Assembly (NCBI GenBank): GCA_937899715.1
Contig: CALCNX010000075.1
Location: 9,269-73,268, forward strand
Direction of reading: 5' to 3'
DNA from: an uncultured bacterium
GTDB taxonomy: Bacteria; Bacteroidota; Ignavibacteria; Kapaibacteriales; UBA4661
Length of the DNA: 64,000 nucleotides
Within the stretch, counting starts at the first letter, position 1, and every line of letters begins with the position of its first letter. This document shows positions 1 to 64,000 of the stretch, piece after piece. A program made the translations under genes and the position numbers. Under the pieces are notes generated by a model that saw nothing but the letters and a program-made list of their open reading frames with translations, searched no databases and was not told where the DNA came from.

Positions 1-54
1 CGACAGCGCGAGGAAAACGAGCGATTACGAAAAGAAAACGTCGTACAAGAATCC

Positions 55-996
55 GTGATTACGCGCCAGAACATTGCCGTTATCGGTATTGCCGTGTTGC
101 TGGGGTTGGCGCTTGTGCTGGCATTGCTGTTTTACCGTGCCGATGCCCGGAGAAAGCGCGTGAATGTACAACTTCAGGATGCAAATAATGAATTGGATGC
201 CGCTTTACAGGACTTGAAAGAAACGCAGGCACGATTGGTGCAAAGTGAGCGGATGAATACGACGGGGATGTTGGCAGCAGGCGTGATGCACGAGATTAAC
301 AATCCGAATGCGGCGGTGATAGCGGCGCTCTACGACGCACGAAATCGGGTGCAGCGTCTCACGGAGTATTTTCTGTCGCTGCTGGATGAAGCCAGTAAAT
401 CCTCCAAAAAAGCCGTGCATTTCACCGAGCTGACCAATGAGGTGCGGCATACGCTGGATATAGCGGCAAAAGGTGCAGAGCGCATACGGCATATCGTTTC
501 TAATTTGCAGCACTTTAGTAAACATCAGCGTTCCGGTAGTTATACAAGTGCGCTTTCGGTCGAACTTGCCGCCACGCTGGAGATTTTTCGGTATCAGTTC
601 AAGGATATTGCCGTTACGCTTGATGTTGCCTCCGGCGTTTCAATTACGGGGAATATCGGCGAACTGAACCAAGTTTTCTTAAACTTACTCGTGAACGCAG
701 CGCAAGCAGGCGCAACGGCTATCAACATCACGAGCAAGAGCACGGTGGAAGGCGCTGCTGAGCGAAAACGAGTAGAAATTCGTATCAGTGATAACGGCAG
801 GGGTATGACGCGCGAGGTGCAAGCGCACATCTTTGAGCCGTTTTTCAGTACCAAAGGGGGCGGTAATTCCGGCTTGGGGCTGAGTATTTCCAAACAAATT
901 CTGGAGCGGCACGGCGGCGATTTGCGCGTGGAATCGGAGGTGGGCAAAGGAACGATGTTTATTGTGGAGTTGTTTGAGAACGGAATTCATTCTTAA
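55..996 (+). CDS. Membrane sensor histidine kinase (TM, coiled coil, HisKA of the HEINNPNA type, HATPase_c). The reading frame is open back to position 1, so the gene may begin upstream of the window; otherwise it uses a GTG start at 55.
   Basis: The translation contains a TM helix (NIAVIGIAVLLGLALVLALLF), an H-box (SERMNTTGMLAAGVMHEINNPNA) and the N/G1/G2 ATPase boxes (LLVNAAQAG, DNGRGM, GNSGLGLSI). It is a paralog of the C-terminus of 13223..16618. Confidence 0.75.
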   Translation: MITRQNIAVIGIAVLLGLALVLALLFYRADARRKRVNVQLQDANNELDAALQDLKETQARLVQSERMNTTGMLAAGVMHEINNPNAAVIAALYDARNRVQRLTEYFLSLLDEASKSSKKAVHFTELTNEVRHTLDIAAKGAERIRHIVSNLQHFSKHQRSGSYTSALSVELAATLEIFRYQFKDIAVTLDVASGVSITGNIGELNQVFLNLLVNAAQAGATAINITSKSTVEGAAERKRVEIRISDNGRGMTREVQAHIFEPFFSTKGGGNSGLGLSISKQILERHGGDLRVESEVGKGTMFIVELFENGIHS

Positions 997-1122
997 CCCA
1001 GCCGAACACAAAAAACCACGATAATACCGCGAAAAACGTCTTGATGTTCAGACCGCAAGCAAGAAAATCACTCTTCTGCCAAAAGTTTACTTGAATAATA
1101 CGCAAGTGCGTATATTGCCGTT

Positions 1123-4100
1123 ATGAAACTGTTTGTTCTTCTTTTGGTTATCGCGCCGTGTCTTGCCCACGCGCAGCACGCGCCCGTGAACATTCCTCCT
1201 CCAAAGGCGGGAACGGTCTTGCGCAGCCTTGACCCCAAGAAGGACATTACGCATTACATCCACAGACTTTGGCAGGCGGAACAGGGGTTGCCGCAGAACT
1301 CTGCGCAGGCGCTCTGCCAGACGCGGGACGGATACTTGTGGATAGGCACGGAAGAAGGGTTAGTGCGCTTCGATGGTGCGCGGTTCACCGTTTTTGACAC
1401 CAAAAACACCCCCGGACTAAAAGCAAATGCTATTCAAGCACTGATAGAAGACCGCTCCGGTGCGCTCTGGATAGGCACAAGCGGTGGCGGCGTGAGCAGG
1501 TGGAAAGACGGGCATTGCACGGCATACACCACCGCAGAAGGCTTGTCGGGCGACTTTGTGAGTTCGCTCATGGAAGACCGCACGGGCGCTGAGTCCGGTG
1601 CGGGTGGTGGGGCAATCTGGGTTGGTACGCTGGGTGGGGGAGTGAGTTGTCTGAAGGATGGCAAGTTTACATCGCTGACCACCAAAAATGGTCTCTCGCA
1701 CAATCTTGTTTTTACGCTGCTCCAAGACCGCACGGGCGATGTTTGGATAGGCACAAATGGTGGTGGCGTGAACAGGCTGCATAACGGCGTTTTGACGGCA
1801 TACACCACGCAAAACGGTCTCTCGCACAATCTTGTTCGGGCGCTTCTGGAAGACCGCGACGGGGCGATTTGGATAGGGACGTTTGGCGGCGGGCTGAATC
1901 GGTTCAAAGACGGCAAGTTTACAGCGTTCACAACCAAAGATGGACTTTCGCACAATTTGGTTTGGTCGCTCCGAGAAGACCAGTTGGGAACGCTGTGGGT
2001 GGGTACATTCGGCGGCGGGCTGAATCGCTTACGCGATGGCGTTTTTTCTACGTTTTCCACTAAGAACGGGCTTTCGAGCGACCTCGTGCGTGCTATACTG
2101 GAAGACCGCGAAGGAACGCTCTGGGTGGGTACGGTGGGCGGGCTGAATTGCTTCAAAGACGGCATCTTTACAACGTTCTCCACGCATGATGGTTTGTCGC
2201 ATGATGTGGTCAGAACGCTTACGGAAAAAAGTGCGGGTGCGACAGCCAAAGGAAGCACGGAATTACATAAAGAAATGTGGATAGGCACGTTTGGCGGCGG
2301 CGTGAATCTTCTTCGGGACGGCAGGGCGCAGGCATGGACAGCCCGCACGGGGCTTTCGAGCGACATTATCTACACGCTCTTGGAAGACCGAAGCACAGGC
2401 GATAATGCGGGTGCGCTCTGGATAGGCACAAACGGTGGCGGTCTAGACCGACTTCAGAATGGCAACATTACCACTTACAACACGAAAAATGGTCTTGCAA
2501 ATGATGTTGTGTATGCTCTTGCGCAAGAATCTCGTTCGGGAGCGCTCTGGATAGCCACGAATGGGGGCGGTTTGAATCGTTTGGTATCAGGGAAATTTAC
2601 CAATTACACCACCAAAGACGGTTTGTCGAGTAATAACGTCCGAACGCTACTTCTGGAAAACCACAGCAAGGATGAGCAATCGGAAACGCTGTGGATAGGC
2701 ACAGTGGGCGGCGGGCTGAATCGCTTGAGTAATGGTAAATTCACCGTGTTCACGACTAAAGAAGGCTTGTCGCACAACAACGTGCGTTCGCTCTTCCAAG
2801 ACCGCGAGGGAACGTTGTGGATAGGCACGGTGGGCGGCGGGCTGAACAGATTCAAAGATGGCAAGTTTACGGCATTTACGACGGCAAATGGTTTGTTCGA
2901 CGACGTTGTGCATTGCATTGTGGAAGATGATTATGGCTATCTGTGGATGTCGTGCAACAAGGGTATTTTTCGTGTTCGCAAGGAGGACTTGAGCGCTTTT
3001 GCTGAGGGAAAATTGTCTAAATTTCCGTGTGAATCATTCGGTATTACCGATGGTATGCTGAGTGCGGAGTGCAATAGTGGTAATCCGGCGGGCTGGAAAG
3101 ACCGCCAAGGGCATTTGTGGTTCGCAACCATGGCGGGCGCTGTGACGGTCAATCCGGGCGCAGTGCTTTCACGCGCCAACAGTCTTGCACCGCCCGTCAT
3201 TATCGAAAGCATCATTGCCGATAGTGCTCGACTTGATGTTTCCACTCCGGCAGCAGCCCAGACGGGAGCAGAAAAGTTTGAATTTTATTATACCGCTACA
3301 AGCCTTTTTGCGCCGGAGCGTGTGAAATTCAAATACCTTTTGGAAGGCTACGACAAACAGTGGGTGGATGCTGGCACGAGGCGCACTGCATATTACACCA
3401 ATCTGCAACGCGGGCGAGACTACCGCTTTCGCGTCATCGCCTGCAACAGCGATGGCGTGTGGAACGAGACAGGTGCTATGGTGATGCTCTATCTTACGCC
3501 TCTTTTCTGGGAAACGTGGTGGTTCTTGACGCTTTGCGGGCTTGCACTTGTGTCATTGGGAGCAGGAGCATACCGTGTGCGGGTGCGGCACTTACACCAT
3601 CGGGCGGAGATGCTGGAGAAAATGGTGGAAGAGCGCACGGCGGAACTGCGCGAGAGCAATGAAGAAATCCAACAGCATCTGGAAGAAATAGACAAACAGG
3701 GGTACGAAATTGAGCTTTCTAATTTGGAATTGCGCGGAAAAAATCTGCAACTCGAAACGTTGCACAGAGAAAAAGATGAGTTTTTGGGTATCGTGGCGCA
3801 CGACTTGAAAAACCCTCTTGCAAGCATTACTCTTACGGCATCGCTGATTCGCACCTATCGCCAGCGTCATGGAGACGAATGGATAGACGAGCAGGCGAAT
3901 AAAATCGAGGCGATGACTGGGCGGATGACAAGCATCATTATGAATCTGCTGGATGTGAATGCACTGGAATCAGGGAACTATAATTTTCACATTGAGGATT
4001 TTGATATTGTGTCGGTGGTTGCTATGGTTGTGCGGGAATACCAAAGCAAATCTGCCACAAAAAAGATTAGCATTATTGCTGACTTGCCGCCGGAGAGCAG

Positions 4101-4455
4101 CGTGATAGCACACGCCGATAGCGCGATTGTACAAGGGATTTTGGATAACCTACTCTCGAACGCCGTTAAATACTCACCGCTTGGCAAACAAGTTTTTGTG
4201 CGTCTCGTCAGTGCCCACGCTGCAGTCCGCATAGAGGTTCAGGACGAAGGGCAAGGAATTTCGGAAGAAGACATGAAAAAATTATTTGGAAAATTTGCCC
4301 GCCTTTCGGCGCAACCAACAGGCGGCGAGCACAGTACGGGTCTGGGTTTAAGCATCGTCAAAAAAATGGTCGAAGCAATGCAAGGGCGTGTCTGGTGCGA
4401 ATCGGAAGCGGGCAAAGGAGCAACGTTTATCGTGGAATTGCCAAGAGTATTATAG
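1123..4455 (+). CDS. Sensor histidine kinase with a signal peptide, about 12 two-component-regulator propeller repeats (WIGT..GGL.RF), a Y_Y_Y domain, a TM helix, a coiled coil and the shared transmitter module. It has no REC or AraC domain.
   Basis: Repeats of the form LWIGTxGGGLNRxxxGKFTxxTTKDGLS, a Y_Y_Y region (FEFYYTATSL...KFKYLLEGYDKQWVD...RDYRFRVIACNSDGVWNE), a TM helix (WWFLTLCGLALVSLGAG), the H-box EFLGIVAHDLKNPL and the conserved C-terminus [52 protein letters not shown]. Confidence 0.9.
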   Translation: MKLFVLLLVIAPCLAHAQHAPVNIPPPKAGTVLRSLDPKKDITHYIHRLWQAEQGLPQNSAQALCQTRDGYLWIGTEEGLVRFDGARFTVFDTKNTPGLKANAIQALIEDRSGALWIGTSGGGVSRWKDGHCTAYTTAEGLSGDFVSSLMEDRTGAESGAGGGAIWVGTLGGGVSCLKDGKFTSLTTKNGLSHNLVFTLLQDRTGDVWIGTNGGGVNRLHNGVLTAYTTQNGLSHNLVRALLEDRDGAIWIGTFGGGLNRFKDGKFTAFTTKDGLSHNLVWSLREDQLGTLWVGTFGGGLNRLRDGVFSTFSTKNGLSSDLVRAILEDREGTLWVGTVGGLNCFKDGIFTTFSTHDGLSHDVVRTLTEKSAGATAKGSTELHKEMWIGTFGGGVNLLRDGRAQAWTARTGLSSDIIYTLLEDRSTGDNAGALWIGTNGGGLDRLQNGNITTYNTKNGLANDVVYALAQESRSGALWIATNGGGLNRLVSGKFTNYTTKDGLSSNNVRTLLLENHSKDEQSETLWIGTVGGGLNRLSNGKFTVFTTKEGLSHNNVRSLFQDREGTLWIGTVGGGLNRFKDGKFTAFTTANGLFDDVVHCIVEDDYGYLWMSCNKGIFRVRKEDLSAFAEGKLSKFPCESFGITDGMLSAECNSGNPAGWKDRQGHLWFATMAGAVTVNPGAVLSRANSLAPPVIIESIIADSARLDVSTPAAAQTGAEKFEFYYTATSLFAPERVKFKYLLEGYDKQWVDAGTRRTAYYTNLQRGRDYRFRVIACNSDGVWNETGAMVMLYLTPLFWETWWFLTLCGLALVSLGAGAYRVRVRHLHHRAEMLEKMVEERTAELRESNEEIQQHLEEIDKQGYEIELSNLELRGKNLQLETLHREKDEFLGIVAHDLKNPLASITLTASLIRTYRQRHGDEWIDEQANKIEAMTGRMTSIIMNLLDVNALESGNYNFHIEDFDIVSVVAMVVREYQSKSATKKISIIADLPPESSVIAHADSAIVQGILDNLLSNAVKYSPLGKQVFVRLVSAHAAVRIEVQDEGQGISEEDMKKLFGKFARLSAQPTGGEHSTGLGLSIVKKMVEAMQGRVWCESEAGKGATFIVELPRVL

Positions 4456-4777
4456 TTAGGGCTTTCGCAAATAGCAAGAACGAACATGATTTGGAGTGCG
4501 GAATTTTAATTCCGCAACCTTGGTACACGACAAAATTTCACAGATAGCTTGAGAACTGGCTTCGGTGGCACAGGCTGAGTGCCGCGCTCGCCTGTCTGTG
4601 TAGTCCTTTGAGCGCCGCGCTCAGAACACCGCTTCAAACCTCACAGACAAGTGAGCGCGGCGCTCAGTCTGTGCCACCGAGTACGATTTCTGTCGTGTAC
4701 TATGTTCCGCAACATATTTCTCACGTAACGGCGGAATTAAAATTCCGCACTCCTTATTTTTTGCGAAAGTCCTAATG
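4455..4777. repeat. Nested palindromic, MITE-like element of about 320 bp that begins at the stop codon of the upstream kinase gene. It has three concentric inverted repeats around a central palindrome.
   Basis: The outer inverted repeat is gttagggctttcgcaaa (4456-4472) paired with tttgcgaaagtcctaa (4762-4777). The middle one is ggagtgcggaattttaattccgc (4493-4515) paired with gcggaattaaaattccgcactcc (4731-4753). The inner one is an arm of about 40 bp, cttcggtggcacaggctgagtgccgcgctcgcctgtctgtg (4561-4601), paired with cacagacaagtgagcgcggcgctcagtctgtgccaccgag (4642-4681). The centre is the palindrome gagcgccgcgctc. A shorter relative lies at 47653..47720. Confidence 0.8.
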
Positions 4778-4949
4778 GTATCTCGTTGTTCACTACGTGT
4801 TGATGCCGTCCAGCAAGAATTTCTTCAATCTGAGAACGGTTGCATTTTTCGTGTGTGTCTATCAACATTTCATTGATATTTTACCTCGTGCCGTTGTATT
4901 TTACCGCATAACGCTATCCAAGGAAGTTTCATGCTAGTCGTTCTGCATT

Positions 4950-7900
4950 ATGCCATCCATTCGGTATTTCTTCCTCGCCCTTTTTTGCGGGTGCATCGCC
5001 GTCGCCCAAGAACGTCCGGTAAGCGTTCGCGGTTTAGACCCTTCAAAATCTATCGCCGAATACCGACATAGCATCTGGACGGCGGAAAACGGTCTTCCCC
5101 AAAACTCTGTTCAAACGCTTTGCCAAACGCGCAACGGCTACATCTGGATAGGCACACAAGAAGGTCTTGTGCGCTTCGACGGACTGAATTTTACTGTCTT
5201 CGACAAAACCAATGCTCCCGCTATAAGCGACAAATTTGTCAACGCGCTTCTGGAAACCTCTGATGGCACTCTGTGGGGAGGAGGCGCAAGAGGGTGCCTT
5301 TTTTCTCTGCAAAACGGAGTCTTTACGCGCCAAGCGATTGACCAACAAGCCGACGTTCGTGCATTGGCGGAATGGCACGGAAGAGTCTGGATTGGCACAA
5401 ATAGAGGGCTGTACTCTTGGCAGCGAAACGCGGCAACGTTCCGCCGTCTGAGTGTGATCGACGGTTTGCCGAGCGACGCTATTTTGTCGCTTGCCGCCGA
5501 CACGACGGCAGGTATTCTCTGGGTGGGAACGCAGGAAGGACTCTGCGCGGTGCGGATAGCTGCGTCGAATAATGACGGCGTGGGCGACACTTTTCGGACG
5601 CACTCTTTCCGTGTGGGGGATGGGTTGGTCAACGCAGCCATTCGTGCGCTGCTTTGCGATAGAGAGGGAACGCTCTGGATAGGCTCTAACGGGGGGCTAC
5701 AACGTGCGGTATGGAGCGACGGTGCGTTTCGCATAGTGGAAACCTATACTGAGCGCTCCGGTTTATCGGATAACGTTATCACTGCACTACACGAGGACAT
5801 GGAGCGAACCCTATGGATTGGTACGGCAACGCAAGGCTTAATGCGTTGCGCAGCTTCTCGCCGGATATTTGAACGCTTTACTATCGCCAACGGGCTTGGC
5901 AGCAACGATGTGGACGCAATTATACAGGACCGCGAGGGAATGCTCTGGATTGGCAGCGCCAATGGCGGCGGTCTCAATCGCCTCGCCAATGCTTCGTTTA
6001 TCGGCTACACAAAAAGCAACGGACTTGTTGGCGAGTTTGCTTGGACGTTGCTGCAAAGCCGCGACGGTTCAATGTATTTTAACACCAGTAATGCCGGTGT
6101 GGCACGCTTGAAGTCCGGCGCGTTTAGCTTTTTCACCAAAGAGCGCAACGGTTTACTTAGCAATGCGGGCAGAGCTATGATGGAAGACGCGGAGGGCGTT
6201 CTCTGGGTGGGTTCAGCCGAAAGCGGCGTTTCATGCGTCAAAAACGGGCGCGTTGTCAAAACGTACACAACGGCGACCGGACTGCTTGGCGATAATATCC
6301 GCGTTTTGTTTGAAGATAGTAAACGGCGCGTCTGGATTGGCTCGTTCAACAGCGGTCTCCAATGTTTAGAACATGGAAAATTTACATCGTGGACAGAAAA
6401 AAATGGCTTGTGTGGCAACAAACCGCGTACAGTGTTGGAGTCGTCCGACGGCACGATATGGATAGGCACATCCGGTGGTCTCAACGCTCTGCGCCCGGGA
6501 GCGTCGAAGTTGGAGCAGTACACCACTGCGCAGGGCTTAACTATGAATAGCGTTTTGTCGCTGCACGAAGACGAAAGCGGGGCACTCTGGCTTGGCATGA
6601 ACAGAGGCGGCTTGCATCGCTACAAAAACGGGAAATTTACCCATTGCAGCATAGAACACGGCTTGTTCGATGAAAATGTGTACAGCATTCTCGACGACGG
6701 TTTGGGCAATTTCTGGATGAGTTGCAATTTTGGCGTGTTTCGCGTGAGCAAAGCCGAACTGAACGCATTTATGGACGGCAGAGCGGCACATATCGTTTGC
6801 ACGGTCTTCGGGAAAGCCGACGGAATGCCGGTAGCCGAGTGCAACGGTGGGAGTACGCCGTCGGCATGGCGCTCCGGCGACGGGCGGTTATGGTTCGCTA
6901 ACGCAGTGGGCGCGGTTGTTGTGGATCCGCGTAAAATCTATAAAAATCCTGTTCCGCCGCAGGTGATTCTGGAGGAGATGCGTGTCGATGGGAAACCTTC
7001 CACATCGGCGACCATTCTCGCAACTGAAACCGAAAAACTTGAATTTCAATACACTGCCACGTGCCTTGCAGCCGCCGAGCGTGTGAAATTTAAGTATATG
7101 CTTGAAGGCTACGATAAGGATTGGGTGGAAGCCGGAAACCGCCGTACCGCCTATTACACGAATCTTCAACGAGGGCGCGACTACCGTTTCCGAGTTATCG
7201 CTTGCAACAACGACGGCGTTTGGAACGATACAGGGGCGTGGATCAATTTTTCAATTACGCCTTTTTGGTGGGAAATGTGGCAATTTTACGGACTCTGCGT
7301 GATGTTTGTCGGTACCACCGCGTATCAAGGGTTTCGCTGGCGGACACGGCGCTTGCGGGCAAGGGCGCGGGAATTAGAACGACTTGTCGCCAAACGCACG
7401 AAAGAAGTGCAAATGCAAGCTGCCGATATTGAAACGGCAAACACCGCTTTGCACGAAAAAAATATCATGTTGGAGCGACAGCAACAGATTTTAGAGGAAC
7501 AGGCACGGGAAATTGAAATTGCCAATTCAGCACTTCAGGAAAAAAATATCACGCTGGAAATGCTGAACCAAGAAAAGAATGAGTTTTTGGGCATAGCCGC
7601 ACATGATTTGAAAAACCCTCTTCAGCATATTATCATGGTTTCGGAAAAAATAGAGCGATATTATGACCGCATGAAGCGCGATGATATTGTTCACCAAGCC
7701 AAGACGATTGGTGCGGTGGCGCATCGTATGAACGAAATTATCGTGAATCTTCTTGATATTAACGCCATTGAGCGAGGCGGCGTGAGACTCGCGCCTAAAG
7801 AAGTTGACGTAGAGCCGCTGGTGCGCCGCGTAACCGAAGACTATGCGCACACGGCGCAAGAAAAAAACATAGCGATTTTTGTTGTCGGCATGGGAACAGA

Positions 7901-8255
7901 AACGCGCGCTTTTGCGGATGAAACTGCCGTCACGCAAGTTCTGGACAATCTCATCTCGAATGCCATCAAATATTCTCCGCATGGGAAAAGCGTGTTTGTG
8001 CGGGTGAAATCTGGCGTGGAAGCCATTCGTTTGGAAGTTGAGGATGAAGGTCCGGGTATTTCGCCAGAGGATATGCAAAAGCTGTTTGGCAAGTTTGCCC
8101 GCCTTTCTGCCCGTCCGACGGGCGGCGAACATAGCACAGGACTGGGTTTGAGTATTGTTAAAAAAATGGTTGAAGCGATGAACGGGCGCGTTTGGTGTGA
8201 GTCGGAGTTTGGCAAAGGCGCGACGTTTATTGTGGAGTTGCCAACTGTATCATAG
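4950..8255 (+). CDS. Sensor histidine kinase (signal peptide, propeller repeats, Y_Y_Y, TM, long coiled coil, shared transmitter module).
   Basis: Same architecture as 1123..4455. It has the Y_Y_Y motif FQYTATCLAAAERVKFKYMLEGYDKDWVEAGNRRTAYYTNLQRGRDYRFRVIACNNDGVWND, the H-box EFLGIAAHDLKNPL, and ends ...[20 protein letters not shown]. Confidence 0.9.
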   Translation: MPSIRYFFLALFCGCIAVAQERPVSVRGLDPSKSIAEYRHSIWTAENGLPQNSVQTLCQTRNGYIWIGTQEGLVRFDGLNFTVFDKTNAPAISDKFVNALLETSDGTLWGGGARGCLFSLQNGVFTRQAIDQQADVRALAEWHGRVWIGTNRGLYSWQRNAATFRRLSVIDGLPSDAILSLAADTTAGILWVGTQEGLCAVRIAASNNDGVGDTFRTHSFRVGDGLVNAAIRALLCDREGTLWIGSNGGLQRAVWSDGAFRIVETYTERSGLSDNVITALHEDMERTLWIGTATQGLMRCAASRRIFERFTIANGLGSNDVDAIIQDREGMLWIGSANGGGLNRLANASFIGYTKSNGLVGEFAWTLLQSRDGSMYFNTSNAGVARLKSGAFSFFTKERNGLLSNAGRAMMEDAEGVLWVGSAESGVSCVKNGRVVKTYTTATGLLGDNIRVLFEDSKRRVWIGSFNSGLQCLEHGKFTSWTEKNGLCGNKPRTVLESSDGTIWIGTSGGLNALRPGASKLEQYTTAQGLTMNSVLSLHEDESGALWLGMNRGGLHRYKNGKFTHCSIEHGLFDENVYSILDDGLGNFWMSCNFGVFRVSKAELNAFMDGRAAHIVCTVFGKADGMPVAECNGGSTPSAWRSGDGRLWFANAVGAVVVDPRKIYKNPVPPQVILEEMRVDGKPSTSATILATETEKLEFQYTATCLAAAERVKFKYMLEGYDKDWVEAGNRRTAYYTNLQRGRDYRFRVIACNNDGVWNDTGAWINFSITPFWWEMWQFYGLCVMFVGTTAYQGFRWRTRRLRARARELERLVAKRTKEVQMQAADIETANTALHEKNIMLERQQQILEEQAREIEIANSALQEKNITLEMLNQEKNEFLGIAAHDLKNPLQHIIMVSEKIERYYDRMKRDDIVHQAKTIGAVAHRMNEIIVNLLDINAIERGGVRLAPKEVDVEPLVRRVTEDYAHTAQEKNIAIFVVGMGTETRAFADETAVTQVLDNLISNAIKYSPHGKSVFVRVKSGVEAIRLEVEDEGPGISPEDMQKLFGKFARLSARPTGGEHSTGLGLSIVKKMVEAMNGRVWCESEFGKGATFIVELPTVS

Positions 8256-8441
8256 TGGGCTATTGCTTTGCATATTGAGTTTTACAGTTCGGGCTGTCCT
8301 GCTTGCCTTCTTCGGTGCGGCTGCCCAATATGCGTCTGATGACCAACCGACAGCCGATAGTGTACTTTCACTCGCTAGCCGCCAGCCCACAGGCATAAAA
8401 CTTTTTCAACAAACACCACTATATAAAGCACTATATTACGT

Positions 8442-10532
8442 TTGCAGCATTGTTTGAGTAATAATGTTGGGTTGTTACTCAGGTTTGACCAAAGCGCTAT
8501 TTCAAAAATTATGATGAGAATTTCTTCTCTGGTGGTTTTGTCTGTTATTTCTGCAATGTTTTTGCTGACTGGTAGTGTAATCTGCCAGTTTTCTATGTAT
8601 GCACAAGATAGAAAACAAGATTACCTTGTATTGCACACGAGCAATTCTGCTTCGTCTGTCAATAAGTATTCTCAAATACTTGAGTTTATTCAGCAGGAGC
8701 CAGATAGTGGTCTTCTGCTGAGTAGGCAATTGGAAGCAAAAGCTCGTGCTTATAGCAATGATCATGAATTGTCTATAGCACTTGCCTTAGTTGCTGCCGC
8801 ACTTGCCGATATAGATAGTACCGTGGAAGCTATCCGAATAGGGCGGTCGGCACTCATTCTTGCCAACAATCTCCGCGACACAACAGCAATGGCATGGTCA
8901 TTATTCGCTATCGGATACGCTTCAAGCCTGCGAGTGGATAAAAGTTTTACGGATTCCGCCAATAATGCCATCTCCCTCGCGCTTCTTACCGAAGGTCTTT
9001 CCTTTAGTATTGCTGCAAAGAATTTGTTGTTGAGTATCAACTTCCACAATATTATTGGGCGTTTATACCGAAGAATGAAAAAGTATGATGAAGCACTCAT
9101 GTATCACCTCAAAGCATATAATGATGCCAACGCCGTCAAGAGTTCTATTCAGGCGGGTTGGGCGGCATATGGTATCGCACTGTGTTATCAAACACGGCAT
9201 CAATTAGACTCAGCGCTTTATTTTGCGCTTGAATCTGTGCGTTTGCGAAGATTAGGGGGTGATCTCAGTTCGGTAGCTATTTCTTTGGGATCAACGTCGC
9301 TGATTTATGAGCAAATGGGCGATAAATTTCATGCTTTGCAATACGCCAAGCAATGTCTTCGCTATGCCGACAGCGCACATGGTCTGCTTCCAAAGATCGT
9401 TGCTCTGGAGCGGCTTTCCAAAACGAGTGAAGATGTCGGGCAATACCAACAAGCCTTGCAGTATTACAAGCAGCTTATTCTTGTGCGTGATTCTGCTGCT
9501 GTCCAAAATCAACTCAATGATGTCAAGCTCTTGGCTCAAGAACTTGAAATTGAACGCAGTAAACAAGAAAAACTTGAACTTCTGCAACAACAAAGGCAGC
9601 AACAACAGCTCTTACAAGAACGCAGCACTATAGCCGTTGTTAGTACAATAATCGCACTGGCGCTTATTGTTATTATGATTGTTGCGGGGCGCTTGCAGCG
9701 TTTGGCGCGGCAAAAGGAAATACTTACCAAAGAGTATGCTCGCTCTATGGAAGAAGTCAATCATCGTTTAGATGAGGCAAATCAAACCTTACAAACGCAA
9801 AATATCAGCCTCCAAGAATTGAATCTTGAAAAAAATGAAATTATCGGTATTGTAGCACACGACTTAAAGAATCCAATCAGTGCTGTACGGGGTTTTGCAG
9901 ACCTGATACAGAGTGGTTTTGCAGAAATGGAGCAGGTTCAGGAAATTTCGGGACAAATCGTGAGTACCGCAGACCGAATGTTGGATTTGGTCAAGAACCT
10001 TCTAGAAGTAAACCGTTTAGAACAAGGTGGAGCGGAATTTCATTGCATGGCGTTTGATATAGCCACGATGGTAGAAAGTGTCGTGTTGCAATATCAGGCA
10101 GCAGCCAACGCGAAAAATATCACGCTGCACTATTCCTTAGAAAGCTCGTCATCACTGGCTCTAGCCGATGAGCAAGCGCTGATGCAGGTTTTGGATAACC
10201 TTGTTTCCAATGCCGTGAAATACTCACCACACGAAAAAAATATTTTTATTCGATTAGAATCAAGTGATAATGCGGTGCGGATAGAAATTCGAGACGAAGG
10301 TCCGGGTATTTCGCCTGACGATATGCAAAAGCTATTTGGCAAGTTTGCCCGTCTTTCTGCCCGTCCCACGGGCGGCGAACACAGCACAGGACTGGGCTTG
10401 AGTATTGTTAAAAAAATGGTCGAAGCGATGAACGGGCGCGTTTGGTGTGAGTCGGAACTAGGCACGGGCGCGACGTTTATTGTCGAATTGCCAAAACCAC
10501 AAATTGTTCACAATGACGTATCGGCGGAATAA
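8442..10532 (+). CDS. TPR-repeat sensor histidine kinase with one TM helix and the shared transmitter module. The true start may be the downstream ATG near 8511 (MMRISSLVV..., signal-peptide-like).
   Basis: An N-terminal signal/TM segment, multiple TPR-like repeats (ALMYHLKAYNDA..., ALQYAKQCLRYAD..., ALQYYKQLIL), a TM helix (IAVVSTIIALALIVIMIVAG), the H-box EIIGIVAHDLKNPI and a conserved C-terminus. Confidence 0.85.
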   Translation: MQHCLSNNVGLLLRFDQSAISKIMMRISSLVVLSVISAMFLLTGSVICQFSMYAQDRKQDYLVLHTSNSASSVNKYSQILEFIQQEPDSGLLLSRQLEAKARAYSNDHELSIALALVAAALADIDSTVEAIRIGRSALILANNLRDTTAMAWSLFAIGYASSLRVDKSFTDSANNAISLALLTEGLSFSIAAKNLLLSINFHNIIGRLYRRMKKYDEALMYHLKAYNDANAVKSSIQAGWAAYGIALCYQTRHQLDSALYFALESVRLRRLGGDLSSVAISLGSTSLIYEQMGDKFHALQYAKQCLRYADSAHGLLPKIVALERLSKTSEDVGQYQQALQYYKQLILVRDSAAVQNQLNDVKLLAQELEIERSKQEKLELLQQQRQQQQLLQERSTIAVVSTIIALALIVIMIVAGRLQRLARQKEILTKEYARSMEEVNHRLDEANQTLQTQNISLQELNLEKNEIIGIVAHDLKNPISAVRGFADLIQSGFAEMEQVQEISGQIVSTADRMLDLVKNLLEVNRLEQGGAEFHCMAFDIATMVESVVLQYQAAANAKNITLHYSLESSSSLALADEQALMQVLDNLVSNAVKYSPHEKNIFIRLESSDNAVRIEIRDEGPGISPDDMQKLFGKFARLSARPTGGEHSTGLGLSIVKKMVEAMNGRVWCESELGTGATFIVELPKPQIVHNDVSAE

Positions 10533-10539
10533 AACAATA

Positions 10540-11922
10540 ATGCTCCAATACCTCTCCTCGAATATCAAGCATTTGCTCTCTCGGCTGCGTAAAGCACAGG
10601 AGCGCTTTTTCCAAACGCTCCGCGACCGGGTGTATCCCGAAACGTTCAGCCAAGAAATCAATGAGCAATGCCGGATTTTTTTTCCTTTTTATGCTATACC
10701 ATTTTCACTTGTAGCACTACCATACACTGTGCTTGATAAGGTCTTGTTGCCCAATGAACCGCTTGTAGTCTTGTTGCGTTATGGTATGTCCGTTGTTGTC
10801 GTTTTTGCGCTTTTAGCACGGTATCTCTGGCGCTACGAAGCGCGGCATCGTTTTATCGCTGCGGCGATGATGTATTACCTCATACTTTCTGCCGGTATTA
10901 TCACAGGTCTTGCAAAAGCGCATCCGAGCTACTTCGGCGGATATTGTTACGTGATTGTGCTCTTAGGGGCACTGCCCGTGCCACCTTCGCAGTTGGTTCT
11001 GGGGCTTATCCTGTCATTATTGATGTTTGCCGGACTGAGTATTCATCTGGAAGTAGATTTTACAAATCCTGCGGTACGATACGGTTTGCAAGACCTGATG
11101 AGTAGTATTGTTGTGCATGGTTGTCTCAGCTTCGGATGGTCGCTTGCACGACGTAATGCTTACGAGCAGGGGCGAGCTATACAAGAGCAGAAGCGGCTTC
11201 TGGAGCATCAAGCCGAAGAGCTTATTGCACTCAACAACGAAAAAAACGAAATGCTCAGTATTGTCGCCCATGACCTGAAGAATCCTATCACTGCAGTACG
11301 CGGCTTGGGGGAGCTTATCAGAAGCGGCTATGCTCAAGGAGAACAATTAGAAGAAGTGGCGCAGCAGATTATGAATACCGGCGACAGAATGTTGGAGCTG
11401 GTAAAAAATCTCCTTGCTGAAAATCAATTACAAGAAGGTAAAATGCAGTTTATGCCGAGGTTGCTTACACTTGCATCACTTGTCGAAGGTATCGTTTGGG
11501 AATATAAGCAAGTAGCGGCGCTCAAGAACATCACATTGCATTATACCAACGCAGCCACAGATACCAGAGCAATCGTGGATGAGCAAGCGTTTGCGCAGAT
11601 AATTGACAACTTGCTCTCCAATGCCGTCAAATACTCACCGCATGGCAAAAATATCTATGTGCGCATAAAAGATGCAGGAACGAATCCGTCAATGTTGAGA
11701 ATCGAAGTGCAGGATGAAGGTCCCGGCTTGAGCGCTGAAGACAAAAAACATTTATTCGGCAAATTTGCGCGTCTATCGGCACGACCAACGGGCGGCGAGC
11801 ACAGTACGGGCTTGGGACTCAGCATTGTGAAAAAAATGGTGGAAGCAATGAATGGCAGGGTGTGGTGCGAATCGGAATTGGGACAGGGTGCGACGTTTAT
11901 TGTGGAATTGCCGCCAGCCTAA
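10540..11922 (+). CDS. Polytopic membrane sensor histidine kinase with the shared transmitter module. The ORF track offers an alternative start at 10480 that overlaps the upstream gene; I chose the in-frame ATG at 10540 directly after the upstream stop.
   Basis: About six hydrophobic helices (FFPFYAIPFSLVALPY..., VVLLRYGMSVVVVFALLARYLW, MMYYLILSAGIITGL, GGYCYVIVLLGALPVP, LVLGLILSLLMFAGL), then the H-box EMLSIVAHDLKNPI and a conserved C-terminus. Confidence 0.8.
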   Translation: MLQYLSSNIKHLLSRLRKAQERFFQTLRDRVYPETFSQEINEQCRIFFPFYAIPFSLVALPYTVLDKVLLPNEPLVVLLRYGMSVVVVFALLARYLWRYEARHRFIAAAMMYYLILSAGIITGLAKAHPSYFGGYCYVIVLLGALPVPPSQLVLGLILSLLMFAGLSIHLEVDFTNPAVRYGLQDLMSSIVVHGCLSFGWSLARRNAYEQGRAIQEQKRLLEHQAEELIALNNEKNEMLSIVAHDLKNPITAVRGLGELIRSGYAQGEQLEEVAQQIMNTGDRMLELVKNLLAENQLQEGKMQFMPRLLTLASLVEGIVWEYKQVAALKNITLHYTNAATDTRAIVDEQAFAQIIDNLLSNAVKYSPHGKNIYVRIKDAGTNPSMLRIEVQDEGPGLSAEDKKHLFGKFARLSARPTGGEHSTGLGLSIVKKMVEAMNGRVWCESELGQGATFIVELPPA

Positions 11923-12044
11923 AAACGCTTTGATATTGTTTTTCCTGCTTTTGTTGTATCTTTGTTCCTTGTTTGTGTCATTTGCCAAAATGAGTGTTCG
12001 CGCCTTATCACTTCACTTTGTCCCGTTTTTCTTGAGAAACAGCT

Positions 12045-13223
12045 ATGCTCACAATAAAAAAAGTCAGCACAGAAGAAACAATGCAGATTGCTGAGAGTGC
12101 AGAATCGAAAAAACGGCGCTTACTGCTTGTGGATGATGAGCCCGGCATTTTACGCCTATTAACCGGTCTTTTTTCTCCCTTCTACCTTGTGCGCACTGCT
12201 GGCTCCGGCTACGAAGCGATGAAAGTCCTGCAAGAAGGCTTTTCGCCGCAGGTCATTATCGCCGACCAGCGTATGCCCGGCATGACAGGCGCACAACTCC
12301 TTGCCGAGAGCCGAAAGATTGTGCCGGATGCTGTGCGCGTTACACTTACGGGCTATACAGATGTGAAGGAAATTATTGACAGTGTGAACAATGGCGCTAT
12401 CTATCGTTTTGTCGGCAAGCCGTGGGAAGACCCTGAGATTGTGGAGACGATTCGTTTGTGTTTTGAGCAATATGACCTTAGCACGAAAAATGTTGAATTG
12501 GAAGCCGCATTGAATCAGGTGCAGCGACTCAATGAAGAGAAAAATGAGATAATGGGAATTGTCTCGCACGACCTCAAAAATCCGATTAGCGCAATTCTGG
12601 GCATGACGGAATTGATGTTGCCCAATAAGGGATTTAATTTGGCGATAAGTGATTATCAGCAATTTTCGCAGATGATACAGCAAACGGCAGCCAATATGCT
12701 GGAACTTGTTAAAGGGCTTCTGGACGACCACTGGCTTGAATTTGGTGCGATGGAACTCTATGCAACTGAGATTGATGCAAGCGTGCTGGCGAAGTTTGTG
12801 GTGGACGATTATCGGCAGCGTGCTCGCGATAAAAATATCACTCTCCACTGCGACGCGCCTGAGAACGTGCTTGTTCTTGCCGACGAGCGCCGCTTACATC
12901 AAGTTCTTGATAATCTCATTTCCAATGCCGTCAAATACTCGCCGACAGGGAAAAATATTGTTGTCCGTACCGCCAATGTTCAGAATACTACGCGCATCAG
13001 CGTTCAGGACGAAGGACCCGGACTGAGTGACGACGACAAATCCAAACTTTTCGGCAAATTTGCTCGTCTTTCGGCGCAGCCTACGGGTGGGGAGCACAGT
13101 AGTGGTCTGGGTTTGAGTATTGTCAAGAAAATGGTGGAAGCGATGCAGGGGCGTGTGTGGTGCGAATCGGAGTTTGGCAAAGGCTCAACGTTTATTGTTG
13201 AACTTCCGGCTCCGCTACGGTAA
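12045..13223 (+). CDS. Hybrid protein with an N-terminal receiver (REC) domain fused directly to the shared transmitter module (REC, short coiled coil, HisKA, HATPase_c). It has no sensor domain and no TM helix.
   Basis: REC motifs LLLVDDEPGILRL, the acceptor Asp in IIADQRMPGMTG, and the Lys in GKPW. These are followed by NEEKNEIMGIVSHDLKNPI and the C-terminus [52 protein letters not shown]. Confidence 0.85.
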   Translation: MLTIKKVSTEETMQIAESAESKKRRLLLVDDEPGILRLLTGLFSPFYLVRTAGSGYEAMKVLQEGFSPQVIIADQRMPGMTGAQLLAESRKIVPDAVRVTLTGYTDVKEIIDSVNNGAIYRFVGKPWEDPEIVETIRLCFEQYDLSTKNVELEAALNQVQRLNEEKNEIMGIVSHDLKNPISAILGMTELMLPNKGFNLAISDYQQFSQMIQQTAANMLELVKGLLDDHWLEFGAMELYATEIDASVLAKFVVDDYRQRARDKNITLHCDAPENVLVLADERRLHQVLDNLISNAVKYSPTGKNIVVRTANVQNTTRISVQDEGPGLSDDDKSKLFGKFARLSAQPTGGEHSSGLGLSIVKKMVEAMQGRVWCESEFGKGSTFIVELPAPLR

Positions 13224-16200
13224 TGCAGAGGAGCACACGACATATCTTTTTCTATTGGTTTCGGTGTGGGGTGATGCTCTTATGCTTTGTTTGGGGGGCG
13301 CTTGCTCAAAATGCGGAAGAGCGCACGTTTCGGCGTTTGAGCCATGTGGAAGGGTTATCGAACGACGAAGTATATTGCATGACCCAAGACCGTCGCGGTA
13401 TGATGTGGTTCGGCACCGCCGACGGCTTGAATAGTTACGACGGCATAAAATTTACGCTCTATCGCCACCGCGAAGGAGATACTACCTCACTTCCACAAAA
13501 CGGCATTCTTTCTCTTGCTGAAGATGCGAGCGGTAATCTATGGGTGGGAACAAAAGATTACTTGTGCCGCTTTCATCCCGTACGTGGTACCTTTACTTGG
13601 TATCGTTTGCCCACTCATTACCCTCTGGAGAATGTTCGCAATATTGTGGACATCGGTGGCGATTATTTATACCTTGCCGTTGGCTACGGTGCACTACGCT
13701 TCGACAAGCGTACGGGCGAGAGTAAAGCTCTTTTTGACCAAAATGATTTTCCTAAGGAGTTGGTGTATGTTGTCACCGATGTTTTTAGCGATACTTCTTC
13801 CCGAATCTGGATTACAAGCAGCAGGGGAATTTTTGTGCATGACCCTCGTTCAGAAACGCTTCGCCACGTTGTAAGGCGGATTATTAACAGAGCCATGCCC
13901 CGAAAAGACGGCGAGGGTAAAATATGGTTCTCCGATTCAACAGGAATCCATGTCTTTGACCCCTATCGTGAGCGCATTGTTAAAACGTTTCCTTCGGCAT
14001 CATTTCCACATAATTCGGGCGTATCGAAGTACAACTATGCGTTCTTGCTCACGCAATCGCACGACGGTGCTATTTGGTTTACGATGGGGTTGAGTCTGTT
14101 TACGTTGAATCCGTCAACGGGAACAATTTCCATTCATACTCCTGCTCTGCGGCGTGCGCTGGGCAGTGCTGAGATTATTTGTGCCGTCACAGACCGCACG
14201 GGTGTGGTGTGGCTTGGAGATAATGTACGCGGCTTGGGGTTGTGGTCGCCCTATAATCCCAAGTTTAAACTGTGGCGGCACGACCCTACAAACGCTAACA
14301 CTATCAGCAATGACTATATTCGCGGGATTTGGGAGGATTCCACGGACAACGTTTGGGTTTGTACGCAATATGGTGGTTTGAATCGTATCAATCGCCACAC
14401 GGGAATCGTACAGCATTACAGGCACACGCCCGGCAATCCGCAAAGTCTTATGAGTGATGAACTCTGGGGGATTACGCCGTTAAACAGCCATGAGATTCTT
14501 CTTCATAAAAGTGTGCAGACCCAAGTTTTGAACACCCAACGAGGCACTTTTCGAGGCACACGGCTTCATCCGACACTGGCAATGCTACGCGATAGAGACG
14601 GAACGTTGTGGATGGCAGATTCAATAAAGGGCGAGTTCTTTAACGGTACGATTACCACCGATGGAAGGCGCTTTCTTCCTGCGCTGCCATTGGGGTTTGA
14701 GAATGCACGCTTAGATGCCGCCATTGAGGACAGGCGCGGGCGAATATGGTTCGCCCATTACAGAACACGTATTTTGCGGTATGACAAGCAGCGTCAGGTA
14801 TGGGACACCGTGCGTGGCTTGTCCAAATTACAGCGAGCTGATTATTTTTCCAGCATGACAGAAGATGCCGCAGGTAATATGTTGATTGCGACAAAGGGAG
14901 ATGGAATCTACGTTTGCGACACGAACGACCGTGTGTGGAGTATCAGCGAAAAAGACGGCTTGCCGAACAATAACGTTTATGGCATATTTCACGATAAGCG
15001 TGGTGCGCTCTGGATGAGTTCTGATAGAGGCGTTATACGTTACGACCCCGCCACAAAGCACTTTCGCCAATTCACACCCAACGACGGCTTGCAGGGCTGG
15101 GAGTTCAACCGCATGGCATTTCACCAAAACAAAAAGGGTGAAATTTATTTTGGTGGCACTGACGGCTTGAATCTTTTTCACCCCGATAGTGTTCGGGATA
15201 ATCCTCTCGCGCCGCCTGTGGTACTGACAGCGCTCAAAATTTTTGATAAACCGTGGGAAGATATTCGTGAGCGCGATATTCGAGTAAGTGCTTTGAATGC
15301 AGGAAATCTGCATGGTACGGAGCGCAACGACACAGTGCTGGCAGATATGCATATACTTCGCTTGCCATATAATTACAACACGCTCACTTTTGAGTTTGCA
15401 GCTCTGGATTTCACCGCGCCGCATCTGAATCAATACTCGTGGAAACTGGAAGGCTTCGAGCCGGAATGGGGTGATAGCACGACAAAACACGAAACGAAAT
15501 ATACGAACCTCTCTCCCGGAGACTATGTGTTCCGTGTCCGTGCCTGCAATAGCGACGGCGTGTGGAACGAAGCCGGGTTTGCTCTTACCATTATTATCGA
15601 ACCTGCTTGGTACCAGACGTGGTGGTTTCGTCTGCTTTCGGCAGCAGCATTGATAGCCGCAGTAGCACTCATTGTTCGGTGGCGTGTTCGTGCTGTGGAG
15701 GTGCGGAACCGTTTGCTGGAAGTGGAAGTACACAAACGTACGAAAGAGCTACGTGAGGCAAATTCAGAAATCAAACGGCAATTGGATGTCCAAGATGCGC
15801 AAGCCCGTGAAATTGAGCTTGCCAATAGTGAATTAGATATTACATTGCAAGACTTGAAAACAACGCAAACACAGCTCGTGCAGTCCGAGCGGATGAATGC
15901 TATCGGTATGCTCACAGCAGGTGTGATGCACGAAATCAACAATCCTAACGCGATTGCGTACTCTGCCATCACCCAAACCCGCACCAAACTTGAGGAGATG
16001 ATGAAGTATTTTCTTTCGCTCTTGGACGACGAAAGCAAAGAATCTGACGAAGTGCGGAAATATCAAGAATTGAGTAATGATGCCCTTTCACGCCTTGAAC
16101 TCGCCGCCGATGGTGCGGGGCGTGTCAAAACGATTGTGGCAAATTTGCAAGGCATGACCAAGCATCAAGAAGAAGGCGGTAAAGTGGGAAATCTCGTCGC

Positions 16201-16618
16201 AGAATTAACGTCAACCTTTAGCTTATTTCGGATGCAATTCCATACTGTTGAAATTGTCGTTGCTCCCGACACACCGCCTAGCATCTTCATCCGAGCGAAT
16301 TTTGGCGAAATCAATCAAGTCTTTCTGAATCTGCTGGTGAATGCCGCCCAAGCCGGTGCAACACGAATCACGATGACCGCCACACAAGCTGACTCGATGA
16401 TTGTTTTACGGATGACCGACAACGGCAAAGGAATTTCGGCAAAGACAGTAAGCCACATCTTCGAGCCATTCTTTACGACCAAAGCTGCGGGCAATAGTGG
16501 TTTGGGGCTAAGTATATCCAAACAAATTATTGAGCGGCACGGTGGTGAGATAGAATGCGAGTCAGAGCTTGGTAAAGGCACAACTTTTATTGTTCGACTT
16601 CCGATGGTCACTGTATGA
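13223..16618 (+). CDS. Sensor histidine kinase that combines propeller repeats and a Y_Y_Y sensor with the second kinase-core type (HEINNPNA HisKA, GNSGLGLSIS ATPase). Its start codon overlaps the stop of the upstream gene (taATG); an alternative start lies near 13274.
   Basis: Propeller repeats (MWFGTADGLNSYDG, LWVGTKDYLCRF), a Y_Y_Y motif (FEFAALDFTAPHLNQYSWKLEGFEPEWGDSTTKHETKYTNLSPGDYVFRVRACNSDGVWNE), a TM helix (WWFRLLSAAALIAAVALIV) and the H-box VQSERMNAIGMLTAGVMHEINNPNA. The C-terminus is homologous to 55..996. Confidence 0.85.
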   Translation: MQRSTRHIFFYWFRCGVMLLCFVWGALAQNAEERTFRRLSHVEGLSNDEVYCMTQDRRGMMWFGTADGLNSYDGIKFTLYRHREGDTTSLPQNGILSLAEDASGNLWVGTKDYLCRFHPVRGTFTWYRLPTHYPLENVRNIVDIGGDYLYLAVGYGALRFDKRTGESKALFDQNDFPKELVYVVTDVFSDTSSRIWITSSRGIFVHDPRSETLRHVVRRIINRAMPRKDGEGKIWFSDSTGIHVFDPYRERIVKTFPSASFPHNSGVSKYNYAFLLTQSHDGAIWFTMGLSLFTLNPSTGTISIHTPALRRALGSAEIICAVTDRTGVVWLGDNVRGLGLWSPYNPKFKLWRHDPTNANTISNDYIRGIWEDSTDNVWVCTQYGGLNRINRHTGIVQHYRHTPGNPQSLMSDELWGITPLNSHEILLHKSVQTQVLNTQRGTFRGTRLHPTLAMLRDRDGTLWMADSIKGEFFNGTITTDGRRFLPALPLGFENARLDAAIEDRRGRIWFAHYRTRILRYDKQRQVWDTVRGLSKLQRADYFSSMTEDAAGNMLIATKGDGIYVCDTNDRVWSISEKDGLPNNNVYGIFHDKRGALWMSSDRGVIRYDPATKHFRQFTPNDGLQGWEFNRMAFHQNKKGEIYFGGTDGLNLFHPDSVRDNPLAPPVVLTALKIFDKPWEDIRERDIRVSALNAGNLHGTERNDTVLADMHILRLPYNYNTLTFEFAALDFTAPHLNQYSWKLEGFEPEWGDSTTKHETKYTNLSPGDYVFRVRACNSDGVWNEAGFALTIIIEPAWYQTWWFRLLSAAALIAAVALIVRWRVRAVEVRNRLLEVEVHKRTKELREANSEIKRQLDVQDAQAREIELANSELDITLQDLKTTQTQLVQSERMNAIGMLTAGVMHEINNPNAIAYSAITQTRTKLEEMMKYFLSLLDDESKESDEVRKYQELSNDALSRLELAADGAGRVKTIVANLQGMTKHQEEGGKVGNLVAELTSTFSLFRMQFHTVEIVVAPDTPPSIFIRANFGEINQVFLNLLVNAAQAGATRITMTATQADSMIVLRMTDNGKGISAKTVSHIFEPFFTTKAAGNSGLGLSISKQIIERHGGEIECESELGKGTTFIVRLPMVTV

Positions 16619-16744
16619 TGATTATAGGCAGGTGGATACAATCATTTTCGACTTGCCCGTCGTGCGGAATAGTATCGGCAATATTCAGGGTTGTATGGAC
16701 TCAGGAATTATTGTAAAAAATTTTTGCTACTAGATTTTTCCACA

Positions 16745-17413
16745 ATGACTACTCAACCGACAATAAAAGCACTCATAGCTGATGACCATGAAATAGCGCG
16801 GTTTGCGTTTCTCAAGTGGTTAGAGGAAGAGGCACAGACTGGGGTGCTTGATGTTAGCATCATTGGTATTGTGTCCACAGGACAACAGGCATTAGACCGT
16901 GTTTTGCTGTCGTCCAATCATGGTGAAGCCATTACTTTCTTGATACTCGACCTTGATATGCCGGATATGACTGGTCTGGAAGTCATCAAAACGCTTCGCG
17001 CAAAGGCATGGAAGCATCCGATATTGGTCATTTCCGGTTCGTATCTGGCAACAGCACGGGATGTGCTTGCGGTCGGAGCAAATGGGTTTATCTCCAAAGA
17101 AGAGGGGCAATCGGTGTTCGTTGAAGCGGTGCATTTTTTGGCGAGCAATCCCGATAGAACATGGCTCAGTCCCAAAACGCACCGCCAACTTCTTCACACT
17201 GAAAATCTTCTCAAAAAAGCTGACCTGACAACCGCTGAACAAGGTGTACTCAGGCTTGCCAAGTTCTCGAACAAAGAAATCGCCGATAAACTTGGTATTG
17301 CCGAAAGTACCGTCAAAAAGCATTTTTGGAGTATCTTCCAAAAGCTCGGTATTGCCTCGCGCTATGATGCGATTGCCTTTGCGATTGAAGCGGGCTTGAT
17401 TGTTGGGCGGTAG
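16745..17413 (+). CDS. Response regulator of the NarL/FixJ (LuxR-type helix-turn-helix) family with an unusual insertion of about 35 aa in the receiver domain.
   Basis: REC motifs (KALIADDHEIARFA and the acceptor D in LILDLDMPDMTG) and a C-terminal LuxR helix-turn-helix (LTTAEQGVLRLAKFSNKEIADKLGIAESTVKKHFWSIFQKLGI). Confidence 0.85.
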   Translation: MTTQPTIKALIADDHEIARFAFLKWLEEEAQTGVLDVSIIGIVSTGQQALDRVLLSSNHGEAITFLILDLDMPDMTGLEVIKTLRAKAWKHPILVISGSYLATARDVLAVGANGFISKEEGQSVFVEAVHFLASNPDRTWLSPKTHRQLLHTENLLKKADLTTAEQGVLRLAKFSNKEIADKLGIAESTVKKHFWSIFQKLGIASRYDAIAFAIEAGLIVGR

Positions 17414-17466
17414 GAATGATGCGCACCTGCGGTAATCGCCTATCACGATAGGCTTTCAACGCAAGA

Positions 17467-17898
17467 TTACTTTGCTTTCCACTTCCATGTCAGTCCAGCG
17501 CCAGAATACTGCAACGCTGTCGCTGTGAGTTCGTCAATGCTGAAAGTGCCTGTGTACAAATTCGGAACCGTCAGCGTTAAAGTGGTCAGACCAGATAATG
17601 ACCACGTACCAGCGTAGGTTGCAGGAGCTCCAGCCATCTGTGCTGCTGCCGTTGTGGTAAAGGTGACCGAACCAGATGCCGTAAAAACAGCCGTCATACC
17701 CGTATAAACGATTGTTTGATTGGCACTCGGTGTACTCGTTGTGCCAGTTGCAAAACTATCGAAGACCCAGCCGCCAGAACGGGTGATTGCGTCTGTTTGG
17801 CTGCCAGTGGTTGTGACGGTGCAAGCAGACAAGCCGCCCAGTATTGCGATGACAGCAAAGCACAGAGCGAGATTGTGGAGTAAAAAGGAGCGTTTCAT
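17467..17898 (-). CDS. Small secreted or lipoprotein-like protein rich in Thr, Ser and Gly, of unknown function.
   Basis: N-terminal signal peptide with a lipobox-like LSAC. The ORF lies convergent to the upstream regulator gene, with a short palindrome (gcctatcacgataggc) in the gap between them. Confidence 0.5.
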   Translation of the reverse strand: MKRSFLLHNLALCFAVIAILGGLSACTVTTTGSQTDAITRSGGWVFDSFATGTTSTPSANQTIVYTGMTAVFTASGSVTFTTTAAAQMAGAPATYAGTWSLSGLTTLTLTVPNLYTGTFSIDELTATALQYSGAGLTWKWKAK

Positions 17899-18121
17899 GG
17901 ATGTAGAGAAAAAAGATAAAAAAATGCAAGTTGTGGTAACTCGCTAAAGATTGTGTTCGGTTGTGTATTGATTCGATTCGCAACAGCACCGGATAATGTG
18001 TTCTTCTTATCAAAAATACCACTTTCAATACTTCTCTGTAACCCTCTCGAAGTTCTATTCACCTACTACCAAAAGTTCTATGTGTGAAATTCAATACATT
18101 CACCACTCACCACTGCTTTCT

Positions 18122-20170
18122 ATGGCTACTACTAAAAAATCTATGTTCACCGCACACTGCCTTGCGTTACTGGCTATATGCAGTCTGAATCTGTACGCGC
18201 AGACGGAGCCGGAAAAACGCCGTCAGGATTCCTTGAACACGCTCATCAAGCAAGTGGAGGGGCGCACGGATACTGCCGCCGCGAAAGCATTGGCAGATGC
18301 CGCTTTGGGGTATATCAATTTCGACAGCCACTACGCGCTTGAAATCGCCACCCGTGCCGACAACCTTGTTACCAATGCCTCTGTTACACCGCTCCGCATT
18401 CACGTAAAAATTGCCCTTGCGGATGTTTGCTACGCCGATAATAAATACCCCGAAGCTATCAAATACTACGACACCGCACTCGCAATGGCGCGGCGCATTG
18501 GTGCGAATGTGGAAACAGCCTATGCGCTCATTGGGCAGTCAATGATTGAACGCGACCAAGGCGCAATGGCGAAAGCATTTGCCAAAAGTTTGGAGGCGAT
18601 GGAATGTGCAAAAAATGCCAATAACCACCGCTTGACGGTAACTGCGACCATGACTCTCGGACTTGGGTACTTCGCGGCACGTGATTTTGTCAGTTCCGAT
18701 AGTATCTATGGCGTTGCTTTGCAGCAATGTCAAGGTAAAGAAGATGACGACATTCGAGCAGCAATTTACAACTGTAGAGGTATCTTGGTAGACCAGATGC
18801 AGCAGCCCCAAAGGGCGATAGAGACGTATCGCAATGGACTCATATTGGAACAGCAACTGGGGCGGTCGCGGAGAATTGGTCGAATAAGTAGCAATATCGC
18901 ACTCGTGTTTATGCGGATTGATAAATTCGATTCGGCGTTGGCGTATCAAAAAGTTTGTTTGCAACAGTATGAAAAAACTAAGTACGATGCGGGCTTGGCT
19001 AATTCTCTCAGTATTATTGGCATGACGCAGGTGAAACTCGGTCAATATCAAGACGCGATTGCCTCCGCGAAACGAGCTATCAAGCTCTCGGAGCCAAGTC
19101 ATTTTTTTCAAGAAATGAACTATGGGTACTACGTGCTGACCGAGGCGTATTCCGGCTTGGGAGATTACAAAAGCGCACTGGAGGCGAATAAACAAATGGC
19201 TGCTATTCAGGATTCTATGTACAACGCCGCCAGCGCAGAAAAACTCGCCGAACTCGAAACCGCGAAAAAAGAGCAGGAAATCAAGCTACTGCAAAGCCAA
19301 AAAGCACAAGAAAACATCATCCGTAATGCGCTCATCGCCGGAGCACTGGCACTGGTGGGCTTTGTGGTCGTGCTTGTGCGCGGAAACAACCGCAGAAAGC
19401 GTGATAATGCACAACTCGCCGAACTGAACGACAAACTCTTCGATGCAAACGAGGAATTGAGTTTGCTCACTGCTGAAAAAGACGAAATTATGAATATCGT
19501 GACGCATGGTCTGAAAAGCCAGATTTTTGGTGTTCGCACTATTGCCGAACGCATTGAGGCAGAAGCTGAAGTGCAGCATTTGCTAAGCATTGCAGAAATG
19601 TCCGTGAAGGTCGGCACAGCAGCACAGCAGATGTTTTCGCTCACCACCAATCTTCTGACGATGAACGAGGCAGAACAAGGTTTGCTGCGCCCCAAGCTGT
19701 TGCCTGTGAGTATTCATGCGGTAGTGGAGCGCGTGAGCGAGCAGTTCAAAGAATATGCCGCAGCGAAAGAAATAACGCTGCATTATGACCGCCACTCGGA
19801 AACAAGCGACACGGCAGAAGTGTTCGCCGATGAACAAATGCTCCAAGAAGTATTTGAAAATCTTATTTCCAATGCGATTAAATACTCTCCTCGCGGAAAG
19901 CAAGTGTTTATACGTTTGCTGAAGAGAAACGTCCTGATGCGCATAGAAGTACAAGATGAAGGAGAAGGCATTTCGTCGGACGATATGTCAAAACTTTTCG
20001 GAAAATTTGCGCGACTTTCGGCACAACCGACCGGCGGCGAACACAGCACGGGGTTGGGACTCAGCATCGTTAAAAAAATGGTGGAAGCAATGAATGGTGC
20101 GGTATGGTGCGAATCGGAATTGGGCAGGGGATCGACGTTTATTGTGGAGTTACCGAGTGTCAAAGCATGA
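18122..20170 (+). CDS. TPR-repeat sensor histidine kinase with the shared transmitter module and a slightly degenerate H-box (IVTHGLKSQ). The start is taken at the signal-peptide Met; the ORF itself is open from 17996.
   Basis: Signal peptide MATTKKSMFTAHCLALLAICSLNLYAQ, TPR-like repeats, a TM helix (ALIAGALALVGFVVVLV) and the C-terminus GKFARLSAQPTGGEHSTGLGLSIVKKMVEAMNGAVWCESELGRGSTFIVELP. Confidence 0.85.
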   Translation: MATTKKSMFTAHCLALLAICSLNLYAQTEPEKRRQDSLNTLIKQVEGRTDTAAAKALADAALGYINFDSHYALEIATRADNLVTNASVTPLRIHVKIALADVCYADNKYPEAIKYYDTALAMARRIGANVETAYALIGQSMIERDQGAMAKAFAKSLEAMECAKNANNHRLTVTATMTLGLGYFAARDFVSSDSIYGVALQQCQGKEDDDIRAAIYNCRGILVDQMQQPQRAIETYRNGLILEQQLGRSRRIGRISSNIALVFMRIDKFDSALAYQKVCLQQYEKTKYDAGLANSLSIIGMTQVKLGQYQDAIASAKRAIKLSEPSHFFQEMNYGYYVLTEAYSGLGDYKSALEANKQMAAIQDSMYNAASAEKLAELETAKKEQEIKLLQSQKAQENIIRNALIAGALALVGFVVVLVRGNNRRKRDNAQLAELNDKLFDANEELSLLTAEKDEIMNIVTHGLKSQIFGVRTIAERIEAEAEVQHLLSIAEMSVKVGTAAQQMFSLTTNLLTMNEAEQGLLRPKLLPVSIHAVVERVSEQFKEYAAAKEITLHYDRHSETSDTAEVFADEQMLQEVFENLISNAIKYSPRGKQVFIRLLKRNVLMRIEVQDEGEGISSDDMSKLFGKFARLSAQPTGGEHSTGLGLSIVKKMVEAMNGAVWCESELGRGSTFIVELPSVKA

Positions 20171-20261
20171 CGAATGCTGCACAGCATCTCTTGATTTGGT
20201 AATTGCCCGCACTTGCTGTATTTTGCCCCTTCCGCGCTATATCATCACCAGCTAGAGATTC

Positions 20262-21695
20262 ATGGAAACGCATAAGAGCAGTTCTCCCCACATTGAACGC
20301 GCAACAGTTCTACGAGAATGTGCCCGAATAAACTTCGGTCGCGTTCGCTTATTTGCGCTTGTCCTGTTTTTGGTTCATTGTTTTTTACTCTACCGCGATA
20401 TTACGGTTTTGCGTGTGGAGGGCTATTGGACACGGAACATAGGGTATCAGCATTTATGCACGATGCACATCATTTTGGTCGTGGGTACGGCGCTTTTTCT
20501 GCTGCTTTCTTTTTTTATTGAGCGCTTGCCGCAGAAGCGTGAACGCTGGCGAGAAGTGTACAACGGTGCTTTTGCATGGTTTGTCTTGCTTTGGTGCGCT
20601 GTACTGGCAGGTTGGGTGAATCAGCACGAACACGGATTGATTACCGAATATGTGATTGCGATTTTCGGGATTGCTGCCTCCTTTTATTTTCCGCCGTTGC
20701 AGTCTTTAGCAATGTTCGTTTCGGTGCAGGTGGTCTTTATGCTGGCTGTTGCTTCTATGCTGCCCGACCCCAATTATAGCGGGCATTACACGAACACTCT
20801 TGCAATGATTATCATTGCTTGGTTGCTAGCGCGGTCATCATTTCTTTTGACGGCGAAGAACATTACCAATCAAGAAATTATTCGTCGGCAAACGGCAATA
20901 TTAGCGGAGAATAACACCGAGCTGACGCTCAAAAATGCCCGTCTTGAAGTTCTTGATTTAGAGAAAACCGAGTTGATGGGCATTGCAGCCCACGACTTGA
21001 AAAATCCGATAACAGGTATTTTGCTTGCCACAGGTATTATCCGTCATCGTTTGCAAGATTTGCAGAAGCAGTATGTACTTGCCGGTATGGAAAAAGTTAT
21101 CGGCAAATTGACCGATATTGACGGAATAGCAGAGCGTATGCTGGACATTATCAATAAACTCTTGAATGTCAATAAAATTGAAAGCGGTACCTTAACAATA
21201 CAGAATGTGGAATTTAGCTTAGGGACAATCGTTGAAGCCGTGGTGGATTTTTATGCAGAACACGCACGACCGAAAAATATTGTACTGCGTTTGGAGAATA
21301 AGGCATCGGATGCACAAATTCATGCAGACCCGCAATTTGTGCAAGAAATTATCGAAAATCTGGTTTCTAATGCAGTGAAGTATTCGCCGCCGGATTTACC
21401 GATAGATGTTCGTTTGCTTGTACGCGAGAGTACAGTGCGATTCGAGGTGCAGGACTACGGACCAGGTTTGAGCCGTGAGGACAAGACAAGATTATTTGGT
21501 AAGTTTGCTCGCCTTTCCGCTCGCCCGACTGCCGGCGAGAATAGCACGGGGCTGGGATTGAGTATCGTTAAAAAACTCACTGAAGCCATGAACGGGCACG
21601 TATGGTGCGAGTCGGAACTTGGTAAAGGGGCAACATTTATTGTGGAACTACCGATTTCTGTGCCGGAAATAGCAGACGTAGTGCACCAGAATTGA
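20262..21695 (+). CDS. Polytopic membrane sensor histidine kinase with the shared transmitter module, slightly diverged ([43 protein letters not shown]).
   Basis: Five to six hydrophobic helices at the N-terminus, the H-box ELMGIAAHDLKNPI and a conserved C-terminus. Confidence 0.8.
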   Translation: METHKSSSPHIERATVLRECARINFGRVRLFALVLFLVHCFLLYRDITVLRVEGYWTRNIGYQHLCTMHIILVVGTALFLLLSFFIERLPQKRERWREVYNGAFAWFVLLWCAVLAGWVNQHEHGLITEYVIAIFGIAASFYFPPLQSLAMFVSVQVVFMLAVASMLPDPNYSGHYTNTLAMIIIAWLLARSSFLLTAKNITNQEIIRRQTAILAENNTELTLKNARLEVLDLEKTELMGIAAHDLKNPITGILLATGIIRHRLQDLQKQYVLAGMEKVIGKLTDIDGIAERMLDIINKLLNVNKIESGTLTIQNVEFSLGTIVEAVVDFYAEHARPKNIVLRLENKASDAQIHADPQFVQEIIENLVSNAVKYSPPDLPIDVRLLVRESTVRFEVQDYGPGLSREDKTRLFGKFARLSARPTAGENSTGLGLSIVKKLTEAMNGHVWCESELGKGATFIVELPISVPEIADVVHQN

Positions 21696-21881
21696 TAGAT
21701 AGTGGGATTTTGTTGGTGCTTCGTCTTTACCACAGAGATAATCGTTTTGGAGAAAGAACTTTTCTGGTATTGTGTGAACGTATTTTTGTCTGTTGAGTTT
21801 TTTTTGTATGTTCTCTAGCGAAAGCAAGAGCCTGTTTTACTTGAAATTCTATTTGGTGTTGAGGAGTGAAGATTTTGAGCA

Positions 21882-24707
21882 TTGTTTGTCGTTCATTTAT
21901 CACATCTATTAAGGTTTTTTGTAATGACAACTGCACATCGTAAGCCTGAAGAACCCGAAAAAACGCCTACTGCACAACATTCGATAAACGCATCTGGTCA
22001 ATCGAATGAAGAGACTCAGAGTGCTCGCAATCTGACCGTCGGCAAGGAATCTTCACGCGCCGACCAAGAAGCAACGGTAAAGGATGAACTCCAACGACTG
22101 TTTATGGTCATTTCGGCTGTCGCATCCACGCTGGATGTACAGGAACTGGCTACTATTTTACTGACCTCTGTGCATGAAATTTTGCCGTTCGATTTTGCCG
22201 GATTGGAATTGCTCAATGAAGACGGTGATACTTTTACCTACTTCGCTCCCGAAATCTACGTCAGCACCAAAACCAAGCAGCATTATACATCTATTCCCGC
22301 TCCTCGTCTTAGTTCCGACCCGCCTGACAGTTTGCTTAGTACCGTCTTCAAAGAACGGCGTAGTGTCTTTCTTCGAGAAACAGTTGTAGAGGATTTACCG
22401 CCGTATCAGCGTGCGCATTTCGCTATCACGCCGTGGAAATCACTTCTTATGCTCCCGATGGAATCAATGGGGCGTATCATTGGCTGCGTTGTTTTAAGCG
22501 GCAAGCAAACCTTTGACCTCGACACCGCACAAATCCAATCCCTTGAGCGGTATGTGCAGCAATTTACCTTTGCCTTCGTGAATGCTCGTCAGCATTATCA
22601 GCTTTTGAGGGCACAGAACGAGATTGAGCAGCATCTGGCGGATGTGGAAAAGCAGAAAGCGGCTTTTGAGCAAGCAGCGTTGGAATCGGAGATGATTGAG
22701 CTTTTTGTTCGTGTTATTAACCGCGAAAAAGGATTTGAGCCGTTGCTCAAAACTATTTTGTATCAAATCGGCTATATTATTCCTTCTGCCGAGAAAGCCT
22801 CTGTGCTGGTGTATCAGCCCGAAACAGACGATTTTCGTTTCTTACAAGTGGTGGGCTATAATTTTGAAGAGTTCCGCCCTGTGGCATTGAGTCGGCGCGA
22901 TACGCTGGAGCGTTGGATGGCACAAGAGCATCAGGCGGCTGAGGGAATTTTTATCGTCCGTACTTTTTTACGGTCAAATTTTGAAACCGTGCAAGCGCCA
23001 CCCGTGAGTGCAATGGCAATCCGTTTGGAAGTGGAGGGCGAACTTGCTGGTTTGATATTTCTTGATACATTTTCCGGCACTCATGTTTTCTCAGACGATG
23101 ATGTGCGGCGTGCTTCGGCGCTGATTGAACATATCAATAGCGCTTTTGCAAAGGCACTATCGCTGCATCGGCTCCGGCAGCAGCGGAAGCAGTTGCAAGA
23201 CTCCTACAATTATCTGGGTGTGCTGAGTGATATTGCGGCTGATATTGCCTCAACGCTTGATTTGGAAACGGTGCTGACTTCGTTGTATCATCATATTAAC
23301 CGTCTTATGGATGCTGCCTATTTTGCGATTGGTTTGTATGTGCCACAGCGGAATGTGCTACGGTTCGAGCTTGTCATACGCGAAGGCAGGCGCGATGAAC
23401 CTTTTGAGTACGACATGAATTCCGGCGATGCCTCGAAAGAGCTTGCTGTGTGGTGTGTTCTCAATCGTACCGATGTGCTCATACCAAACCCTCGCCAACA
23501 AGATACCCCGCAGACTCAATATGCGGCACTGCTTTCGCAGAACTTCTCGGTATTTTCCGGCGAACCAATCCATGAAAACCCAAGTCAATGGGCAGAAGCC
23601 TTTGCCCATAACACGCACCGCCCGGACTCCAAGCCGTTTTCTGCTCAGTCTCAAATGTATGTGCCGCTCTTTGCGAAGGAAACTGTTGTAGGTGTTGTCG
23701 CGGTGCAGTCTCCACGCCATAAAGCATATACCAACTACCACCTTGATATTCTTCACTCCATTGCCACAAACGCCGCCAGTGCACTCCTCAATGCCGAAGC
23801 ATATACAGAAATCAAGCGTCAGCAACGTATCTTAGAAGAACAGGCAGCAGAAATTGAATTGATAAACTCTCAGTTGGTGGAACAAAACTTTATGCTTCAG
23901 CGCTCAGAACAGCTCGTGGAAGAGCAAGCCCGCAGCGTTGAGGAAATGAATAGTATTTTGCAAGAGACAAACCTTACACTGGAGCAAATCAACAACGAAA
24001 AGAATGAGCTATTGGGCATCGTGGCACACGACTTGAAGAATCCGCTTTCTGCTATCATCTTGTCTGTGGATATGTTGCAACGTTTTGAAAGCAAGATGAC
24101 TGCCGATGAAAAAGAAAAACGCTTGCAATCCATCCGGGCAGTTTCTGAGCGGATGAACGAGATTATTGGTCATTTGCTGGATATTAACGCGCTGGAAACA
24201 GGCTCATTGCGGCTGAATATAGAGATTGTGAACGTTGCGCAGCTTGTCCGAGAGATTGTGCAAGAATACAGTGAACGTGCTGCCGTCAAAAACATTACTC
24301 TCAACACCACATTGCAGGTACTGGATGGCGATAACGATTGTCTTGTTAGAGCCGACGCGCGAGTTTTGCGGGAAGTCATGGAAAATCTGGTATCCAATGC
24401 AATCAAGTTTTCTTCCTTCGATAAAAATGTGAATGTGCGCATTTGCCAAGCGTTGGGCGGTATTCGCCTAGAGGTGTGCGATGCCGGACCGGGTATTTCT
24501 CGTGAGGATATGACGAAACTATTTGGCAAATTTGCTCGTCTCTCTGCACGTCCCACCGGCGGTGAGGACAGTACGGGGCTAGGGCTTAACATCGTCAAGA
24601 AACTTGTCGAAGCCATGAAAGGCAAGGTCTGGTGCGAGTCGGAGCTTGGCAACGGCGCTACGTTTATTGTTGAGCTACCAAGCGTCGCCAGTGAGGTGAT
24701 GGAATAA
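21882..24707 (+). CDS. Cytoplasmic sensor histidine kinase with GAF-like N-terminal domains and the shared transmitter module. Its variant C-terminus reads [41 protein letters not shown].
   Basis: It has no TM segment. Two regions with GAF-like features (LQRLFMVISAVASTLDVQELATILL...; LGVLSDIAADIASTLDLETVLTSLYHHINRLMDA...) are followed by a long coiled coil and the H-box ELLGIVAHDLKNPL. Confidence 0.8.
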   Translation: MFVVHLSHLLRFFVMTTAHRKPEEPEKTPTAQHSINASGQSNEETQSARNLTVGKESSRADQEATVKDELQRLFMVISAVASTLDVQELATILLTSVHEILPFDFAGLELLNEDGDTFTYFAPEIYVSTKTKQHYTSIPAPRLSSDPPDSLLSTVFKERRSVFLRETVVEDLPPYQRAHFAITPWKSLLMLPMESMGRIIGCVVLSGKQTFDLDTAQIQSLERYVQQFTFAFVNARQHYQLLRAQNEIEQHLADVEKQKAAFEQAALESEMIELFVRVINREKGFEPLLKTILYQIGYIIPSAEKASVLVYQPETDDFRFLQVVGYNFEEFRPVALSRRDTLERWMAQEHQAAEGIFIVRTFLRSNFETVQAPPVSAMAIRLEVEGELAGLIFLDTFSGTHVFSDDDVRRASALIEHINSAFAKALSLHRLRQQRKQLQDSYNYLGVLSDIAADIASTLDLETVLTSLYHHINRLMDAAYFAIGLYVPQRNVLRFELVIREGRRDEPFEYDMNSGDASKELAVWCVLNRTDVLIPNPRQQDTPQTQYAALLSQNFSVFSGEPIHENPSQWAEAFAHNTHRPDSKPFSAQSQMYVPLFAKETVVGVVAVQSPRHKAYTNYHLDILHSIATNAASALLNAEAYTEIKRQQRILEEQAAEIELINSQLVEQNFMLQRSEQLVEEQARSVEEMNSILQETNLTLEQINNEKNELLGIVAHDLKNPLSAIILSVDMLQRFESKMTADEKEKRLQSIRAVSERMNEIIGHLLDINALETGSLRLNIEIVNVAQLVREIVQEYSERAAVKNITLNTTLQVLDGDNDCLVRADARVLREVMENLVSNAIKFSSFDKNVNVRICQALGGIRLEVCDAGPGISREDMTKLFGKFARLSARPTGGEDSTGLGLNIVKKLVEAMKGKVWCESELGNGATFIVELPSVASEVME

Positions 24708-24754
24708 ATCAATAGGTGTGTTTTTCTGTACGTTAGGGTCGTAAGGTAATAACT

Positions 24755-26890
24755 ATGAGACGATTAGCCGTAATATTTGGGTTTGGTCTTGCGATTTTTC
24801 TCATCGTAAGCGAGATTGCCCCATGTTCCGTGATGGCAATGATTATTCAAAAAAAAGAGTCTGCTTCCATAGCAGTAGCAAAGCGGGATTCACTCTTACA
24901 ACTTTTGCAGCGCTATGAAAAAGAGGGTCGTCAGGATACTGTCGTTGTGAACCTCTTGTGCGATTTGTCCTACGAATTGCTGGGCATGAACCCTGCACAA
25001 TCGCTTGAGTACGCGCAACGCGCTAAGGTGATAGCGGAATCTCTCAATGACAGACGGGCATTGGCTCATGCGCTTGAAAGTGTCGGGCGTGCATACCGCG
25101 TAGAAGGTCTCTATACTATTTCTCTGGAATATTTTCTTGCTATGCTGCGTTTGGGGGAGGAATTGCATGATAATCATGTGCAAATGCTGGCTCTGCGGCG
25201 AATCGGGCAGAGTTATTCCAGTGAACGAAATTATGTGGCGGCGCTAGAATATGGTCGTAAATTCCTTACTCTGAGCACCACATTCGGCGATACGCTGAAG
25301 CGCGGGCAGGCGCTGAACGATATTGGGGCTGTACAGCGTGAGTTAGGGCAGAGCGATAGTGCACTCACAAGCCTCCGAACCGCATTGGACATCGCACGGG
25401 TGTACAATCGCCAAGATCCGTACCTTCTTTCCATTGTGTTGCAAAATATCGCTCTTGTGCATAGCAAACGTGGCGAATACGGACAAGCGCGACGATATTT
25501 CGGTCAGGCATTAGCAATGGAGCGGTATTTGGATGAATTTGTTGGGATGAGTTATTGCTATCGCGGGCTGGGGCGGATTTTTGTAGAAGAAAAAAACTAC
25601 CCCGAAGCTCTTGTCTATGCAGAAAAGGCGCTCGCACTTGCGGATAGCTACAACATTGGCTTAGAAAAGGACGCGACCTTTGCCTTGCTGTCGGATATTC
25701 ATGCCGGATTGGGGAACGCTGCTCTTGCCTTGCAATACTACAAGCGCTCGATTGCCCTGAAAGATTCCACCTCTGGTGTAGCATCGGCGCAGAAAGCTGC
25801 CACGCTGGAGCGGGCATTTCAGCAGGAAAAAAATGAAAAAATTCACGCGCTGCTTGAATCAGCAAATCAGCAAGAGACTATTATTCGTAATGCTGTCATT
25901 GCCGTCGGTGTATTGCTTATCGGGTTATCGGGCGTTCTCTATAACCGCTATCGCCTCAAAGTGCACTCGGAAGAACAACTACGGCAGACCAACGACGAAA
26001 TCCAGAGCCAGCAAACGCGCTTAGAAGAGCAGGCACGGCGCATTGAGGAGATGAATTCGGAGCTTCAGGAAAATAATGCACGACTGGTGGACACAAACAT
26101 TGAATTGGATGCCGCTAATACGGAATTACATTCGTACATTGACGAACTGAGCCGCATCAATAGTGAATTAGACGCGCGAAATGAAACGCTCCGTGAGTTG
26201 AACCGTGAGAAAAATGAATTTCTTGGTATCGTTGCGCACGACTTGAAAAATCCTCTTGCCTCAATACGGCTTACATCCGATATGCTGCAACGTTTTTCTG
26301 CCAAAATGTCTGATGCTGAAAAAGACGAGCGCCTGAAGCATATTTCGCTTATCGTGGAAAGAATGATGTCCATTATCACTAATCTCCTGAATGACAATGC
26401 TCTGGAAACAGGATTGCTCGACGTTTCTATCACAAGAGTCAATGTTTCTGAAGTCGTTACAATGCTCGTGCATGAGTATAAAGAACGCGCTGCCGCAAAG
26501 TCTATCGCACTACAAATGGCTCTCCCATTGTCGCCCTTGTACGCTCAGGCAGACAGCACGATGCTCTATACTGTTCTGGAAAATCTTCTTTCCAATGCAC
26601 TCAAGTTTTCGCTGTCCAATACAACCATCAGATTGAGTATCGAAGCGGGGGATGAGCAGTGCAGAATCGCGGTGAAGGACGAAGGACCCGGGCTGAGTGA
26701 TGGTGACCGAAAGCTCCTCTTTGGCAAGTTTATTCGTCTTTCGGCGCGTCCCACGGGCGGCGAACATTCGACGGGGCTGGGCTTGAGTATCGTCAAGAAA
26801 ATGGTGGAAGCCATGCGAGGGCGTGTCTGGTGCGAGTCGGAATTGGGCAAAGGAGCAATCTTTTTTGTGGAGTTAGCACGGCATGATTGA
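24755..26890 (+). CDS. TPR-repeat sensor histidine kinase with one TM helix and the shared transmitter module.
   Basis: Signal/TM segment at the N-terminus, TPR-like repeats (ALEYGRKFLTLS, ALVYAEKALALAD, ALQYYKRSIALKD), a TM helix (AVIAVGVLLIGLSGVLY), a long S-helix, the H-box EFLGIVAHDLKNPL and the C-terminus ...[25 protein letters not shown]. Confidence 0.85.
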   Translation: MRRLAVIFGFGLAIFLIVSEIAPCSVMAMIIQKKESASIAVAKRDSLLQLLQRYEKEGRQDTVVVNLLCDLSYELLGMNPAQSLEYAQRAKVIAESLNDRRALAHALESVGRAYRVEGLYTISLEYFLAMLRLGEELHDNHVQMLALRRIGQSYSSERNYVAALEYGRKFLTLSTTFGDTLKRGQALNDIGAVQRELGQSDSALTSLRTALDIARVYNRQDPYLLSIVLQNIALVHSKRGEYGQARRYFGQALAMERYLDEFVGMSYCYRGLGRIFVEEKNYPEALVYAEKALALADSYNIGLEKDATFALLSDIHAGLGNAALALQYYKRSIALKDSTSGVASAQKAATLERAFQQEKNEKIHALLESANQQETIIRNAVIAVGVLLIGLSGVLYNRYRLKVHSEEQLRQTNDEIQSQQTRLEEQARRIEEMNSELQENNARLVDTNIELDAANTELHSYIDELSRINSELDARNETLRELNREKNEFLGIVAHDLKNPLASIRLTSDMLQRFSAKMSDAEKDERLKHISLIVERMMSIITNLLNDNALETGLLDVSITRVNVSEVVTMLVHEYKERAAAKSIALQMALPLSPLYAQADSTMLYTVLENLLSNALKFSLSNTTIRLSIEAGDEQCRIAVKDEGPGLSDGDRKLLFGKFIRLSARPTGGEHSTGLGLSIVKKMVEAMRGRVWCESELGKGAIFFVELARHD

Positions 26891-26946
26891 AAAATATATA
26901 ACCCCTTGTCAAGAATTTTCAAGCACTTCCAAGCAAGTATCTTTCT

Positions 26947-29295
26947 TTGGACTCTAAAGTTGTAGCCCGAATTTATACGATAAAATTTATGGTGAATCCA
27001 AATGTATCAACATATAACCGAAGCATCGCGTTCTCGTCCGGATGCTTTTGTTTCTGCGTCCAAAAGTACTCGCTTCGTCACGCAGTTCTATTCATGCTCT
27101 TCGCAATAGCAAGTGGCATCCCAACAGTGGTCTGTTCTCAAGATGTTAAAAAGACATTCAACGAAAAGCAATCGACGACGGCAGTTGTTCGGGTGGATAG
27201 CACATTGCTGATTTATCGCTCAATGCCGGAAAAGCCACCATTTGCCTTTACGCGATTGCGTGGTTATGCTCTTTGGGATAAATCGTGGGAATTTCATCCT
27301 GCGGATTCCTCTCTGCTTCCGCCACCGCCCCAGAGTCCTAAGTGGGTACGCTTGAGGTCGTCAGCACTCTTTCCTTTGGATAACGACCAGCCTGCGTTTT
27401 GGAATGGTGCTGGGTGGTTTCGGCTTCGCTTGCAGTATCTCCCCGATGGAAAAGAGCTTCTTGCGCGTCAATTCACGCTTGCTTTTCAGATTGTCGGCGC
27501 GATGGACTGCTATCTGGACGGTTCACCGCTTACGTCTATCGGAACGCCACGAAGCATCGGAGCCGTGGAGCAGCTTGCTCCTTTCGGATATTATCACGTT
27601 CAGTTCTACAATCTCACATTGAAACCGAGCACGACGCATGAATTTTTGTGCTATTACACGTTCTCGCCTGTGCAATATCAGCGCAGTCTGGGGGGCTTTC
27701 GGACATCTCCGCAACTCGGCATGAGCATAGCACTGACAACACCCGAAGAGGCAGAGAAGCACAATCAATCTGCGGCGCTCTTTTGGTTTTTCTTTCAAAG
27801 TATTATCGGCTCCGTTGTCAGCATTGGTATTATTCATTTTCTCTTGTACATGGGCAGAGAACATCAGCCCGTCAACCTTATCATAGCCCTTTTCACGCTC
27901 TTTGTTACTGTTCAATCGCTCAGTTTTTACTTTCTCAACTACGCGCTCGGTCAGCCCTTATGGGTGATTTTTGCCGCTAATACGGTACTAGTCGTGGCGG
28001 CTCCGTTGTCCTTGCTTCTCGTTGTCATTTTGCTCAAGGAAATCTTCGGGCGGTACATTCACATTTCGGTAGTATTTGCCTCTATTCTCAGCGTTACAGC
28101 AACGGTTCTCTCATTTATACGCACACCACCGGGCAGTCAATTTCTTTTGATTGTCAATCTGGCGACTGCTATTTGTGTATTGATGCTGGTCGGCTATGTG
28201 TTGTTGAAGGTTGTTCAAATGTACCTGTTGCGTGTTCCCGACAAGGGACTCATGGCGTGGAGTGTTGTGTTGTTTACGATGTCATTTATGAATGAGGTTG
28301 TCTTTAGCTTTAGGAATGAGTTTCATTTTCGTCGCCCCTTTTGGAGTGCCGCGCTGATGTTAGGTTTGTATCTGCCTATCCCCTTCGCTCTGAGTGTAAC
28401 CGTTACGAAGCGCTTGCTTTCGTTGCGCGATAAGCTCAAGAAAAGTAATCTTGAACTGGAGGAGCGAGTGCAAGAGCGGACGGCAGAGCTTACTACGGCA
28501 AACGAAGAAATTGAGCGGCAGCTAGAGATATTGAATGAGCAATCGAAGGAAATCGAAATTGCGAATGCTCAGCTTCAAGAACGAAATTTGGAATTGGAAG
28601 AATTTGATAACGAAAAAAATGAGTTTTTGGGTATTGCCGCGCACGACCTGAAAAATCCACTCGCTGCTATTCGTATGGCGGTGGATTTGATGTTGCGTTA
28701 CCGCAACAGAATGACCATAGAAGAGCAAGAAGAGCGTTTGCATATCATTATGACTGTCTCGGAGCGTATGACGCTCATCATATCCAATCTTTTGGAAATC
28801 AATGCTCTTGAGCGTGGCGGCATCACACTTTCACCCACCCGACTGGATATGGTGGCAATAGCGCGAACCGCCGTGCAGGGCTATGAAGAACGTGCTCAAG
28901 CAAAGGGAATTACACTGCACTTCGAGACCAATGTACTGGTGGGCTTGGTGTATGCTGACGACCACGCGCTCGTACAAGTACTAGACAATCTCATTTCTAA
29001 TGCCGTCAAATACTCGCCTTTGGGAAAACGGGTTGTGGTGCGCATCCGTGCTGGTGCTGAAACGATAAAGGTAGAAATTCAGGACGAGGGTGAAGGCATC
29101 TCTCCTGACGATATGACAAAGCTCTTCGGGAAATTTGCACGCTTATCGGCGCGTCCCACAGGCGGCGAACATTCGACGGGTCTGGGCTTGAGCATCGTCA
29201 AAAAAATGGTGGAAGCCATGCGCGGGCGTGTCTGGTGCGAGTCGGAGCTTGGGCGTGGAGCGAAATTTATTGTTGAGTTACCCCAAAATGTGTAA
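26947..29295 (+). CDS. Sensor histidine kinase of the 7TMR-DISM type (extracellular 7TMR-DISMED2-like domain plus 7 TM helices) with the shared transmitter module. The true start is probably downstream, near 27097 (MLFAIASGIPTVV...).
   Basis: An extracellular domain of about 200 aa, then seven hydrophobic helices (ALFWFFFQSIIGSVVSIGIIHFLLY ... LGLYLPIPFALSVTV), the coiled coil, the H-box EFLGIAAHDLKNPL and the C-terminus ...[25 protein letters not shown]. Confidence 0.8.
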   Translation: MDSKVVARIYTIKFMVNPNVSTYNRSIAFSSGCFCFCVQKYSLRHAVLFMLFAIASGIPTVVCSQDVKKTFNEKQSTTAVVRVDSTLLIYRSMPEKPPFAFTRLRGYALWDKSWEFHPADSSLLPPPPQSPKWVRLRSSALFPLDNDQPAFWNGAGWFRLRLQYLPDGKELLARQFTLAFQIVGAMDCYLDGSPLTSIGTPRSIGAVEQLAPFGYYHVQFYNLTLKPSTTHEFLCYYTFSPVQYQRSLGGFRTSPQLGMSIALTTPEEAEKHNQSAALFWFFFQSIIGSVVSIGIIHFLLYMGREHQPVNLIIALFTLFVTVQSLSFYFLNYALGQPLWVIFAANTVLVVAAPLSLLLVVILLKEIFGRYIHISVVFASILSVTATVLSFIRTPPGSQFLLIVNLATAICVLMLVGYVLLKVVQMYLLRVPDKGLMAWSVVLFTMSFMNEVVFSFRNEFHFRRPFWSAALMLGLYLPIPFALSVTVTKRLLSLRDKLKKSNLELEERVQERTAELTTANEEIERQLEILNEQSKEIEIANAQLQERNLELEEFDNEKNEFLGIAAHDLKNPLAAIRMAVDLMLRYRNRMTIEEQEERLHIIMTVSERMTLIISNLLEINALERGGITLSPTRLDMVAIARTAVQGYEERAQAKGITLHFETNVLVGLVYADDHALVQVLDNLISNAVKYSPLGKRVVVRIRAGAETIKVEIQDEGEGISPDDMTKLFGKFARLSARPTGGEHSTGLGLSIVKKMVEAMRGRVWCESELGRGAKFIVELPQNV

Positions 29296-29432
29296 GTTTA
29301 ACCTCACCCAGCTATATCATACATTCACAAATCACCAGACTTCAATCAGTTACGACCCAAGCCTCTCGGGGGAGAAACTATGGAGAGGAAAATTGATTTC
29401 TTTCCGTACTGTTATGCAAAGTCCTAACCGTT

Positions 29433-32339
29433 ATGAAATCGTTCTCACTTTCTACAAAAGTAGCAGCGCTCTACGTTATTGTCGGTAGCCTTTGGATTAT
29501 TATTTCCGACGTGCTTCTTAACTATATATTGCATCTCGGCTTGGTTGCTGGTGTACCACAGACGCTGAAAGGGATTGTGTTTATTGCTGTTACCGGAGCA
29601 TTACTTTTTCTGATAATACGCCAAATGGATGCTTCTCGTAGCAGGGTTGAGCAAGAGGCAGAAATGCTCGCATCGGCTGCCAAAGGTAGTCTTGATATTA
29701 TTGCTCTCCACGACCACGATGGAAAAATTTTATTCATCACGCCATCGGTTGCTAATACTCTCGGTTACGAGCCATCCGATTTTATCAATAAACATCCGAG
29801 CATTCTTCATCATCCCGATGACATTGAACGCACACGTACCGCAATCAGGGGTGTGAAAGAAGGTAATGAGCAACAATTTACATATCGTGCCAAGCATAAA
29901 AATGGACACTACATTTGGCTGGAAAGTAAGCTCAAACCAATTCTTGACCCTGCAACCCAGAAGGTCGTTCGATTTGAGGCATTTACCCGCGATGTCTCAG
30001 AGCGTGAGCAAGCATATAGAGCGTTACAACAGAGTGAGGCGCAAGCTCGAAACATCATCGACGCATCGCCTGTACCATCTGCCCTAAATGACAAGAATCA
30101 GCGAATTATATATCTGAATCCAGCCTTTATTGCAATGTTCGGTTACACACTGGACGACATTCCAACCTTGGCAGAATGGTGGGTAAAAGCCTACCCCGAC
30201 GAGGTGTATCGGCAGTGGGTGCAAGAAACATGGCAGCTACATCTGGAAAAAGCACAGCGCGAAGGAACAACCTTTGAGCCGATGGAGCTGAGTATTTGCC
30301 GTAAAGATGGCGGAAAGCGCACTGCGCTTGTGAGCGCGGCTCCGCTCGGGGACGAATTTCAAGACGTTCATCTTGTGATTTTGTACGATATTACCGAGCG
30401 AAAAGCCATGGAAAGGGCGTTGCAGGAAAGCGAGGAGCGATACCGTAATCTGTTCAATGTGATGGAAGAAGGGATTGCTATCAACGAAGCAGTATTCGAT
30501 GAGAATGGTGATGTGGTAGATTACATCATCGTTGATGCCAATCCTGCTTTTGAGCGTCATTCGCCTTATACCATAGCAGAAGCACTTGGTCAAAGGGCAA
30601 CGAGTCTCTATAAGATGGAGTCAAAATTTATACGTGATTGGTGGCGGCAGCATATTACCTTGGCAAGTGTTCCCCGCACAGAGTATTATCACGAGCCGAG
30701 CGACCGATGGTTTGATATTGTAACCACCTTACCCGAAAACGGGCGCTTTGCTACTATTTTTATCAATATCACCGACCGTAAGCGTGCCGAAGAGCAATCA
30801 AGAATGCTCGCGTTGGTGGCAAGTAAAACAAGCAATGCTGTCATTATTACTGATGCTACCGGATACACAACATGGGTAAATAACGGTTTTGTCAATGTTT
30901 CCGGTTTTGCGTCCGAAGAAATCATCGGAAAGAAACCCGGCGACCTATTGCAAGGAAAACGTACCGACTCTGAAACTGTCCGGCAGATGAGCCGTGCTAT
31001 CAGTGCCGGCGAATCTTTTGAAGTCGAAGTGGTGAATTATTCTAAAGACGGTACTCCGTATTGGATACATATCAAAGCAGACCCATTCTTTGATGAATCC
31101 GGGATACTTCAGGGGTTTATTGCTATTGAGCAAGATATTACCCACGAAAAGGAGCAGACCGAAGCGCTTATGCAGAGCTATGTAGAAACGCAAAATTTCC
31201 GCACAGCGCTGGAAACAAGCGCCTTGGTGTCAATAACAGATATTCGCGGTACAATTATCTACGCAAACAAGGCTTTTGCGGCGGTGTCGAAATATACCGT
31301 TGAAGAACTTCTGGGAAAAAATCATAGACTAATCAATTCCGGATTCCATACTCAAGAATTCTTTCGTGAGATGTGGATAACTATTTCTTCCGGCGAACCA
31401 TGGCGTGGCGAAGTCCGCAATCAAGCAAAAGACGGTTCGTACTACTGGGTGGAAACTGCCATTAGTCCTATGCTTGACCAGCACGGACAAATTTATCAGT
31501 ATGTATCGGTGCGGTATGAAATCACCGAGCGGAAACGGATTGAAGAAGAGTTACAAACGTGGTCGCAAGAACTGGAGAAGCGAGTAGAGGAGCGGACTCA
31601 TGAACTGCAAGAATTGAACCATGAGAAAGATGAGATTCTTGGTATTGCGGCGCATGACCTCAAGAATCCGCTTGCCGGTATTCTTTCAGGCGCGGAAATC
31701 TTGGAGCGCTACTACTCCGACGATGACAAAATAAAGTATTTTGCGACCATGATTATTAGTGCTAGTGACCAGATGCTAGGTATTATCAAAAATCTGCTCG
31801 AAATCAATGTCTTAGAAAACGGGAAGTTCGTCATGAATCTTACCCCGATAAGCCTAGAAGTGGTTGTGCCGATAATAGAAGATTATGAGCAACGAGCTAA
31901 AACCAAAGATATTCATGTCCTCTACGAGCCTCCGCCGGGCACGCTCGCTCCCGTTATCATGGCAGATGAACAAGTACTTTGGCGAATAGTGGACAATATT
32001 ATTTCCAACGCACTGAAGTATTCTCCGCACGGAAAAAATATCTACGTCCGCGTTCTAAGTCGTACCGATGAAAATGGCGTAGAATATGGTCGTATGGAGG
32101 TACAAGACGAAGGATCGGGCATCAGCGCTGAAGACAAGAAAAAACTGTTTGGTAAGTTTGCGCGGTTGTCGGCAATACCGACGGGTGGGGAGAGTTCCAC
32201 GGGGCTGGGACTGAGCATTGTGAAAAAGCTGACTGAAGGCATGAACGGAAAGGTATGGTGCGAGTCAGAATTAGGGCAAGGCGCAACATTTATTGTGGAG
32301 TTCCCGATTGCGCACGATGAAAGCTGTTTAGACTCATAA
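29433..32339 (+). CDS. Multi-PAS sensor histidine kinase (two N-terminal TM helices, about four PAS/PAC domains and the shared transmitter module).
   Basis: TM helices (VAALYVIVGSLWIIISDVLL; IVFIAVTGALLFLII) and PAS/PAC signatures (DGKILFITPSVANTLGYEPSDFINKHPSILHHPDD; NKAFAAVSKYTVEELLGKNHRLINSGFH...DGSYYWVETAISP). The H-box is EILGIAAHDLKNPL and the C-terminus is GKFARLSAIPTGGESSTGLGLSIVKKLTEGMNGKVWCESELGQGATFIVEFP. Confidence 0.85.
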   Translation: MKSFSLSTKVAALYVIVGSLWIIISDVLLNYILHLGLVAGVPQTLKGIVFIAVTGALLFLIIRQMDASRSRVEQEAEMLASAAKGSLDIIALHDHDGKILFITPSVANTLGYEPSDFINKHPSILHHPDDIERTRTAIRGVKEGNEQQFTYRAKHKNGHYIWLESKLKPILDPATQKVVRFEAFTRDVSEREQAYRALQQSEAQARNIIDASPVPSALNDKNQRIIYLNPAFIAMFGYTLDDIPTLAEWWVKAYPDEVYRQWVQETWQLHLEKAQREGTTFEPMELSICRKDGGKRTALVSAAPLGDEFQDVHLVILYDITERKAMERALQESEERYRNLFNVMEEGIAINEAVFDENGDVVDYIIVDANPAFERHSPYTIAEALGQRATSLYKMESKFIRDWWRQHITLASVPRTEYYHEPSDRWFDIVTTLPENGRFATIFINITDRKRAEEQSRMLALVASKTSNAVIITDATGYTTWVNNGFVNVSGFASEEIIGKKPGDLLQGKRTDSETVRQMSRAISAGESFEVEVVNYSKDGTPYWIHIKADPFFDESGILQGFIAIEQDITHEKEQTEALMQSYVETQNFRTALETSALVSITDIRGTIIYANKAFAAVSKYTVEELLGKNHRLINSGFHTQEFFREMWITISSGEPWRGEVRNQAKDGSYYWVETAISPMLDQHGQIYQYVSVRYEITERKRIEEELQTWSQELEKRVEERTHELQELNHEKDEILGIAAHDLKNPLAGILSGAEILERYYSDDDKIKYFATMIISASDQMLGIIKNLLEINVLENGKFVMNLTPISLEVVVPIIEDYEQRAKTKDIHVLYEPPPGTLAPVIMADEQVLWRIVDNIISNALKYSPHGKNIYVRVLSRTDENGVEYGRMEVQDEGSGISAEDKKKLFGKFARLSAIPTGGESSTGLGLSIVKKLTEGMNGKVWCESELGQGATFIVEFPIAHDESCLDS

Positions 32340-32483
32340 GAAAGTGTCTAAAAATACGCCTTAAAACCCTCACCCAACCCTCTCCCAGAGGTAGAGGGCT
32401 TCAGAATACGGCTTTGTTTCTTGCTCCTTCTCCCTCTGGGAGAAGGTTGGGATGAGGGGATACACAATTTTCAGACACTTTCT
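32340..32483. repeat. Extended imperfect palindrome of about 145 bp lying immediately after the stop codon of the upstream multi-PAS kinase gene. It is a terminator-like or MITE-like element of a different family from 4455..4777.
   Basis: Outer arms gaaagtgtctaaaaat (32340-32355) and aattttcagacactttc (32467-32483). Inner arms ccctcacccaaccctctcccagagg (32368-32392) and cctctgggagaaggttgggatgagggg (32432-32458). Confidence 0.75.
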
Positions 32484-32608
32484 AAAAGCCTGACGGTTCG
32501 TTCTAGGGGATTTGCTCGGTTTCGTTACTCACGCGATGTACTCACGATTTGTTCACGCTCACTGCTTGAATTCAAGCTGTCATTGAGCCTCATTCACCGA
32601 TAAAGCAG

Positions 32609-33412
32609 ATGAAAACAAATGCTATGCTACGCAATAATGTGTCCACCGAAGGGCATGGGGACAAGACCTTGCTCTTTGTGCATGGATACGGTTGCGACCA
32701 AAATATGTGGCGTTTTATCACGCCAGCGTTCCGAGATTCGTATCGAATTGTTCTCATGGATCACGTTGGTTCCGGCAAGTCCGATGTGAGCGCCTATTCT
32801 GTTGAAAAATACAGCTCGCTTCAGGGTTACGCCGATGACATTATAGAAATTTGCACCGAACTTTCTTTGCAGAACGTAACGATTGTCGGGCATTCGGTCA
32901 GTTCAATGATTGCGATGCTGGCTGCAACGCAGTCCCCGTCTTTGTTTGAAGCGGTCATCATGGTTTGCCCCTCGCCACGCTATATGAATGATGGCGACTA
33001 CATCGGTGGATTTGCTCCCTGTGCTATTGACGAACTCTTGGAATCATTGGACAGCAATTATTTAGGGTGGTCAAGTTCTATCGCGCCGGTAATTATGGGC
33101 AATGCCGATAAGCCCGAACTGGCGGAAGAGCTAAGGGAGAGTTTTTGCCGGAATAATCCCACGATTGCAAAGCATTTTGCGCAGGTAACATTTTTGGGCG
33201 ACAACCGAAGCGATCTCGCCAAGCTGACCGCACCGACACTTATCCTGCAATGCTCATCCGATATGATTGCGCCGCTTCAGGTCGGGAGGTATGTTCATCA
33301 TCATATTGCGGGCAGTACGCTTACCATACTCCAAGCCACGGGGCACTGTCCGCATCTGAGCGCTCCCAGCGAAACCATTGCCGCCATGAAGAAGTTTCTG
33401 GCGGAGCATTGA
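32609..33412 (+). CDS. RsbQ-like alpha/beta-hydrolase of the RsbQ / KAI2 / D14 family of small-molecule-binding hydrolases.
   Basis: The translation (LLFVHGYGCDQNMWRFITPAF...VLMDHVGSGKSD...YSSLQGYADDI...VTIVGHSVSSMIAML...CPSPRYMN...YLGW...ATGHCPHL) aligns along its length with Bacillus subtilis RsbQ as recalled from memory (ILFAHGFGCDQNMWRFMLPEL...IVFDYVGSGQSD...VSIIGHSVSSIIAGI...ICPSPCFMN). The Ser-Asp-His catalytic triad is present. Confidence 0.85.
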   Translation: MKTNAMLRNNVSTEGHGDKTLLFVHGYGCDQNMWRFITPAFRDSYRIVLMDHVGSGKSDVSAYSVEKYSSLQGYADDIIEICTELSLQNVTIVGHSVSSMIAMLAATQSPSLFEAVIMVCPSPRYMNDGDYIGGFAPCAIDELLESLDSNYLGWSSSIAPVIMGNADKPELAEELRESFCRNNPTIAKHFAQVTFLGDNRSDLAKLTAPTLILQCSSDMIAPLQVGRYVHHHIAGSTLTILQATGHCPHLSAPSETIAAMKKFLAEH

Positions 33413-33419
33413 TGCTGCT

Positions 33420-33914
33420 ATGCAAGAGATAGAACGCTATATCAACGAAAGTGCGGAGGAGTTGTACAACAACTCTTACTGCGGTTATTTCACGGCATTG
33501 CCCGACGGAATTATCGTGAAGATAAATGATACGCTCTTGCAATGGCTTCAGCAAGAACGTGCCGAAGTGCTTGGAAGTGTGCGGTGGCAAGACTTTTTGA
33601 CAATGGGTGGAAAGATATATTACGAAACGCATTTTGCTCCCACGCTGCAACTGTATGGTGTAGTCAGAGAAGTCGCTATGGAAATAGTCAGCAAAGCAGG
33701 TGTAAAAATGCCGGTGCTGATAAACGCAACGCAGGTAAAAGACAGCGAAGGGAACGTGCTTCTTACCCGCTCGGTGGTGATAGATATGACCGAAAGAAAA
33801 CAGTATGAACGGGAGCTTCTTCTTGCTAAAAAGTATGCTGAAGATTTGAGTGAACGGCTCGCCGAAGCAAACAGGCAAGTGAATGAATTAATTAATACAG
33901 ATGGCAGTGCATGA
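33420..33914 (+). CDS. PAS-domain protein. It is most likely the N-terminal part of a PAS histidine kinase that a +1 frameshift near 33890-33912 has cut from its transmitter (next feature).
   Basis: PAS-like sequence (YCGYFTALPDGIIVKINDTLLQWLQQERAEVLGSVRWQDFL...) followed by a coiled coil. It starts 8 nt after the hydrolase stop codon. The ORF ends with ...VNELINTDGSA* while the next ORF, in the other frame, begins MAVHDLKNPL, exactly at the H-box. Confidence 0.6.
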   Translation: MQEIERYINESAEELYNNSYCGYFTALPDGIIVKINDTLLQWLQQERAEVLGSVRWQDFLTMGGKIYYETHFAPTLQLYGVVREVAMEIVSKAGVKMPVLINATQVKDSEGNVLLTRSVVIDMTERKQYERELLLAKKYAEDLSERLAEANRQVNELINTDGSA

Positions 33915-34560
33915 CCTCAAAAACCCGCTTCATGGTCTTCGCATGGCGCACGAAATGCTTCAAGCTATGAATGAGAATTCTTCTCCGGCAGACCGCTTGG
34001 GGTTGTTGAATGGGAACATAGCGGCAATAGACCGTATGACTGCGTTGATAACTAATCTTTTGCAGTTGAACGAACTTGAGCAAGGCGCAATACACACGCA
34101 TCCTGAAGTGCTGGAGGTGCGGCATTTACTGGAAGGCTTTGTACGAGATTACCGCTTGCGTGCCGAAGCAAAACATATTATGCTGATGACAGGTAGTAAT
34201 GCCGATACCGTGATGTGGAGTCTTGACAGCGAACTTTTTGAGCAGGTGATGGACAATTTGCTCTCGAATGCAATTAAGTATTCGCCGCTTGGAGGAGTTG
34301 TGTTGGTGCGCTTGGTATCCGATAGCAGCAGGCTGCGCATCGAAATTCAAGACGAGGGCGTGGGCGTTTCACCCGAAGATATGAAAAAGCTCTTTGGCAA
34401 ATTTGTCCGCCTTTCTGCTCGCCCCACAGGCGGCGAACATTCGACAGGTCTTGGATTAAGCATTGTCAAGAAAATGGTAGAAGCCATGCGAGGGCGTGTC
34501 TGGTGCGAGTCGGAACTAGGACGCGGTGCAAAATTTATTGTTGAGTTACCACCATTATAG
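33901..34560 (+). CDS. Shared transmitter module (HisKA + HATPase_c) that begins exactly at the H-box. It is probably the frameshifted C-terminal part of the PAS kinase above (pseudogene or sequencing error).
   Basis: Begins MAVHDLKNPLHGL and carries the C-terminus [52 protein letters not shown]. It has no DHp helix-1 residues upstream of the His and no sensor domain. There is an in-frame stop (taa at 33889-33891) just upstream. Confidence 0.6.
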   Translation: MAVHDLKNPLHGLRMAHEMLQAMNENSSPADRLGLLNGNIAAIDRMTALITNLLQLNELEQGAIHTHPEVLEVRHLLEGFVRDYRLRAEAKHIMLMTGSNADTVMWSLDSELFEQVMDNLLSNAIKYSPLGGVVLVRLVSDSSRLRIEIQDEGVGVSPEDMKKLFGKFVRLSARPTGGEHSTGLGLSIVKKMVEAMRGRVWCESELGRGAKFIVELPPL

Positions 34561-34834
34561 TCTATACTTGTACAAGGATGATAACTGCATAGTTTCGGTA
34601 ATCGTGGCACACTCGGCAGCTATTTTTTCACGAGATTTATTTCGGAGTGTACTTTTATAGCAAAACAATCGTTTTTTAAAGAGGTTCTCACCATATTGGA
34701 ACAAAAGTTGGAACAAGAGCGCTATCCAAGACAAACGTGCTGTATTCTTTGTGTTGATGCCACTATAAAAATTTGTCCGCAAACACTGCTTGTATAGTCA
34801 ATATCTGCGGACTTTATGTTGTTTTCTACGGCGA

Positions 34835-37072
34835 TTACCGCTTTAGCACTCGTGCAATGCGGTGTTGTCCGTTTGCATGGATAACTTCAATTCGATAAAT
34901 GCCTGCTGTATATTGGCTCATATCTATCTGCGTACTGAGTTTGCCGCCTTGCAGTGACTCGTGGGAACTCCACAGACGTTTGCCCAAAATATCACTGAGA
35001 ATCACTTCTGCGGTGCTCTCGCTCTCAAGAAGCGTTTCTAACGTTATGCTATTTGTTGCTGGGTTCGGGTAAACGGTAAGACTTTCTTCAGATGGCGTAG
35101 CGGATTTCTTCAATAACGACTGCTCATCTCTGTTGTTTGGAGCTTTTGCTGTAAATGTTGATAGAAAGGTAAAACCGCTTATCTTCCGCGTTCCTGTCCG
35201 GGTCGATACTGCCACGTCTCCCGAAGCCCCTTTCCCAACAATAGCAGTAATGGTGCCAAATGAACGAGGTTCAGAAGCTGTAGGATCAACCACAAATGAA
35301 AAGGATGCTGCCTCCTTTCCGCCAAAACTAACACTCGTCGGTCCGCCGAAAAAATCACCTATAATCTTCACTGTATCACCACGTCCAGCAAAGAATTTAC
35401 TTATAGAATGAATATAGGGCGTTAACATCGTAATTTTTGCAGCAGGAGTACGGAAACTACAATCATTATCCACAATTAACTCGCCAGAGATACCATTAGT
35501 AACAACGGCTTTAATAAGGGAATCGGAGATAATTTGGAATGAAGGCATGGGAATAAGTAATGAGCTAGCACTAGGAGAATTAGGAGAAAAAACAATTTCG
35601 GAAGATATTCTACTCACACCTAATAATTCCGTGCCCTTAATGAATAACGTATCACCCAAATTGACATCGGTTGGAGTAAGGCGAGTAATAATCGGCAATG
35701 GTGGACAGACCGAAATGCAAGTCGCGGGAGGGCACGTAATACCGAACGAGCCACCGGCAGTGCATACCGTACCGACTATTGTTGTTATGCAAACTGCTCC
35801 CTGAAATCTGCCTCGTCTATCAGCAGCAGAAACAACAATAACTTTGATGAGCGAATCGGAAATATTGAGGATTTGTTGCTGTGGAATTCCTGCGAGAGAA
35901 ACGGTGGTGGTATTGCTCAGTTGTTGTCCGTGAATACTCAACGTATCGCCATGTCGGACGGACGGAGAAAAATCCGTGAGAATTGGTAATAATAGCGGTG
36001 GTGAAATAAATAGAAACCCAGATTTCGCTGCTGTTCCGCAGGTGGTTGCTACAAAAATATCACCCGAACCACCTGCGCCCACAACTGCTTTGATAAGTGT
36101 TGAGGAGACGGGAATAACTGCTGTTGCTGGAAAAGTGGCGCTCCCAAACATAACAGTCGTTGCTCCATTGGGAAACGTCCCCGAAATGTTGACAGTGTCG
36201 CCTGTTCTGGCGGATGTGGGAGAAAAACTCGTAATCGTCGGTGGAAAACTAAACGTAAACCCAGACTTCGTTGCTGTTCCATTTACAGTAGATACTTGAA
36301 CATTCCCCGAAGCACCAGCACCAACGACTGCTCTGACAAGTGTTGAGGAGACGGGAATAATTGCTGTTGCCGGAACGCCTCCGAAGAGAACATAGGCTGG
36401 ATTAGTGAGAAACGTCCCTGAAATGCTGACGGTATCGCCTGTGTTGGCGCACGTTGGAGAAAAACTCGTAATCGTTGGTGCAGGAATAAAAGTAAAGCCG
36501 CACCGTGAGGCTGTACCAAGCGCAGAAAGCAGCGCCACATTACCCGAAGCACCCGCACCGACAACCGCTTTGAGGGGTGACCCTAAAATAAAAGACGCAG
36601 CCGGAACCCCGCCAAATGTAACGCCCGTTATGAGCGGAGTACCTGTTGCTTGAATGGTAACGGTATCCCCTGTTTTAGCAGAACTCGGCGAAAAGCTTTC
36701 AATGGTCGGAAGTAAACTTGATCCCGGTGTGGAGAAAAAGCTAAAACCGCACTGTGTTGCTGTTCCGCCGGGCGTTAATACCGACACATCGCCCGACGAA
36801 CCTGCACCAACAACCGCTTTGATGACAGTAGATGATATTTGTGTAAAGGATGTTGCATTGATTCCACCAAACTTGACAAAAAAAACAGACGTAAAATTCG
36901 TCCCCTGAATCGTCACAGTATCGCCTTGCCGTGCACTTTTCGGTGAAAAGCTGGTGATTTGTGGAGACTGTGATTGTGCAACCATCGTGGGGACTGTGAA
37001 TATATTGCAAAAAGCAGAAAGCAAAAACAGCAGTGGCAAACCGACGTTATTCGATAGGATAATACGTACCAT
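34835..37072 (-). CDS. Large secreted protein with nine or more tandem IPT/TIG-like Ig-fold repeats and a T9SS C-terminal sorting domain. The start is taken at the internal Met beginning the signal peptide MVRIILSNNVGLPLLFLL; the ORF is open to 37348.
   Basis: Repeats of about 80 aa (ITSFSPTSARTGDTVNISGTF...GGVPATAVIPVSSTLVRAVVGAGASGNVQV), and the C-terminus ...LTVYPNPATNSITLE...YTAGIYRIEVIHANGQHRIARVLKR, which matches the T9SS CTD (Por secretion tail) pattern. Confidence 0.8.
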   Translation of the reverse strand: MVRIILSNNVGLPLLFLLSAFCNIFTVPTMVAQSQSPQITSFSPKSARQGDTVTIQGTNFTSVFFVKFGGINATSFTQISSTVIKAVVGAGSSGDVSVLTPGGTATQCGFSFFSTPGSSLLPTIESFSPSSAKTGDTVTIQATGTPLITGVTFGGVPAASFILGSPLKAVVGAGASGNVALLSALGTASRCGFTFIPAPTITSFSPTCANTGDTVSISGTFLTNPAYVLFGGVPATAIIPVSSTLVRAVVGAGASGNVQVSTVNGTATKSGFTFSFPPTITSFSPTSARTGDTVNISGTFPNGATTVMFGSATFPATAVIPVSSTLIKAVVGAGGSGDIFVATTCGTAAKSGFLFISPPLLLPILTDFSPSVRHGDTLSIHGQQLSNTTTVSLAGIPQQQILNISDSLIKVIVVSAADRRGRFQGAVCITTIVGTVCTAGGSFGITCPPATCISVCPPLPIITRLTPTDVNLGDTLFIKGTELLGVSRISSEIVFSPNSPSASSLLIPMPSFQIISDSLIKAVVTNGISGELIVDNDCSFRTPAAKITMLTPYIHSISKFFAGRGDTVKIIGDFFGGPTSVSFGGKEAASFSFVVDPTASEPRSFGTITAIVGKGASGDVAVSTRTGTRKISGFTFLSTFTAKAPNNRDEQSLLKKSATPSEESLTVYPNPATNSITLETLLESESTAEVILSDILGKRLWSSHESLQGGKLSTQIDMSQYTAGIYRIEVIHANGQHRIARVLKR

Positions 37073-37148
37073 GGAGGTAAAGAATGAATTGTAGGAAAAC
37101 ACTATTAAGTGCTGCAAAGATAGGCGGGCTGGTCTTATAAAGCTATTC

Positions 37149-37184
37149 GTACATCTACGGATTTGGCAAAAACCGTAGATGTAC
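37149..37184. repeat. Perfect 12-bp-stem hairpin (gtacatctacgg / ccgtagatgtac) with a 12-nt loop, in the divergent intergenic region between the TIG-repeat gene and the MCP gene.
   Basis: Read directly from the sequence: gtacatctacgg atttggcaaaaa ccgtagatgtac. Confidence 0.7.
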
Positions 37185-37320
37185 TGATAGCAAAAGTTAG
37201 GGCGGGGGATGATAGTAGCATTAAGGCAGAAACAACAGTGAAAGCTATGAAGGGCAGGGTTTGGTGCGAAAGTGAAGAGGGCAAAGGGGCAACGTTTATT
37301 GTGGAATTGTGCAGGTATAG
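37163..37320 (+). pseudogene. Remnant of the last ~25 codons (...[22 protein letters not shown]) of the shared transmitter module, with no upstream kinase.
   Basis: 37241-37310 translates to [24 protein letters not shown], matching the conserved kinase C-terminus. Upstream of it the translation degenerates ([11 protein letters not shown] compared with SIVKKMVEAM). Confidence 0.55.
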
Positions 37321-37567
37321 TCTCACTGTTTGCCAACGCAACCCCCAAAGCGGCATCGTTTTTCTGTGTCGTTTGGTGGAAGTTTTTTGTACATTCGTGA
37401 CGGAAGAAAAAATGCCATCGCTTCTATTTCACTACATTGGGGAGCCGACGTTATTCGTTGCTTCATGGTATTGTATGCGGAGCGTTCATGCACTGTTCGT
37501 GCGTATATTGTCCAAAACACACCACAAACGATTTTTGCCACTTTTGCCCATCTATTTGGAACACACT

Positions 37568-39337
37568 ATGAATGCCTTGATATTGTCGTTTATTCCCGAA
37601 TCACTGCGCCGCGATGCCGACGAATTTCGCCGCGCCCGCTTAATCATCTCGGTTTCGTGGACGCTCTTTTTTGCTTCCCTCGCGCTCACCATCCAATCTG
37701 TCGTGATGAACATTTCATGGATTTTCGTGATGATATGGGTTCTTGGAGCAGCATTGTCGCTGTATAATCCGTTTGTCCTCCGCAATACTGCATCTCTTCG
37801 TCTGACAGGAAATATGATTCTAGCGGTGTCCGCACTAACTATTTTATTACACTGCTATATTCTGAACGACGGCTTGCGACTTGGGCTTTCACAGTATTTT
37901 TTTGTTGCTATTCCGCTTATGGCGGCATTATTCAATGGTGCCCGACAAGCAATCGCATGGACGGCAATATCATTCGTGCTGGTGTTGATACTTTTTGCTG
38001 CAAATATGCTTGGTGTGGCGTTCCCGCCCGTTTCCTTTCCACCTGAGTTGATGATGGTGCAGCGTCTTATCGGAACAACGGCTACGCTGCTGCTGATTTC
38101 GCTCCTATCGGTGCAGTCCATTCGCGCCAAGGACAATGCACTTAATTTGGCTGCGGAAATTCGTGCTGAAGCGGAGCGTAAAGCAGAGGAAGATTATCAA
38201 AAACTAAAAGAAATGAAGGCAAGCTCCGAAGCCCGTGCAGCCGATGATCTTCGCCGCTCAGAAGAGCAAAAGCAATACTTGACTCACAGCGTCGAAATGA
38301 TTTTGCAGCACATTCACCATATAGCTGGCGGAGATTTGACCGTGCGTGTGCCTGTGGAGTCGAGCGATGATATTGGTAAACTTGCTACCACACTCAACCG
38401 AACTATCGAAACCATCGAGCAGATGCTTGTTCGTGTAGCCGAGAGCGCTGACCGTACCATGTCTGCTGTTGCTGCTATTTCCGACACCACCGAAGAGCTT
38501 GCGGTTTCGTCCAATCGGCAGTCCACACAGGCGGGTCATGTTGCCAGCGCAGTGGAGGAAATGTCTGCCACGATTGAGGACTCAACCCAGCAAACATCGC
38601 TTGCAGCGCATGAAGCCGCACTTGCCAACGAAGATGCTCTGAGCGGCAACGCCACAATGCAAACAATGATGTCGAATGTGCGCAGCATCTCTGGCGTGGT
38701 CATTTCAACCGCAGAGCGCATTGAAGCTCTTGGCAAATCAAGCGAACAAATTGGAGAGATTGTGGAAGTGATTGACGAGATTGCCGACCAGACAAATCTA
38801 CTGGCGCTCAATGCAGCCATCGAAGCTGCCCGTGCCGGTGATCAGGGGCGTGGGTTTGCGGTAGTGGCAGACGAAGTGCGCAAACTCGCCGAGCGCACAC
38901 AAAAAGCAACGAAAGAAATCTCGGCTCGAATAAAAATTATTCAGAACGACACCGCCGATGCGGTCGGTTCTATGGGCGAGGGTACACGTCTGGTCAAGGA
39001 AGGCGAACAAGCAGTGAGCCGCACAGTGGAGGCGTTTGCGGCAATTCTGCAACGCACCGAGCGTGTGTCCGATGTGATGTCGCAGTTGGCGGGTGCTGCC
39101 GAAGAGCAAGCCGCGACGAGCAATTCAATGGCGCAAAGCGTGACCGATATTACGGGTGTGATTGAAGATGCCTCGCGTAGCGTCAGCAATATCGCCGACA
39201 GCACCGCAGGACTTCAACTGCAAGCCAATGAATTACGTCAGCTCATTGGGCAATTCCGCATTCAGCGAACGGGAAGTGCTTCCAAATCTTCGCAGCCCTT
39301 GCAAGGTGTGCCTAATAATAAGCGCCTGCTTGCCTAA
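37568..39337 (+). CDS. Methyl-accepting chemotaxis protein (polytopic membrane N-terminus, HAMP domain, MCP signalling domain).
   Basis: Multi-TM N-terminus, a HAMP-like segment ([30 protein letters not shown]) and the highly conserved MCP hairpin tip [36 protein letters not shown]. The start is chosen at MNALILSF; the ORF is open from 37163 through the kinase remnant. Confidence 0.8.
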
Positions 39338-39377
39338 TTCCAGTGCTTGATTTTTATACAAAAAACCTTGAACGCCC

Positions 39378-41534
39378 ATGGCTCAGAACACTACAAAATC
39401 AGCATCACAGGATTCCTCAACGGACTATGTGAAGTTTTATCATCAGGAAATAGCGCCTATTCCGGCACACGTTCAAGAGGCGTTGGAGAGTTCACCACTC
39501 AAGCCGGGAGCATTACCACCGTTTGCGGATGCTCACCGATTACAGGAAAAAGGGTATATGAGCGTAGAAACGGGCTATACCATAGAAACAGACGGCTCGG
39601 TTCATGTAGCGGTCTTGACCACAATGCCCGGCGTAACGCCTCAAATGTGGGATTGGTGGTTTGCGTGGCACGGCTGCTCGGCGAATCGCTATAAGCTGTG
39701 GCATCCGGGGGCGCACATAGACGCGCATTGGGAAGACGGTAGGAACGACATTGCCTACATCGGGCGCAATTCGATTATTGAGGAATATATTGGCAGTGAA
39801 AAAACAAAAGGCGCTGTCCAGTTCAAGTCGCCCACAGAGTTTGGTTTCTCCCACGAAGCGGTCAAGAACCTCAACGAAGCGGTGTACATCTGCGCCAATA
39901 TCGGACACGCTTCACTGCCGTTGGACTACGGGTACTTGATACATCAGGTTAGAGCCATTGAAGGCGGTGCAGAGATGCGTTCGCGCTTTTGGCTGGGCGG
40001 CGCTTACGTTCACATCCGAAAAGAAGGTGTTATTGCTGATATGGTTTCGGATGTTGCGCGAACAATGCAATCTGCTACCGAACAATTTGCAAAAGATTTA
40101 CTGCGGCACTGCGCAGAGGAAATGAATCATCTGGCAGCATTTCTGCCCGATATATATGCAGAGATGAACCCCCAAGGCGATACGCAAAGCGATGTCCTGC
40201 GTGTGCAAGGGCGCGTAGTGGAGCGCTCGGACAACGATTTTGAGGCTGTCATCATGGGGACGCTCTTCAATAAAATCAATCCCGGCAGAAGACCGGACAC
40301 AATCGTCGAACCCAGAACAGTGCAGGATATTATTACGACGGTCAAGTACGCACGGGCGCAGGGCAAAAAAATTACGGTCTGCTCCGGCGGGCATAGCTGG
40401 TCGGCGAATCATCTCCGAGAAAACAGCATTTTGATAACAATGTCCAAGTTCAACCATTACGAAATCAATGCACGGGAGATGACCGCAAAGGCAGAACCGG
40501 CGGTGGGTGGGAGCACATTGCTTGCGGCGCTGTACAAACAGAATTTGTTCTTTCCGGCGGGGCATTGTAAGGGCGTGTGCATCGGTGGTTACTTGCTCCA
40601 AGGTGGTTACGGCTGGAACGGCAGAAAAACTGGCATGGCGTGTGAAAATGTTATCGGTATGGACATCGTCACCGCAGACGGCGAGTTTGTCCATGCAAGC
40701 GCTACGGAGAATGCTGATTTATTCTGGTCTGCGCGTGGCTCCGGTGGCGGCTTCTTTGGGGTGGTGGTGTGTTTTTATTTGAAATTATCGGTGTTGCCGA
40801 AATATCGCGGAACGATTGGACACGTTTTCTCGATGAAGCATTTGGAAGATGTCTATCGGTGGGCGTATGAGGTTGGTCCGGCGGTGCCAAATGCGGTAGA
40901 ATTTCAGATGATAATGAGCAAAAATAAGTTGAATTTTCTTGGACCCGGTATTGAGGCATTCGCTACTATTTTTGCCGATACGAAGGAGGAATTTCACGAG
41001 GCAATGCAGTTTATGAAAACAAGCCCGATAAAGAAAAAAGCTCTTATCGTAACGCCAGCGCTCAACCCCAGCATCAATTTTATGTATCAATCCGTAATGA
41101 CGCATTATCCGGAGAATCGCCATTGGGGAGTAGATAATATGTGGACACACGCGCCCATTGATGATTTGATACTGTTTATGAAAGAAATTGCTGCCACGCT
41201 GCCGCCACCGCCTTCGCACGTGTTGTGGCTGAATTGGTATCCCAACATGGCCCGGCAGGATATGGTCTATTCCAACGAGGACAATATCTATTTGGCGCTG
41301 TACAGCACCTGGAAATCTGCTGCGGAAACCGCTAGGTACGGGGACTGGGCAATGAGCATGATGAAAAAAATGTCGCATCTTGCCACTGGAATTCAACTGG
41401 CAGATGAAGGTTTACACAAACGGGCAGCACCATTTTTATCCGATGAGAATATGAAAAAATTGCAAACAATACGGACACAACGCGACCCAAATGGGCTGTT
41501 CCACGAATGGCACAGCAAGCCTGAAATGGCGTAA
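39378..41534 (+). CDS. Two-domain oxidoreductase: an N-terminal domain of about 250 aa of unknown function fused to an FAD-binding (PCMH-type, FAD-linked oxidase) domain.
   Basis: FAD_binding_4-like motifs (ITVCSGGHSWSANHL...; GVCIGGYLLQGGYGWNGRKTGMACENVIGMDIVTADGEFV; FWSARGSGGGFFGVVVCFYLK). Confidence 0.75.
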   Translation: MAQNTTKSASQDSSTDYVKFYHQEIAPIPAHVQEALESSPLKPGALPPFADAHRLQEKGYMSVETGYTIETDGSVHVAVLTTMPGVTPQMWDWWFAWHGCSANRYKLWHPGAHIDAHWEDGRNDIAYIGRNSIIEEYIGSEKTKGAVQFKSPTEFGFSHEAVKNLNEAVYICANIGHASLPLDYGYLIHQVRAIEGGAEMRSRFWLGGAYVHIRKEGVIADMVSDVARTMQSATEQFAKDLLRHCAEEMNHLAAFLPDIYAEMNPQGDTQSDVLRVQGRVVERSDNDFEAVIMGTLFNKINPGRRPDTIVEPRTVQDIITTVKYARAQGKKITVCSGGHSWSANHLRENSILITMSKFNHYEINAREMTAKAEPAVGGSTLLAALYKQNLFFPAGHCKGVCIGGYLLQGGYGWNGRKTGMACENVIGMDIVTADGEFVHASATENADLFWSARGSGGGFFGVVVCFYLKLSVLPKYRGTIGHVFSMKHLEDVYRWAYEVGPAVPNAVEFQMIMSKNKLNFLGPGIEAFATIFADTKEEFHEAMQFMKTSPIKKKALIVTPALNPSINFMYQSVMTHYPENRHWGVDNMWTHAPIDDLILFMKEIAATLPPPPSHVLWLNWYPNMARQDMVYSNEDNIYLALYSTWKSAAETARYGDWAMSMMKKMSHLATGIQLADEGLHKRAAPFLSDENMKKLQTIRTQRDPNGLFHEWHSKPEMA

Positions 41535-41595
41535 TGTTGTTGCGAAGGGTAGAGTGTAGCAAGTCATAATAACTGAAAAAGTACGCTTTTGCTAA

Positions 41596-41732
41596 CAATT
41601 CCCCTCTTTGGAACAAAGAGGGGTGTACGAGCGGTAGCGAGGACGAGGTGTTGCTTCGTGCATTGCTAACGAACTACCCCGTCAGCCTGCTTCGCTCCGG
41701 CTGACACCCCTTCACATCGTGAAGGGGAATTT
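41596..41732. repeat. Pair of related strong hairpins in inverted orientation that flank about 75 bp. The position fits a terminator for the FAD-oxidase gene or a leader for the next kinase gene.
   Basis: The first hairpin is cccctctttg-gaa-caaagagggg (41601-41623). The second is ccccttcac-atc-gtgaagggg (41707-41727). Both share the flanks acacccc...ggggaatt in opposite orientation. Confidence 0.65.
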
Positions 41733-41784
41733 TAGAAAGCGGAACTTCAGTTAATTCAGCGCAAATATCTTTCTTCTTCACGCT

Positions 41785-43971
41785 ATGAAATGGTTGTACA
41801 CGTTGTTGATAGGGGCTGTTGTTCTGCTCCCTTCTTCTGTTGTCTTTGCTCAATCGCCCACTGCTTTTGCTGAGCGCGATAGCATTCGTGCTTCGGTGGA
41901 TTCTGTCTTGTCCCTGCGCCCGGCGGGAGATGTACAGACCGTTACTGCCTTGACGCGCCTTGCATGGATTGAATTTGGAGTGCATCCTGAAACATCGCTT
42001 GAGTACGCGCGGCGGGCTGTTCAGATGGCGGAAAAAATGGCATTACAACGAGAATTGGCAAATGCCCTCACGAGCGCAGCCGCTAACTATCGTCTCTCCG
42101 ACGGCTATGACAGTGCTTTGGCGGCAAGCAAAAGGGCATGGAAAATCTATTCCACACTTGCCGATACTGCCGCAAGTGCTGATGCGCTGGACAACATCGG
42201 CGGCACGTACCAAAGTCGTGGTGAGTACGCGCGGGCGCTTGATTACTACTTTCAGGCATTGGCTCTCTACGAAGCCTCGCGTAATGAACAAGGTATTGCG
42301 CGTGTGCTGGCAAATATTGGCGTGGCATATACGCTTGTCGGGCAGTTCAGCACTGCGCACAATTATCACGACCGGGCGCTCGCTATCCGCGAGAGGCTGC
42401 ATGAACAGCACAATAGCGATGCGCTTGCCTATTCGCTTTATTTTCTGGGCAATCTCTATCAAGCCGAACATCAATTTACTGAGGCAATACGCCTGTACAC
42501 CCGTGCCTTGAGTATTTTCGACAAATTTCACAACCAGCACGGAACTGCTCTCACGCTTGGTGAACTTGGACGGGTGCAGATGATTACTGAGCGTTACGGT
42601 GAGGCACAAACAACCCTGCTGAATGCTTTTTTGCGCTTTCAAGACATCGGAGATAAACGCAGCGCCGCTCGTGCTCTCAATGCTCTGGCTACTGCCGATA
42701 ATTACACTCGCAATCACCATGAAGCGATTGACAATGCCACACAAGCGCTGGAGATTGCCCAAGCAATCGGTGCGCTGCGCGAGGAGCGCGATGCGGCGGA
42801 AGTGCTTGCCAATGCGCACGAGGCATTGCATGAGACGGACGCAGCCCTTCGGTGGTATCGCCGTTTTATGCGATTAAATGATTCGCTCTTCAGCAATGAC
42901 GGTACGCAGCGCATAGCGGCATTGCAGCTTCAGTACGCCACTGAGCAGAAAAATATGGAAATACGCCACATCGAAGAGCAGAAGCGCACGGACGAGGCGC
43001 ACGCCCGCACGACGCGCAACGGCTTGCTGCTGGGTATTGGCGGGTTACTCGTGGCGCTTATTGCGATTGTGAATCGGTATCGTCTCAAACGCCGCTCAGA
43101 GAAAGGGCTTCGGCAAATAAACGCTCATATCATGCGGCAGCAGGAGAAGCTGGAAGCACAGGCGCACGAAATATTTCACACCAACGCCGAACTTTCGGCA
43201 GCGAATGAACGTTTGGCATTGCAGAATCTCGACCTCATTGCACTCAACGAGCAAAAAAATGAATTTCTGGGAATCGCTGCGCACGACCTTCGCAACCCGC
43301 TTGCAAACATTATGACCGTCGGGTCGTTGCTACGGGAAGATTTGGCAAACTATGAAGCCGAACTGCCGCCAGAGACCGTACCACTACCGCCGTCCGCCGT
43401 GTGGGGCACACGCACAATAGAAACCTCTGCCGCCAAAATGCTGCATCTGGTGGAAAATCTGCTGGATGTGAATGCGTTGGAACGTGGCGCTATCAATCTT
43501 ACACTTGAGTCGGTGGATATTGCGCAGCTTGCCGAAGCCTCGCTAGAGCGCTTTCGCCATGCAGCTCAGGCAAAGTCCATCACATTGCAACGAGAGATAA
43601 TGCCTCATGGAAAGAAAGAAGCATTGGCACTCGCTGATAGGGGATACGCCGAACAAGTGCTGGAGAATCTTGTATCGAATGCGATAAAGTATTCGCCGCA
43701 TGGGAAGGGCGTTATGGTGCGCGTCAATGCAGATAATGGTATTGTTCGCGTGGAGGTGCAGGACGAGGGACCGGGCTTAAGCGAGAGCGACAAAGCGCGT
43801 CTCTTCGGTACATTTGCTCGTCTCTCTGCGCTGCCGACTGGCGGCGAACAGAGTACGGGATTGGGACTGAGCATCGTGAAAAAATTAGTGGAATCCATGA
43901 AGGGGCGCGTGTGGTGCGAATCGGAGTTGGGCAAGGGAGCAACGTTTATTGTGGAGCTGCCACAAGCATAG
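41785..43971 (+). CDS. TPR-repeat sensor histidine kinase (signal peptide, TPR repeats, TM helix, shared transmitter module).
   Basis: Signal peptide MKWLYTLLIGAVVLLPSSVVFAQ, TPR-like repeats (ALDYYFQALALYE; AIRLYTRALSIFD), a TM helix (LLLGIGGLLVALIAIV), the H-box EFLGIAAHDLRNPL and the C-terminus [52 protein letters not shown]. Confidence 0.85.
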   Translation: MKWLYTLLIGAVVLLPSSVVFAQSPTAFAERDSIRASVDSVLSLRPAGDVQTVTALTRLAWIEFGVHPETSLEYARRAVQMAEKMALQRELANALTSAAANYRLSDGYDSALAASKRAWKIYSTLADTAASADALDNIGGTYQSRGEYARALDYYFQALALYEASRNEQGIARVLANIGVAYTLVGQFSTAHNYHDRALAIRERLHEQHNSDALAYSLYFLGNLYQAEHQFTEAIRLYTRALSIFDKFHNQHGTALTLGELGRVQMITERYGEAQTTLLNAFLRFQDIGDKRSAARALNALATADNYTRNHHEAIDNATQALEIAQAIGALREERDAAEVLANAHEALHETDAALRWYRRFMRLNDSLFSNDGTQRIAALQLQYATEQKNMEIRHIEEQKRTDEAHARTTRNGLLLGIGGLLVALIAIVNRYRLKRRSEKGLRQINAHIMRQQEKLEAQAHEIFHTNAELSAANERLALQNLDLIALNEQKNEFLGIAAHDLRNPLANIMTVGSLLREDLANYEAELPPETVPLPPSAVWGTRTIETSAAKMLHLVENLLDVNALERGAINLTLESVDIAQLAEASLERFRHAAQAKSITLQREIMPHGKKEALALADRGYAEQVLENLVSNAIKYSPHGKGVMVRVNADNGIVRVEVQDEGPGLSESDKARLFGTFARLSALPTGGEQSTGLGLSIVKKLVESMKGRVWCESELGKGATFIVELPQA

Positions 43972-44082
43972 ACGGTGCAAATGTAAAAAAGTGAAAATAT
44001 TCGTTGGCAAAAGGGAATCCTTGTACGATATTGCGGCATAAATCATTGTTTGTGCAACCGTATTAAACCTATTAACAAGCCA

Positions 44083-44319
44083 ATGACACTCAGAGAATTT
44101 CTTATTACGCTTGCAACCGACGCAAATCAGCTGGCTGCTTTCAAGGCGAACAAAGATAAGTCCATGCAGGATGCGGGACTGACCCCTGAAGAACAGGCAT
44201 TAGTGAAGGGGCATGATGAAGACCTCATACGGAAGTATATCCAAGAGCAAGAACCAGATGCTCCTCAAGCATTTCCTTTTATGGCTAACGGTGCTGCAAA
44301 ACCGCCGGAGCAGAGATAA
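44083..44319 (+). CDS. Candidate split-borosin precursor peptide (SonA-like): an N-terminal helical borosin-binding domain and a C-terminal putative core (...EPDAPQAFPFMANGAAKPPEQR). The ORF-track start is 44050.
   Basis: MTLREFLITLATDANQLAAFKANKDKSMQDAGLTPEEQALVKGHDEDLIRKYI resembles the Shewanella SonA N-terminal domain (DFFTQLGQDAQLMEDYKQNPEAVMRAHGLTDEQINAVMTGDMEKLKTL) as I recall it. The shared pattern is F..L..DA.L....K.N....M...GLT.EQ..AV..GD.E.L. The gene ends 6 nt before the methyltransferase ORF. Confidence 0.55.
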   Translation: MTLREFLITLATDANQLAAFKANKDKSMQDAGLTPEEQALVKGHDEDLIRKYIQEQEPDAPQAFPFMANGAAKPPEQR

Positions 44320-44324
44320 CTGTT

Positions 44325-45116
44325 ATGACTGATGAACGTTTGGTTGTGATTGGTACGGGTATTCGGCTTGTGGGGCAGTTAACCGTGGAAAGTACTGCAT
44401 GGATTAAGTGTGGCGAGCGCATTTTTCATATTGCCGACGACCCGCTTATTGTTGCCCTCTTGTCCAACATTAATCCTTCGGCAGAATTGTCAGCGCTTAC
44501 TCATCTTTATGGTGAGAATAAATCCCGTGCGGAGACCTACGAAGCAATGGTGCAAACAATTATGGAAAGCGTTCGCAAGCCCGGATTGACGGTCTGTACG
44601 TTCTATGGTCATCCGGGCGTGATGGCGTACCCGGGGCATGAAGCTATCCGTCGCTCCCGACTGGAGGGCTTCAAAGCCCGAATGTTGCCTGCGGTGTCAG
44701 CAGAGGACTGTCTTTTTGCTGATTTGGGATTGGATCATGCCATGACAGGCTACCAAACCTACGAGGCTACTGATTTTCTCTGGAACGACCGTCGTTTAGA
44801 CCTCTCAAGCCATCTTGTGCTCTGGCAGATAGGTGCTGTGGGTGATTTGACCTTTCACGAAGGAGAATACAATTTGTCGGCATTGCCTCTTCTTGTGGAA
44901 AAATTGCTTCGGTGGTACCCGCCTTCTCATGAAGTAACGGTGTATGAAGCGGCTGTGATGATAGATTGTGAGCCGCATATCCGCAAAGTCCCTCTTGGAG
45001 AGCTTCGAGCAAATGTCGTATCGGCTCGTTCTACACTTTCAGTACCTCCGGCAGCAGCCGTGAAAGCTGACCGTAGTATGTATGAGCGCTATAAGGCATT
45101 ATCTCACGGAGGGTAA
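44325..45116 (+). CDS. Borosin-type peptide alpha-N-methyltransferase of the OphMA/SonM family, which has a tetrapyrrole-methylase-like fold.
   Basis: The translation ([34 protein letters not shown]...[76 protein letters not shown]...[28 protein letters not shown]) aligns without gaps to the Omphalotus OphMA methyltransferase domain recalled from memory (TIVGTGIESIGQMTLQALSYIEAAAKVFYCVIDP...[76 protein letters not shown]...YEASDFLIRDRPVSIHSHLVLFQVGCVG). Confidence 0.75.
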   Translation: [263 protein letters not shown]

Positions 45117-45252
45117 AGAAATTACTTTTCGCCCAACTATGTGAGTCTTCCTGTTCTAAAAAAGGTAGGACACTATAACAAAATCTTCTTTGCTATGCAC
45201 TTTGAGGGAGAGAGTCTTCCTCAGCATTTCCAATAAGAATTAAAGCGTTTGT

Positions 45253-47616
45253 ATGTTTTCTTCACAACGCTCTCCTTATACTACCTTCGCATTCTTTATC
45301 CTCTCCGGTTTGTTGTTGGTATTCTCATCACTGCCTTCTTTTGCTCATCTATTTTTCCCGTCCGATTCACGAGATTCTTCTGCCAATAGTATTATCACTC
45401 ATGATTCTCTTGGTGTTATAGAATTTGGTATTGACGGGAAGCCCTCCACACGCCATGTTACTGCTAAAACACAATACTGGATAGACACTGCGCAAACCAT
45501 GACGATTCAGCGCCTGATGCAATCGTCCAGCAATACACGAAGTTTTCATAAAGCTGCTACATCCTCAATACTTTTGGGAAACGGGCATCGTGTAGTATGG
45601 ATACAATTCGTAGTGCAGAGACTTCCTATGCAGGATGAATTGAAGCGACTCGCCGACAGTATCGGGAGTGATAGTATTAAAAATCAGGGTATCAGAGATA
45701 GTAGTGTGAGTGCTATAAATGTAGCTCAAGCAAGACTTGGCGAGGCTCTTCGCCCGTGGGTTCTACTCTTGGAGAATAGGTCTGCCGATAGTGTAGAGTT
45801 CTATATGACTCGTGGGGATTCAATTCTTTATTCAGATACAGTCGGCTATTCCGTGGCATATTCTCGTTGGCATATACCTGCAATGAAGATAGCTTTTCCG
45901 CTTCCTGTGGGTACTGGCGAGAGAATTGTATGCTACGTGCGTATGCGCATGAATGGAGTAATGTATTACGGAGTTTCTTTACAGCCCGAAAGGCAGTTTG
46001 CCGAAAGAACGTTCAACTTTAAGTTGCCACTTTTTTTATTTTATGGTGTTACGCTTTTCGCCGCTATCTTTAGTCTGCTCTCGTGGATTCTCACGCGCAG
46101 CAGATATTATGGGCTGTACGCATTTTATATCGTGTGTCTGGCGTTGAGCATCAGCATTGATGCAGGACATTTTTATCAGGTCTTCGAGGTTTCCATGCCT
46201 CATCTGAACAATCGGCTTTACATTCTCTCGTGGCTGGCAAGTATGGCAATGGGGGTGTTTTTCGTATGGGAATTTGTGCGGGAGCAGCATAGTATCGCCA
46301 TACCAAAGATATGGGAGTGGCTGGCATACTTGTTTTGGGCGTGTTGTCTGGTGGCATTGGTCGCCGAATTTGTTGATATGCGAGGGGTCACGCTCAACGT
46401 TCTGTACTATTCATATTTAGCGCTGGCAGTGCCGACCACACTTGGCATGAGTTTTTCCGCATGGCGTGCCGGCTACCGTCCGGCGCTGTATGTGTTCGTG
46501 GCACGGGCAATCGTTGAGTTTGGGATTGCCGCAAATTCGCTTGCTGCACTGGGTGTGCTGTCCTATTCTTCCATTTGGATAAGCCAAATTTCACTTCTTG
46601 TTCCGGCAGTAGAAATGATGCTCATGGGGCTGGCGCTGGCAGACCGCATCACCGTTCTTCAGCGTCTAAAGCAAGAAGCGGAGCGCAGAGCACTTCAGGG
46701 CGAACTCTACCGCGTCCAAAATGAAGAGCTTTCGGCTGCGAATGAAGAAATCAGCCGCCAGCAAAGCGAAATCATGCAGCAAGCAATGGAACTACAAGAG
46801 ATGAACACACAGGTAACGCTGCTTAATGATGAATTGCAACAACAGAACGCTGAACTTGCCGAGGCGAACCGCGAAAAAAGCGAGATTCTGAACATTGTGG
46901 CGCACGACCTGAAAAACCCCATCGGCAGTGTGCGCGGCATGGCAGAGTTGATTGAAACAGGGTTCATCGGCGATACGGAAAAAACGGCAAGCGCAGCAAA
47001 GCAGATTATCGGCACATCCGAACGGATGCTGGATTTGGTAAAGAAGCTCCTCGACATCAATATGCTGGAATCCGGCGCTTTTCAGATGGATTTTTATGCG
47101 TTCGATATTATTCCCCTTCTGGATATGCTGGTGGAACAGTACACCGCTCCTGCTGCCGCAAAGCAGATTGCGATTCGCTGTGAATATCAGATTTCTCGCG
47201 GTATCATTCTTGCCAATGAGCAAGCCGTTATGCAGATTCTGGACAATATCGTTTCTAATGCAGTGAAATACTCGCCACACGGGAAAAACATAGTTGTAAG
47301 GATAAAGGCTGCGGGCGAAACGGTGGAAGATGTAACAGAGAATGTTGTCCCTTCTCCTTCGTCATTTGTGCGCATCGAAGTACAGGACGAGGGACCCGGA
47401 CTGAGCGAAGACGATAAAGCCAAGCTCTTCGGCAAATTTGTACGCCTTTCCGCGCAGCCTACGGGCGGCGAACATTCTACAGGGCTGGGACTTAGCATCG
47501 TCAAAAGAATGGTCGAGGCGATGAAAGGAGAGGTGTGGTGCGAATCTGAGCGAGGAGAAGGGGCAACGTTTATTGTACAATTACCAATTTCTGTGTCGGA
47601 AGCGTCATCTTCGTGA
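45253..47616 (+). CDS. Sensor histidine kinase of the 7TMR-DISM type (extracellular 7TMR-DISMED2-like domain plus 7 TM helices) with the shared transmitter module.
   Basis: Signal peptide, an extracellular domain of about 230 aa, seven hydrophobic helices (LPLFLFYGVTLFAAIFSLLSWIL ... ISLLVPAVEMMLMGLALA), a coiled coil, the H-box EILNIVAHDLKNPI and the C-terminus GKFVRLSAQPTGGEHSTGLGLSIVKRMVEAMKGEVWCESERGEGATFIVQLP. Confidence 0.85.
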   Translation: MFSSQRSPYTTFAFFILSGLLLVFSSLPSFAHLFFPSDSRDSSANSIITHDSLGVIEFGIDGKPSTRHVTAKTQYWIDTAQTMTIQRLMQSSSNTRSFHKAATSSILLGNGHRVVWIQFVVQRLPMQDELKRLADSIGSDSIKNQGIRDSSVSAINVAQARLGEALRPWVLLLENRSADSVEFYMTRGDSILYSDTVGYSVAYSRWHIPAMKIAFPLPVGTGERIVCYVRMRMNGVMYYGVSLQPERQFAERTFNFKLPLFLFYGVTLFAAIFSLLSWILTRSRYYGLYAFYIVCLALSISIDAGHFYQVFEVSMPHLNNRLYILSWLASMAMGVFFVWEFVREQHSIAIPKIWEWLAYLFWACCLVALVAEFVDMRGVTLNVLYYSYLALAVPTTLGMSFSAWRAGYRPALYVFVARAIVEFGIAANSLAALGVLSYSSIWISQISLLVPAVEMMLMGLALADRITVLQRLKQEAERRALQGELYRVQNEELSAANEEISRQQSEIMQQAMELQEMNTQVTLLNDELQQQNAELAEANREKSEILNIVAHDLKNPIGSVRGMAELIETGFIGDTEKTASAAKQIIGTSERMLDLVKKLLDINMLESGAFQMDFYAFDIIPLLDMLVEQYTAPAAAKQIAIRCEYQISRGIILANEQAVMQILDNIVSNAVKYSPHGKNIVVRIKAAGETVEDVTENVVPSPSSFVRIEVQDEGPGLSEDDKAKLFGKFVRLSAQPTGGEHSTGLGLSIVKRMVEAMKGEVWCESERGEGATFIVQLPISVSEASSS

Positions 47617-47652
47617 AATATCGTTAGGGCTTGGCGGCGTTCATCGAAGGGT

Positions 47653-47720
47653 GGAGTGCGGAATTTATTCCGCAACAAAATAAGATAGAATCTTGGTAGG
47701 CGGAATAAATTCCGCACTCC
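47653..47720. repeat. Hairpin repeat (ggagtgcggaatttattccgc ... gcggaataaattccgcactcc) of the same family as the middle inverted repeat of 4455..4777. It sits 37 nt downstream of a kinase stop codon, the same offset as the other copy.
   Basis: Read directly from the sequence. The shared upstream motif gttagggctt lies at 47624-47633 (compare 4456-4465). Confidence 0.8.
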
Positions 47721-47857
47721 CAATCTGTTTTTTTGCAAAAACCGTTGCTTTGTTTCAATGTCGACCCGATGTGTTTCTTAGAGATTCAATGTAACTTTTT
47801 CTTGCTGGCGTTGTTCTCTGTCCTTTCATGTTTTTTTTGCACTATTCACACCACACT

Positions 47858-48871
47858 ATGGAACGACGAGATGTATTAAAGGGGCTGGGAACGCTTGGAC
47901 TTGGGGCAGTTCTTGGCGCAACAACGAATGAGGAAGCCTCTGCCGCCACACCACCGCCAATGGCAGGCTGCGTTCTGATTCCTCAAGAGACCGAAGGACC
48001 ATATCCGCTCGACCTGAGTCGTAATGCCGCGATGTTCCGTCAGAACATCACCGAGGGAAAAACCGGGCTTCCGCTCAATCTCAGGCTTACGATTCAAAAT
48101 GTAAGCAATAATTGTGCTCCCATTGCGAATGCCCGTGTGGACATCTGGCAATGCGACAAAGACGGCGTATATTCCGGCTATAACCAACCGGGCGCAAACA
48201 CCGTCGGGCAGACGTTTATGCGCGGTATCCAGATGACTGACAGCGCGGGACAGGTGAACTTTGTGACGGTGTATCCGGGCTGGTATAGCGGTCGTATCAC
48301 CCACATTCATTTCCAAGTGTTCGTTACATCAGTTCTTCGCGCCACATCGCAGATTGCTTTTCCCGATGCTATCAATAATGCTGTCTATCAAACGCCGCTC
48401 TATGTGGCAAAAGGGCAAAACCGTTCGGTGGCGAATAATGCTGCCGATATGGTCTTTAGCGATGGTTTCGAGTCACAGTTGGCAATGCTGACGGCGAACA
48501 CAACCACAGGTGGTTATGATGCGGCGCTGACGGTCGGTATTCAAGCCCCAACAACGGGGGTTATGGATTTGGAGCCGGAAACGGGCGGACAGTTCCTGTT
48601 GCAACAAAACTATCCGAATCCTTTTAGCACCACAACGACCTTTGTTTTTCAGCTGATGCAAGCAGCAAGCGTTGAATTTTCGCTCTACGACCTCACGGGC
48701 AGAAAACTTGCTACGCTTGTGGATAAGACGCTTTCGAGCGGTGAACATCGCATTGAATGGGACAAAACTATCGGCGGAATGGCGCTTGCTTCCGGCAATT
48801 ATGTCTTTGAACTTGTGACCAAAAGCGCTGCCGGGCAATTCCGTCAAGCAAAAGTCTTGACCGTTCGATAA
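47858..48871 (+). CDS. Intradiol ring-cleavage dioxygenase-like protein with a twin-arginine (Tat) signal peptide and a T9SS C-terminal sorting domain.
   Basis: Tat motif MERRDVLKGLGTLGLGAVLGA. Dioxygenase_C-like core (ARVDIWQCDKDGVYSGY...TDSAGQVNFVTVYPGWYSGRITHIHFQVF). C-terminus ...LQQNYPNPFSTTTTFVFQL...SGNYVFELVTKSAAGQFRQAKVLTVR, which fits the T9SS CTD pattern. Confidence 0.75.
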   Translation: MERRDVLKGLGTLGLGAVLGATTNEEASAATPPPMAGCVLIPQETEGPYPLDLSRNAAMFRQNITEGKTGLPLNLRLTIQNVSNNCAPIANARVDIWQCDKDGVYSGYNQPGANTVGQTFMRGIQMTDSAGQVNFVTVYPGWYSGRITHIHFQVFVTSVLRATSQIAFPDAINNAVYQTPLYVAKGQNRSVANNAADMVFSDGFESQLAMLTANTTTGGYDAALTVGIQAPTTGVMDLEPETGGQFLLQQNYPNPFSTTTTFVFQLMQAASVEFSLYDLTGRKLATLVDKTLSSGEHRIEWDKTIGGMALASGNYVFELVTKSAAGQFRQAKVLTVR

Positions 48872-48955
48872 AATATCATTCCTGAGAAGAAAAAAAGAAA
48901 AGCCCGCAAGAACGTTAGTTTCTTGCGGGCTTTTGCTGTTGGTCTGTGCTACGCT

Positions 48956-50392
48956 TTAGAGCGACCCAAGGAAAGCTAAGAGCGCATCGCGGTCAGCTTT
49001 GGGCAAGCGGCGAACGTAATCGCGTGATTGCTGTGACTCGCCGCCGTGCCAAAGAATTGCTTCCATCACATTGCGAGCGCGTCCGTCGTGCAGCAAGAAG
49101 GTGTGTTTATTCACTGTTGCTGTCAGACCAAGTCCCCAAAGCGGTGTGGTGCGCCATTCGCGTCCGTTTGCTAGGAAGTCAGGGCGGTTGTCGGCAAGAC
49201 CTTCGCCCATGTCATGCACAAGCATATCGGTATAGGGGAAAATATTTTGGTTCGAGACCTCCGGTACGCCTTGCAGTGTACCTGTCCGCATAGAGGGCGT
49301 ATGGCAAGCGTTACATTTTGCGGCATCAAAGACCACTTTGCCGCGTTGAACGGCGGGGTCGGTGATGTTTCGGCGAGCCGGAACGCCGAGTGTGCGAGTG
49401 TAGTGCAAAACAGCATCCAGTGTCTCGTCGCTGACCTCAGGTGCGTGTGCCGGAATCGCCTGAACTTGTCCGGCAGAACTTTCGTTCGGGAAGAGCGATG
49501 AGGTTACGCCCATGTCGCCATTGAAGGCAGCCGCATTTTGTTGAGCGAGCGAAGGCTGATTTGCTTTCCAACCAAAGCGCCCAAGAGCGACTTTTTGCGA
49601 CTTCACATCCCAGACGTAGTTTGCTTTGCCGGAAATTCCGTCGTTGTTGCGGTCGTTCGGGTCGGCGGCAGCAAGGATTGTTTGTTCGTCAATGGCTTCC
49701 AAAAGACCCAAGCCAAAGACAGGCGAAGCAATGCGCGGCGAAACCTGTACTCCGCCCGGAAGCGGGATATAGGTGTTTTGAATGTTGTAGCGCGGAGAAC
49801 GAAGCGAATAAGCGGTTCCGTCAGTAAAGGAACCGGGAACCTCAGTATAAGCGATGGTAAATTTACCCTCCGGTCGTACGCCTGCTACTGCTTGGTCTTG
49901 GAGCTGTCCGCCAAAGCCCGCTACAGGATTAAGTTCGCCGTGTTCGTTTGCTCCCATAGTGCTAAGGCGCAAGAGCAAAGCGTTCATTTCTCCATTTGCC
50001 ATTTCCGGTTTTCCACGTCCATCGCCTACATGGCAGCTTTCGCAAGCTACATTATGGAAAATCGGACCCAAGCCGCCCGGATGTCCGGCAGACGCGCGTG
50101 CTGCAAACTCGGCTGCAAATGCCTCATCACCTGCATCATGTTTTGCCAGACTTGCACCCATGACGTTTGGTGCTGCTTGCCCGAAGGCTGTTTCATCGGT
50201 CAAAAAAACGGTTGTTGCTCCGCCCGAAAGACGTTCATCCGCGCCGCGTGGTTGTTGGCGAGGAGGAGCCGCAGGGTCGTCAACGGCGGTTTGGACAGGG
50301 GTGATGTCTTCTGTATTGGAGCACCCAGTCATTCCAAGTGCTGCCAGACCGGTGATTGCGCAAAGAAATGCTGCGCTTACAAATGCTCTCAT
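48956..50392 (-). CDS. DUF1111-family di-heme c-type lipoprotein (putative thiol oxidoreductase or peroxidase).
   Basis: Lipoprotein signal (MRAFVSAAFLCAITGLAALGMTGCS), two CxxCH haem-binding motifs (ACESCHVGDG; AKCNACHTP), and the GRFGWKANQPSL and LWHGGE motifs typical of DUF1111. The start is taken at the internal Met; the ORF is open to 50500. Confidence 0.8.
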   Translation of the reverse strand: MRAFVSAAFLCAITGLAALGMTGCSNTEDITPVQTAVDDPAAPPRQQPRGADERLSGGATTVFLTDETAFGQAAPNVMGASLAKHDAGDEAFAAEFAARASAGHPGGLGPIFHNVACESCHVGDGRGKPEMANGEMNALLLRLSTMGANEHGELNPVAGFGGQLQDQAVAGVRPEGKFTIAYTEVPGSFTDGTAYSLRSPRYNIQNTYIPLPGGVQVSPRIASPVFGLGLLEAIDEQTILAAADPNDRNNDGISGKANYVWDVKSQKVALGRFGWKANQPSLAQQNAAAFNGDMGVTSSLFPNESSAGQVQAIPAHAPEVSDETLDAVLHYTRTLGVPARRNITDPAVQRGKVVFDAAKCNACHTPSMRTGTLQGVPEVSNQNIFPYTDMLVHDMGEGLADNRPDFLANGREWRTTPLWGLGLTATVNKHTFLLHDGRARNVMEAILWHGGESQQSRDYVRRLPKADRDALLAFLGSL

Positions 50393-50660
50393 AACGATTC
50401 TCCAAAAAATGGTAGATAAAAAAACTTTTTGTGTTGTTGCTGTTGATGGTGGTGTTTTTCCTGTGGCGTTTCCCCGCAGGTAACTGATACAAAAATGCAC
50501 AATCGGTACTCGTCAAACATCTAGCCGATGGTCAGTATCTTCTATGCCCAAAAGTCATGGTCAAAAATTTGTCAGTACACAGAATCAAATAGAACTTTTT
50601 TCGTATTCCTCCGTACACGGGGAAGAACGGCTCAACTTCCATCACCGTCGTCTTCCCGCT

Positions 50661-53600
50661 ATGTGCTTTCTCTACATCTTGCCCTGCACGAAGACAATCA
50701 CCTACCGAAGCGCAATTTTCGGTATAGCTTCCCTGTACCTTCTATGCTCTTTTCAAGCCGTTCCCGCTTCTGCCCGTCATCAGAATACCACTACAAAAGC
50801 CGCCTCGCAACGGCATCTCGCACGGCATCCCGTTTCCGCCTCGTCACGCCCCGAATTGTGGTTTGAACATCTTAGCCTTGCCGAAGGTCTTTCTCAAAGC
50901 AGCGTTTATGCGATATTGCAGGACAAGCACGGCTTCCTGTGGATTGGCACGGAAGATGGTTTGAATCGCTACGATGGTTATCGCTTCACGCATTACCGTC
51001 ACGACCCAACGAATCCGCGCTCGTTGTCGGCAAATCTTGTGCGGGTCTTGTATGAAGACCGCGACGGTACATTATGGGTTGGGACGGAAAATGGTGGTCT
51101 GAATGCCTACGACCGCAAAACAGAAAGTTTCACTCGCTACCAATCTGCTTTCAACGATGATAGAAATGCCCCTCGGAAAACTGATGCCGAGAGCGAAGGG
51201 CTGGGCAGTAATTTCCTGCGAGGCATTTGTGAAGACGCGGAGGGAACGCTGTGGATAGCCACTACAAACGGGCTGAACACATTTAATAAGCGTACCGGCA
51301 AATGGGGACGAATGTGCTATAGTCCGAACAATCCTGCGGGTGCAGGAAGTCTGAGCCACAACCACCTAAACTCGCTGTTGCTTGACCGCGATGGTATGAT
51401 ATGGGTGGGAACATGGGGCAAAGGAGTAAATCGAATTAATCCCAAGACAGGAGCAATTACACGCTTTGACAATAAATCACAGACCAACGCACTCATCAAT
51501 GATTTTATCACTGCGCTTTTTCAAGACAGTGATGGTGATATCTGGGTAGGTACTGCCGATGGTGTCAGTCTTTTGAATCTTGCATCGGGAAAGAGTACTC
51601 ATTTTGCCAACAGCCCTGAAAAACCGAGTGTTTTAGGCGGGAATATGATTCGTTCTTTTTGGCAAGACGGAGGCGGAACATTCTGGATTGCTTCCGAGCA
51701 AGGCGGTGTAACGCTTTTGGACAAAAAGACGGGACATACGGAAAATTATCGTCACGAACCGACCAATGCAGCGAGCCTGAGCAATGATAATATTCGGTGC
51801 ATTTTTCGTGATAAGCAAGGTGCACTCTGGCTTGGCGCAATGGGTGGCGGGCTTAATAAATTTGACCCTTTCGCACGGAAGTTTGTATCCTATCGCCAAG
51901 AAACCAACAACCCATTCAGCCTCAACAATAACGTTGTTCGGGCAATTCTGGAAGATGAGTGCGGCACGGTGTGGGTGGGAACGGAAGGCGGCGGACTAAG
52001 CAAATTCGACCCTTTCACGAAGAAATTTACAGCATACCGCCATCAGCCCGGCAATGAGCGGAGCATCAGTCACGATATTGTGCGCGGCATTGTGAATGAT
52101 AAAAAACGGGGCGTTCTCTGGGTAGCAACAGCCGGTGGCGGGCTGAATCGTTTCGACCCTAAACGTGGTACATTTACAGCGTATCGAGCGAACTCGAACA
52201 AAGCGTATTCAATTTCCAGTGACGTTGTCCGACCGCTCTTGCTCAATGATGATGGCACACTCTGGGTTGGGACTGAGGGCGGGCTGAATCACTTCGACCC
52301 CGCAAACGAGCGCTTTACAGCATACCATTCTGACCCCAATAATGACCGTAGCCTCAGCTTTGAGTCGGTCTTGACGCTGTACAAAGACCGTTCGGGAACG
52401 CTGTGGGTGGGGACGTTACAGGGGTTGAATAAGTTCGATCCCGCAAGTGGCACATTTACGCAGTTTACGCACAACATGAACGATGCACACGCCCTCCAAA
52501 GTGGTAATATCCGCTCCATGATTGAGGACAACAAAGGGCGCTTCTGGGTGGGAACGTGGGGTGGGGGCTTACATCTTTTTGACCGCACAACGGGTCGTTG
52601 TGAAGGTTTTCGGGAAAAGGATGGACTGCCAAACGATGCGGTGTATGGGATTTTGCAAGATAGCGCAGGCAACCTTTGGCTCACAACCAATAATGGTCTT
52701 GCCCGCTTTAATCCTGATGAGCGGACGTTCCGTACCTACGATGCCGATGATGGTTTGCAAAGTAATGAGTTCAATAGTGGAGCATATCATGCGGGCGAAA
52801 GTGGGCGCTTCTATGTGGGCGGTGTGAACGGACTGAGTATGTTTACGCCGGAGCGTATCGCCGACAATACCACGCCGCCTCCGGTAGTAATAACGGGGTT
52901 CAAAAAATTCAACAAACCCGTGCAGCTTTGGCAAGACCTCACTGCTGAGCCTGAAATTGCGATTCCTTACGATGACAATTTCTTTACTATTGAGTTCGCT
53001 GCACTCAATTTTACCAGTGCTAGAAAAAATCACTATCTCTACAAATTAGATGGCTTCGACAAACGCTGGATAGATGCAGGAACAAGCCGTGAAGCTGCTT
53101 ATACGAACCTTGACCCTGGAGTATATACATTTCGCATAAAAGCCTGCAACAATGACGGTCACTGGAACGAGCGCGGCGCACGATTGCACATCAGAATTTT
53201 GCCGCCGTGGTGGATGACAATTTGGTTTCGGGCGGGTATCGTATTGGGGTTTGTCGGCACAGGCGGAGCGTGGTTCTGGGCACGGTGGCGACGTGTGCAT
53301 TATCAAAAGCGAGAACTGGAAAGGCTTGTGGGAGAACGTACCGAGCAGTTGCAGGAAAGTAACATTGAGCTGTCGCAAGCAAATGAGGAAATTCAACAGC
53401 ATATCCAAACCGTAAGCGAGCAGGCGTGGGAAATTGCGACGATGAACACGCAATTAAACGCCCGCAATCAAGAATTGGAGCGGCTGAACACCGAAAAGAA
53501 CGAGTTTTTGGGTATCGCCGCGCACGACCTCAAAAATCCACTTACGAGTATCGTTTTGCTTGCCGAAATGATTCAGTTTCAGAACGAAACATTAGACAAC

Positions 53601-54191
53601 TCACAACTGATGGAGAAGGTGTCCAAAATTGAGCTAACCGCTATGCGGATGCGCGATATTATTGCCGATGTGCTGGATGTGAATGCCTTAGAATCGGGCG
53701 CACTCACACTGTATCCGGCGGAATTTGATGCGGTTTTTCTGGCAAAGGATATTCTGGAAGAATACCAAGACCGTGCCGCTGAGAAAGGCATTACACTTCA
53801 CTTAGAAGCCCCCCAAGACCGTGAAGTGCTCCTCTATGCAGACTTCACGAAAACACATGAAGTGCTGGAAAATATCGTCTCTAATGCCGTGAAATACTCG
53901 CCGCATGGAAAAAATGTTACTGTGAGGATACATGATGATTTGAGTACATCATTTGTGAAAATTGAAGTGCAGGATGAAGGTCCCGGCATTTCGGATGAGG
54001 ATATGAAGCGGCTTTTTGGTAAATTCGTTCGTCTTTCGGCACAGCCCACAGGCGGCGAGCATTCGACGGGTTTGGGGTTAAGCATCGTCAAAAAAATGGT
54101 CGAAGCGATGCAGGGGCACGTGTGGTGTGAGTCGGAGCTTGGTGCGGGCGCATCGTTCTTCGTGGAATTGCCGAAAGCAGAACAAGCATAA
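50661..54191 (+). CDS. Sensor histidine kinase (signal peptide, about 14 propeller repeats, Y_Y_Y, TM, coiled coil, shared transmitter module). The ORF is open from 50544.
   Basis: Propeller repeats (LWIGTEDGLNRYDG; LWVGTENGGLNAYD ...), a Y_Y_Y motif (FTIEFAALNFTSARKNHYLYKLDGFDKRWIDAGTSREAAYTNLDPGVYTFRIKACNNDGHWNE), a TM helix, the H-box EFLGIAAHDLKNPL and the C-terminus GKFVRLSAQPTGGEHSTGLGLSIVKKMVEAMQGHVWCESELGAGASFFVELP. Confidence 0.85.
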   Translation: MCFLYILPCTKTITYRSAIFGIASLYLLCSFQAVPASARHQNTTTKAASQRHLARHPVSASSRPELWFEHLSLAEGLSQSSVYAILQDKHGFLWIGTEDGLNRYDGYRFTHYRHDPTNPRSLSANLVRVLYEDRDGTLWVGTENGGLNAYDRKTESFTRYQSAFNDDRNAPRKTDAESEGLGSNFLRGICEDAEGTLWIATTNGLNTFNKRTGKWGRMCYSPNNPAGAGSLSHNHLNSLLLDRDGMIWVGTWGKGVNRINPKTGAITRFDNKSQTNALINDFITALFQDSDGDIWVGTADGVSLLNLASGKSTHFANSPEKPSVLGGNMIRSFWQDGGGTFWIASEQGGVTLLDKKTGHTENYRHEPTNAASLSNDNIRCIFRDKQGALWLGAMGGGLNKFDPFARKFVSYRQETNNPFSLNNNVVRAILEDECGTVWVGTEGGGLSKFDPFTKKFTAYRHQPGNERSISHDIVRGIVNDKKRGVLWVATAGGGLNRFDPKRGTFTAYRANSNKAYSISSDVVRPLLLNDDGTLWVGTEGGLNHFDPANERFTAYHSDPNNDRSLSFESVLTLYKDRSGTLWVGTLQGLNKFDPASGTFTQFTHNMNDAHALQSGNIRSMIEDNKGRFWVGTWGGGLHLFDRTTGRCEGFREKDGLPNDAVYGILQDSAGNLWLTTNNGLARFNPDERTFRTYDADDGLQSNEFNSGAYHAGESGRFYVGGVNGLSMFTPERIADNTTPPPVVITGFKKFNKPVQLWQDLTAEPEIAIPYDDNFFTIEFAALNFTSARKNHYLYKLDGFDKRWIDAGTSREAAYTNLDPGVYTFRIKACNNDGHWNERGARLHIRILPPWWMTIWFRAGIVLGFVGTGGAWFWARWRRVHYQKRELERLVGERTEQLQESNIELSQANEEIQQHIQTVSEQAWEIATMNTQLNARNQELERLNTEKNEFLGIAAHDLKNPLTSIVLLAEMIQFQNETLDNSQLMEKVSKIELTAMRMRDIIADVLDVNALESGALTLYPAEFDAVFLAKDILEEYQDRAAEKGITLHLEAPQDREVLLYADFTKTHEVLENIVSNAVKYSPHGKNVTVRIHDDLSTSFVKIEVQDEGPGISDEDMKRLFGKFVRLSAQPTGGEHSTGLGLSIVKKMVEAMQGHVWCESELGAGASFFVELPKAEQA

Positions 54192-54229
54192 TGCTTCCTT
54201 GATGACAAGGAGAAAAGCACGATGAATGT

Positions 54230-56791
54230 TTGCTTTTTTGCACTCTTCCATTCTCACCAATCATTATGCACATTCCTTCCATGTCGCTGCTTTCCGCCGT
54301 ATATGCCGCATATTTGCTTGATTGCATAACAGGTGTGCTGTTGCTGTGGAAATATTTTGAGGGCAGTCGTCACGTTCAGGATGGGAAGTCGCAGCAGGCG
54401 ATGACATCGGTGAATTTGCCTGTAAGCCTCATTTTCAGCCGAGCCATCACGATGACTGTGCTCACGGTGTGTCTTGTGCAAATCGTCGCTCTGACTCCTG
54501 TGCAGACGTGGGCATGTATTGGTTTTGCAGCATTCTCGCTCGCGCTTTCAGTCTTTGCTCTTGTAAAAAAAATACTCGCCCCGCGATCCGCCCATAAACC
54601 TGCCCTTGATTCCGGCAAGACTTCACTCTCCTACACCTTTCCCATTAACCCGAAATTTGAAGCCTTGTGGTCGGCGAATCCTCAATATTACGAGGCTGGT
54701 ACTGTTCGCTTGCGTAAGGTGGAACTCCCACACTGGCGTTTTGAATCGCCGGAATTTACGGATGTGATTTTTGTGCTGGAAGGTATTATCATGGTCGAAA
54801 CTGCTATTGGCTCACCAAACGGTGCTGCTACACGCCATGCGGTTGATTTGGTGTGGCAAATTGCCGAAGAAATGAACATTCGCCATACCAGAGCCGTTCT
54901 TTTTTCTGATGCCTATAATGTCCGTAAGTCATCGTTTGAAGCGCGAAAAATTGCAGCTCAATTCTATGGCGAAGCTGCACGTATCTGGGATTGCTATTTG
55001 TTTCTCAATCCCGCCGTGCGAGTGTCTTTCCAGCTCTCGAAGCCCTTTGCGCCCAGCGCCTTTCGCTCCATTCGCATTGCCGACAGCTTCCATGACGGCA
55101 TTCGTTCTATCCTCTCGCATTACTCGCGTGCAGTAGTGCCGGAAAATAATACAATGCCGGAAAATAATGCCGGACAGCCGCGTGAATACTCGTTTCCCAC
55201 CAATCCCTATTTTGAGGAGCGTTGGAAGTATTCGTTGGAGTACCTTGAGCACGAAGGGGTAAAATTGCGTAAGGTGCAACCTGCGGAATGGCATTATCAA
55301 GGAATTGGTGGTGAACAAGCAGTGTTCATGCTCGAAGGCGCGATGCTTGTGGTCAAGATTCAGTCTCAAAGACTTGATAACGCTGCCATACAGGCAATGA
55401 TGGCGCACGTGGAAGAGATTCTTCTCAGGAACGGGAATGAGACAATACCGATGGCATTGACGCTTGATTTTTCCGAAGTGCCGATAGATTCATCGTTGCT
55501 CTGTGCTGATGCTGAACCGATGCTGCGCGATACAATGCTTCTTAGTATATGTTGTCTGACTTCACCTCTTATACGTGAAAAAGTGCAAACTTCGCGTATT
55601 GTATTTCCGGCACGTTTGCCTGATGGTTCTGCGGAGGAAAAAGTAGTGTGGTTCGGCGGTGTGCAGGACGAGGCATTGGACGCAATGCTTGTGCATTTTA
55701 TCGCCTCTGATGACAACGAGATTGTGGAGGCGAGTGAAGAAACAAAGCAGGTGGGCAGCCGTAGAGCAGATTTTCACGAGCACCGCATAGAACAGATTTA
55801 TACTTTACTGGCTCGTATAGCGGATAGCGAGCCGGAGACGTTGGAACCGCCTCGCTTGCCAAGTGATGATTTATACGCTGATGTTTTCAAAGCAATGGAG
55901 GTCGTCTATGAGGACAAGCGCCGACAGATGCAGGAGATTATGGAGCAAAAATACCTTTTGGAAAAGCAAGCCTCTCAAATTCAAGAAGTGAATACCCAAC
56001 TTTCGTTTCATAACACCCAGCTTGATGAGCAGAATCAGCAATTAGCTGCGCTGAACACCGAGAAGAACGAGTTGATGAGTATTGTAGCACACGACCTCAA
56101 GAACCCTATTGGTGCTGTGCGCTCTATGGCAGAACTCATCGCGGCGGGGCACACACTGAAGCCGCAGGTAGTTGCTGAAAATATCATCAATACTGCAAAC
56201 CGTATGCTGGGGCTTGTTGGTAATCTTCTTGATCTCAACCGTTTGGAATCCGGTGCGAAGATATATCATTGTGTTGAAATAGATATTGCGCCTTTTATTG
56301 ATACGACTATTTGGCAGTATCGCCATGCGGCAGAGAAAAAAAATATTACCTTCCATTACAGCGCCGAAGCACCTCACACACTTGCGATTGCCGATGAACA
56401 AGCTATCTTGCAAATAGTGGATAATCTTATTTCCAACGCCGTGAAATACTCGCCGCAGGGAAAAAATGTTTTTGTTAGAATCAGGAATGACGAATTAACA
56501 ACGGCAAAAGTAGACTCACGTGCACAGTCGTCAAGCCGCAAAGGGACTATTCGTATCGAAGTTCAAGACGAGGGCGAAGGTATTTCGCGTGAGGATATGA
56601 AGCGGCTTTTTGGTAAATTCGCTCGTCTTTCCGCACAGCCGACCGGTGGCGAACACTCTACGGGATTGGGCTTGAGTATCGTCAAAAAAATGGTCGAAGC
56701 GATGGAAGGTCGTGTGTGGTGTGAGTCGGAGCCGGGTAAGGGAGCGATGTTTGTTGTTGAACTGCCTAGTCCCTTTCATTTCCACGAGTGA
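54230..56791 (+). CDS. Membrane histidine kinase whose cytoplasmic sensor region contains an internally duplicated ~150-aa domain of unknown type, followed by the shared transmitter module.
   Basis: N-terminal TM helices (LLSAVYAAYLLDCITGVLLLW; AITMTVLTVCLVQIVALT; WACIGFAAFSLALSVFALV). Repeat 1 reads SYTFPINPKFEALWSANPQYYEAGTVRLRKVELPHWRFESP...VIFVLEGIIMVE. Repeat 2 reads EYSFPTNPYFEERWKYSLEYLEHEGVKLRKVQPAEWHYQGIGGEQAVFMLEGAMLVV. The H-box is ELMSIVAHDLKNPI and the C-terminus is [52 protein letters not shown]. Confidence 0.8.
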   Translation: MLFCTLPFSPIIMHIPSMSLLSAVYAAYLLDCITGVLLLWKYFEGSRHVQDGKSQQAMTSVNLPVSLIFSRAITMTVLTVCLVQIVALTPVQTWACIGFAAFSLALSVFALVKKILAPRSAHKPALDSGKTSLSYTFPINPKFEALWSANPQYYEAGTVRLRKVELPHWRFESPEFTDVIFVLEGIIMVETAIGSPNGAATRHAVDLVWQIAEEMNIRHTRAVLFSDAYNVRKSSFEARKIAAQFYGEAARIWDCYLFLNPAVRVSFQLSKPFAPSAFRSIRIADSFHDGIRSILSHYSRAVVPENNTMPENNAGQPREYSFPTNPYFEERWKYSLEYLEHEGVKLRKVQPAEWHYQGIGGEQAVFMLEGAMLVVKIQSQRLDNAAIQAMMAHVEEILLRNGNETIPMALTLDFSEVPIDSSLLCADAEPMLRDTMLLSICCLTSPLIREKVQTSRIVFPARLPDGSAEEKVVWFGGVQDEALDAMLVHFIASDDNEIVEASEETKQVGSRRADFHEHRIEQIYTLLARIADSEPETLEPPRLPSDDLYADVFKAMEVVYEDKRRQMQEIMEQKYLLEKQASQIQEVNTQLSFHNTQLDEQNQQLAALNTEKNELMSIVAHDLKNPIGAVRSMAELIAAGHTLKPQVVAENIINTANRMLGLVGNLLDLNRLESGAKIYHCVEIDIAPFIDTTIWQYRHAAEKKNITFHYSAEAPHTLAIADEQAILQIVDNLISNAVKYSPQGKNVFVRIRNDELTTAKVDSRAQSSSRKGTIRIEVQDEGEGISREDMKRLFGKFARLSAQPTGGEHSTGLGLSIVKKMVEAMEGRVWCESEPGKGAMFVVELPSPFHFHE

Positions 56792-56838
56792 CATTATTGG
56801 CTTCATAGATAGCCAAAACAGCAAGGTAAGGTAACATT

Positions 56839-59013
56839 GTGAGAAATATTGCATGGATGGCAAACGCATTGTTCAGGGCGGGAATGGCGCTTGTCATTCT
56901 TGTCTTGATGCTGTATTGTTTTCTTACTCGTGCTGTTGCTGGCGATGATGCTCTTGTGCGTCGTCTGGGAGAAGCACGCGAGCAAAAGAACGATACAGCG
57001 CTTGTGCTGGCACTTGCCGACCAAGCATATTCGCGCTGGCTGACCAGTCCCGATGTTGGCATACAGGAGGCGCAAGAAGCTATCGGCATTGCGGAGCGTG
57101 TTGCTTTCCCACGTGGCAAGGCAATCGCGCTTGTTTCCTTAGGGTGGTGCCATTATGTGCGCTCCGAATATGCCGAGGCGATGCGGGCGTTTTTGCAAGG
57201 GCAAGCGCTTGCCGAGCAGACGGGCGACAATGCCACGCTGGGTACGATTTTGCAATACAAAGGCAATCTTTTTCGGCGTGTGTACAAAGACCCCGAACGC
57301 TCTCACCGTGAGCATTTGCGCTCACTTGCACTCATGCCGCCCTTTGCCGATAGCACCAATAGAATGTTGCTCTTGCAGGATATTGGCATAGACGAGCGTT
57401 TGATGAAGCATCCCACTGAAGCGCTGGAGTATTTGAATACAACTGTTACATTTTTCCGTCAGCACAATGATACGGCAAATCTCACGGTGTCATTAGGTTA
57501 TGTGGGAGAGTGCTATGCACTTCGGGGGGAGCATGAAAAAGCCCTTGAATACTACGGGCAGGCAATTTCTTTCGCCAAGTCATTGGGGCTTCGTCGTGCG
57601 CTGGCATTTGATTATGGGCGCTCTGCCAGTAGCCACAATGCGCTTGGGCAGCCGGAAAAGGCTATTGCTGAAGCGTTGAAGGCGGTTCCGCTTGCAAAAG
57701 CTATCGGTACGCAGGATATGATGCCGGAGGTCTATACGGCGCTCACCGAAGGATACCGAGCGCTTCGTAAGTTCGAGGAGGCTTCCACCTATCAAGTGTT
57801 GCTTGTGGAAATACAGGATATGCTCTATGCCGACAAAATTCGTAATACCTTGCTTTTGCAGCAGGCGGACTTCGATGCGCAAAAAATGGATACCCGCTTG
57901 AAAGCACTGGATAACGACAAGCAACTTCAACGGCGCATTGCCTTTGGTCTGGCGGTGCTGGTCGTACTCGTGGCAGTGGCGGGGATGTTTGCTTGGCGCT
58001 ATGCACGACGAGAACACCGAGCGTTTATGCTGGTCGAGGAACGTAATCGCCATATCTCGCAGCAGGCTCAAGAACTTGAAGCCCTGAACACACAGCTTCT
58101 GGTGGCAAATGAAGAAGTGCAACGCCAGTTGCAGATTCAGTCCGAGCAGGCACAACAGCTTGAAATTTCACAAACAGAAACCCGTCAGACAAACGAGCAT
58201 TTAGAGCACATCAATGAAGAATTGCTTCGTTCTAATGCGGAGAGAGCCAAGCAGCAATCGGCATTGGAAGCATTGAACCGTGAACTTTCATACAAAAATC
58301 AGGCGCTCTCAGATGCCGAGCGCTTTCGGTTGAATATGCTAGGTATTGTTTCGCATGATTTGAAAAATCCTATCAGTACCATTATCGGTTTGTCCAACGT
58401 TTTGCTTGATGATAATTCAACGCACGACCCCAGAACGCAAGATATGCTGCGCCATATCAACGAGTCCGGTGAGCGTATGGGTGCGCTTGTACGGGATTTG
58501 CTGGATACGGCGGCACGAGGCGTTGGCAAAATGAACGTGCATCTGCAGCCGACCGAACTCAAAGATATTGTTGCGGGCGTGTTGGCGCACCACATTCATT
58601 CTGCCGAGCGCAAAGAGCAAACGCTTATTTTTAGTCCACACGAGGAAGTATGGGTGGTGGGAGATGTGCAGCGATTATTCCAAGTGTTCGATAATTTGAT
58701 TGGCAATGCAATAAAATACTCCCCGATTGCAGGGACAATCTGGATAACAGTTGCTCACCACGACGGAAAAGCCCGATTTACAGTCAAAGACGAAGGTGTC
58801 GGGTTCACGGCAGAAGACAAAGTGCGGGCATTCGGCTTTTTTCAAAAGCTCTCTGCCAAGCCGACCGGCGATGAGCCGTCAAGCGGCATCGGCTTGGCAA
58901 TCGTGCGGCAGATTGTGGATATGCACAACGGCGCGGTCTGGATAGAAAGCGAAGCGGGACAAGGTGCAATGATGATTGTGGAGTTGCCGCTTCTCCAAAA
59001 AGAGCATAGATAA
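56839..59013 (+). CDS. TPR-repeat sensor histidine kinase; the most divergent member of the shared-module family.
   Basis: N-terminal TM helix, TPR-like repeats, a second TM helix (IAFGLAVLVVLVAVAGMFAW), a coiled coil, the H-box NMLGIVSHDLKNPI and the C-terminus FGFFQKLSAKPTGDEPSSGIGLAIVRQIVDMHNGAVWIESEAGQGAMMIVELP. Confidence 0.8.
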   Translation: MRNIAWMANALFRAGMALVILVLMLYCFLTRAVAGDDALVRRLGEAREQKNDTALVLALADQAYSRWLTSPDVGIQEAQEAIGIAERVAFPRGKAIALVSLGWCHYVRSEYAEAMRAFLQGQALAEQTGDNATLGTILQYKGNLFRRVYKDPERSHREHLRSLALMPPFADSTNRMLLLQDIGIDERLMKHPTEALEYLNTTVTFFRQHNDTANLTVSLGYVGECYALRGEHEKALEYYGQAISFAKSLGLRRALAFDYGRSASSHNALGQPEKAIAEALKAVPLAKAIGTQDMMPEVYTALTEGYRALRKFEEASTYQVLLVEIQDMLYADKIRNTLLLQQADFDAQKMDTRLKALDNDKQLQRRIAFGLAVLVVLVAVAGMFAWRYARREHRAFMLVEERNRHISQQAQELEALNTQLLVANEEVQRQLQIQSEQAQQLEISQTETRQTNEHLEHINEELLRSNAERAKQQSALEALNRELSYKNQALSDAERFRLNMLGIVSHDLKNPISTIIGLSNVLLDDNSTHDPRTQDMLRHINESGERMGALVRDLLDTAARGVGKMNVHLQPTELKDIVAGVLAHHIHSAERKEQTLIFSPHEEVWVVGDVQRLFQVFDNLIGNAIKYSPIAGTIWITVAHHDGKARFTVKDEGVGFTAEDKVRAFGFFQKLSAKPTGDEPSSGIGLAIVRQIVDMHNGAVWIESEAGQGAMMIVELPLLQKEHR

Positions 59014-59028
59014 GTGCCGCTCCTTTTT

Positions 59029-60018
59029 CTACTCCTTCGGTTTCCAACCGTAGGTGATGTACTCCCGGTCAAACGACCCGTCATCGTAGAGATTTACCAC
59101 CGCATAGCCCGGTTCGCAGTCTTGCCATGCACCTTTCCACCATGCGCCGCTTACTGCACCATCGCAGAAATATGTTACGCCCGTGTAATCAAGCCTGTCA
59201 ACAAGGTGGGTGTGTCCGGAGAGGCAGACCTTCACGTTCGGGAATTTGCGAAAAAGCTGCTGAATTTGCAGCCCGTCGGCGTGCATGAGATTGCGCTGAA
59301 TTGTCCAATCGCTGTTATGTTCTTGCTTGCGGAGAAAAAACGCTGAGGTCATGCTGAGAATAGGGATGTGCGACAGTATGAGGATAGGTGTTGTAGGCTT
59401 GACCGAAGCAAGTTCGCCGCGCAGCCATTCATATTGCTCACTGTCCAACCGCGCTTCGTAGCCAATGTTTCCGCGCGATTGTGTGCTATCCAGCACAATA
59501 AAATGCCATCCGGCTTGTGCAAAACTGTAATAGCGATTTGGCATTCCATATACTTCTACTGCCCATTTTTTGCCGTAACGTGCTTCGTTCCCTTTGGCAC
59601 CACTCTTGTCCTGAAGCCATCCCCATACGTCGTGATTACCAATGCAGTGCCGGATGGGAATTTTGGTTTCACGCTTCAGCGTTTCAAAAAAAATATCCCA
59701 CTGAAGTTGAGTGCGTTGCTCGTTTTGTTCTAAGCCGTCGAAAATTCCATCTCCGCCATTTAGCAGCAGGTCGGGTTTGTCTTGAAGTGCGTTAATATGC
59801 CGTAGGCAAGCCGCCATACCTTCTTGAGCGCCACGTTCGGGCTGCACGTGGACATCGGTAAAGTGTGCAATGCGAAGAACACGCTTGCGGTCATTGGCAA
59901 ACGGGAGCGAGAGGGAAGTATCGTGTGCTTCTAACGCTGCGCCGGAAGCTAGTAACGCCGCCGACGAAGCCATAGAGTGCTTGAGAAATGAGCGTCGGGA
60001 AGGAGAGGAGGAGGGCAT
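59029..60018 (-). CDS. Calcineurin-like metallophosphoesterase with a Tat-type signal peptide.
   Basis: N-terminus MPSSSPSRRSFLKHSMASSAALLASGAALEA. Metallophosphatase motifs DVHV, GDGIFD, GNHD and GHTH. Confidence 0.8.
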   Translation of the reverse strand: MPSSSPSRRSFLKHSMASSAALLASGAALEAHDTSLSLPFANDRKRVLRIAHFTDVHVQPERGAQEGMAACLRHINALQDKPDLLLNGGDGIFDGLEQNEQRTQLQWDIFFETLKRETKIPIRHCIGNHDVWGWLQDKSGAKGNEARYGKKWAVEVYGMPNRYYSFAQAGWHFIVLDSTQSRGNIGYEARLDSEQYEWLRGELASVKPTTPILILSHIPILSMTSAFFLRKQEHNSDWTIQRNLMHADGLQIQQLFRKFPNVKVCLSGHTHLVDRLDYTGVTYFCDGAVSGAWWKGAWQDCEPGYAVVNLYDDGSFDREYITYGWKPKE

Positions 60019-60172
60019 ATCGGTATCAAAAAATGAGTGGGAGAATGGATTTGGTGAACACCTGCAAAATAGGCTATTTACATGGAAAAATCAACCTTCT
60101 GTGGTCGTCTGTGTAACATTTTCGCGTGGTTCTGCGTAGGCAAAGAATAACTTTTTTGTACATCATTTTTTA

Positions 60173-60877
60173 TTGACAGCTATGAAAACGACACACTTCT
60201 TGAAAAGCGCATTCTCTCTTGCGTTTGCAGCTCTTACTTTCGTTGCTTTTGCCACCACATCCTTACAAGCACAGTTCTTCTGGGGCAATGGTACACGAGG
60301 CTCTGGCAAAATTGTATCTGATACCCGTGAGTTATCGGAGTTTTCCAAAGTTCATCTGACCGGTAGTGGTGACGTGGTGATTACCAAAGGTACAAAGCGC
60401 GAAGTGCGCGTGGAAGCAGATGATAACGTTATTGAAAGCGTCCGCACGGAAGTCGGAAGTGACGGCACGTTGACGCTCGGTTTGAAAAAAGGCTCGTGGA
60501 ACAATGTCCATTTGAAATATACTATCGTCAACCCGACGCTTGAAGGTGTGGATATTAGCGGAAGTGGTTCGATAAATGTAGAGAGCGATTTTGATGCAAA
60601 GCAAATGCAGAGCGGTATTAGCGGAAGTGGCTCGGTTCGGTTCAAAGGCGGTAAAACGGCACGGCACGAAATACGAATTAGCGGCAGCGGAAGCGTGATG
60701 GCGGATAATCTCGAAGCAGACGATGTTACCGTAGAAATTTCTGGTTCCGGCAGCGCAAACGTTCATGCGAAGAAAACCCTCAATGCGCAAATACGCGGCA
60801 GTGGCGATGTTTACTACAAAGGCTCACCGTCTATTACTCAATCCATTCGTGGAAGTGGTTCGCTTGTCAAACGATAA
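60173..60877 (+). CDS. Secreted protein with repeats resembling a DUF2807 / GIN domain (putative adhesin head).
   Basis: Signal peptide MTAMKTTHFLKSAFSLAFAALTFVAFATTSLQA. The motif (I/V)SGSGS(V/A) recurs about every 25-30 aa. Confidence 0.6.
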   Translation: MTAMKTTHFLKSAFSLAFAALTFVAFATTSLQAQFFWGNGTRGSGKIVSDTRELSEFSKVHLTGSGDVVITKGTKREVRVEADDNVIESVRTEVGSDGTLTLGLKKGSWNNVHLKYTIVNPTLEGVDISGSGSINVESDFDAKQMQSGISGSGSVRFKGGKTARHEIRISGSGSVMADNLEADDVTVEISGSGSANVHAKKTLNAQIRGSGDVYYKGSPSITQSIRGSGSLVKR

Positions 60878-60924
60878 TGAAGCGGTTCGCTTGAAAAGGC
60901 GATAATCCAAAAATACTCAGCCCA

Positions 60925-61000
60925 ACCGTGTGGCTTTCTGTGGTGAGGTTTTATCCTGAAGCCACACGGTGAGAGGGCTGGTGCTGAGTAAATACCCTCA
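60925..61000. terminator. Long imperfect hairpin between two convergent genes; a candidate bidirectional terminator.
   Basis: ctcagcccaaccgtgtggcttt pairs with aagccacacggtgagagggctggtgctgag. It is followed by the palindrome cgtttcg-caa-cgaaacg at 61087-61103. Confidence 0.5.
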
Positions 61001-61134
61001 GAGTGCAGCGATGATTCTGATTGAATTTTTACACAGCTGCTACTATTCACAAAATGAAATTACTTCTGAAAATTGACATGAAGAAACGTTTCGCAACGAA
61101 ACGGATTGAATTGCAATGAACGGGAAGGATAGGC

Positions 61135-62433
61135 TCAAAACATAGCAAGGATGATATGAACAGCTTTGAGAGCTGCTCTTTTGAAGGGGTGAAGCATGGC
61201 ATTACCAGCAATGCGGCGTACACGCGAAAAGTATTGCGGGGCAAAATATGAGCTGGAGGGTTTCGGATGAGAGTGCAAAATGTTGTAATAGACTTGCTCC
61301 ACGCTGCGAGCATGGTGCTTACTGTCGAAATGAGCAACAGCGAATGCACGTCCCGCGTTCTGCAAATGTACCAACTCCATTGGCTGACTAAAGACGGTAT
61401 GAAGAGCTTCCGCTATGCTTTCCGGCGATTGTGGTTGCACTCTGAGTCCGACACCCGGAGGAACCACCTCGCGTACACCCGTAATATCGCTGCCAATAGT
61501 GGCTACGCCGCAGGCTTGTGCTTCCGCCAGTACCCGTCCCATTCCTTCAACTCCTTCGTGCGAGGGCAAAATAAGAGCATCCATTGCCTGCATCCATTGC
61601 CAAATATTTTCGCGTTGCCCCAAATGCCAAATATCTTCGCTTAAACCTGCTTCCGCTATGGCTGTCTGAAGGCATAATTCTACCTCGTGCTCCAGTGCCG
61701 AGCCGAGCATAAGCGTCAAGGGAAGCAGCTCCGGCGTAGTGGATTTCATTATCCTGAGTGCTTCGACCAAGTCAAAAATTCCTTTTCCCTCTTTTATTTG
61801 TCCTACAAACCCCAGAATCCGTCTGTTTTCAGGGATTCCCAGCAATCGGCGCTGTCGATATTTGTTGGCGATGGGCTTGAAGTGCTCTGAATCTACACCA
61901 TTGTAAATGGTTCGATATTTTGAGTGTGTGCCAGAAATTGTATCTCGTGGTATGCGTTTTTGAAGTGGTTGGGTGCAATTCTGACCAAAACGTTCCTTTG
62001 CCACGCCCTCGGATACACAAATCACTGACGACGCGAGTGCTGTGTTGATGCGGTCAAATTTTTCTCGCTCGGAAAGGCGCACGTGCCAGATAAGCGGAAT
62101 ACGGGCTATTTGCGCCGCAATGCCGAATACAAACGTATCGCGCTCGTGGTCGGGGTGAACAATCGTGATGCGCTCCTCTTCCAAGATACGAAGTGCTGTA
62201 CGAATTGTGGCGGCAATATTGGGCAAATGCTTGGGTTTGATGCTGTCCAGTAAAGGCATTGTCAGGACTTTACAGCCAAGCGCTTCTGCTTTGGTACTCA
62301 ATTCTCCGCGCTCTTGACAAAGAAGAAGTGGTGTGAAGCGTGTGCGGTCGAGGTGTTTGATGAGGTCGAGCATACTTTTTTGACCACCCATGCGGGCATG
62401 GTCGAAGTGGCTGACAAACAAGATACGGTGCAT
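61135..62433 (-). CDS. Family GT4 glycosyltransferase (GT-B fold, Glycos_transf_1).
   Basis: C-terminal motif ILPSHEGVEGMGRVLAEAQACGVATIGSDITGVREVV (the EX7E region) and the N-terminus HRILFVSHFDHARMGGQKS. The start is taken at the internal Met. Confidence 0.8.
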   Translation of the reverse strand: MHRILFVSHFDHARMGGQKSMLDLIKHLDRTRFTPLLLCQERGELSTKAEALGCKVLTMPLLDSIKPKHLPNIAATIRTALRILEEERITIVHPDHERDTFVFGIAAQIARIPLIWHVRLSEREKFDRINTALASSVICVSEGVAKERFGQNCTQPLQKRIPRDTISGTHSKYRTIYNGVDSEHFKPIANKYRQRRLLGIPENRRILGFVGQIKEGKGIFDLVEALRIMKSTTPELLPLTLMLGSALEHEVELCLQTAIAEAGLSEDIWHLGQRENIWQWMQAMDALILPSHEGVEGMGRVLAEAQACGVATIGSDITGVREVVPPGVGLRVQPQSPESIAEALHTVFSQPMELVHLQNAGRAFAVAHFDSKHHARSVEQVYYNILHSHPKPSSSYFAPQYFSRVRRIAGNAMLHPFKRAALKAVHIILAMF

Positions 62434-62669
62434 AGTGTTATTCCCAAGTGGTGGAGAAATCACAAAGCAGAAGTGGTGCAGCAAGTATGCGCGATGTGCT
62501 TGATAACGCGGAGGCTGCAAGAGAGGCTTTGCGCTGCGACTATTCAAGAGCGAAATTACGCTTGAATCCGCAAGGAGAGGAATGCTATGCAATAAACTGG
62601 AAATGAGCGCAATAGACAGGAGAAACCGTAGGTGCGGGAAGAGAAACGAGAATCTTTGAACGATGCTGG

Positions 62670-63533
62670 TTAACGCCGTAGATTCAGGACTGCTTGGAGA
62701 CGCGATTTGTATGTGCGGGTAAATTTGAGTTTTGTTCCATCGTTGAGAACAACCACACCGTCGCTGTGCGTGGAGTGTTGAAGTTCTTGAATGGCATTGA
62801 CGTTGACAATAATGGAGCGGTGAATACGCAGGAATATTGCAGGGTCAAGTCGCGTTTCCAATATGTGCATCCGTTCCCGCAGGAGATAGGTTTTTTGCTT
62901 CGTATGGATTTCAGCGTAATAAGTATCCGCTTCTATCCAATCAATGTCCTGCGTTTTTACGACGACAGCCCGCCCACGTGAATTGAGCGTGATATGCTCC
63001 CAATATTCGTTCTCGCCGTGCGTGTCATTGTTCTCGTTCTCTGCGGTTTGCTGGGTGTAAAGAGGATGTTCGTTGAGAAATTCCAAGAGTCGAGTGGTCA
63101 GATTGTCCATTTTCTGCTGTCGGCGCATTTTTTTTGCGCGTTCTACGGTCTGAAAAAAGCGCTCCTCGTCAACGGGTTTCAAAAGATAATCCACAGCGCT
63201 GGAGTCAAATGCTTTGAGAGCATAACGGTCAAATGCGGTGATGAACACCACGACGGGAATCTGTGACGGCTCAAGCGTTTGAAGTACATCAAAGCCGTTC
63301 ATTTTCGGCATTTGAATATCCAAAAAAACAATATCCGTTGCGGTTGCGTGCAGAAATTCAACCGCCTCAAAGCCGTTAGCACATTCACTAACCGAGGCGA
63401 TTTCGCTGTCACCTTGCAGCATCATGCGGATATTTTGACGTGCCAAATCCTCGTCGTCCACGAGGAGAACATTGTAACGGTTTGGTGTGGCGACAGCCTC
63501 TGCTACGCGCGAAAGAATTGTGGTTGAATCCAT
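62670..63533 (-). CDS. Response regulator of the LytTR family (REC + LytTR DNA-binding domain).
   Basis: REC motifs (YNVLLVDDEDLARQNI and the acceptor D in VFLDIQMPKMNGFD) and the LytTR domain (VVKTQDIDWIEADTYYAEIHTKQKTYLLRERMHILETRLDPAIFLRIHRSIIVNVNAI). Confidence 0.85.
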   Translation of the reverse strand: MDSTTILSRVAEAVATPNRYNVLLVDDEDLARQNIRMMLQGDSEIASVSECANGFEAVEFLHATATDIVFLDIQMPKMNGFDVLQTLEPSQIPVVVFITAFDRYALKAFDSSAVDYLLKPVDEERFFQTVERAKKMRRQQKMDNLTTRLLEFLNEHPLYTQQTAENENNDTHGENEYWEHITLNSRGRAVVVKTQDIDWIEADTYYAEIHTKQKTYLLRERMHILETRLDPAIFLRIHRSIIVNVNAIQELQHSTHSDGVVVLNDGTKLKFTRTYKSRLQAVLNLRR

Positions 63534-63565
63534 TGTCAAAAAAATTTTGAGTGTTCGCAAAGGAG

Positions 63566-64000
63566 TTATGCCGCAAGTTCGAGCGGCAAGCACAGCCGAG
63601 CAGATACGCCGCCATCGGGGCGATTCGTTAATTCAAGCGAAGCCTTATCGCCGTAAATATGCTGCAAACGTGACAGAACATTATTCAAACCAATGCCTGC
63701 CGAATGAGTGATATTCCAGTTCGGCGGCAATCCAACGCCATTGTCCGCAATTTCAATGCAGAGAAACGATGATTCGTCGTGCCGGGAGTGACGGGAAGCC
63801 GTAATATGAATAATCCCAACTGAGCCTATATAGTTCGCCAGTCCGTGCTTGACGGCATTTTCAACAAGAGGTTGCAGAATAAGATTGGGTAACTGTGCTT
63901 CCAATACATCTGGGGCAACGGTAAGTTTGTGAATAAGTTTATTTTGGAAACGAATTTCTTCAATGGAAATATAGCGGCGAATAAAGCTCAGTTCTTGCTC
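63566..64000 (-). CDS. Sensor histidine kinase of the LytS/YehU type (His_kinase + HATPase_c). Only the C-terminal part is in the window; the gene continues beyond the window end.
   Basis: LPNLILQPLVENAVKHGL...IEIADNGVGLPPNW...GIGLNNVLSRLQHIYG is the ATPase domain typical of LytS-family kinases. The gene lies directly upstream of the LytTR regulator on the same strand. Confidence 0.7.
   Translation of the reverse strand, partial: EQELSFIRRYISIEEIRFQNKLIHKLTVAPDVLEAQLPNLILQPLVENAVKHGLANYIGSVGIIHITASRHSRHDESSFLCIEIADNGVGLPPNWNITHSAGIGLNNVLSRLQHIYGDKASLELTNRPDGGVSARLCLPLELAA

Follow-up and report, generated by a model that had tools for sequence, protein, structure and literature searches.

An array of co-oriented sensor histidine kinases from one old HisKA/HATPase_c subfamily, joined to diverse sensor domains

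The analysed stretch of DNA (the window, 64 kb) carries on its + strand, between 1.1 and 59 kb, about 17 genes for sensor histidine kinases from one old HisKA/HATPase_c subfamily within 58 kb. Judged by its nearest relatives, the uncultured host is a Kapaibacteriaceae-like member of Bacteroidota, with some of those relatives recorded as Ignavibacteria. The + strand is the orientation of every listed kinase ORF, the HisKA and HATPase_c domains are located at the C-termini (Pfam), and the tally comprises 15 core copies that are intact, one with a frameshift, one that is divergent and a 3′ remnant as the eighteenth. An earlier sequence-only reading had described at least 17 co-oriented kinases and an eighteenth copy, and the ORF list, Pfam and a C-terminal HMM agree with it on both number and strand. 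This HMM, built locally from the last 72 residues of the family kinases and used to score copies, gave 140–154 bits for 16 copies, 87 for the divergent copy and 42–47 for two kinases of other type (55–996 and 13223–16618). Kinases account for 19 of the ~33 genes in 64 kb, a density far above chance; the proteins themselves are ordinary, and the arrangement is the unusual part. Part of the array is covered by two independent metagenome assemblies, whose identity to the window is 99.98% and 99.92%. Several intergenic gaps between array genes are 38–60 nt, and these short gaps suggest that genes of the array may be co-transcribed.

The first two kinases both have a Reg_prop beta-propeller and a Y_Y_Y domain preceding HisKA and HATPase_c (Pfam; kinase 1, 1123–4455, 1110 aa, HMM 153.5 bits; kinase 2, 4950–8255, 1101 aa, 151 bits), with orthologues in L028 (4623–7967, 86% over full length) and L017 (1480–4920, 90%), respectively. 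Kinase 3 (8442–10532; 151.5 bits) combines a TPR sensor with a TM segment (Pfam), and kinase 4 (10480–11922; 153.2 bits) has four predicted TM segments (hydropathy) and no sensor domain found by Pfam; judging from the gene call of L001, their true starts are likely 8514 and 10540. Kinase 5 (12045–13223, 392 aa; 149.1 bits; orthologue L017 6932–8167, 74%) has an N-terminal REC domain fused to the family transmitter (Pfam), and is the first gene of a conserved pair with a HEINNP-type kinase, a pairing found in loci of at least six other MAGs or assemblies. The second gene of the pair (13223–16618, +), whose start overlaps the REC-kinase stop, encodes a Reg_prop and Y_Y_Y protein of another, NtrB/AtoS-like subfamily (Pfam, alignment); it was rejected as a family member on account of its HEINNP H-box and an HMM score of only 47 bits, and its best NCBIfam matches (T2SS_HK, EspC and AtoS) were every one below cutoff. 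The only regulator gene inside the array (16691–17413, +) encodes a NarL/LuxR-type protein with REC and GerE domains, and a REC-LytTR regulator is found at 62670–63593 (both Pfam), so that the window holds two response regulators, as had been noted, plus the REC domain of kinase 5.

Kinase 6 (17996–20170; Pfam HATPase_c and TPR, TPR sensor with TM; 149.9 bits) has the H-box HGLKS instead of HDLKN and is without the D..N phosphatase motif, a variant kept in its orthogroup (HGLKSQIFG in both L041 and L033). Kinase 7 (20262–21695; 143.3 bits; orthologue L017 11568–12749, 85%) has a polytopic membrane sensor with six predicted TM segments (Pfam, hydropathy), kinase 8 (21882–24707, 941 aa; 143.5 bits) a cytoplasmic multi-GAF sensor (Pfam), and kinase 9 (24755–26890; 141 bits; orthologue L055 379–2607, 72%) again a TPR sensor with TM (Pfam). 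In kinase 10 (26947–29295; 150 bits) an extracytoplasmic region of ~210 aa is followed by ~7 TM segments (hydropathy); the sensor region gave no Pfam match, residues 95–781 have relatives at 33–35% in L007, L008 and L016, and the gene is not present at the syntenic place in MAG 336R (L055 synteny). Four PAS domains are found in kinase 11 (29433–32339, 968 aa; 140.4 bits; Pfam). An alpha/beta hydrolase gene (32609–33412, +; Pfam) ends 7 nt upstream of the PAS-kinase 12 (33420–34560; Pfam; 152.8 bits), and the pair is kept in 336R as a hydrolase gene (L055 2815–3633, 72% identical) followed by an intact PAS-kinase. Kinase 12 itself is split into two ORFs (33420–33914 and 33901–34560) by a 1-nt frameshift directly before the H-box; tblastn with the intact orthologue (L055 3689–4876) placed the frame switch at ...EANRQVNELI / MAVHDLKNP. 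Either the gene is a pseudogene or the frameshift is a sequencing error. The sequence-only reading had called a truncated copy; ORF 33901–34560 is indeed incomplete, but it is really the 3′ part of this frameshifted gene. The eighteenth copy proper is a remnant of 80 nt (37230–37309, +) that preserves the final ~25 codons of a family kinase gene (38.8 bits, profile positions 47–71), situated between a T9SS-tail gene on the − strand and a chemoreceptor gene and assigned to DNA repeat family D3 (79% to the reference).

The distal part of the array begins with kinase 13 (41785–43971; TPR sensor with TM, Pfam; 141.9 bits), which is 80% identical to L065 5012–7375 and has the identical specificity code ANTV. 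Kinase 14 (45253–47616; 146.9 bits) has a 7TMR-DISMED2 and 7TMR-DISM_7TM sensor (Pfam), and kinase 15 (50544–54191, 1215 aa; 148.2 bits) is the third with Reg_prop and Y_Y_Y (Pfam). Kinase 16 (54230–56791) is membrane-anchored, and its sensor, which has no Pfam match, contains a domain of unknown fold in duplicate (residues ~107–189 and 293–374). The divergent relative (56839–59013; TPR sensor, Pfam; 87.3 bits) shares 54% identity with the core copies at its C-terminus. Kinases 14–16 and the divergent relative all have orthologues in L032: 3216–5588 (77%), 7193–10900 (91%, code TSLL kept), 10904–13501 (83%) and 13522–15735 (91%), respectively.

Inputs to the family thus include periplasmic beta-propeller/Y_Y_Y, TPR, 7TM, polytopic membrane, PAS, GAF and REC modules and a rare duplicated domain. 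The N-termini had been described as mutually unrelated, which is right as to the very different input types but not for the three Reg_prop and Y_Y_Y sensors (29–40% mutual identity, with 40% between those of the adjacent copies 1 and 2) or for those pairs among the five TPR sensors that align (22–29%). The proposed duplication of a novel domain in kinase 16 was borne out by self-alignment, residues 107–189 aligning with 293–374 at a Smith-Waterman score of 121 against 30.6 ± 4.8 for shuffles; this sensor has only six homologues in 5.8 billion proteins.

The family members are canonical class I histidine kinases (HisKA and HATPase_c, HK853-like), in which a long coiled-coil helix connects sensor and DHp. 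All 17 copies have retained the phospho-accepting His together with the N, G1 and G2 boxes, and the closest solved structure is HK853 from T. maritima (E ~1e-26 across the whole transmitter). Conservation within the transmitter was found to be very uneven, the mean pairwise identity among copies being 0.31 for the coiled-coil linker, 0.38 for the DHp, 0.36 for the N-terminal CA half and 0.81 for the last 72 columns, which span the G1 box, F box, ATP lid, G2 box and terminal hairpin. A near-identical DHp/CA module throughout, common to all copies as one transmitter, is therefore an overstatement: DHp and N-terminal CA half are just 36–38% identical. Over 166 unique transmitters, conservation is at least 80–90% in the majority of the final 56 columns. 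Synonymous sites are saturated in all regions (pS ~0.75), with pN falling to 0.15 in the C-terminal 72 columns from 0.46 and 0.45 elsewhere, in keeping with the earlier suggestion of an old family under strong protein-level constraint.

Arrays of this kind recur. In sister MAGs of other species, 10 of the 17 copies have full-length orthologues at 72–91% in conserved order, and Clear-D13 is collinear with 42–64 kb of the window at 79–89% nucleotide identity, given which it is unlikely that the proposed orthologues are contaminating contigs of the same population. Across Kapaibacteriaceae-like genomes, arrays of 6–15 family kinases are found: 6–8 co-oriented ones per 23-kb locus in other MAGs, and ~15 on a single 56-kb Prado071 contig. 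Copies have been gained and lost between sister genomes.

We consider the locus to be, with fair probability, an ancient island of orphan sensor kinases that has been maintained and in which each kinase is specialised individually. Each dimer would autophosphorylate on His upon its own signal and act as kinase and, through the HDxxN motif, phosphatase toward a cognate response regulator of its own. The majority of these regulators are assumed to be encoded outside the island, and the array-embedded NarL/LuxR-type regulator is a likely partner of at least one member. The island may have originated by old duplications and swapped sensor domains, later being remodelled by whole-gene gain and loss and occasional recombination between conserved 3′ ends, the latter proposed because one conversion tract of ~190 nt and one 3′ remnant were found. 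It resembles kinase family expansion with domain shuffling, but is tandem and old. Persistence of the array could reflect selection for co-location or co-transcription, or new copies could preferentially be born and retained inside arrays.

Alternatively, 15–17 kinases could converge on one or a few outputs, e.g. regulator 16691–17413 or the REC domain of kinase 5, much as KinA–E feed Spo0F in Bacillus and LuxN, LuxQ and CqsS feed LuxU in Vibrio. The sequence-only reading leaned this way, suggesting that many inputs share a small set of outputs. Regulator genes are indeed very scarce (12 non-kinase REC proteins and 15 REC-kinase fusions vs ~170 family kinases in ~1 Mb of related loci), and no cognate regulators for the kinases were found in the fragments of related genomes examined. 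Seven of ten regulators tested are of REC and GerE type, and one such orthogroup (55–76% identity) recurs directly 3′ of array kinases in four genomes; orthologues of 16691–17413 (55–56%) immediately follow array kinases in L016, L024 and L031. Five window copies also have a similar helix-1 pattern (NPI[STG][AS]V/I.[GS][FLM]), and the near-invariant part of the CA domain includes the ATP lid, which in DivL/HK853 models can contribute to the surface where the regulator docks (PMC4211667). However, the gene adjoining the regulator varies between genomes, and the regulator is not at the syntenic place in 336R. The scarcity hint is real as far as the counts go, but family expansion commonly leaves kinases as orphans, which need not point to shared partners (PMC1630713); the partners may be encoded elsewhere.

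As partner-specificity positions we took His+7, +8, +11 and +12 of DHp helix 1, a scheme presumed to carry over from EnvZ/PhoQ/HK853 work. These four positions are 15–16% identical among paralogues, the least conserved part of a helix 1 that otherwise reaches 56%, yet 82.5% identical between orthologues, and they form 15 distinct codes in the 17 window copies and 103 in 176 kinases. Such a pattern is what would be expected of insulated, paralogue-specific partners. Because of this contrast between paralogues and orthologues a shared output is disfavoured, and we regard convergence on common regulators as improbable.

In another alternative, ongoing gene conversion or unequal crossing-over among the tandem copies, rather than selection at the protein level, would preserve the similarity of their C-termini. 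One clear tract of ~190 nt does exist between copies 2 and 3 (8045–8240 vs 10295–10490, ~92% nucleotide identity, third positions identical at 47/60 vs ~30% just upstream), it is present in independent assemblies too, and remnant 37230–37309 shows recombination breakpoints within the C-terminal segment. Low synonymous divergence in this segment was sought and was absent from 119 of 120 copy pairs (pS 0.53–1.01, mean 0.75, as in the variable regions); module nucleotide identity between copies is only 63–73%, and a very similar segment is kept in named homologues of Kapaibacteriota, Ignavibacteria, Bacteroidota and Thiotrichaceae-like Gammaproteobacteria, including unrelated phyla without known array context. 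With synonymous sites saturated, the ~72 C-terminal residues are held near-invariant across paralogues and genomes by purifying selection, the copy 2/3 tract excepted, which makes concerted evolution very doubtful.

It could also be argued that nothing beyond ordinary HATPase_c conservation in a kinase-rich genome is seen here, as conservation in all histidine kinases peaks at the G1, F and G2 boxes and the terminal hairpin, the other-subfamily kinases of the window are already 43% identical in this segment, and HK853 shares the pattern ...GLGL.I.K.IVE..GG.IW.ESE.GKG..F.V..P. The family exceeds this background, as the sequence-only reading had asked to be checked: identity within it is 81% rather than 43%, HMM scores fall into two modes with hardly any lying between 60 and 120 bits, and E ≤ 1e-30 was reached by only 621 of 751,426 matching cluster representatives. 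The identity gradient in a control pair of other-type kinases is much flatter (0.47–0.49 vs 0.64), and expanded kinase paralogues were not clustered in a survey of 207 genomes (PMC1630713). This explanation is already largely contradicted and hardly credible.

A young, lineage-specific burst of tandem duplicates with fast sensor swapping would account for the head-to-tail layout with one gene per ~3 kb, for the related sensors of copies 1 and 2 and for copies 8–10 being mutual best matches in the transmitter, but it is already contradicted, to the point of being barely conceivable, by the saturated synonymous sites, by the low identity of paralogues outside the C-terminus and by the syntenic full-length orthologues in other species, on which the earlier statement that these are not recent tandem duplicates stands. 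Transmitter similarity also stays flat however far apart two copies lie in the array (Spearman 0.035, p = 0.61); as it does not fall, in-situ tandem duplication has left no direct trace, and this leaves room for assembly of the cluster by other routes.

About 33 credible genes were found in the window, 26 of them on the + strand, and Pfam searches placed C-terminal HisKA and HATPase_c domains in the ORFs named by the sequence-only reading, with HATPase_c matched in all copies (E 1e-24 to 1e-32) and HisKA in 16 of 17. A family profile built from the last 72 residues of the copies scored 140–154 bits in 16 copies (15 intact genes and the ORF at 33901-34560), 87 bits in the divergent copy at 56839-59013, and 42–47 bits in two kinases of another type (55-996 and 13223-16618; H-box HEINNP). 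The copy count, coordinates and strand given in the sequence-only reading proved correct. The 17 copies are clustered rather than dispersed, lying within 58 kb on a single strand, and the array is real and well beyond chance. One member, a small PAS-kinase, is split on the + strand by a 1-nt frameshift immediately ahead of the H-box, leaving the PAS half in ORF 33420-33914 and the 3' part in ORF 33901-34560; an intact orthologue in the sister MAG 336R (locus L055, 3689-4876) spans both ORFs and locates the frame switch at ...EANRQVNELI / MAVHDLKNP. An 80-nt remnant (37230-37309), between a minus-strand gene with a T9SS tail and a chemoreceptor gene, is the 18th trace of the family. Because independent metagenome assemblies of two other samples reproduce the repeats, matching positions 4462-15121 at 99.98% and 9954-17137 at 99.92%, an assembly artefact is ruled out; for annotation, such repeats in MAGs can thus be real. 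Scans of the window for sigma-70-type promoters, the Bacteroidetes-type TAnnTTTG motif and terminators were uninformative, with counts equal to those of shuffled sequence or the motif absent. The 494-nt gap between kinase 1 (1123-4455) and kinase 2 contains an inverted repeat at 4562-4680 whose 39-nt arms are 90% complementary and separated by 41 nt; the repeat had no Rfam match.

At least eight sensor architectures were recognized by Pfam among the 17 copies. The N-termini had been described as unrelated to one another, but this does not apply to all of them: the three Reg_prop/Y_Y_Y sensors share 29–40% mutual identity and, among five TPR sensors, the aligning pairs are 22–29% identical. The sensor of 26947-29295 comprises an extracytoplasmic region and about seven TM segments, and self-alignment found no internal duplication in it or in 10480-11922. 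The duplicated domain of 54230-56791 was found to be real, with a self-alignment score of 121 against 30.6 ± 4.8 for shuffles and repeats at residues about 107-189 and 293-374. Only six homologues of this sensor were retrieved from 5.8 billion proteins, and each is a kinase of the same clade; with these six alone the AlphaFold model of the domain reached a mean pLDDT of 50.9 and the fold was not modellable. Two response regulator genes, and no more, are encoded in the window, as had been noted: REC+GerE at 16691-17413, the only one inside the array, and REC+LytTR on the minus strand at 62670-63593 (Pfam). A further receiver is fused to the family kinase at 12045-13223. The apparent 582-nt gap from the regulator to kinase 6 is occupied by a minus-strand 143-aa ORF (17467-17898) with a lipoprotein-type signal sequence (…LGGLSAC) and no Pfam match.

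When compared region by region, the 16 core copies had mean pairwise identities of 0.31 in the coiled-coil linker, 0.38 in the DHp and 0.36 in the N-terminal half of the CA domain (0.20, 0.17 and 0.17, respectively, against the two other-type kinases). The last 72 columns, which span G1, the F box, the ATP lid, G2 and the terminal hairpin, were 0.81 identical (range 0.69–0.92) within the family and 0.43 identical to the other-type kinases. A control comparison between the two other-type kinases gave a flatter profile, 0.47–0.49 vs 0.64. The description of the whole DHp/CA module as near-identical is therefore true only of its last third, where the similarity does lie above generic kinase conservation; two descriptors of the sequence-only reading, this one and the unrelated N-termini, were overstated. 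The F-box/ATP-lid/G2 segment of the family is unusually invariant (LFGKFARLSARPTGGEHSTGLGLSIVKKMVEAM.G.VWCESE, with the lid segment RLSARPTGGEHST). When a 78-column profile of the segment was run against 1.84 billion cluster representatives, 751,426 matches were obtained at E<=1e-3 and 47,978 at E<=1e-10, but only 621 at E<=1e-30. Homologues of the transmitter number in the thousands, the best being 50–58% identical, and many are REC-kinases of about 380–420 aa from Kapaibacteriota, Ignavibacteria, Bacteroidota and Thiotrichaceae-like Gammaproteobacteria. The C-terminal segment of these cross-phylum homologues is very similar to that of the family, so that the invariant segment characterises a widespread subfamily and not the array.

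By the Nei-Gojobori method, pS was 0.75–0.78, i.e. saturated, in all three regions compared, with pN values of 0.46, 0.45 and, in the C-terminus, 0.15; the C-terminus is therefore maintained by purifying selection on the protein. In the shared segment, 119 of the 120 copy pairs had pS values of 0.53–1.01. The remaining pair consists of the 3' ends of the adjacent copies 2 (4950-8255) and 3 (8442-10532), where 8045-8240 and 10295-10490 are about 92% identical at the nucleotide level, 47 of 60 third positions are identical compared to about 30% immediately upstream, and pS falls to 0.30; this is a gene-conversion tract of about 190 nt, in the sole such pair among the 120. With this tract excepted, the Nei-Gojobori values rule out gene conversion as the source of the shared C-terminus, and an overlapping RNA or DNA element is likewise ruled out: neither an Rfam family nor a tRNA was detected in the window, and synonymous sites vary freely.

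The phospho-accepting histidine is kept in all copies, as are the N box (N..SNA.K[YF]S), G1 (D.G.G) and G2 (G[LI]GL), each found in 17 of 17, and the F box of the family reads LFGKF. Sixteen copies have the H-box H-D-L-K/R-N, and kinase 6 (17996-20170) has HGLKS. In HisKA kinases the H-D-x-x-N motif is associated with phosphatase activity, and the HGLKS variant is without the acidic residue and the Asn of this motif. The H-box of the orthogroup, HGLKSQIFG instead of the usual HDLKNP, is the same in two related loci (L041 1795-3930 and L033 1673-3808), so it is a maintained functional variant rather than decay. The closest solved structure was HK853 of T. maritima (2c2a, 3dge, 4jas; E 5e-27 to 1e-26 over query residues 9-238), followed by SrrB, WalK, VicK and DivL. 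The window transmitter is homologous to HK853 over its full length (E about 1e-26), sharing the H-box His with D..N and the N, G1, F and G2 boxes, but differs from HK853 and the WalK/PhoR/PnpS-type kinases in the invariance of its F-box/ATP-lid/G2 segment. The best NCBIfam matches were PnpS, PhoR and WalK, but no model was matched at its cutoff; none of the copies is therefore an equivalog of a named kinase. Judging from these motifs and matches, they appear to be ordinary class I HisKA kinases of an unnamed subfamily.

The closest genomes were MAGs recorded as Candidatus Kapaibacterium sp. or Ignavibacteria bacterium, with Kapaibacterium placed in Kapaibacteriaceae, Bacteroidota. In 63 loci from the nearest MAGs about 180 family copies with bimodal profile scores were found, and co-oriented arrays were common, with 8 copies in 23 kb at locus L011, 7 at L027, 6 each at L014, L022, L023 and L024, and about 15 on one 56-kb contig of MAG Prado071. 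For ten of the 17 window copies, orthologues covering the full length, sensor included, occur at 72–91% identity in the MAGs Clear-D13 and 336R. Clear-D13 is collinear with the window from 42 to 64 kb at 79–89% nucleotide identity, and a dioxygenase-like protein with a T9SS sorting tail (47828-48871), absent from its otherwise collinear contig (L032), marks an indel inside the island; in 336R, copies 26947-29295 and 29433-32339 are missing from the syntenic position, and the gene order around the regulator differs from that of the window. Transmitter similarity did not decay with distance in the array (Spearman 0.035, p = 0.61), and the duplications are therefore much older than the species compared; by the same comparison, no trace of stepwise tandem duplication has survived. 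Recent tandem duplication is ruled out by the orthologues and by the absent correlation between order and similarity, which agrees with the earlier statement that these are not recent duplicates (orthologues in other species, conserved order, pS about 0.75) and that the family is old and under protein-level constraint (saturated pS, pN 0.15 in the C-terminus, orthologues at 72–91%). Some related arrays also contain kinases of about 500 aa (L011 18652-20175, L014 15040-16491, L010 2126-3631, L007 1930-3441) with a differing F box and lid (PF.QQD.S..R..GGLGLGLAI) and last ~23 residues identical or nearly so to the family consensus; these may be mosaics or a sister subfamily.

Bacteroides-type hybrids combine a Reg_prop + Y_Y_Y sensor, kinase, receiver and AraC output in one protein. 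The same Reg_prop beta-propeller and Y_Y_Y periplasmic sensor occurs in three family members and in 13223-16618, but the window proteins end at HATPase_c, and no C-terminal REC or AraC/HTH domain was found by Pfam in any copy. Many-to-one networks are known from Bacillus, where KinA-E feed Spo0F, and from Vibrio, where LuxN, LuxQ and CqsS feed LuxU; the array resembles these in its unlike input domains, related transmitter and few regulators nearby, but differs from them in the strong diversification between its paralogues at the helix-1 recognition positions. Expansions of kinase families, with shuffled domains and orphan kinases, have been described in e.g. Desulfovibrio, and in a survey of 207 genomes the expanded paralogues were spread over the chromosome and for the most part young (Alm, Huang & Arkin 2006; PMC1630713). 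The window shares with these expansions one kinase-domain type, shuffled N-terminal sensors, membrane and soluble forms, and the lack of an adjacent regulator for nearly all copies. Unlike them, its 17 copies lie head-to-tail on one strand, arrays recur in several genomes (6–15 copies in relatives), and the duplications are old, with saturated synonymous sites and conserved orthologues. The array fits the known process of expansion with shuffling but departs from it on three points, namely its tandem layout, its age and its conservation across species. That histidine kinases multiply by duplication and exchange of sensors is well known; here this process has produced long, co-oriented, old arrays that are conserved between species and common across an uncultured lineage. 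A search for literature on Kapabacteria signalling or tandem kinase arrays returned nothing specific.

A two-kinase pair at 12045-16618 comprises a family REC-kinase of about 390–420 aa and an abutting or overlapping sensor kinase of another subfamily (about 1130–1330 aa) with the H-box HEINNP. It is also found at related loci in at least six other MAGs or assemblies (L003/L061, L005, L017, L048, L056, L057 and L062), with HEVNNP in L005. In the adjacent kinase pairs of Nostoc, a variable sensor kinase precedes a conserved kinase that bears a CheY-type domain (PMC1630713). The conserved pair of the window resembles these, but has its receiver N-terminal rather than C-terminal to the kinase and is embedded in a much longer array; its conservation suggests a kinase-to-kinase relay.

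The sequence-only reading had proposed that many inputs feed a small common set of outputs, and this was not supported. At His+7, +8, +11 and +12, the helix-1 positions setting partner specificity in EnvZ, PhoQ and HK853, the 17 window copies carry 15 different codes, and 176 unique family kinases carry 103. Paralogues are only 15–16% identical at these positions, compared to 56% at the remaining helix-1 positions, whereas orthologues are 82.5% identical at them. Such a pattern is expected if each paralogue has its own partner interface and argues against a common output. Regulators are nevertheless scarce near the arrays (about 170 family kinases vs 12 non-kinase REC proteins, a kinase-to-regulator ratio of 14:1, and 15 REC-kinases in the related loci), and one REC+GerE orthogroup recurs inside them: 7 of 10 regulators tested were REC+GerE, and orthologues of the window regulator at 55–56% identity directly follow kinases inside arrays of three other genomes. 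The upstream neighbour of this regulator, however, differs between genomes, and the regulator is missing from one syntenic locus. A partial funnel, in which some kinases converge on a shared output, is therefore possible but not favoured. The family also offers a clean natural example of recognition residues that are diverse between paralogues and fixed within orthogroups, beside a near-unchanging catalytic half, which could be of use in studies of signalling insulation and in covariation-based partner prediction.

What is unusual about the array is its genomic organisation and persistence, which raises the question of what keeps ancient paralogous sensors side by side; possible reasons are co-transcription, a shared interaction partner, or a role of the array as a recombination nursery for new sensors. 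A further proposal, which we regard as improbable, is that the island is a selected functional unit and no accident of history: Kapaibacteriaceae-like bacteria would keep at least a dozen sensors of one subfamily co-located and partly co-transcribed, the nearly invariant ATP-lid/C-terminal face would dock one trans-acting factor, and the variable DHp positions would tune the output of each kinase. The factor would be a shared regulator, a scaffold or another kinase, e.g. the REC-kinase/HEINNP-kinase pair. In HK853-based models the ATP lid can add to the regulator-docking surface (PMC4211667), and by analogy a docking role is one possible reason for the rigidity of the lid. A selected unit of this kind, if true, would represent a new mode of integrating 15 or more inputs and would account for ancient paralogues having long stayed in tandem.

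The gene at 39378-41534 encodes a 718-aa fusion of a DAPG-hydrolase (PhlG-like) domain and an FAD_binding_4 oxidase domain, and adjoins the chemoreceptor gene, an arrangement kept in Clear-D13 and 336R. At 32609-34560, the small PAS-kinase is preceded, at a distance of 7 nt, by an alpha/beta hydrolase gene, and the pair, which is kept in 336R (L055 2815-4876), is reminiscent of the Bacillus hydrolase RsbQ and the PAS-domain protein RsbP.

Follow-up and report, generated by a model that had tools for sequence, protein, structure and literature searches.

Nested inverted repeats downstream of a histidine kinase gene, probably a cluster of REP dimers with GGAG and GT[AG]G tags

REPINs are non-autonomous mobile DNA elements whose copying depends, in trans, on a HUH tyrosine transposase (RAYT) encoded by a single gene copy. 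The REP/REPIN-RAYT systems described as E. coli BIMEs, Pseudomonas REPINs and the REPtron (PMC3116915, PMC2817692, PMC3479197) consist of a short hairpin with a tag 5' of the stem foot, form inverted dimers able to fold as one long hairpin, and occur in many, mostly intergenic copies with a bias to gene 3' ends, together with one Y1/HUH transposase gene that has copies of the repeat on its flanks. In E. coli TnpA-REP it is A3 and G4 of the tag that specify cleavage (PMC3479197). Di Nocera et al. 2013 described GTAG- and CGTC-tagged stem-loop families that form HH/TT dimers, both homo- and heterodimers, with spacers of 20-100 bp and with DNA inserted between the dimer partners; REP dimers also lie within long lineage-specific palindromes, as in Anabaena variabilis GTAG-15 and Halothiobacillus neapolitanus CGTC-1 (PMC3733652).

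We analysed two palindromic sites in a stretch of 64,000 nucleotides (the window). All of the dimer and palindrome features listed for the GTAG and CGTC families were also seen here, as were the hairpin, tag and dimer arrangement of the REPIN systems; their copy number, intergenic location, 3'-end bias and repeat-flanked transposase gene were seen in related genomes. One repeat family of site 1 (layer D) is a plain GT[AG]G-tagged REP of the kind in PMC3733652. The tag of another (layer B), GGAG(T), falls outside both super-families of that study and differs from the REP tags GTAG and GTGG at position 2, with A3 and G4 kept. The layer B family was found in Kapaibacterium/Ignavibacteria, Chloroflexota, Verrucomicrobiota and others, in contrast to the Gammaproteobacteria of the known REPs, and unlike the known systems an identical 21-nt unit is found across phyla. 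Site 1 also differs from the families of PMC3733652 in bringing together up to five concentric layers and at least three repeat families at one locus. We consider it likely that at site 1 several REPs are nested within one another and paired as inverted dimers (REPINs). Small selfish palindromes of this kind are already known from bacteria.

Architecture of the two sites

Site 1 is a palindrome of four to five layers and about 320 bp (window positions 4456-4775) in the gap between two kinase genes (4456-4949). Its outer arm directly abuts the TAG stop codon of a gene encoding a Reg_prop/Y_Y_Y histidine kinase (Table 1), where an earlier note on this DNA had placed the start of a hairpin. That note described three concentric inverted repeats around a central palindrome. 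These are present, but layer C was missed, and so was the composite make-up, with several repeat families in place of a single element. The outer arms (layer A, 4456-4478/4753-4775) are 23 nt long and 83% complementary, with a single mismatch between the cores TTAGGGCTTTCGCAAA and TTTGCGAAAGTCCTAA. The middle arms (layer B, 4493-4515/4731-4753) are also 23 nt and 100% complementary. The layer C arms (4523-4535/4688-4700) are 13 nt (92%) and the inner arms (layer D, 4562-4600/4642-4680) 39 nt (90%). The palindrome TGAGCGCSGCGCTCA (layer E) is present three times, the first copy having two mismatches. Folded as RNA, site 1 gave -174 kcal/mol versus -92.5 +/- 5 kcal/mol in shuffles (z = -16); the left unit of layer B, folded as DNA, gave -8.6 kcal/mol (z = -5.2). 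Site 1 is base-for-base the same in ENA metagenome assemblies ERZ650283 and ERZ27248705. Across the three assemblies (the window included) there was no empty or filled-site variant, and the contigs recovered via the flanking proteins had identical sequence and no empty site.

Site 2, which the earlier note had picked out as a 68-bp relative sharing the middle arms and an upstream motif, has both: its 21-nt arms are 100% complementary across a 26-nt spacer, and GTTAGGGCTT begins at 47623. Its DNA fold gave -27.2 kcal/mol (z = -9.3). The GGAGTGCGG arm begins 38 nt after the stop codon at site 1 and 37 nt after it at site 2, distances that had been reported as the same. The measurements stand, but the equality is partly coincidence because GTTAGGGCTT overlaps the stop codon at site 1 and lies 7 nt past it at site 2. 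All four exact occurrences of GGAGTGCGGAAT in the window fall within sites 1 and 2; with up to two mismatches there were 14 matches, a number reached by no shuffle. If the inner 186 nt are taken out of site 1, a dimer of 66 nt is restored, which compares with the 68 nt of site 2.

Table 1 Features of sites 1 and 2, with loci of related arrangements
Feature	Position or loci	Strand	Description
Stop codon, site 1	4453..4455	+	TAG of histidine kinase gene 1123-4455; the element starts at the next base
Layer A, left outer arm	4456..4471	.	TTAGGGCTTTCGCAAA; family consensus TAGGACTTTCGCAAA; lineage-specific palindrome
Layer B, left REP unit	4493..4515	+	GGAG(T) tag and hairpin GCGGAAT-TTTA-ATTCCGC
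Direct repeat, copy 1	4510..4518	+	TTCCGCAAC; end of left REP unit plus 3 nt; candidate target duplication
Inner insert	4519..4704	.	186-nt palindromic insert, layers C, D and E, between the 9-nt direct repeats
Layer C, left arm	4523..4535	.	GTACACGACAAAA; terminal inverted repeat of inner insert
REP remnant	4539..4545	+	CACAGAT, from another GTAG-type REP hairpin; whole in metagenome locus L105
Layer D, left REP unit	4564..4600	+	Second family; GGTGG tag (GT[AG]G type) and CACAGGC...GTCTGTG, E in loop
Layer E, copy 1	4576..4590	.	GC-rich palindrome TGAGTGCCGCGCTCG; loop of left D hairpin
Layer E, copy 2	4609..4623	.	Free-standing central palindrome TGAGCGCCGCGCTCA
Layer D, right REP unit	4642..4678	-	CACAGAC AAG [E] GTCTGTG CCACC; inverted relative to left unit, tag outside
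Layer E, copy 3	4652..4666	.	TGAGCGCGGCGCTCA; loop of right D hairpin
Layer C, right arm	4688..4700	.	TTCTGTCGTGTAC
Direct repeat, copy 2	4705..4713	+	TTCCGCAAC
Layer B, right REP unit	4731..4753	-	100% complementary to left unit; homodimer, tags outside
T-rich tract and layer A, right outer arm	4754..4775	.	TTATTTTTT, then TTTGCGAAAGTCCTAA (4760-4775)
Stop codon, site 2	47614-47616		TGA of 7TMR-DISM kinase gene
Outer-arm remnant, site 2	47623..47632	+	GTTAGGGCTT; degenerate remnant of left outer arm A, 7 nt past TGA stop
REP dimer, site 2	47653..47720	.	Simple 68-bp dimer, REPIN-like; units 47653-47673 (+) and 47700-47720 (-)
T-run and outer arm, site 2	47728..47740	+	TTTTTTTGCAAAA; T-run and degenerate right outer arm; compared with 4757-4769 of site 1
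Outer-arm payloads	L037, L089, L108		GGAG-REP dimers
	L095		GGAG-REP monomer
	L105		GTAG-REP dimer
	L029		Another payload
RAYT genes flanked by GGAG(T)-tagged repeats	L005, L130, L119/120, L123-129, L118, L121, L122		REPtron arrangement, relatives

The middle arms of site 1 and the whole of site 2 are a tag-outside REP dimer in which each unit has a conserved 5' GGAG(T) tag and a short hairpin. In the 39-nt inner arms it is a second REP family that forms the dimer; its tag is of the canonical GT[AG]G type, and its hairpin loops carry a GC-rich palindrome. The inner-arm pattern gave 13 matches in metagenomes, of which 10 were GC-rich coding coincidences and L105, L108 and L117 were true relatives. 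The GC palindrome is present in the loop of some GT[AG]G-CACAGAC..GTCTGTG hairpins and missing from others; the form that lacks it (CACAGACAAGAATGTCTGTG) is found at L108, L117 and L065. The tag of this family is GTGG in the window and GTAG in L105 and L117, and where the window has the remnant CACAGATAGCTTGAGAACTGGCTTCGGTGGCACAG, L105 reads CACAGATTAAGAGTGTCTGTGCTACGGCATGAGAACTGGTTTCGGCGGCACAG. The palindrome formed by the outer arms is lineage-specific and at other places surrounds dimers of either REP family: in six other loci, varied payloads of about 83 nt lie between the two arms. No other copies of layer C or of the free-standing central GC palindrome were present in the searched sequence.

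Inverted repeats of 10 nt mark the ends of the inner 186-bp segment, and the 9-nt direct repeat TTCCGCAAC brackets it. Target duplications are not expected from single-strand HUH transposition. As the 9-nt repeat takes in part of a REP unit, a decayed third unit is an alternative to a target duplication. The indirect evidence for mobility consists of this repeat and of the D hairpins that occur with and without the GC palindrome.

The GGAG-tagged family and its transposase

Given the unit sequence of layer B, contigs at one genome per species were searched with the pattern GGAGTGCGGAATT-N0-6-ATTCCGC. At least 99 loci were found in public genomes, versus about 8 expected by chance (an estimate: 596 Gb x 2 strands x 7 gap lengths / 4^20); lone matches inside real genes were about as many as this expectation. 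The window's own genome was absent from the scanned genome loci; the family counts are those of other genomes. With many further copies, the REP-like identity considered in the earlier note held up: the REP family of the middle arms is multi-copy, associated with a RAYT and mostly intergenic in many genomes, and it flanks the RAYT gene on both sides in related genomes.

The loci, mostly intergenic dimers, were found in Kapaibacterium/Ignavibacteria, Chloroflexota, Verrucomicrobiota, Saprospiraceae and others, and the closest to the window among the matches listed was Kapaibacterium locus L029 (77% identity over 192 nt). Single MAGs had from 4 to at least 25 loci (at least 25 in a Caldilineaceae MAG, 5-8 in several others), L074 and L079 had 3-5 dimers per 8 kb, and the window has 2 dimers in its 64 kb. 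The unit is 21-23 nt long and consists of GGAGT plus a 6-8-bp stem (written out, GGAGT-GCGGAATTTATTCCGC). Tag-outside dimers numbered 57 among the matches listed, both window sites and 55 others. Most dimers among these matches were heterodimers in which the local palindrome of every unit was still perfect, the stem variants being GCGGAAT, GCAGACT, GCAGAAT, GCGAATT and CCAGACT; partner units chosen by the ACTCC tag alone showed the same pattern of variant stems and intact palindromes. Spacers ranged from 2 to 215 nt and were unconserved. Minimum-energy folding of the heterodimers preferred one long imperfect hairpin and gave no support for a strict three-way junction. The argument for local hairpins is therefore the compensatory changes inside each unit and not the folding energies.

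Intergenic sites among the matches listed comprised 50 co-directional, 22 convergent and 8 divergent gaps (background 270/63/71), often with a distance of 3-40 nt between element and stop codon. When the 1786 ORFs of the 99 loci listed were clustered all against all, no neighbour gene family recurred. A scan of viral_contigs for a phage origin of the cross-phylum spread gave no matches to the core pattern, and a literature search for the motif itself returned nothing relevant (one unrelated plant-virus match).

The enzyme associated with the family was found in a Kapaibacterium MAG. Positions 2510-3046 of L005 encode a 179-residue protein that scores 104 bits on NCBIfam NF047646, the 'REP-associated tyrosine transposase' model (cut-off 80), and also passes Pfam Y1_Tnp. 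In its alignment with E. coli TnpA-REP (PDB 4ER8; E = 1.2e-11) the HUH motif lines up, as do the catalytic Tyr, Asn and His (Y115, N119 and H123). GGAG dimers lie on either side of this gene, 13 nt before the start codon and 22 nt after the stop codon. Five further homologue loci in other taxa, with homologues of 55-93% identity in Anaerolineae, Desulfonema magnum and other MAGs, all had flanking GGAGT-tagged hairpins, with different stems. The 64-kb window has no RAYT gene and there was no Y1 transposase among its scanned ORFs; presence of the transposase and the repeat copy number in the window's genome are extrapolated from these relatives. The RAYT gene of the Kapaibacterium lineage would be expected there with GGAG dimers on its flanks, an RND pump gene (ACR_tran) on one side and an OEP gene on the other. 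The Y1 transposase of L092 (Caldilineaceae) was rejected as cognate enzyme: it is an IS200-type TnpA (NF033573) whose flanks carry other repeats and no GGAG units.

Kinase neighbourhood and alternative explanations

The earlier note suggested that the element targets or insulates co-oriented kinase paralogs. This did not survive comparison: the relatives adjoin unrelated genes, and no neighbour family recurs at the 99 loci listed. Kinases are most of the window's genes, and as at least 17 of them are histidine kinases, almost any intergenic element here follows a kinase. Hence, the position of sites 1 and 2 after kinase genes is coincidental. Two other identities were also discarded. Integron attC sites read 5'-RYYYAAC ... 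GTTRRRY-3' and here the order is reversed (5'-GTTAGGG ... GTCCTAA-3'), with 1100-residue kinases rather than cassettes as neighbours; a CRISPR or tandem array is contradicted by irregular spacing and inverted units.

We think it unlikely that site 1 is a conventional MITE, that is, an IS-mobilised deletion derivative of a DDE-type IS with terminal inverted repeats and a target-site duplication. Its outer arms do act like 15-16-nt terminal inverted repeats around about 83 nt at several loci, and the inner 186-bp segment, with its own inverted and direct repeats, may by itself be read in this way. However, no consistent target duplication was found at the outer arms (window, L037, L089 and L105), no IS with matching ends was present in about 800 kb of loci listed (arm termini GTACACGACA and TAGGACTTTCGCAAA), and the associated enzyme found was a RAYT. 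Moreover, the conserved part is internal (tag plus hairpin) with lineage-variable outer arms, the opposite of a MITE. Quite improbable, too, is an elaborate Rho-independent terminator or mRNA 3'-stabiliser evolved in place for the kinase genes rather than mobile DNA. Both copies begin within 40 nt of the stop codon of a co-oriented gene, are very stable and have T-runs on the gene strand (CACTCC-TTATTTTTTG at site 1, a 7-T run 7 nt past the stem at site 2), and the GGAG family favours 3' ends and convergent gaps. Intrinsic terminators resemble this arrangement in having a stable stem and then a T-run at a gene 3' end, but the 320-nt five-layer stem is 10-20 times longer than needed and is built of dispersed repeat families, an excess over a simple terminator that the earlier note had recognised; TTATTTTTT comes directly after the stem at site 1. 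Members of the family frequently have no T-run or lie just upstream of start codons, the 21-23-nt unit occurs at its many loci across phyla beside unrelated genes and RAYT genes, and the genome uses ordinary short terminators (e.g., 48898-48934).

The earlier note also raised a structured 3' UTR RNA. We consider it very unlikely that a non-coding RNA, be it a 3' UTR element or an sRNA, has the regulation of the kinase genes as its dedicated task. The fold is strongly non-random and both sites lie within the 3' UTR of sensor kinases, but the conserved tag and hairpins show mirror symmetry on the two strands, the spacers are not conserved, the genes beside the relatives are unrelated and in either orientation, and most genes of the window are kinase genes. 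The window had no match in Rfam 15 at the gathering threshold; the permissive threshold gave one chance-level miRNA match (E = 0.15, 22 bits versus a gathering score of 84). We give almost no weight to an assembly artefact such as a fold-back read or chimeric palindrome. Assemblers are known to fail at long perfect palindromes, and contig L104 breaks inside the outer arm. Nevertheless, the whole element is identical in the window and two independent assemblies from different samples, which argues against an artefact, and the arm imperfections are typical of biology (G:T differences, heterologous layers) and each layer has relatives elsewhere.

A nested REP cluster could also act on transcripts. 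As both sites lie 3' of a gene of the same orientation and have a T-run behind them on that strand, it is plausible that both serve as terminator or as 3'-exonuclease barrier and mRNA stabiliser for the kinase transcripts. Termination can be a secondary effect of a REP, and such a predicted role would be a side effect of the repeat rather than kinase-specific.

Proposed origin and wider context

In the history that we propose for site 1, the starting point would be a dimer of the site 2 type, about 66 bp long and enclosed by the outer palindrome. The 186-bp palindromic insert, probably a REP dimer in which the loop insertions were already present, would then have entered between the dimer partners and left the 9-nt direct repeat. 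Propagation is predicted to proceed as in E. coli TnpA-REP: the RAYT would bind the REP hairpin in single-stranded DNA, and the tag bases A3 and G4, which GGAG shares with GTAG, would direct cleavage to a CT dinucleotide. Hairpins extruded from palindromes already in place may be favoured landing sites, which would give concentric layers.

A broader proposal we put forward tentatively. One GGAG-reading RAYT clade may have moved the near-identical 21-nt unit among at least 4-5 phyla, and its REPINs, the GTAG family and the GC palindrome may preferentially insert into each other's loops to build multi-layer palindromes. Kapaibacterium/Ignavibacteria, Chloroflexota, Verrucomicrobiota, Saprospiraceae and Planctomycetota are the groups named for the transfer. 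If the transfer is real, REPIN-RAYT systems are not inherited only vertically, a question on which the identical unit in several phyla bears; if the loop-insertion reading is right, extruded hairpins are the insertion target of these systems. For annotation, the very large 3'-end hairpins of Kapaibacterium-like genomes would be explained as stacked REP/REPIN repeats, which guards against over-reading them as kinase-specific regulators or novel RNAs. For REP biology, the family provides a well-supported RAYT-REP pairing beyond Proteobacteria with a variant guide tag, and GGAG (T2 changed, A3 and G4 kept) is a natural test of the TnpA-REP recognition positions. Site 1 is also a clear case of repeats nested in the loops of other repeats.

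Patchy RAYT distributions resembling horizontal transfer are already known (PMC6006769). TnpA-Y1 subclass 2.4 of Quentin et al. 2018, scattered over many phyla in a manner consistent with horizontal transfer (PMC6006769), has the signature YIxNNP, which the Y-motif Y-L-L-N-N-P of the present enzyme resembles; the HUH motif is NHYH here versus NH[IFV]H in subclass 2.4. The same study described 'double foot' REPs with the consensus tag GT[AG]G. These are matched, with GGAG as tag, by single hairpins tagged on both sides (GGAGTGCGGAAT..ATTCCGCACTCC) at L014, L082 and L095.

Architecture of the two elements

By the tests available, the nested palindrome that follows a Reg_prop/Y_Y_Y histidine kinase gene (site 1) and its short relative after a 7TMR-DISM kinase gene (site 2) are a cluster of REPs (short palindromic repeats) and REPINs (inverted REP dimers) of putative mobility, and they are primarily repeat DNA, whether selfish or domesticated. 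Repeat finding on positions 4300-4950 and on the whole window confirmed, as the earlier note had claimed, the concentric inverted repeats of site 1, the outer arm of which begins at the base directly after the TAG stop codon; the three inverted repeats reported in the note are present, together with an additional layer (C) that it had overlooked. The 68-bp relative was likewise as described. The GC-rich palindrome TGAGCGCSGCGCTCA (layer E) has three copies in site 1, and the very stable hairpin proposed was borne out by an RNA fold of -174 kcal/mol versus -92.5 +/- 5 in shuffled sequences (z = -16). As site 1 is identical in two further independent metagenome assemblies, an assembly artefact was ruled out.

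Positions of the palindromic features in the window
Feature	Position	Description
Layer A, outer arms	4456-4478/4753-4775	23 nt, 83% complementary
Layer B, middle arms	4493-4515/4731-4753	23 nt, 100% complementary
Layer C, terminal arms of inner palindrome	4523-4535/4688-4700	13 nt, 92% complementary
Layer D, inner arms	4562-4600/4642-4680	39 nt, 90% complementary
Direct repeat TTCCGCAAC	4510-4518, 4705-4713	186-nt inner palindrome between copies
Truncated GT[AG]G-family unit	4539-4545	remnant of another unit
Site 2	47653-47720	perfect 21-nt arms, 26-nt spacer
Third nested palindrome	32339-32483	starts exactly at stop codon of PAS histidine kinase gene 29433-32339; outer arms AGAAAGTGTCTAAAAAT / ATTTTCAGACACTTTCT
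Hairpin	37142-37191	23-nt arms, 4-nt loop; overlaps predicted start of MCP gene 37163-39337
Hairpin	48898-48934	plain, bidirectional terminator-like, between convergent genes; AAAAGCCCGCAAGAA..TTCTTGCGGGCTTTT

The GGAG repeats and their probable transposase

The middle arm is a small palindrome with GGAGT in front (GGAGT-GCGGAAT-TTTA-ATTCCGC). Scanning one genome per species with the pattern GGAGTGCGGAATT-N0-6-ATTCCGC gave at least 99 loci, where we estimate that chance would give about 8. Among the matches listed, lone occurrences inside large genes are roughly as many as this chance number and the other matches are a genuine multi-copy family, in agreement with the REP-like element that the earlier note had offered as one option. 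Hosts among the matches listed are Candidatus Kapaibacterium, Ignavibacteria, Caldilineaceae, other Chloroflexota, Verrucomicrobiota, Saprospiraceae and others, with at least 25 loci in one Caldilineaceae MAG. The units are mostly inverted dimers with the tag outside (at least 57 found), and most of those listed are heterodimers of unlike stems (GCGGAAT, GCAGACT, GCAGAAT, GCGAATT, CCAGACT). Every unit is nevertheless fully self-complementary, also where the partner was picked by its ACTCC tag alone, a pattern that marks the individual hairpin as the unit of selection or copying.

The pattern also occurs within long hairpins of heptamer repeats (GCGGAAT, GCGGAGT, ACGGAAT and so on; for example GAATGCGGAGTGCGGAGTGCGGAATT...ATTCCGCACTCCACATTCCGTACTCCGC) in Acidobacteria, Brocadiales, Saprospiraceae and a proteobacterial MAG (L003 743-767, L010, L021, L022, L028, L077). 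Some adjoin tRNA genes, and they may represent elements of another kind, having only the heptamer in common with GGAG units.

A probe search over all six-frame segments of the loci found one ORF resembling a RAYT (REP-associated tyrosine transposase), at 2510-3046 of a Kapaibacterium MAG locus (L005); the window has no RAYT gene. The ORF scores 104 bits against NCBIfam NF047646 'REP-associated tyrosine transposase' (cut-off 80), passes Pfam Y1_Tnp, aligns with E. coli TnpA-REP (PDB 4ER8) at E = 1.2e-11, and keeps the HUH motif and catalytic Y115, N119 and H123, the roles of which in TnpA-REP are described (PMC3479197). GGAG-tagged dimers lie 13 nt 5' of its start codon and 22 nt 3' of its stop codon, and the whole is a classic REPtron (a RAYT flanked by its REPs). 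At E <= 1e-10 it has 496 homologues, some annotated as REP-associated tyrosine transposase. At five more RAYT loci, from other genomes, the flanking DNA has GGAGT-tagged hairpins in every case, with stems varying by genome: GGAGT-CCAAAGC.. in Anaerolineae (L118), GGAGT-GCAAAAAT.. in tandem arrays in Desulfonema magnum (L121), GGAGT-GCAAAAC.. in another MAG (L122), and such hairpins also at three Kapaibacterium-lineage orthologues (L119/L120, L123-129, L130). The tag thus goes with the RAYT clade and the stem drifts, as would be expected were the tag used for guiding or recognition. GGAG differs from canonical GTAG at position 2 alone; because it keeps A3 and G4, which pair with the CT cleavage site in E. 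coli (PMC3479197), we predict that the same cleavage rule holds. In the available text of two surveys the GGAG tag is absent, the tags being GTAG and CGTC only (PMC3733652) or the consensus GT[AG]G, with 'GGAG' nowhere (PMC6006769); the patchy, HGT-like distribution of RAYTs and 'double foot' REPs are already known from the latter.

Kapaibacterium-lineage RAYT genes (L005 1-4466; L119, L123-L130) occupy a conserved slot between ACR_tran (RND efflux pump) and OEP (outer-membrane efflux) genes, kept over orthologues of 70-93% identity, each with GGAG-tagged REPs on either side, the stems of which are lineage-specific; this agrees with a single-copy 'domesticated' transposase inherited vertically. 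In D. magnum (L121 800-2750; CP061800.1, ~7.645 Mb) the RAYT homologue lies within large tandem arrays, in which a 42-nt unit (GGAGT-GCAAAAATTGCATTTTTGC and a spacer) is repeated directly about 13 times and a 37-nt unit then follows in about 9 copies of opposite orientation; the annotated 237-aa ORF begins within the array, and a similar block lies downstream. Caldilineaceae contig CAZUNT010000042.1 (L092 4051-4800) encodes an IS200-type TnpA (140 aa, NF033573) with GACTGAAGCGATTCTGTTGGCA on both sides in direct orientation and small palindromes GAGGCTGAAGC...GCTTCAGCCTC in the flanks, a system distinct from the GGAG REPs of that genome.

Layering and proposed history of site 1

Scanning metagenomes for the inner-arm sequence gave three true relatives (L105, L108, L117), which show the 39-nt arms to be units of a second family of REPs, GT[AG]G-CACAGAC-loop-GTCTGTG; Kapaibacterium, Ignavibacteria and Verrucomicrobia loci have this family too. 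In the relatives some hairpins are 'empty' (CACAGACAAGAATGTCTGTG) and others hold the GC palindrome in the loop, as the window copies do. The other ten scan matches were rejected as GC-rich coding coincidences.

The outer arms (consensus TAGGACTTTCGCAAA) are a Kapaibacterium-lineage palindrome that usually encloses about 83 nt; elsewhere its content is a GGAG dimer in L037, L089 and L108, a single GGAG unit in L095, a dimer of the GTAG family in L105 and another payload in L029. The window elements resemble in this the GTAG/CGTC repeats, which form dimers in long lineage-specific palindromes, heterodimers, and dimers with DNA inserted between the partners (PMC3733652). In L029/L030/L037 (Kapaibacterium RDXM01) a dispersed repeat, ATACCGTTTCGATTGTAAAATGAATAGTTTCAATTCTCCGAAACAAGGCAG..., lies between GGAG dimer partners and directly outside the outer arm, which is further evidence that repeats of this lineage pile up inside or beside one another.

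The 186-nt inner palindrome has inverted copies of GTACACGACA as termini. Removal of this insert with one TTCCGCAAC copy restores a 66-nt dimer closely resembling site 2. The best reading of site 1 is therefore a REPIN of the site-2 type within the outer palindrome, into which the nested palindrome would have inserted later. The direct repeat could instead be a decayed REP remnant.

Genomic context and possible effects

Among the loci listed, GGAG elements are intergenic, enriched in convergent gaps (22/80 sites versus 63/404 background gaps), scarcer in divergent ones (8/80 versus 71/404) and often 3-40 nt from a stop codon. The REPs of E. coli are known to act as terminators or exonuclease barriers. 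Such an effect is plausible for sites 1 and 2 also, given the preference of the family for 3' ends and the T-run that comes after each site on the upstream gene's strand.

The suggestion that the elements target or insulate kinase paralogs was not borne out: at least 17 window genes encode histidine kinases, an unrelated nested palindrome (32339-32483) also follows one, and no gene family recurs beside GGAG elements among the loci listed. The kinase association is thus coincidental. That third palindrome encloses an inverted dimer of CCCAAC-CCTTCTCC-CAGAG-GGAGAAGG, each unit a local hairpin whose CCCAA tag faces outward; its outer arm has a 19-nt match in Kapaibacterium locus L001 and its inner unit a 23-nt match in L025. 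It probably represents a third family of REP-like repeats that shares the plan of a dimer inside an outer palindrome.

The kinase genes form an unusually long co-oriented run (55-34560, + strand; also 45253-47616) with diverse sensor domains (Reg_prop/Y_Y_Y, TPR, GAF, PAS, 7TMR-DISM, and a hybrid with a receiver domain); the response regulators seen alongside number only two, at 16691-17413 (LuxR-type) and 62670-63593 (LytTR).

Follow-up and report, generated by a model that had tools for sequence, protein, structure and literature searches.

The hydrolase-kinase locus in the 64-kb stretch of Ignavibacteria DNA analysed here (the window) probably represents a published RsbQ-PAS module with a histidine-kinase output, most likely inactivated recently in this lineage. 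An RsbQ-type hydrolase gene is followed by a PAS-kinase gene, which is split by a genuine, heritable 4-bp duplication of TTAA. Nadezhdin, Brody & Price defined the RsbQ-PAS module in 2011 (PLoS One, PMC3183031), with outputs that comprise a phosphatase, a histidine kinase, and a diguanylate cyclase. Because the pairing of RsbQ with a kinase-output PAS protein has thus been in the literature since then, it is no new inference, and the window locus adds little to it.

An initial sequence-only reading of the window had placed three ORFs on the + strand, and all three were found where it had put them (Table 1). It had also located the PAS start codon 8 nt past the hydrolase stop; there are 7 intervening bases, so that the ATG begins at the eighth base. 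Relative to the PAS ORF, the kinase ORF is shifted to the +1 frame, and the two overlap by 14 nt. A promoter and terminator scan of positions 32200–34900 gave nothing above shuffled expectation.

Table 1. Features of the hydrolase-PAS-kinase locus in window coordinates.
Feature	Position	Strand	Description
RsbQ-like alpha/beta hydrolase ORF	32609–33412	+	267 aa; Pfam Abhydrolase_1 E 1.9e-20, Abhydrolase_6 E 9.7e-19
PAS and helical linker ORF	33420–33914	+	164 aa; Pfam PAS_9 E 2.9e-11
TTAA-TTAA 4-bp tandem duplication	33888–33895	+	reading frame shifted +1 at the linker/DHp junction
Kinase-core ORF	33901–34560	+	219 aa; Pfam HisKA E 1.2e-09, HATPase_c E 4.2e-28
2.7-kb insertion between the kinase ORF and its 3' relic	34564–37237		
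Relic of the kinase gene's original 3' end	37238–37324	+	sister-genome alignment

The best solved relative of the hydrolase was B. subtilis RsbQ (1wom), with an E-value of 2.4e-84 and 118 of 266 residues identical (44%), followed by KAI2/D14/HTL structures (E-60 to E-43). The first unrelated hydrolase came only at 7.9e-17, so that more than 25 orders of magnitude in E separate the KAI2/D14 group from every other hydrolase. Judged by its sequence, the protein is a member of the RsbQ/KAI2/D14 clade and not an ordinary esterase; a grouping with ordinary esterases, which had been proposed as a check, did not emerge. The Ser-Asp-His triad noted at the outset is indeed intact: S96, D218, and H246 align with RsbQ S96, D219, and H247 and do not vary across 23 aligned hydrolase homologues. 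Equally invariant among the 23 are V97, F135, and F195, corresponding to the cavity and gate residues V97, F136, and F196 of RsbQ; in place of the cavity residue F27 the window protein has Y27, which close relatives conserve almost without exception. The dN/dS ratio against sister genomes is 0.05–0.07. Neither the window hydrolase nor the 164-aa PAS protein had an exact match in sequence look-ups, and their relatives were reached via cluster members.

The hydrolase might instead be an ordinary esterase that lies beside a PAS gene by chance. Public gene calls, which start the protein at 32624 (262 aa), name it just 'alpha/beta hydrolase', and NCBIfam, with no RsbQ-specific model, yields only generic matches below cutoff. 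Against this naming stand both the RsbQ-clade scores and the conservation of the gene pair. A tblastn survey of RsbQ-like loci in GTDB genomes, drawn from diverse phyla, detected the same type of PAS domain directly downstream of the hydrolase in 76 of 80 cases, either on the same strand and starting 2–333 nt past the hydrolase stop or in frame as part of a single ORF. Because 76 of the 80 related loci share it, the adjacency is far beyond chance. Three of them (L010, L024, and L074) are natural hydrolase-PAS-kinase fusions, which favours a functional link between hydrolase and PAS domain. Chance adjacency of an ordinary esterase, which we regard as having a negligible probability, is ruled out by the clade scores and the synteny.

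The outputs of the 76 PAS partners are varied, as the sequence-only reading had suggested should be looked for: HATPase_c was found in 61, HisKA in 49, a receiver domain in 25, and SpoIIE (PP2C) in 14. The other outcome that it had named, an absence of conserved PAS synteny in relatives, did not materialize. In a separate sample of 95 representatives with an N-terminal PAS domain, 44 carried HATPase_c, 28 SpoIIE, and one GGDEF; among the sampled relatives, a kinase output is the most frequent architecture. The module occurs very widely, with at least 8000 RsbQ-like proteins at E <= 1e-20 and about 65% identity across phyla. As a word-indexed search for PAS relatives gave two proteins only, an exhaustive HMMER search was used, which collected about 3800 clusters at E <= 1e-10.

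The PAS domain occupies approximately residues 15–125 of the 164-aa ORF and leads into a long helical linker at about 124–160. Its comparison with B. subtilis RsbP used an N-terminal RsbP sequence with which retrieved fragments agree: P0143 equals residues 1–52 exactly, P0141 equals residues 65–129 exactly, and P0140, 94% identical to that sequence overall, bridges the middle. Each of the ten residue numbers given in PMC3183031 fits it as well. The two PAS domains are 31% identical. The signature of the RsbP-PAS class comprises C10, L13, L48, Q53, F55, C56, Y59, P62, E72, and P86 (PMC3183031); the window PAS has C21, F24, L60, K65, Y67, Y68, H71, P74, E84, and P98 at these positions and fits the class consensus at 10 of 10. 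The domain is therefore, by alignment, a member of the RsbP-PAS class, and it is the most N-terminal one in the partner protein. RsbP F55 is needed for RsbQ binding (PMC3183031), and Y67 occupies the equivalent position in the window PAS. The window's other PAS domains show no resemblance to the RsbQ-adjacent one by tblastn.

In the window and in its orthologues, the PAS domain ends in a DIT-like sequence, D122-M-T124 ('DMT'), followed by ERK. Other family members, Bacteroidota among them, have 'DIT' (L007) or NIT/NIS (L037, L022, and L032). The sample described in 2011 places the RsbP-PAS class without a DIT motif at the PAS end (PMC3183031); this criterion fails across the larger family because DIT-like motifs occur in the window, its orthologues, and other members. 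A PDB search with the window PAS retrieved weak LOV2 matches only (E about 0.002) and no RsbP-PAS structure by sequence. Modelled by AlphaFold from its single sequence, the 164-aa ORF had a mean pLDDT of 53 with a poor PAS core and a helix at 124–160 of pLDDT 82–94; the model was used for this C-terminal helix only.

Alignment of the DNA with L082 and L083 revealed a 4-base insertion in the window at the linker/DHp junction, and the PAS ORF ends prematurely six codons past the duplication (NT DGSA stop). With 4 nt removed, the gene would span 1137 nt, that is, 378 codons and a stop, the same length as the intact orthologues. Such 378-aa PAS-kinase orthologues are present in sister Ignavibacteria (L088–L092; at 4813–5949 in L088), and L082 and L083 read through the junction; a single TTAA was seen in L082, L088, L091, and L092. 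The covalent link from PAS to output is thus broken in the window genome and intact in L088–L092. The apparent frameshift between PAS and kinase noticed originally is real, because the kinase is read in the +1 frame and its HisKA match starts only at position 9 of the 66 in the profile. Both the PAS and the kinase fragments are still open, and four of the five duplication carriers, the window among them, have an intact hydrolase.

A 4-base difference in an AT-rich stretch of a single window could in principle be a sequencing or assembly error that hides an intact gene. The same TTAATTAA junction, which is not a homopolymer, recurs however across five contigs that were assembled independently, with different samples and pipelines behind them, namely the window and L084–L087 (NCBI GCA_044227435.1, ENA ERZ650283, ENA ERZ27248705, and Logan SRR8208348). 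An artefact is very improbable and effectively ruled out by this identity. Programmed +1 ribosomal frameshifting, by which PAS and kinase would be rejoined, appears just as improbable. The shift needed is indeed +1, and the stretch in which it would have to occur (33892–33911) is short and AT-rich. The junction carries no known +1 slippery motif, however, and a shift at the terminal GCA-TGA would miss the phospho-His. Moreover, the two-frame state is derived, because close relatives encode the same protein in one frame with a single TTAA. Programmed frameshifting was set aside on the grounds of the missing motif and this derived state.

The kinase ORF retains the H-box and the HATPase_c N, G1, F, and G2 boxes (HDLKNPL, NAIKYSP, DEGVGV, FGKF, and GLGLSIV). 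It starts at an ancestral internal methionine and is orthologous to residues 160–378 of the intact 378-aa proteins, in which kinase-family profiles begin at residues 149–155, 5–11 residues upstream of Met160. The phospho-acceptor histidine is residue 4 (MAVHDLKNPL), so that the 219-aa kinase core lacks a complete DHp helix 1 ahead of the phospho-His. At the other end, the alignment with sister genomes skips from 34563 to 37238, and the relic beyond this insertion is identical to the orthologous 3' end at 63 of 87 positions, as against 46 of 87 for the current kinase 3' end. The window holds about 19 histidine-kinase genes by Pfam. The sharing of the kinase module across the island, proposed beforehand, is borne out by tblastn with the 219-aa query, which found 17 paralogous cores in the window at 37–54% identity, essentially full length, and two partial matches, one of 103 residues at 16316–16603 and a 24-residue relic at 37238–37309.

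On the window branch, synonymous and non-synonymous codon changes number 15:12 in the PAS part and 8:5 in the kinase part, matching a dN/dS of about 0.2 as observed between intact genomes. The carriers differ by at most three substitutions in the PAS ORF and at most four in the hydrolase, with dS about 0.01, and their kinase ORFs are nearly identical except for a mosaic block in L086. The TTAA lesion is recent, since no decay is detectable yet; for the same want of a decay signal in the PAS and kinase parts, loss of function is not demonstrable from sequence. In L084, a 1-nt deletion in the hydrolase removes the Asp and the His, possibly as a second lesion.

The split gene might still be functional, a reading that we consider unlikely. 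Both the 164-aa and the 219-aa polypeptides would be made, the latter by termination-reinitiation at the ATG at 33901, and they would either reassemble through the linker or leave a constitutive kinase, with RsbQ and PAS acting on another target. Coupled translation of two polypeptides is conceivable because of the 14-nt overlap between the kinase ORF and the PAS stop, the kinase ATG lying 11 nt ahead of that stop. Both ORFs are free of accumulated damage, the duplication allele is fixed across five assemblies whose samples differ, and the window and three other carriers keep the hydrolase intact. The persistence of the allele proves little, however, given the near-identity of the carriers. 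The ATG has no Shine-Dalgarno-like sequence ahead of it, and the 219-aa product would begin three residues before the phospho-His without the N-terminal DHp helix 1. None of the other 75 complete PAS partner genes examined is split, and the hydrolase of one carrier is damaged as well. A still bolder extension, which we consider improbable, would regard the split allele as a three-piece sensor of hydrolase, PAS-helix, and kinase core, with coupled translation and reassembly through the linker helix, or the one versus two TTAA copies as a heritable on/off switch in the population.

We favour recent inactivation, and the intact form in the sister Ignavibacteria suggests what might have been lost. 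There, a catalytically competent RsbQ-type hydrolase with its Ser-Asp-His triad would be co-transcribed with a soluble 378-aa kinase across a gap of 7–8 nt and would dock onto the N-terminal PAS of that kinase. From the PAS the signal might then pass through the helical linker of about 35 residues to the DHp/CA kinase core. This order of signalling from hydrolase to PAS to kinase is modelled on B. subtilis RsbQ/RsbP genetics and two-hybrid data; evidence for a physical interaction between hydrolase and PAS comes from B. subtilis only. In the window lineage, the duplication lies exactly at the linker/DHp junction and splits the gene into a PAS-helix fragment of 164 aa and a kinase core of 219 aa without the start of DHp helix 1, so that the covalent path from sensor to kinase is cut. 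We infer that the window copy has lost its function, which would make the sensor an early-stage pseudogene. Since B. subtilis RsbQ hydrolyses butenolides with covalent modification of its catalytic His (bioRxiv 10.1101/2023.12.05.570042), a small-molecule input for the RsbQ-PAS-kinase locus seems plausible by analogy; butenolide binding or hydrolysis is known from that protein and the plant receptors only. Homology and synteny bear out the analogy from which the sequence-only reading had derived a hydrolase-dependent input into two-component signalling; the split window copy probably does not deliver such an input.

The literature searched contained no experimental test of hydrolase-PAS-kinase signalling in a kinase-output member. 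The soluble 378-aa sister orthologues could be compact candidates for testing in vitro whether the hydrolase gates kinase autophosphorylation, with and without butenolides; the window copy is a poor choice because it is split.

Compared with the RsbQ-PAS-kinase module as the 2011 paper presents it (PMC3183031), the locus shares an RsbQ homologue directly upstream on the same strand and a partner with an N-terminal RsbP-PAS class domain, a helical linker, and HisKA/HATPase_c. It differs in its Ignavibacteria host, a lineage apparently absent from the text of that paper, and in a window PAS with the DIT-like 'DMT' end and 'SYCG' where 'APCG' is usual. That paper also describes a PAS set apart from its kinase by a frameshift in Mesorhizobium sp. 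Q11AY1; unlike in that account, the frameshift here is traced to a TTAA duplication that is heritable, and the sister orthologues are intact. The analogy to B. subtilis RsbQ/RsbP drawn at the start holds for the gene order, the tight spacing, the hydrolase with its identical triad, and the PAS with its signature residues, and the proposed difference, a histidine-kinase output instead of the PP2C phosphatase, is confirmed by the HisKA/HATPase_c domains; the window copy is additionally split. A Pfam survey of the window saw no sigma-B partner-switching genes. With the plant butenolide receptors KAI2/D14, the hydrolase shares its clade and triad, but its downstream partner is a PAS domain encoded in cis rather than the F-box protein MAX2 with SMXL targets.

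The PAS ORF starts 7 nt after the hydrolase stop and overlaps the kinase ORF, which lies in the +1 frame relative to it, by 14 nt. The sequence-only reading had described this layout, including an apparent frameshift between the PAS domain and the kinase, accurately, as judged from ORF coordinates, frames and Pfam matches. The kinase ORF begins with MAVHDLKNPL, placing the phospho-acceptor His three residues after the start, and its match to the HisKA profile begins only at profile position 9.

Features of the module, its surroundings and the natural fusions (window positions unless a locus of another genome is named)
Feature	Position	Strand	Remarks
RsbQ-like alpha/beta hydrolase	32609-33412	+	267 aa; Pfam alpha/beta-hydrolase families
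PAS ORF	33420-33914	+	164 aa; PAS_9, E 2.9e-11
Kinase ORF	33901-34560	+	219 aa; HisKA, E 1.2e-09; HATPase_c, E 4.2e-28
4-bp tandem duplication	33888-33895		
Palindromic insertion, 143 nt	32340-32482		between stop of upstream multi-PAS kinase and hydrolase
2.7-kb insertion	34564-37237		carries TIG-repeat/Por_Secre_tail (T9SS) gene on minus strand
Displaced original kinase 3' end (relic)	37238-37324		
MCP ORF, 724 aa	37163-39337		over-extended across relic; orthologues 589 aa
Response regulator, LuxR-type	16691-17413		
Response regulator, LytTR-type	62670-63593	-	
Receiver-kinase	12045-13223		
Hydrolase + PAS + kinase, single ORF	L010 2491-4968		Proteobacteria MAG
Hydrolase + PAS + kinase, single ORF	L024 6001-8319		Gemmatimonadales MAG
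Hydrolase + PAS + kinase, single ORF	L074 2281-4782		Roseomonas chloroacetimidivorans

Two groups can be told apart among the hydrolase's close relatives, which share 94% identity with it and are cluster members annotated 'Ignavibacteria bacterium'. In the intact group (loci L088-L090, L091 [GCA_014654705.1] and L092), a single PAS-HisKA-HATPase_c ORF of 378 aa follows the hydrolase, and the reading frame is also continuous across the junction ('...NRQLNELIQMAVHDLKNPL') in the partial contigs L082 and L083. The junction reads GAA-TTAA-TTAA-TACAG in the window versus GAG/GAT-TTAA-TACAG in the intact group; the lesion is a tandem duplication, whose removal restores exactly 378 codons. Because the same junction is found in L084 (GCA_044227435.1), L085 (ERZ650283), L086 (ERZ27248705) and L087 (SRR8208348), the duplication is inherited, and assembly error is ruled out as the source of the frameshift. 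The PAS ORFs of these carriers differ by at most three substitutions and their hydrolases by at most four (dS ~0.01), and their kinase ORFs are nearly identical except for a mosaic block in L086; the lesion is thus recent. All 39 differences between the L086 and window kinases lie in a 310-nt block (kinase nt 153-462; L086 1633-1942), outside which the two are identical, a pattern of mosaic recombination and not of decay by point mutation.

The module in the window belongs to a known family and has probably been inactivated recently, this heritable duplication having severed the sensor from the kinase at their junction. A product that bears the His can only begin at the ancestral internal Met and would thus be missing 5-11 residues of DHp helix 1 that fall within the kinase-profile matches of the intact orthologue. 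No +1 recoding signal was recognisable at the window junction, and the 75 other complete partner genes examined are all unsplit. The main rival, that the split arrangement still functions, seems unlikely to us. Comparing the window lineage with intact genomes gives a dN/dS of 0.16-0.22 for the PAS; for the kinase core, dN/dS is 0.18-0.22 over its full length and 0.11-0.14 over its 5' 276 nt, the values between intact genomes for those gene parts being 0.17-0.20 and 0.09, respectively. For the hydrolase it is 0.05-0.07. Codon changes on the window branch (15 synonymous to 12 non-synonymous in the PAS, 8 to 5 in the kinase 5' part) match the expectation at dN/dS ~0.2, the neutral expectation being ~1 to 4. 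The hydrolase of the carrier L084 (5072-5866) has a further 1-nt deletion and two adjacent substitutions, leaving a 213-aa product without the catalytic Asp and His; this deletion, seen in a single MAG, would fit a locus beginning to decay.

Among all PDB sequences searched, the window hydrolase best matches B. subtilis RsbQ (1wom; E 2.4e-84; 118/266 aligned positions identical), followed by Olei00960 and ~55 KAI2, D14, HTL and DAD2 entries (E-60 to E-43), whereas the first unrelated hydrolase appears only at E-17. This ranking places the protein, by its sequence, in the RsbQ clade and not among ordinary esterases, as had been proposed. The catalytic triad is S96, D218 and H246. Of the RsbQ cavity residues listed in PMC3183031, V97, F135 and F195 do not vary across 23 aligned homologues, and Y27 replaces F27 of RsbQ. 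The family is very large (at least 8000 candidates at E <= 1e-20) and conserved to an unusual degree, with ~63-67% identity to the window hydrolase in Bacteroidota, Myxococcota, Planctomycetota and Proteobacteria. Many relatives carry the JGI label 'sigma-B regulation protein RsbQ', and NCBIfam holds no model specific to the family.

The PAS domain was aligned with what we take to be the N-terminal sequence of B. subtilis RsbP. Database fragments P0143 and P0141 match residues 1-52 and 65-129 of this reference exactly, P0140 (94% identical overall) spans the middle gap, and the ten residue numbers given in PMC3183031 all agree with it. Identity to the RsbP PAS is 31%, and the class consensus is satisfied at every signature position (RsbP/window: C10/C21, L13/F24, L48/L60, Q53/K65, F55/Y67, C56/Y68, Y59/H71, P62/P74, E72/E84, P86/P98), which places the domain in the RsbP-PAS class. 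It deviates in having SYCG where the class usually has APCG (PYCG in the sister loci) and in ending in a DIT-like DMT. The class was stated in 2011 to be without DIT (PMC3183031), but this does not generalise because other members of the aligned set carry DIT, NIT or NIS. The remaining PAS domains of the window are unlike that of the module.

Eighty loci encoding RsbQ-like proteins were sampled from GTDB representative genomes of Bacteroidota, Myxococcota, Acidobacteriota, Actinomycetota, Chloroflexota, Proteobacteria, Gemmatimonadota, Verrucomicrobiota and Planctomycetota. A relative of the window PAS adjoins the hydrolase in 76 (tblastn, E 2e-10 to 2e-44): in 73 it starts on the same strand, 2-333 nt past the hydrolase stop, and in three it lies in frame within the same ORF. 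The three natural fusions speak for a direct functional link. Pfam outputs among the 76 partners were HATPase_c (61), HisKA (49), Response_reg (25) and SpoIIE (14). An exhaustive HMMER search with the window PAS gave 3824 cluster representatives (E <= 1e-10); among 95 with an N-terminal PAS, HATPase_c occurred in 44, SpoIIE in 28 and GGDEF in one. In these samples the histidine kinase is the commonest output of the class, and the expected synteny with PAS genes of varied outputs holds in relatives. Neither of the outcomes that the sequence-only reading had named as refuting, a hydrolase grouping with ordinary esterases and missing PAS synteny in relatives, was observed. Four loci (L018, L028, L035, L039), all from Cytophagales (Pontibacter rugosus, Anditalea, Adhaeribacter aerolatus, A. 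soli), have no PAS relative in the fetched flank, and the short ORFs downstream of their hydrolases have no Pfam match. The PAS-HisKA relative in L001 (101-2025; Logan SRR27128186; PAS 44% identical) is cut short after the H-box, and a DDE_Tnp_1 transposase in opposite orientation follows; this relative is another disrupted family member.

The window holds ~19 histidine-kinase genes (within positions 1-59013), almost without exception on the + strand, with Reg_prop/Y_Y_Y, TPR, GAF, multi-PAS (4xPAS) and 7TMR-DISM sensors and paralogous cores (37-54% amino-acid identity; DNA identity of the 3' ends as high as 84%), but only two response regulators plus one receiver-kinase. No regulator adjoins the module in the window or the sister genomes, so its kinase is an orphan. 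The 143-nt palindrome, which folds as one extended hairpin (-75.4 kcal/mol, z -9.1), occurs once in the window. It is missing in the sister loci L088 and L091, whose flanking sequences meet directly (...GATAA|AAGCC), and resembles a MITE-type element inserted at a TA/TAA site. Compared with the sister genomes, the window lineage also has the 2.7-kb insertion, flanked by the duplicated kinase 3' end. The relic is identical to the orthologue at 63/87 positions versus 46/87 to the current kinase end, whose last ~60 nt match the paralogue at 26947-29295 (53/59) better than the orthologue (36/59); this indicates that recombination took place inside the conserved 3' end of the kinase.

The RsbQ-PAS class with kinase output is already in the literature, and our search found no experimental study of a kinase-output member. 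Nadezhdin, Brody and Price (PLoS One 2011; PMC3183031) described 45 adjoining RsbQ/RsbP-PAS pairs, in which PAS and coiled-coil were joined to one of three outputs (PPM phosphatase, histidine kinase in Gram-negatives, diguanylate cyclase), and proposed that the module feeds a common input to diverse outputs. They reported that RsbQ binds the RsbP PAS domain, that F55A abolishes binding, and, once, a frameshift between PAS and kinase (Mesorhizobium Q11AY1). RsbQ hydrolyses butenolides, its catalytic His becoming covalently modified, and exogenous butenolides inhibit its signalling (bioRxiv 10.1101/2023.12.05.570042). The hydrolase and PAS kinase of the sequence-only reading are real and correctly identified, although the class was already published and the window copy is cut; the analogy to RsbQ-RsbP is borne out, backed by conserved synteny.

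Follow-up and report, generated by a model that had tools for sequence, protein, structure and literature searches.

A short open reading frame followed at once by a methyltransferase gene, both lying within an array of sensor kinase genes from an uncultured member of the Ignavibacteria, raises two questions: whether the two genes encode a borosin RiPP, and what the neighbouring kinases have to do with it. Throughout, the window denotes the whole stretch of 64,000 nucleotides that was analysed. We consider it very probable that the two genes constitute a Type IV ('split') borosin RiPP system, in which the borosin-binding domain (BBD) of the small protein docks, its tail is methylated on the backbone and a short peptide is released, and which forms one inherited unit with the sensor of the kinase encoded directly downstream.

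Organization of the two-gene cassette

Translation confirmed both ORFs on the + strand where an earlier note on this DNA had placed them, namely the precursor gene at 44083..44319 (ATG at 44083, stop codon at 44317-44319; 78 aa), which encodes a SonA-like Type IV borosin precursor, and the gene of a stand-alone, SonM-like alpha-N-methyltransferase at 44325..45116 (263 aa). All the motifs that the note had quoted, and the tail APQAFPFMANGAAKPPEQR, were found in the translations; the spacing between the two genes, given there as 6 nt, is 5 nt (44320-44324), with both genes on the same strand. The length of 78-89 aa that had been allowed for the small ORF corresponds to 78 aa from the ATG and 89 aa from an alternative TTG at 44050, and the ATG is favoured as the probable start, because all orthologues begin with MTLREFL or MSLREFL and the codons further 5′ are unconserved.

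The intergenic region 5′ of the precursor gene (43972..44082, + strand) carries a sigma-70-like site, with TTGGCA at 44004, a 17-nt spacer and GATATT ending at 44032, in a promoter scan whose yield was at chance level (3 sites vs 2.2 expected). Within this region, 77 nt are 88% identical to the related locus L004, and L091 matches over 50 nt at 86% identity. A terminator scan found none in the interval between the methyltransferase and kinase genes, and the composition profile is without a GC anomaly and hence without a compositional sign of recent foreign origin.

Compared with its orthologues, the precursor gene has a dN/dS of 0.02-0.13 at dS 0.35-2.0, and its BBD part one of 0.02-0.04 at dS 0.7-2.0; the methyltransferase gene has 0.03-0.07, and the two cassette genes overall range from 0.02 to 0.15. 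Because of these low values, the small ORF is, as judged from codon substitution, a real gene under strong purifying selection.

The methyltransferase

In a PDB-wide sequence search with the 263-residue protein, all 25 matches at E<=1 were borosin alpha-N-methyltransferases, the best being SonM (E 1.5e-55), dbOphM (E 1.9e-51), OphMA (E ~2e-48) and MroMA (E 4e-40), and no CobA/CysG-type methylase was among them. The choice that the earlier note had made for a borosin methyltransferase over a CobA/CysG-type enzyme is thereby upheld, with SonM, dbOphMA, OphMA and MroMA matched at E 1e-55 to 4e-40. Its description of a nearly gapless alignment is also accurate, as the protein shares 41% identity with SonM over 243 residues with one 1-residue gap.

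The substrate- and cofactor-positioning residues of SonM are Y58, R67, Y71 and Y93 (Miller et al., PMC8429565), and in a 122-sequence alignment they correspond to Y62, R68, Y72 and Y94 here, each of which is invariant or nearly so. An apparent replacement of SonM Y58 by Thr in the pairwise alignment was rejected as an artefact of a 3-residue indel, according to the 122-sequence alignment; SonM carries a 3-residue insertion after Y58, which misplaces this residue when the two proteins are aligned alone. The YGHPGV (as FYGHPGV) and DCLFAD-type motifs are present and nearly invariant in the 122 homologues, and the antiSMASH borosin rule is built on the YGHP and DCLFAD motifs (bioRxiv 10.1101/2021.12.24.474128). 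General family models are less specific for this protein: Pfam assigns it to the TP_methylase superfamily only (E 4e-12), and the NCBIfam YabN model gives 43 bits vs a cutoff of 525. No cobalamin or siroheme genes were found near the cassette. By homology and conserved residues, the 263-residue protein is a borosin-type alpha-N-methyltransferase.

The precursor and its borosin-binding domain

Searched alone against the PDB with phmmer, the precursor gave only a chance match to a DARPin and nothing meaningful, for which reason a profile was needed. A profile of the window precursor and four orthologues matched SonA at E 0.006-0.07, aligning residues 3-49 to SonA 4-50, and also matched weakly the clasp of OphMA (326-371); when paralogous precursors were added to make a local BBD HMM, SonA scored 33.5 bits. 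The Pfam LigA model matches the precursor at E 0.0013 and 19.3 bits, below its threshold (25.3), and this sub-threshold match is telling, as the SonA BBD is documented to be structurally related to LigA-type domains (PMC8429565).

The AlphaFold2 model of the precursor has a mean pLDDT of 81.5, with 85-91 over residues 1-56, and contains five predicted helices (3-12, 14-22, 24-30, 35-43 and 46-56), followed by a C-terminal tail of low pLDDT that lacks a stable structure. When this model was compared with 350,542 PDB chains by Foldseek, the top 30 were SonA chains, and LigA of LigAB came 31st; the best SonA superposition had an rmsd of 1.0 A over 51 columns, a TM of 0.90 (target-normalised) and a probability of 1.00, and the Foldseek E-values for SonA were modest (0.07), as expected for a 50-residue domain. 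The BBD, or leader, is supported by the model, Foldseek, HMM and Pfam LigA matches and covers residues 1-56 (44083..44250, + strand). In line with the proposal of a helical N-terminus resembling the borosin-binding domain of SonA, which profile and fold support, the 78-residue protein is, according to the model, a SonA-like precursor with a five-helix BBD and then a disordered tail.

The putative core

The remaining residues 57-78 (44251..44316, + strand), EPDAPQAFPFMANGAAKPPEQR, comprise a linker and the putative core, are of low pLDDT and vary between lineages. Among the orthologues of the window precursor (A1), F64-P65-F66, A68-N69-G70 and K73 are invariant; between precursor lineages, the tails are 0-29% identical, vs 52-80% for the BBD, and examples within the local clade are FPF[MV]ANG, TFLVA[IV]NSS, DPPPMVVVQSS and LDTKMFPPTNKL. 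As far as these alignments tell, a conserved leader joined to a variable core is the classical RiPP pattern.

Residues A63, F64, F66, M67 and A68 are candidate methylation sites, chosen by analogy with the methylated L63 and I65 of SonA (PMC8429565). When the two precursors are aligned without gaps, L63 and I65 of SonA coincide with A63 and P65, the latter a residue that cannot be methylated; an alignment by hydrophobic pattern places instead P65 at the position of L63 and M67 at that of I65. Both the register and the sites are uncertain, because the methylated I65 of SonA aligns to the unmethylatable P65. Additionally, the tail here may not be the final product, since a Shewanella system is known in which methylation falls within the leader and an unmethylated peptide is released (bioRxiv 10.1101/2024.01.09.574750).

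Distribution of the arrangement

More than 4,000 relatives of the methyltransferase are present in the protein collection. At a domain E<=0.01, a BBD ORF directly upstream of the methyltransferase, or fused to it, was found at 56 places in ~54 of ~90 related loci, and the ~90 fetched loci hold 67 BBD-matching ORFs at E<=1. The fusion of BBD and methyltransferase is the 'type 0' architecture. The arrangement met here, in which a separate short precursor ORF adjoins the methyltransferase gene, has its like in ~50 related loci, and most soil examples have long repeat cores. The short, single-core precursor of the window is of the Type IV (SonA-like) architecture. Few proteins match it over the full length: a search of 1.84 billion proteins gave 2 representatives at E<=1e-10. 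Proteins that match in the BBD only and end in a short aliphatic C-terminus are common. Of the genome records, the closest is that of an Ignavibacteria MAG, with a methyltransferase 94% identical to the one here.

Several features of this locus had been described as unusual. For a borosin in the FCB group this does not hold, since the systems of Spirosoma, Flavihumibacter and Segetibacter have already been validated experimentally (bioRxiv 10.1101/2021.12.24.474128; 10.1101/2024.01.09.574750). Signalling genes are indeed the neighbours of the cassette, but GGDEF proteins occur in 56% of split-borosin clusters (bioRxiv 10.1101/2021.12.24.474128; 10.1101/2024.01.09.574750), and their presence is not exceptional. 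Likewise, the absence of a protease or transporter stands, as no protease and no transporter or exporter was found within the 64-kb window, but the Shewanella son cluster is without a protease as well (PMC10549244). Taken by itself, the pair is a genuine Type IV split borosin, but an ordinary one of a known and widespread kind.

A sensor kinase adjoins the cassette in six lineages

On one strand, the window carries an array of ~20 sensor histidine kinases, whose sensors are of the Reg_prop/Y_Y_Y, TPR, GAF, PAS and 7TMR-DISM types; these paralogues are nearly identical at their catalytic end. Upstream of the cassette lies a TPR-HisKA-HATPase sensor kinase by Pfam (41785..43971, + strand), and directly downstream a 7TMR-DISM sensor histidine kinase of 787 aa (45253..47616, + strand; Pfam 7TMR-DISMED2, 7TMR-DISM_7TM, HisKA and HATPase_c). 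Only the downstream kinase is specifically linked to the pair; the TPR kinase is context, lying outside the variable module, and is absent at that place in L007. No locus has a response regulator adjoining the cassette, and the nearest one in the window, a LytTR protein (62670..63593, minus strand), is 15 kb away; it is a candidate for the regulator that the downstream kinase would act on.

A 7TMR-DISM kinase gene lies directly downstream on the same strand in all six lineages that were compared, at a methyltransferase identity of 56-94% to the window. By locus, the identity is 94-98% in L001, L002 and L011, 68% in L091-94, 64% in L007/8, 58% in L097 and 56% in L095/96. In L004 and L005, a second, paralogous pair (A2-M2) sits between the first pair and the kinase, and the window pair is the orthologue of the first (A1-M1); the identity is 89-93% for M1 and 71-73% for the kinase-adjacent M2. 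The methyltransferase and kinase genes overlap by 4 nt in L095/96, and the adjacency is kept in L007, where the surroundings are wholly different. The downstream kinases are orthologous over their full length, at 44-84% identity. Among 80 more distant metagenome homologues (<=55% identity), a kinase HMM built from three close paralogues, which could miss distant kinases, found no kinase neighbour, and the linkage is therefore specific to this clade.

Cassette and kinase sensor are exchanged as a block

The sole sharp pairwise contrast was provided by L004 (GCA_044227435.1), a near-identical relative. Over the 5.5 kb upstream, the window and L004 share 100% DNA identity; the DAPG-hydrolase/FAD gene shows 0 differences and the TPR kinase gene 4 synonymous differences only (dS 0.008). 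Past the stop codon of the TPR kinase gene, the identity falls from 100% to 76-90%, and the cassette genes are diverged, with a dS of 1.0 for A1 and 0.75 for M1, both at dN/dS 0.07-0.15. The segment 45095-45756 is unalignable to L004, where A2-M2 lies. Residues 1-271 of the kinase (45253..46065, + strand), which comprise the signal anchor and the whole extracellular DISMED2 sensor, about residues 36-255, up to the first 7TM helix, are hypervariable, at ~40% amino acid identity to L004; from residue 272, which is inside this first helix (TM-like segment 256-281), only 4 of 516 residues differ. At the DNA level, the two loci are again 98-100% identical over 46250-48000 and 93-100% identical beyond.

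The divergence island thus runs along the + strand from 43972, its left edge lying in the intergenic region 5′ of the precursor gene where the identity to L004 drops, to its right edge at 46065, with the A2-M2 pair, also found in L005, added in L004. To judge from this sequence comparison, the island is composed of the promoter, the precursor gene, the methyltransferase gene and exactly the extracellular sensor of the kinase. A simple deletion of A2-M2 was rejected as the source of the difference between the window and L004, as the 5′ end of the kinase gene is also replaced. Against L001 the pattern is reversed, with a dS of 0.35-0.76 for the cassette vs 1.0 and 2.1 for the flanks.

Across ten loci, the distance between sensors tracks that between the adjacent methyltransferases (r=0.96), also in a partial Mantel analysis controlling for the kinase body (r=0.93; permutation p ~5e-5), and the kinase body has no residual correlation with the methyltransferase (partial r=-0.15). 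With so many kinase paralogues, gene conversion between them may have distorted the phylogeny of the kinase body. Within one cassette type the dN/dS of the sensor is 0.2, and by this measure there was no sign of positive selection. The pair and the extracellular sensor domain of the kinase form one inherited unit, which has been swapped as a block in relatives.

Discussion

The Type IV borosin reading given at the outset is carried by homology, fold, catalytic residues, gene adjacency, purifying selection and the leader/core pattern, and by analogy with SonM and SonA the following course can be proposed. The five-helix BBD of ~56 residues would dock onto the SAM-dependent alpha-N-methyltransferase, which is expected to be homodimeric like SonM, and the flexible C-terminal tail would enter the active site (SAM site). 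There, the methyltransferase is predicted to N-methylate the backbone of the tail, with one or a few amides within A63-A68, P65 excepted, modified from the N- towards the C-terminus. A short linear peptide would next be freed by a protease whose gene lies elsewhere, by analogy with shewanellamide A, and export would presumably follow. Several points weigh against this reading: typical Type IV cores, such as ...VIVFI or ...LILILII, are more aliphatic than the tail QAFPFMANGAAKPPEQR, the methylated I65 of SonA lands on P65 in the ungapped alignment, neither a protease nor an exporter is encoded in the window, and the tail may, as in the Shewanella system with a methylated leader, not be the final product.

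What the linkage to the kinase means is less settled than the identity of the pair. There is close to an even chance, if slightly under, that the linkage is regulatory, the kinase controlling the expression of the pair, or else accidental, the pair hitch-hiking, within a large kinase array, beside an extracellular domain that evolves rapidly and may be subject to selection by phages or to other selection on the surface. Such an origin is consistent with the ~20 sensor kinases on one strand of the window, with the fact that extracellular sensor domains are usually the fastest-evolving, and with the general enrichment of borosin clusters in signalling genes of unknown meaning (bioRxiv 10.1101/2021.12.24.474128). 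It fits poorly with the adjacency being kept outside the kinase array, in L007, and even as overlapping genes, and with the left edge of the island lying at the precursor promoter and not only within the kinase.

A second explanation, which we advance tentatively and regard as rather doubtful, is that the processed borosin peptide acts outside the cell as a signal, either between cells or to the producer itself, with the DISMED2 domain of the adjacent 7TMR-DISM kinase as its receptor, and that the locus is a pherotype-like cassette, comparable to comQXP or agrBDC, with exchangeable alleles in the Ignavibacteria. Precursor, modifying enzyme and membrane histidine kinase are indeed conserved neighbours in six lineages, in the different surroundings of L007 and with the 4-nt overlap of L095/96 included. 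Against L004, the island extends exactly from the promoter to residue 271 of the kinase, on the border of the first TM helix, and the sensor, but not the kinase body, tracks the methyltransferase. The evidence for this polymorphic block with a conserved kinase body comes from a small sample of ~ten loci with one sharp pairwise comparison, and it is confounded by linkage, which by itself would cause the sensor-coding 5′ end to be inherited with the neighbouring gene. Further arguments against a signalling role are that there is no exporter, protease or adjacent response regulator, a cognate regulator being adjacent in none of the loci, that the A2 cores of L004 and L005 are nearly the same and yet their sensors are only 47% (kinase residues 1-168) or 55% (36-255) identical, and that the sensor dN/dS within a cassette type is 0.2 and not >1. 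Moreover, the ligands of DISMED2 domains are generally taken to be carbohydrates or small molecules, which also speaks against this role.

The analogy behind this explanation is one of organization. In staphylococcal agr, a polymorphic block extends over the precursor, the modifying enzyme and the kinase sensor, and the cytoplasmic part of the kinase is conserved. The same is documented for comQXPA of Bacillus subtilis (PMC4008528), and in both comQXPA and agrBDCA the genes of precursor, modifying enzyme and membrane histidine kinase stand side by side, as they do here. The two systems have, however, no sequence relationship to the cassette, and their modification is prenylation or thiolactone formation, whereas backbone N-methylation is predicted here; no response regulator is adjacent here, and signalling by the present cassette is hypothetical.

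The remaining alternative would make the 263-residue protein a tetrapyrrole methylase of the classical or the YabN type, and the small ORF either spurious or a subunit of a LigA-like dioxygenase. It is suggested by the TP_methylase assignment, the weak LigA match, the YabN score and the name 'YabN' given to homologues by JGI, and is already contradicted by a YabN score far under its cutoff, by the absence of classical methylases from the PDB matches, by the lack of a LigB partner or of cobalamin and siroheme genes nearby, by a LigA score below the Pfam cutoff with LigA only behind 30 SonA chains by fold, and by the strong purifying selection on a small ORF whose best structural matches are SonA.

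Returning to the Type IV borosin reading, the pair by itself would be one more such borosin among ~2,700 catalogued methyltransferases and thousands more in metagenomes. The kinase-coupled, swappable borosin module is what is new here, and it hints that the peptide may be a signal. Within the literature that could be searched, nothing relevant turned up on borosins with histidine kinases, Ignavibacteria or quorum sensing, and HATPase, histidine kinase and Ignavibacteria are unmentioned in the supplement of the Imani preprint and in the Lee preprint. The native role of bacterial borosins is unknown, according to the discoverers of the Shewanella system (PMC10549244), and a dedicated sensor kinase that in this clade is always next door, with a block ending at the boundary of the extracellular domain, offers a testable idea of borosin function. 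If the signal explanation were true, a native function would for the first time have been assigned to a bacterial borosin, and a Gram-negative FCB lineage would have a pheromone system based on a backbone-N-methylated peptide; should the peptide activate the kinase, backbone N-methylation would have to be added to prenylation and thiolactone formation among the chemistries of peptide pheromones.

Among characterized borosins, the closest likeness is to SonM/SonA of Shewanella oneidensis (PDB 7LTC and related; PMC8429565, PMC10549244). Both systems have a stand-alone methyltransferase (263 aa, 41% identical, with the same key residues), a ~75-aa precursor with an N-terminal five-helix BBD and a C-terminal tail, adjacent genes, a cluster without a protease and a membrane signalling protein as neighbour. 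They differ in that the gene order here is precursor then enzyme, that the side-clamp loop is here 3 residues shorter, that the core is FPFMANG here vs YLVISHG in SonA, with a Pro aligning with a SonA methylation site, that the neighbour is a 7TMR-DISM histidine kinase here vs a GGDEF protein and an efflux pump there, and that the host belongs to the Ignavibacteria and not to the Gammaproteobacteria. The fused Type I fungal proteins OphMA and dbOphMA have a homologous methyltransferase domain (E ~1e-48 to 1e-51), and the OphMA clasp (326-371) is weakly homologous to the BBD here, but these proteins unite enzyme, clasp and core in a single self-modifying chain that works within a dimer, whereas the genes are separate here. 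Lastly, the Type 0/VI borosins of Bacteroidota, SkoAM, FpeAM and SliA/M (bioRxiv 10.1101/2024.01.09.574750, 10.1101/2021.12.24.474128), share the FCB hosts and the combination of BBD with borosin methyltransferase; they are BBD-core-enzyme fusions or have long repeat precursors with 10-40 methylations, whereas the precursor here is short and has a single core.

Precursor-methyltransferase pairs among the relatives

Two precursor-methyltransferase pairs occur in tandem in both L004 (8571..10795), the related locus with flanks nearly identical to those of the window, and L005 (8425..10795), and the second pair, A2-M2, which carries the core TFLVA[IV]NSS and an enzyme 72% identical to that of the first pair, A1-M1, is lacking in the window when compared with these two loci. 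The L007 methyltransferase is nearer to M2 than to M1, and in the precursor of this locus (9756..9998) a single in-frame TAG occupies codon 53, which falls within helix 5 of the borosin-binding domain (BBD), the N-terminal leader of SonA-like precursors. Past the TAG, the unchanged frame reads AVKSLLPDSDSQFIVVIALSSEKGEK and then stops, which is a SonA/A2-like hydrophobic core. The L008 precursor is interrupted likewise, and two metagenome samples carry this sequence in identical form. The TAG marks either translational read-through or a pseudogene created by a nonsense mutation.

Other precursor architectures were also found. A 177-aa protein of L009 (9453..9986) and L010 (1766..2299) carries a BBD at its N-terminus, a BON domain at its C-terminus and a Trp/Pro-rich stretch between the two, with a borosin methyltransferase directly 3′. 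The genes around it encode a NACHT protein and phage-tail-like components (contractile injection system). Long repeat cores follow the BBD in soil metagenome precursors, L012, L018-L022, L033/34, L058, L060/67/85 and L069-L082, the soil examples including TPQITPMV, QVFPQVTPLQIAP, PPNFVV/PPQFVV, NCIWAAQPQA and PPHIG(L/M)(T/P)P, while "type 0" fusions of BBD and methyltransferase occur in L046, L063, L070, L075-77, L080 and L083/84.

Flanking genes and local divergence

On the 5′ side of the window pair, the gene for a 718-aa protein that joins a DAPG-hydrolase (PhlG) domain to an FAD_binding_4 oxidase domain (39378..41534, +) is 100% identical in DNA to its L004 counterpart; L005 and L007 do not keep it beside their borosin pairs. 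On the 3′ side, a gene (47828..48871, +) encodes an intradiol dioxygenase-like protein that has a Tat-like N-terminus and ends in a type IX secretion sorting tail; this gene is absent from the equivalent position in L001 and L011. Further short identity dips between the window and L004 lie at ~37250-37500, ~49250-49500 and ~50750-51000 (68-84% DNA identity versus 95-100% elsewhere), the last falling in the N-terminal part of a Y_Y_Y kinase (50544..54191).

The kinase-encoding 3′ half of the 7TMR-DISM gene in L005 (12000..13200) is 86-94% identical to those of L001, L011 and L091, whereas the adjoining DHOR gene reaches only 73-85%; this excess in sequence identity suggests that the kinase bodies were homogenised through recombination or gene conversion.

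Kinase array and LytTR regulator

About 20 sensor histidine kinase genes form an array in one orientation (window 1..59013, +), with differing sensors (Reg_prop/Y_Y_Y, TPR, GAF, PAS, 7TMR-DISM) and closely alike catalytic ends (GGEHSTGLGLSIVKxMVEAMxGxVWCESE...). No receiver domain was found among these kinases, and all of them may feed a common regulator. A LytTR-type response regulator (Response_reg + LytTR; 62670..63593, -) is encoded beyond the borosin-linked kinase, ~15 kb further downstream. Regulators of this class serve many peptide quorum-sensing systems.
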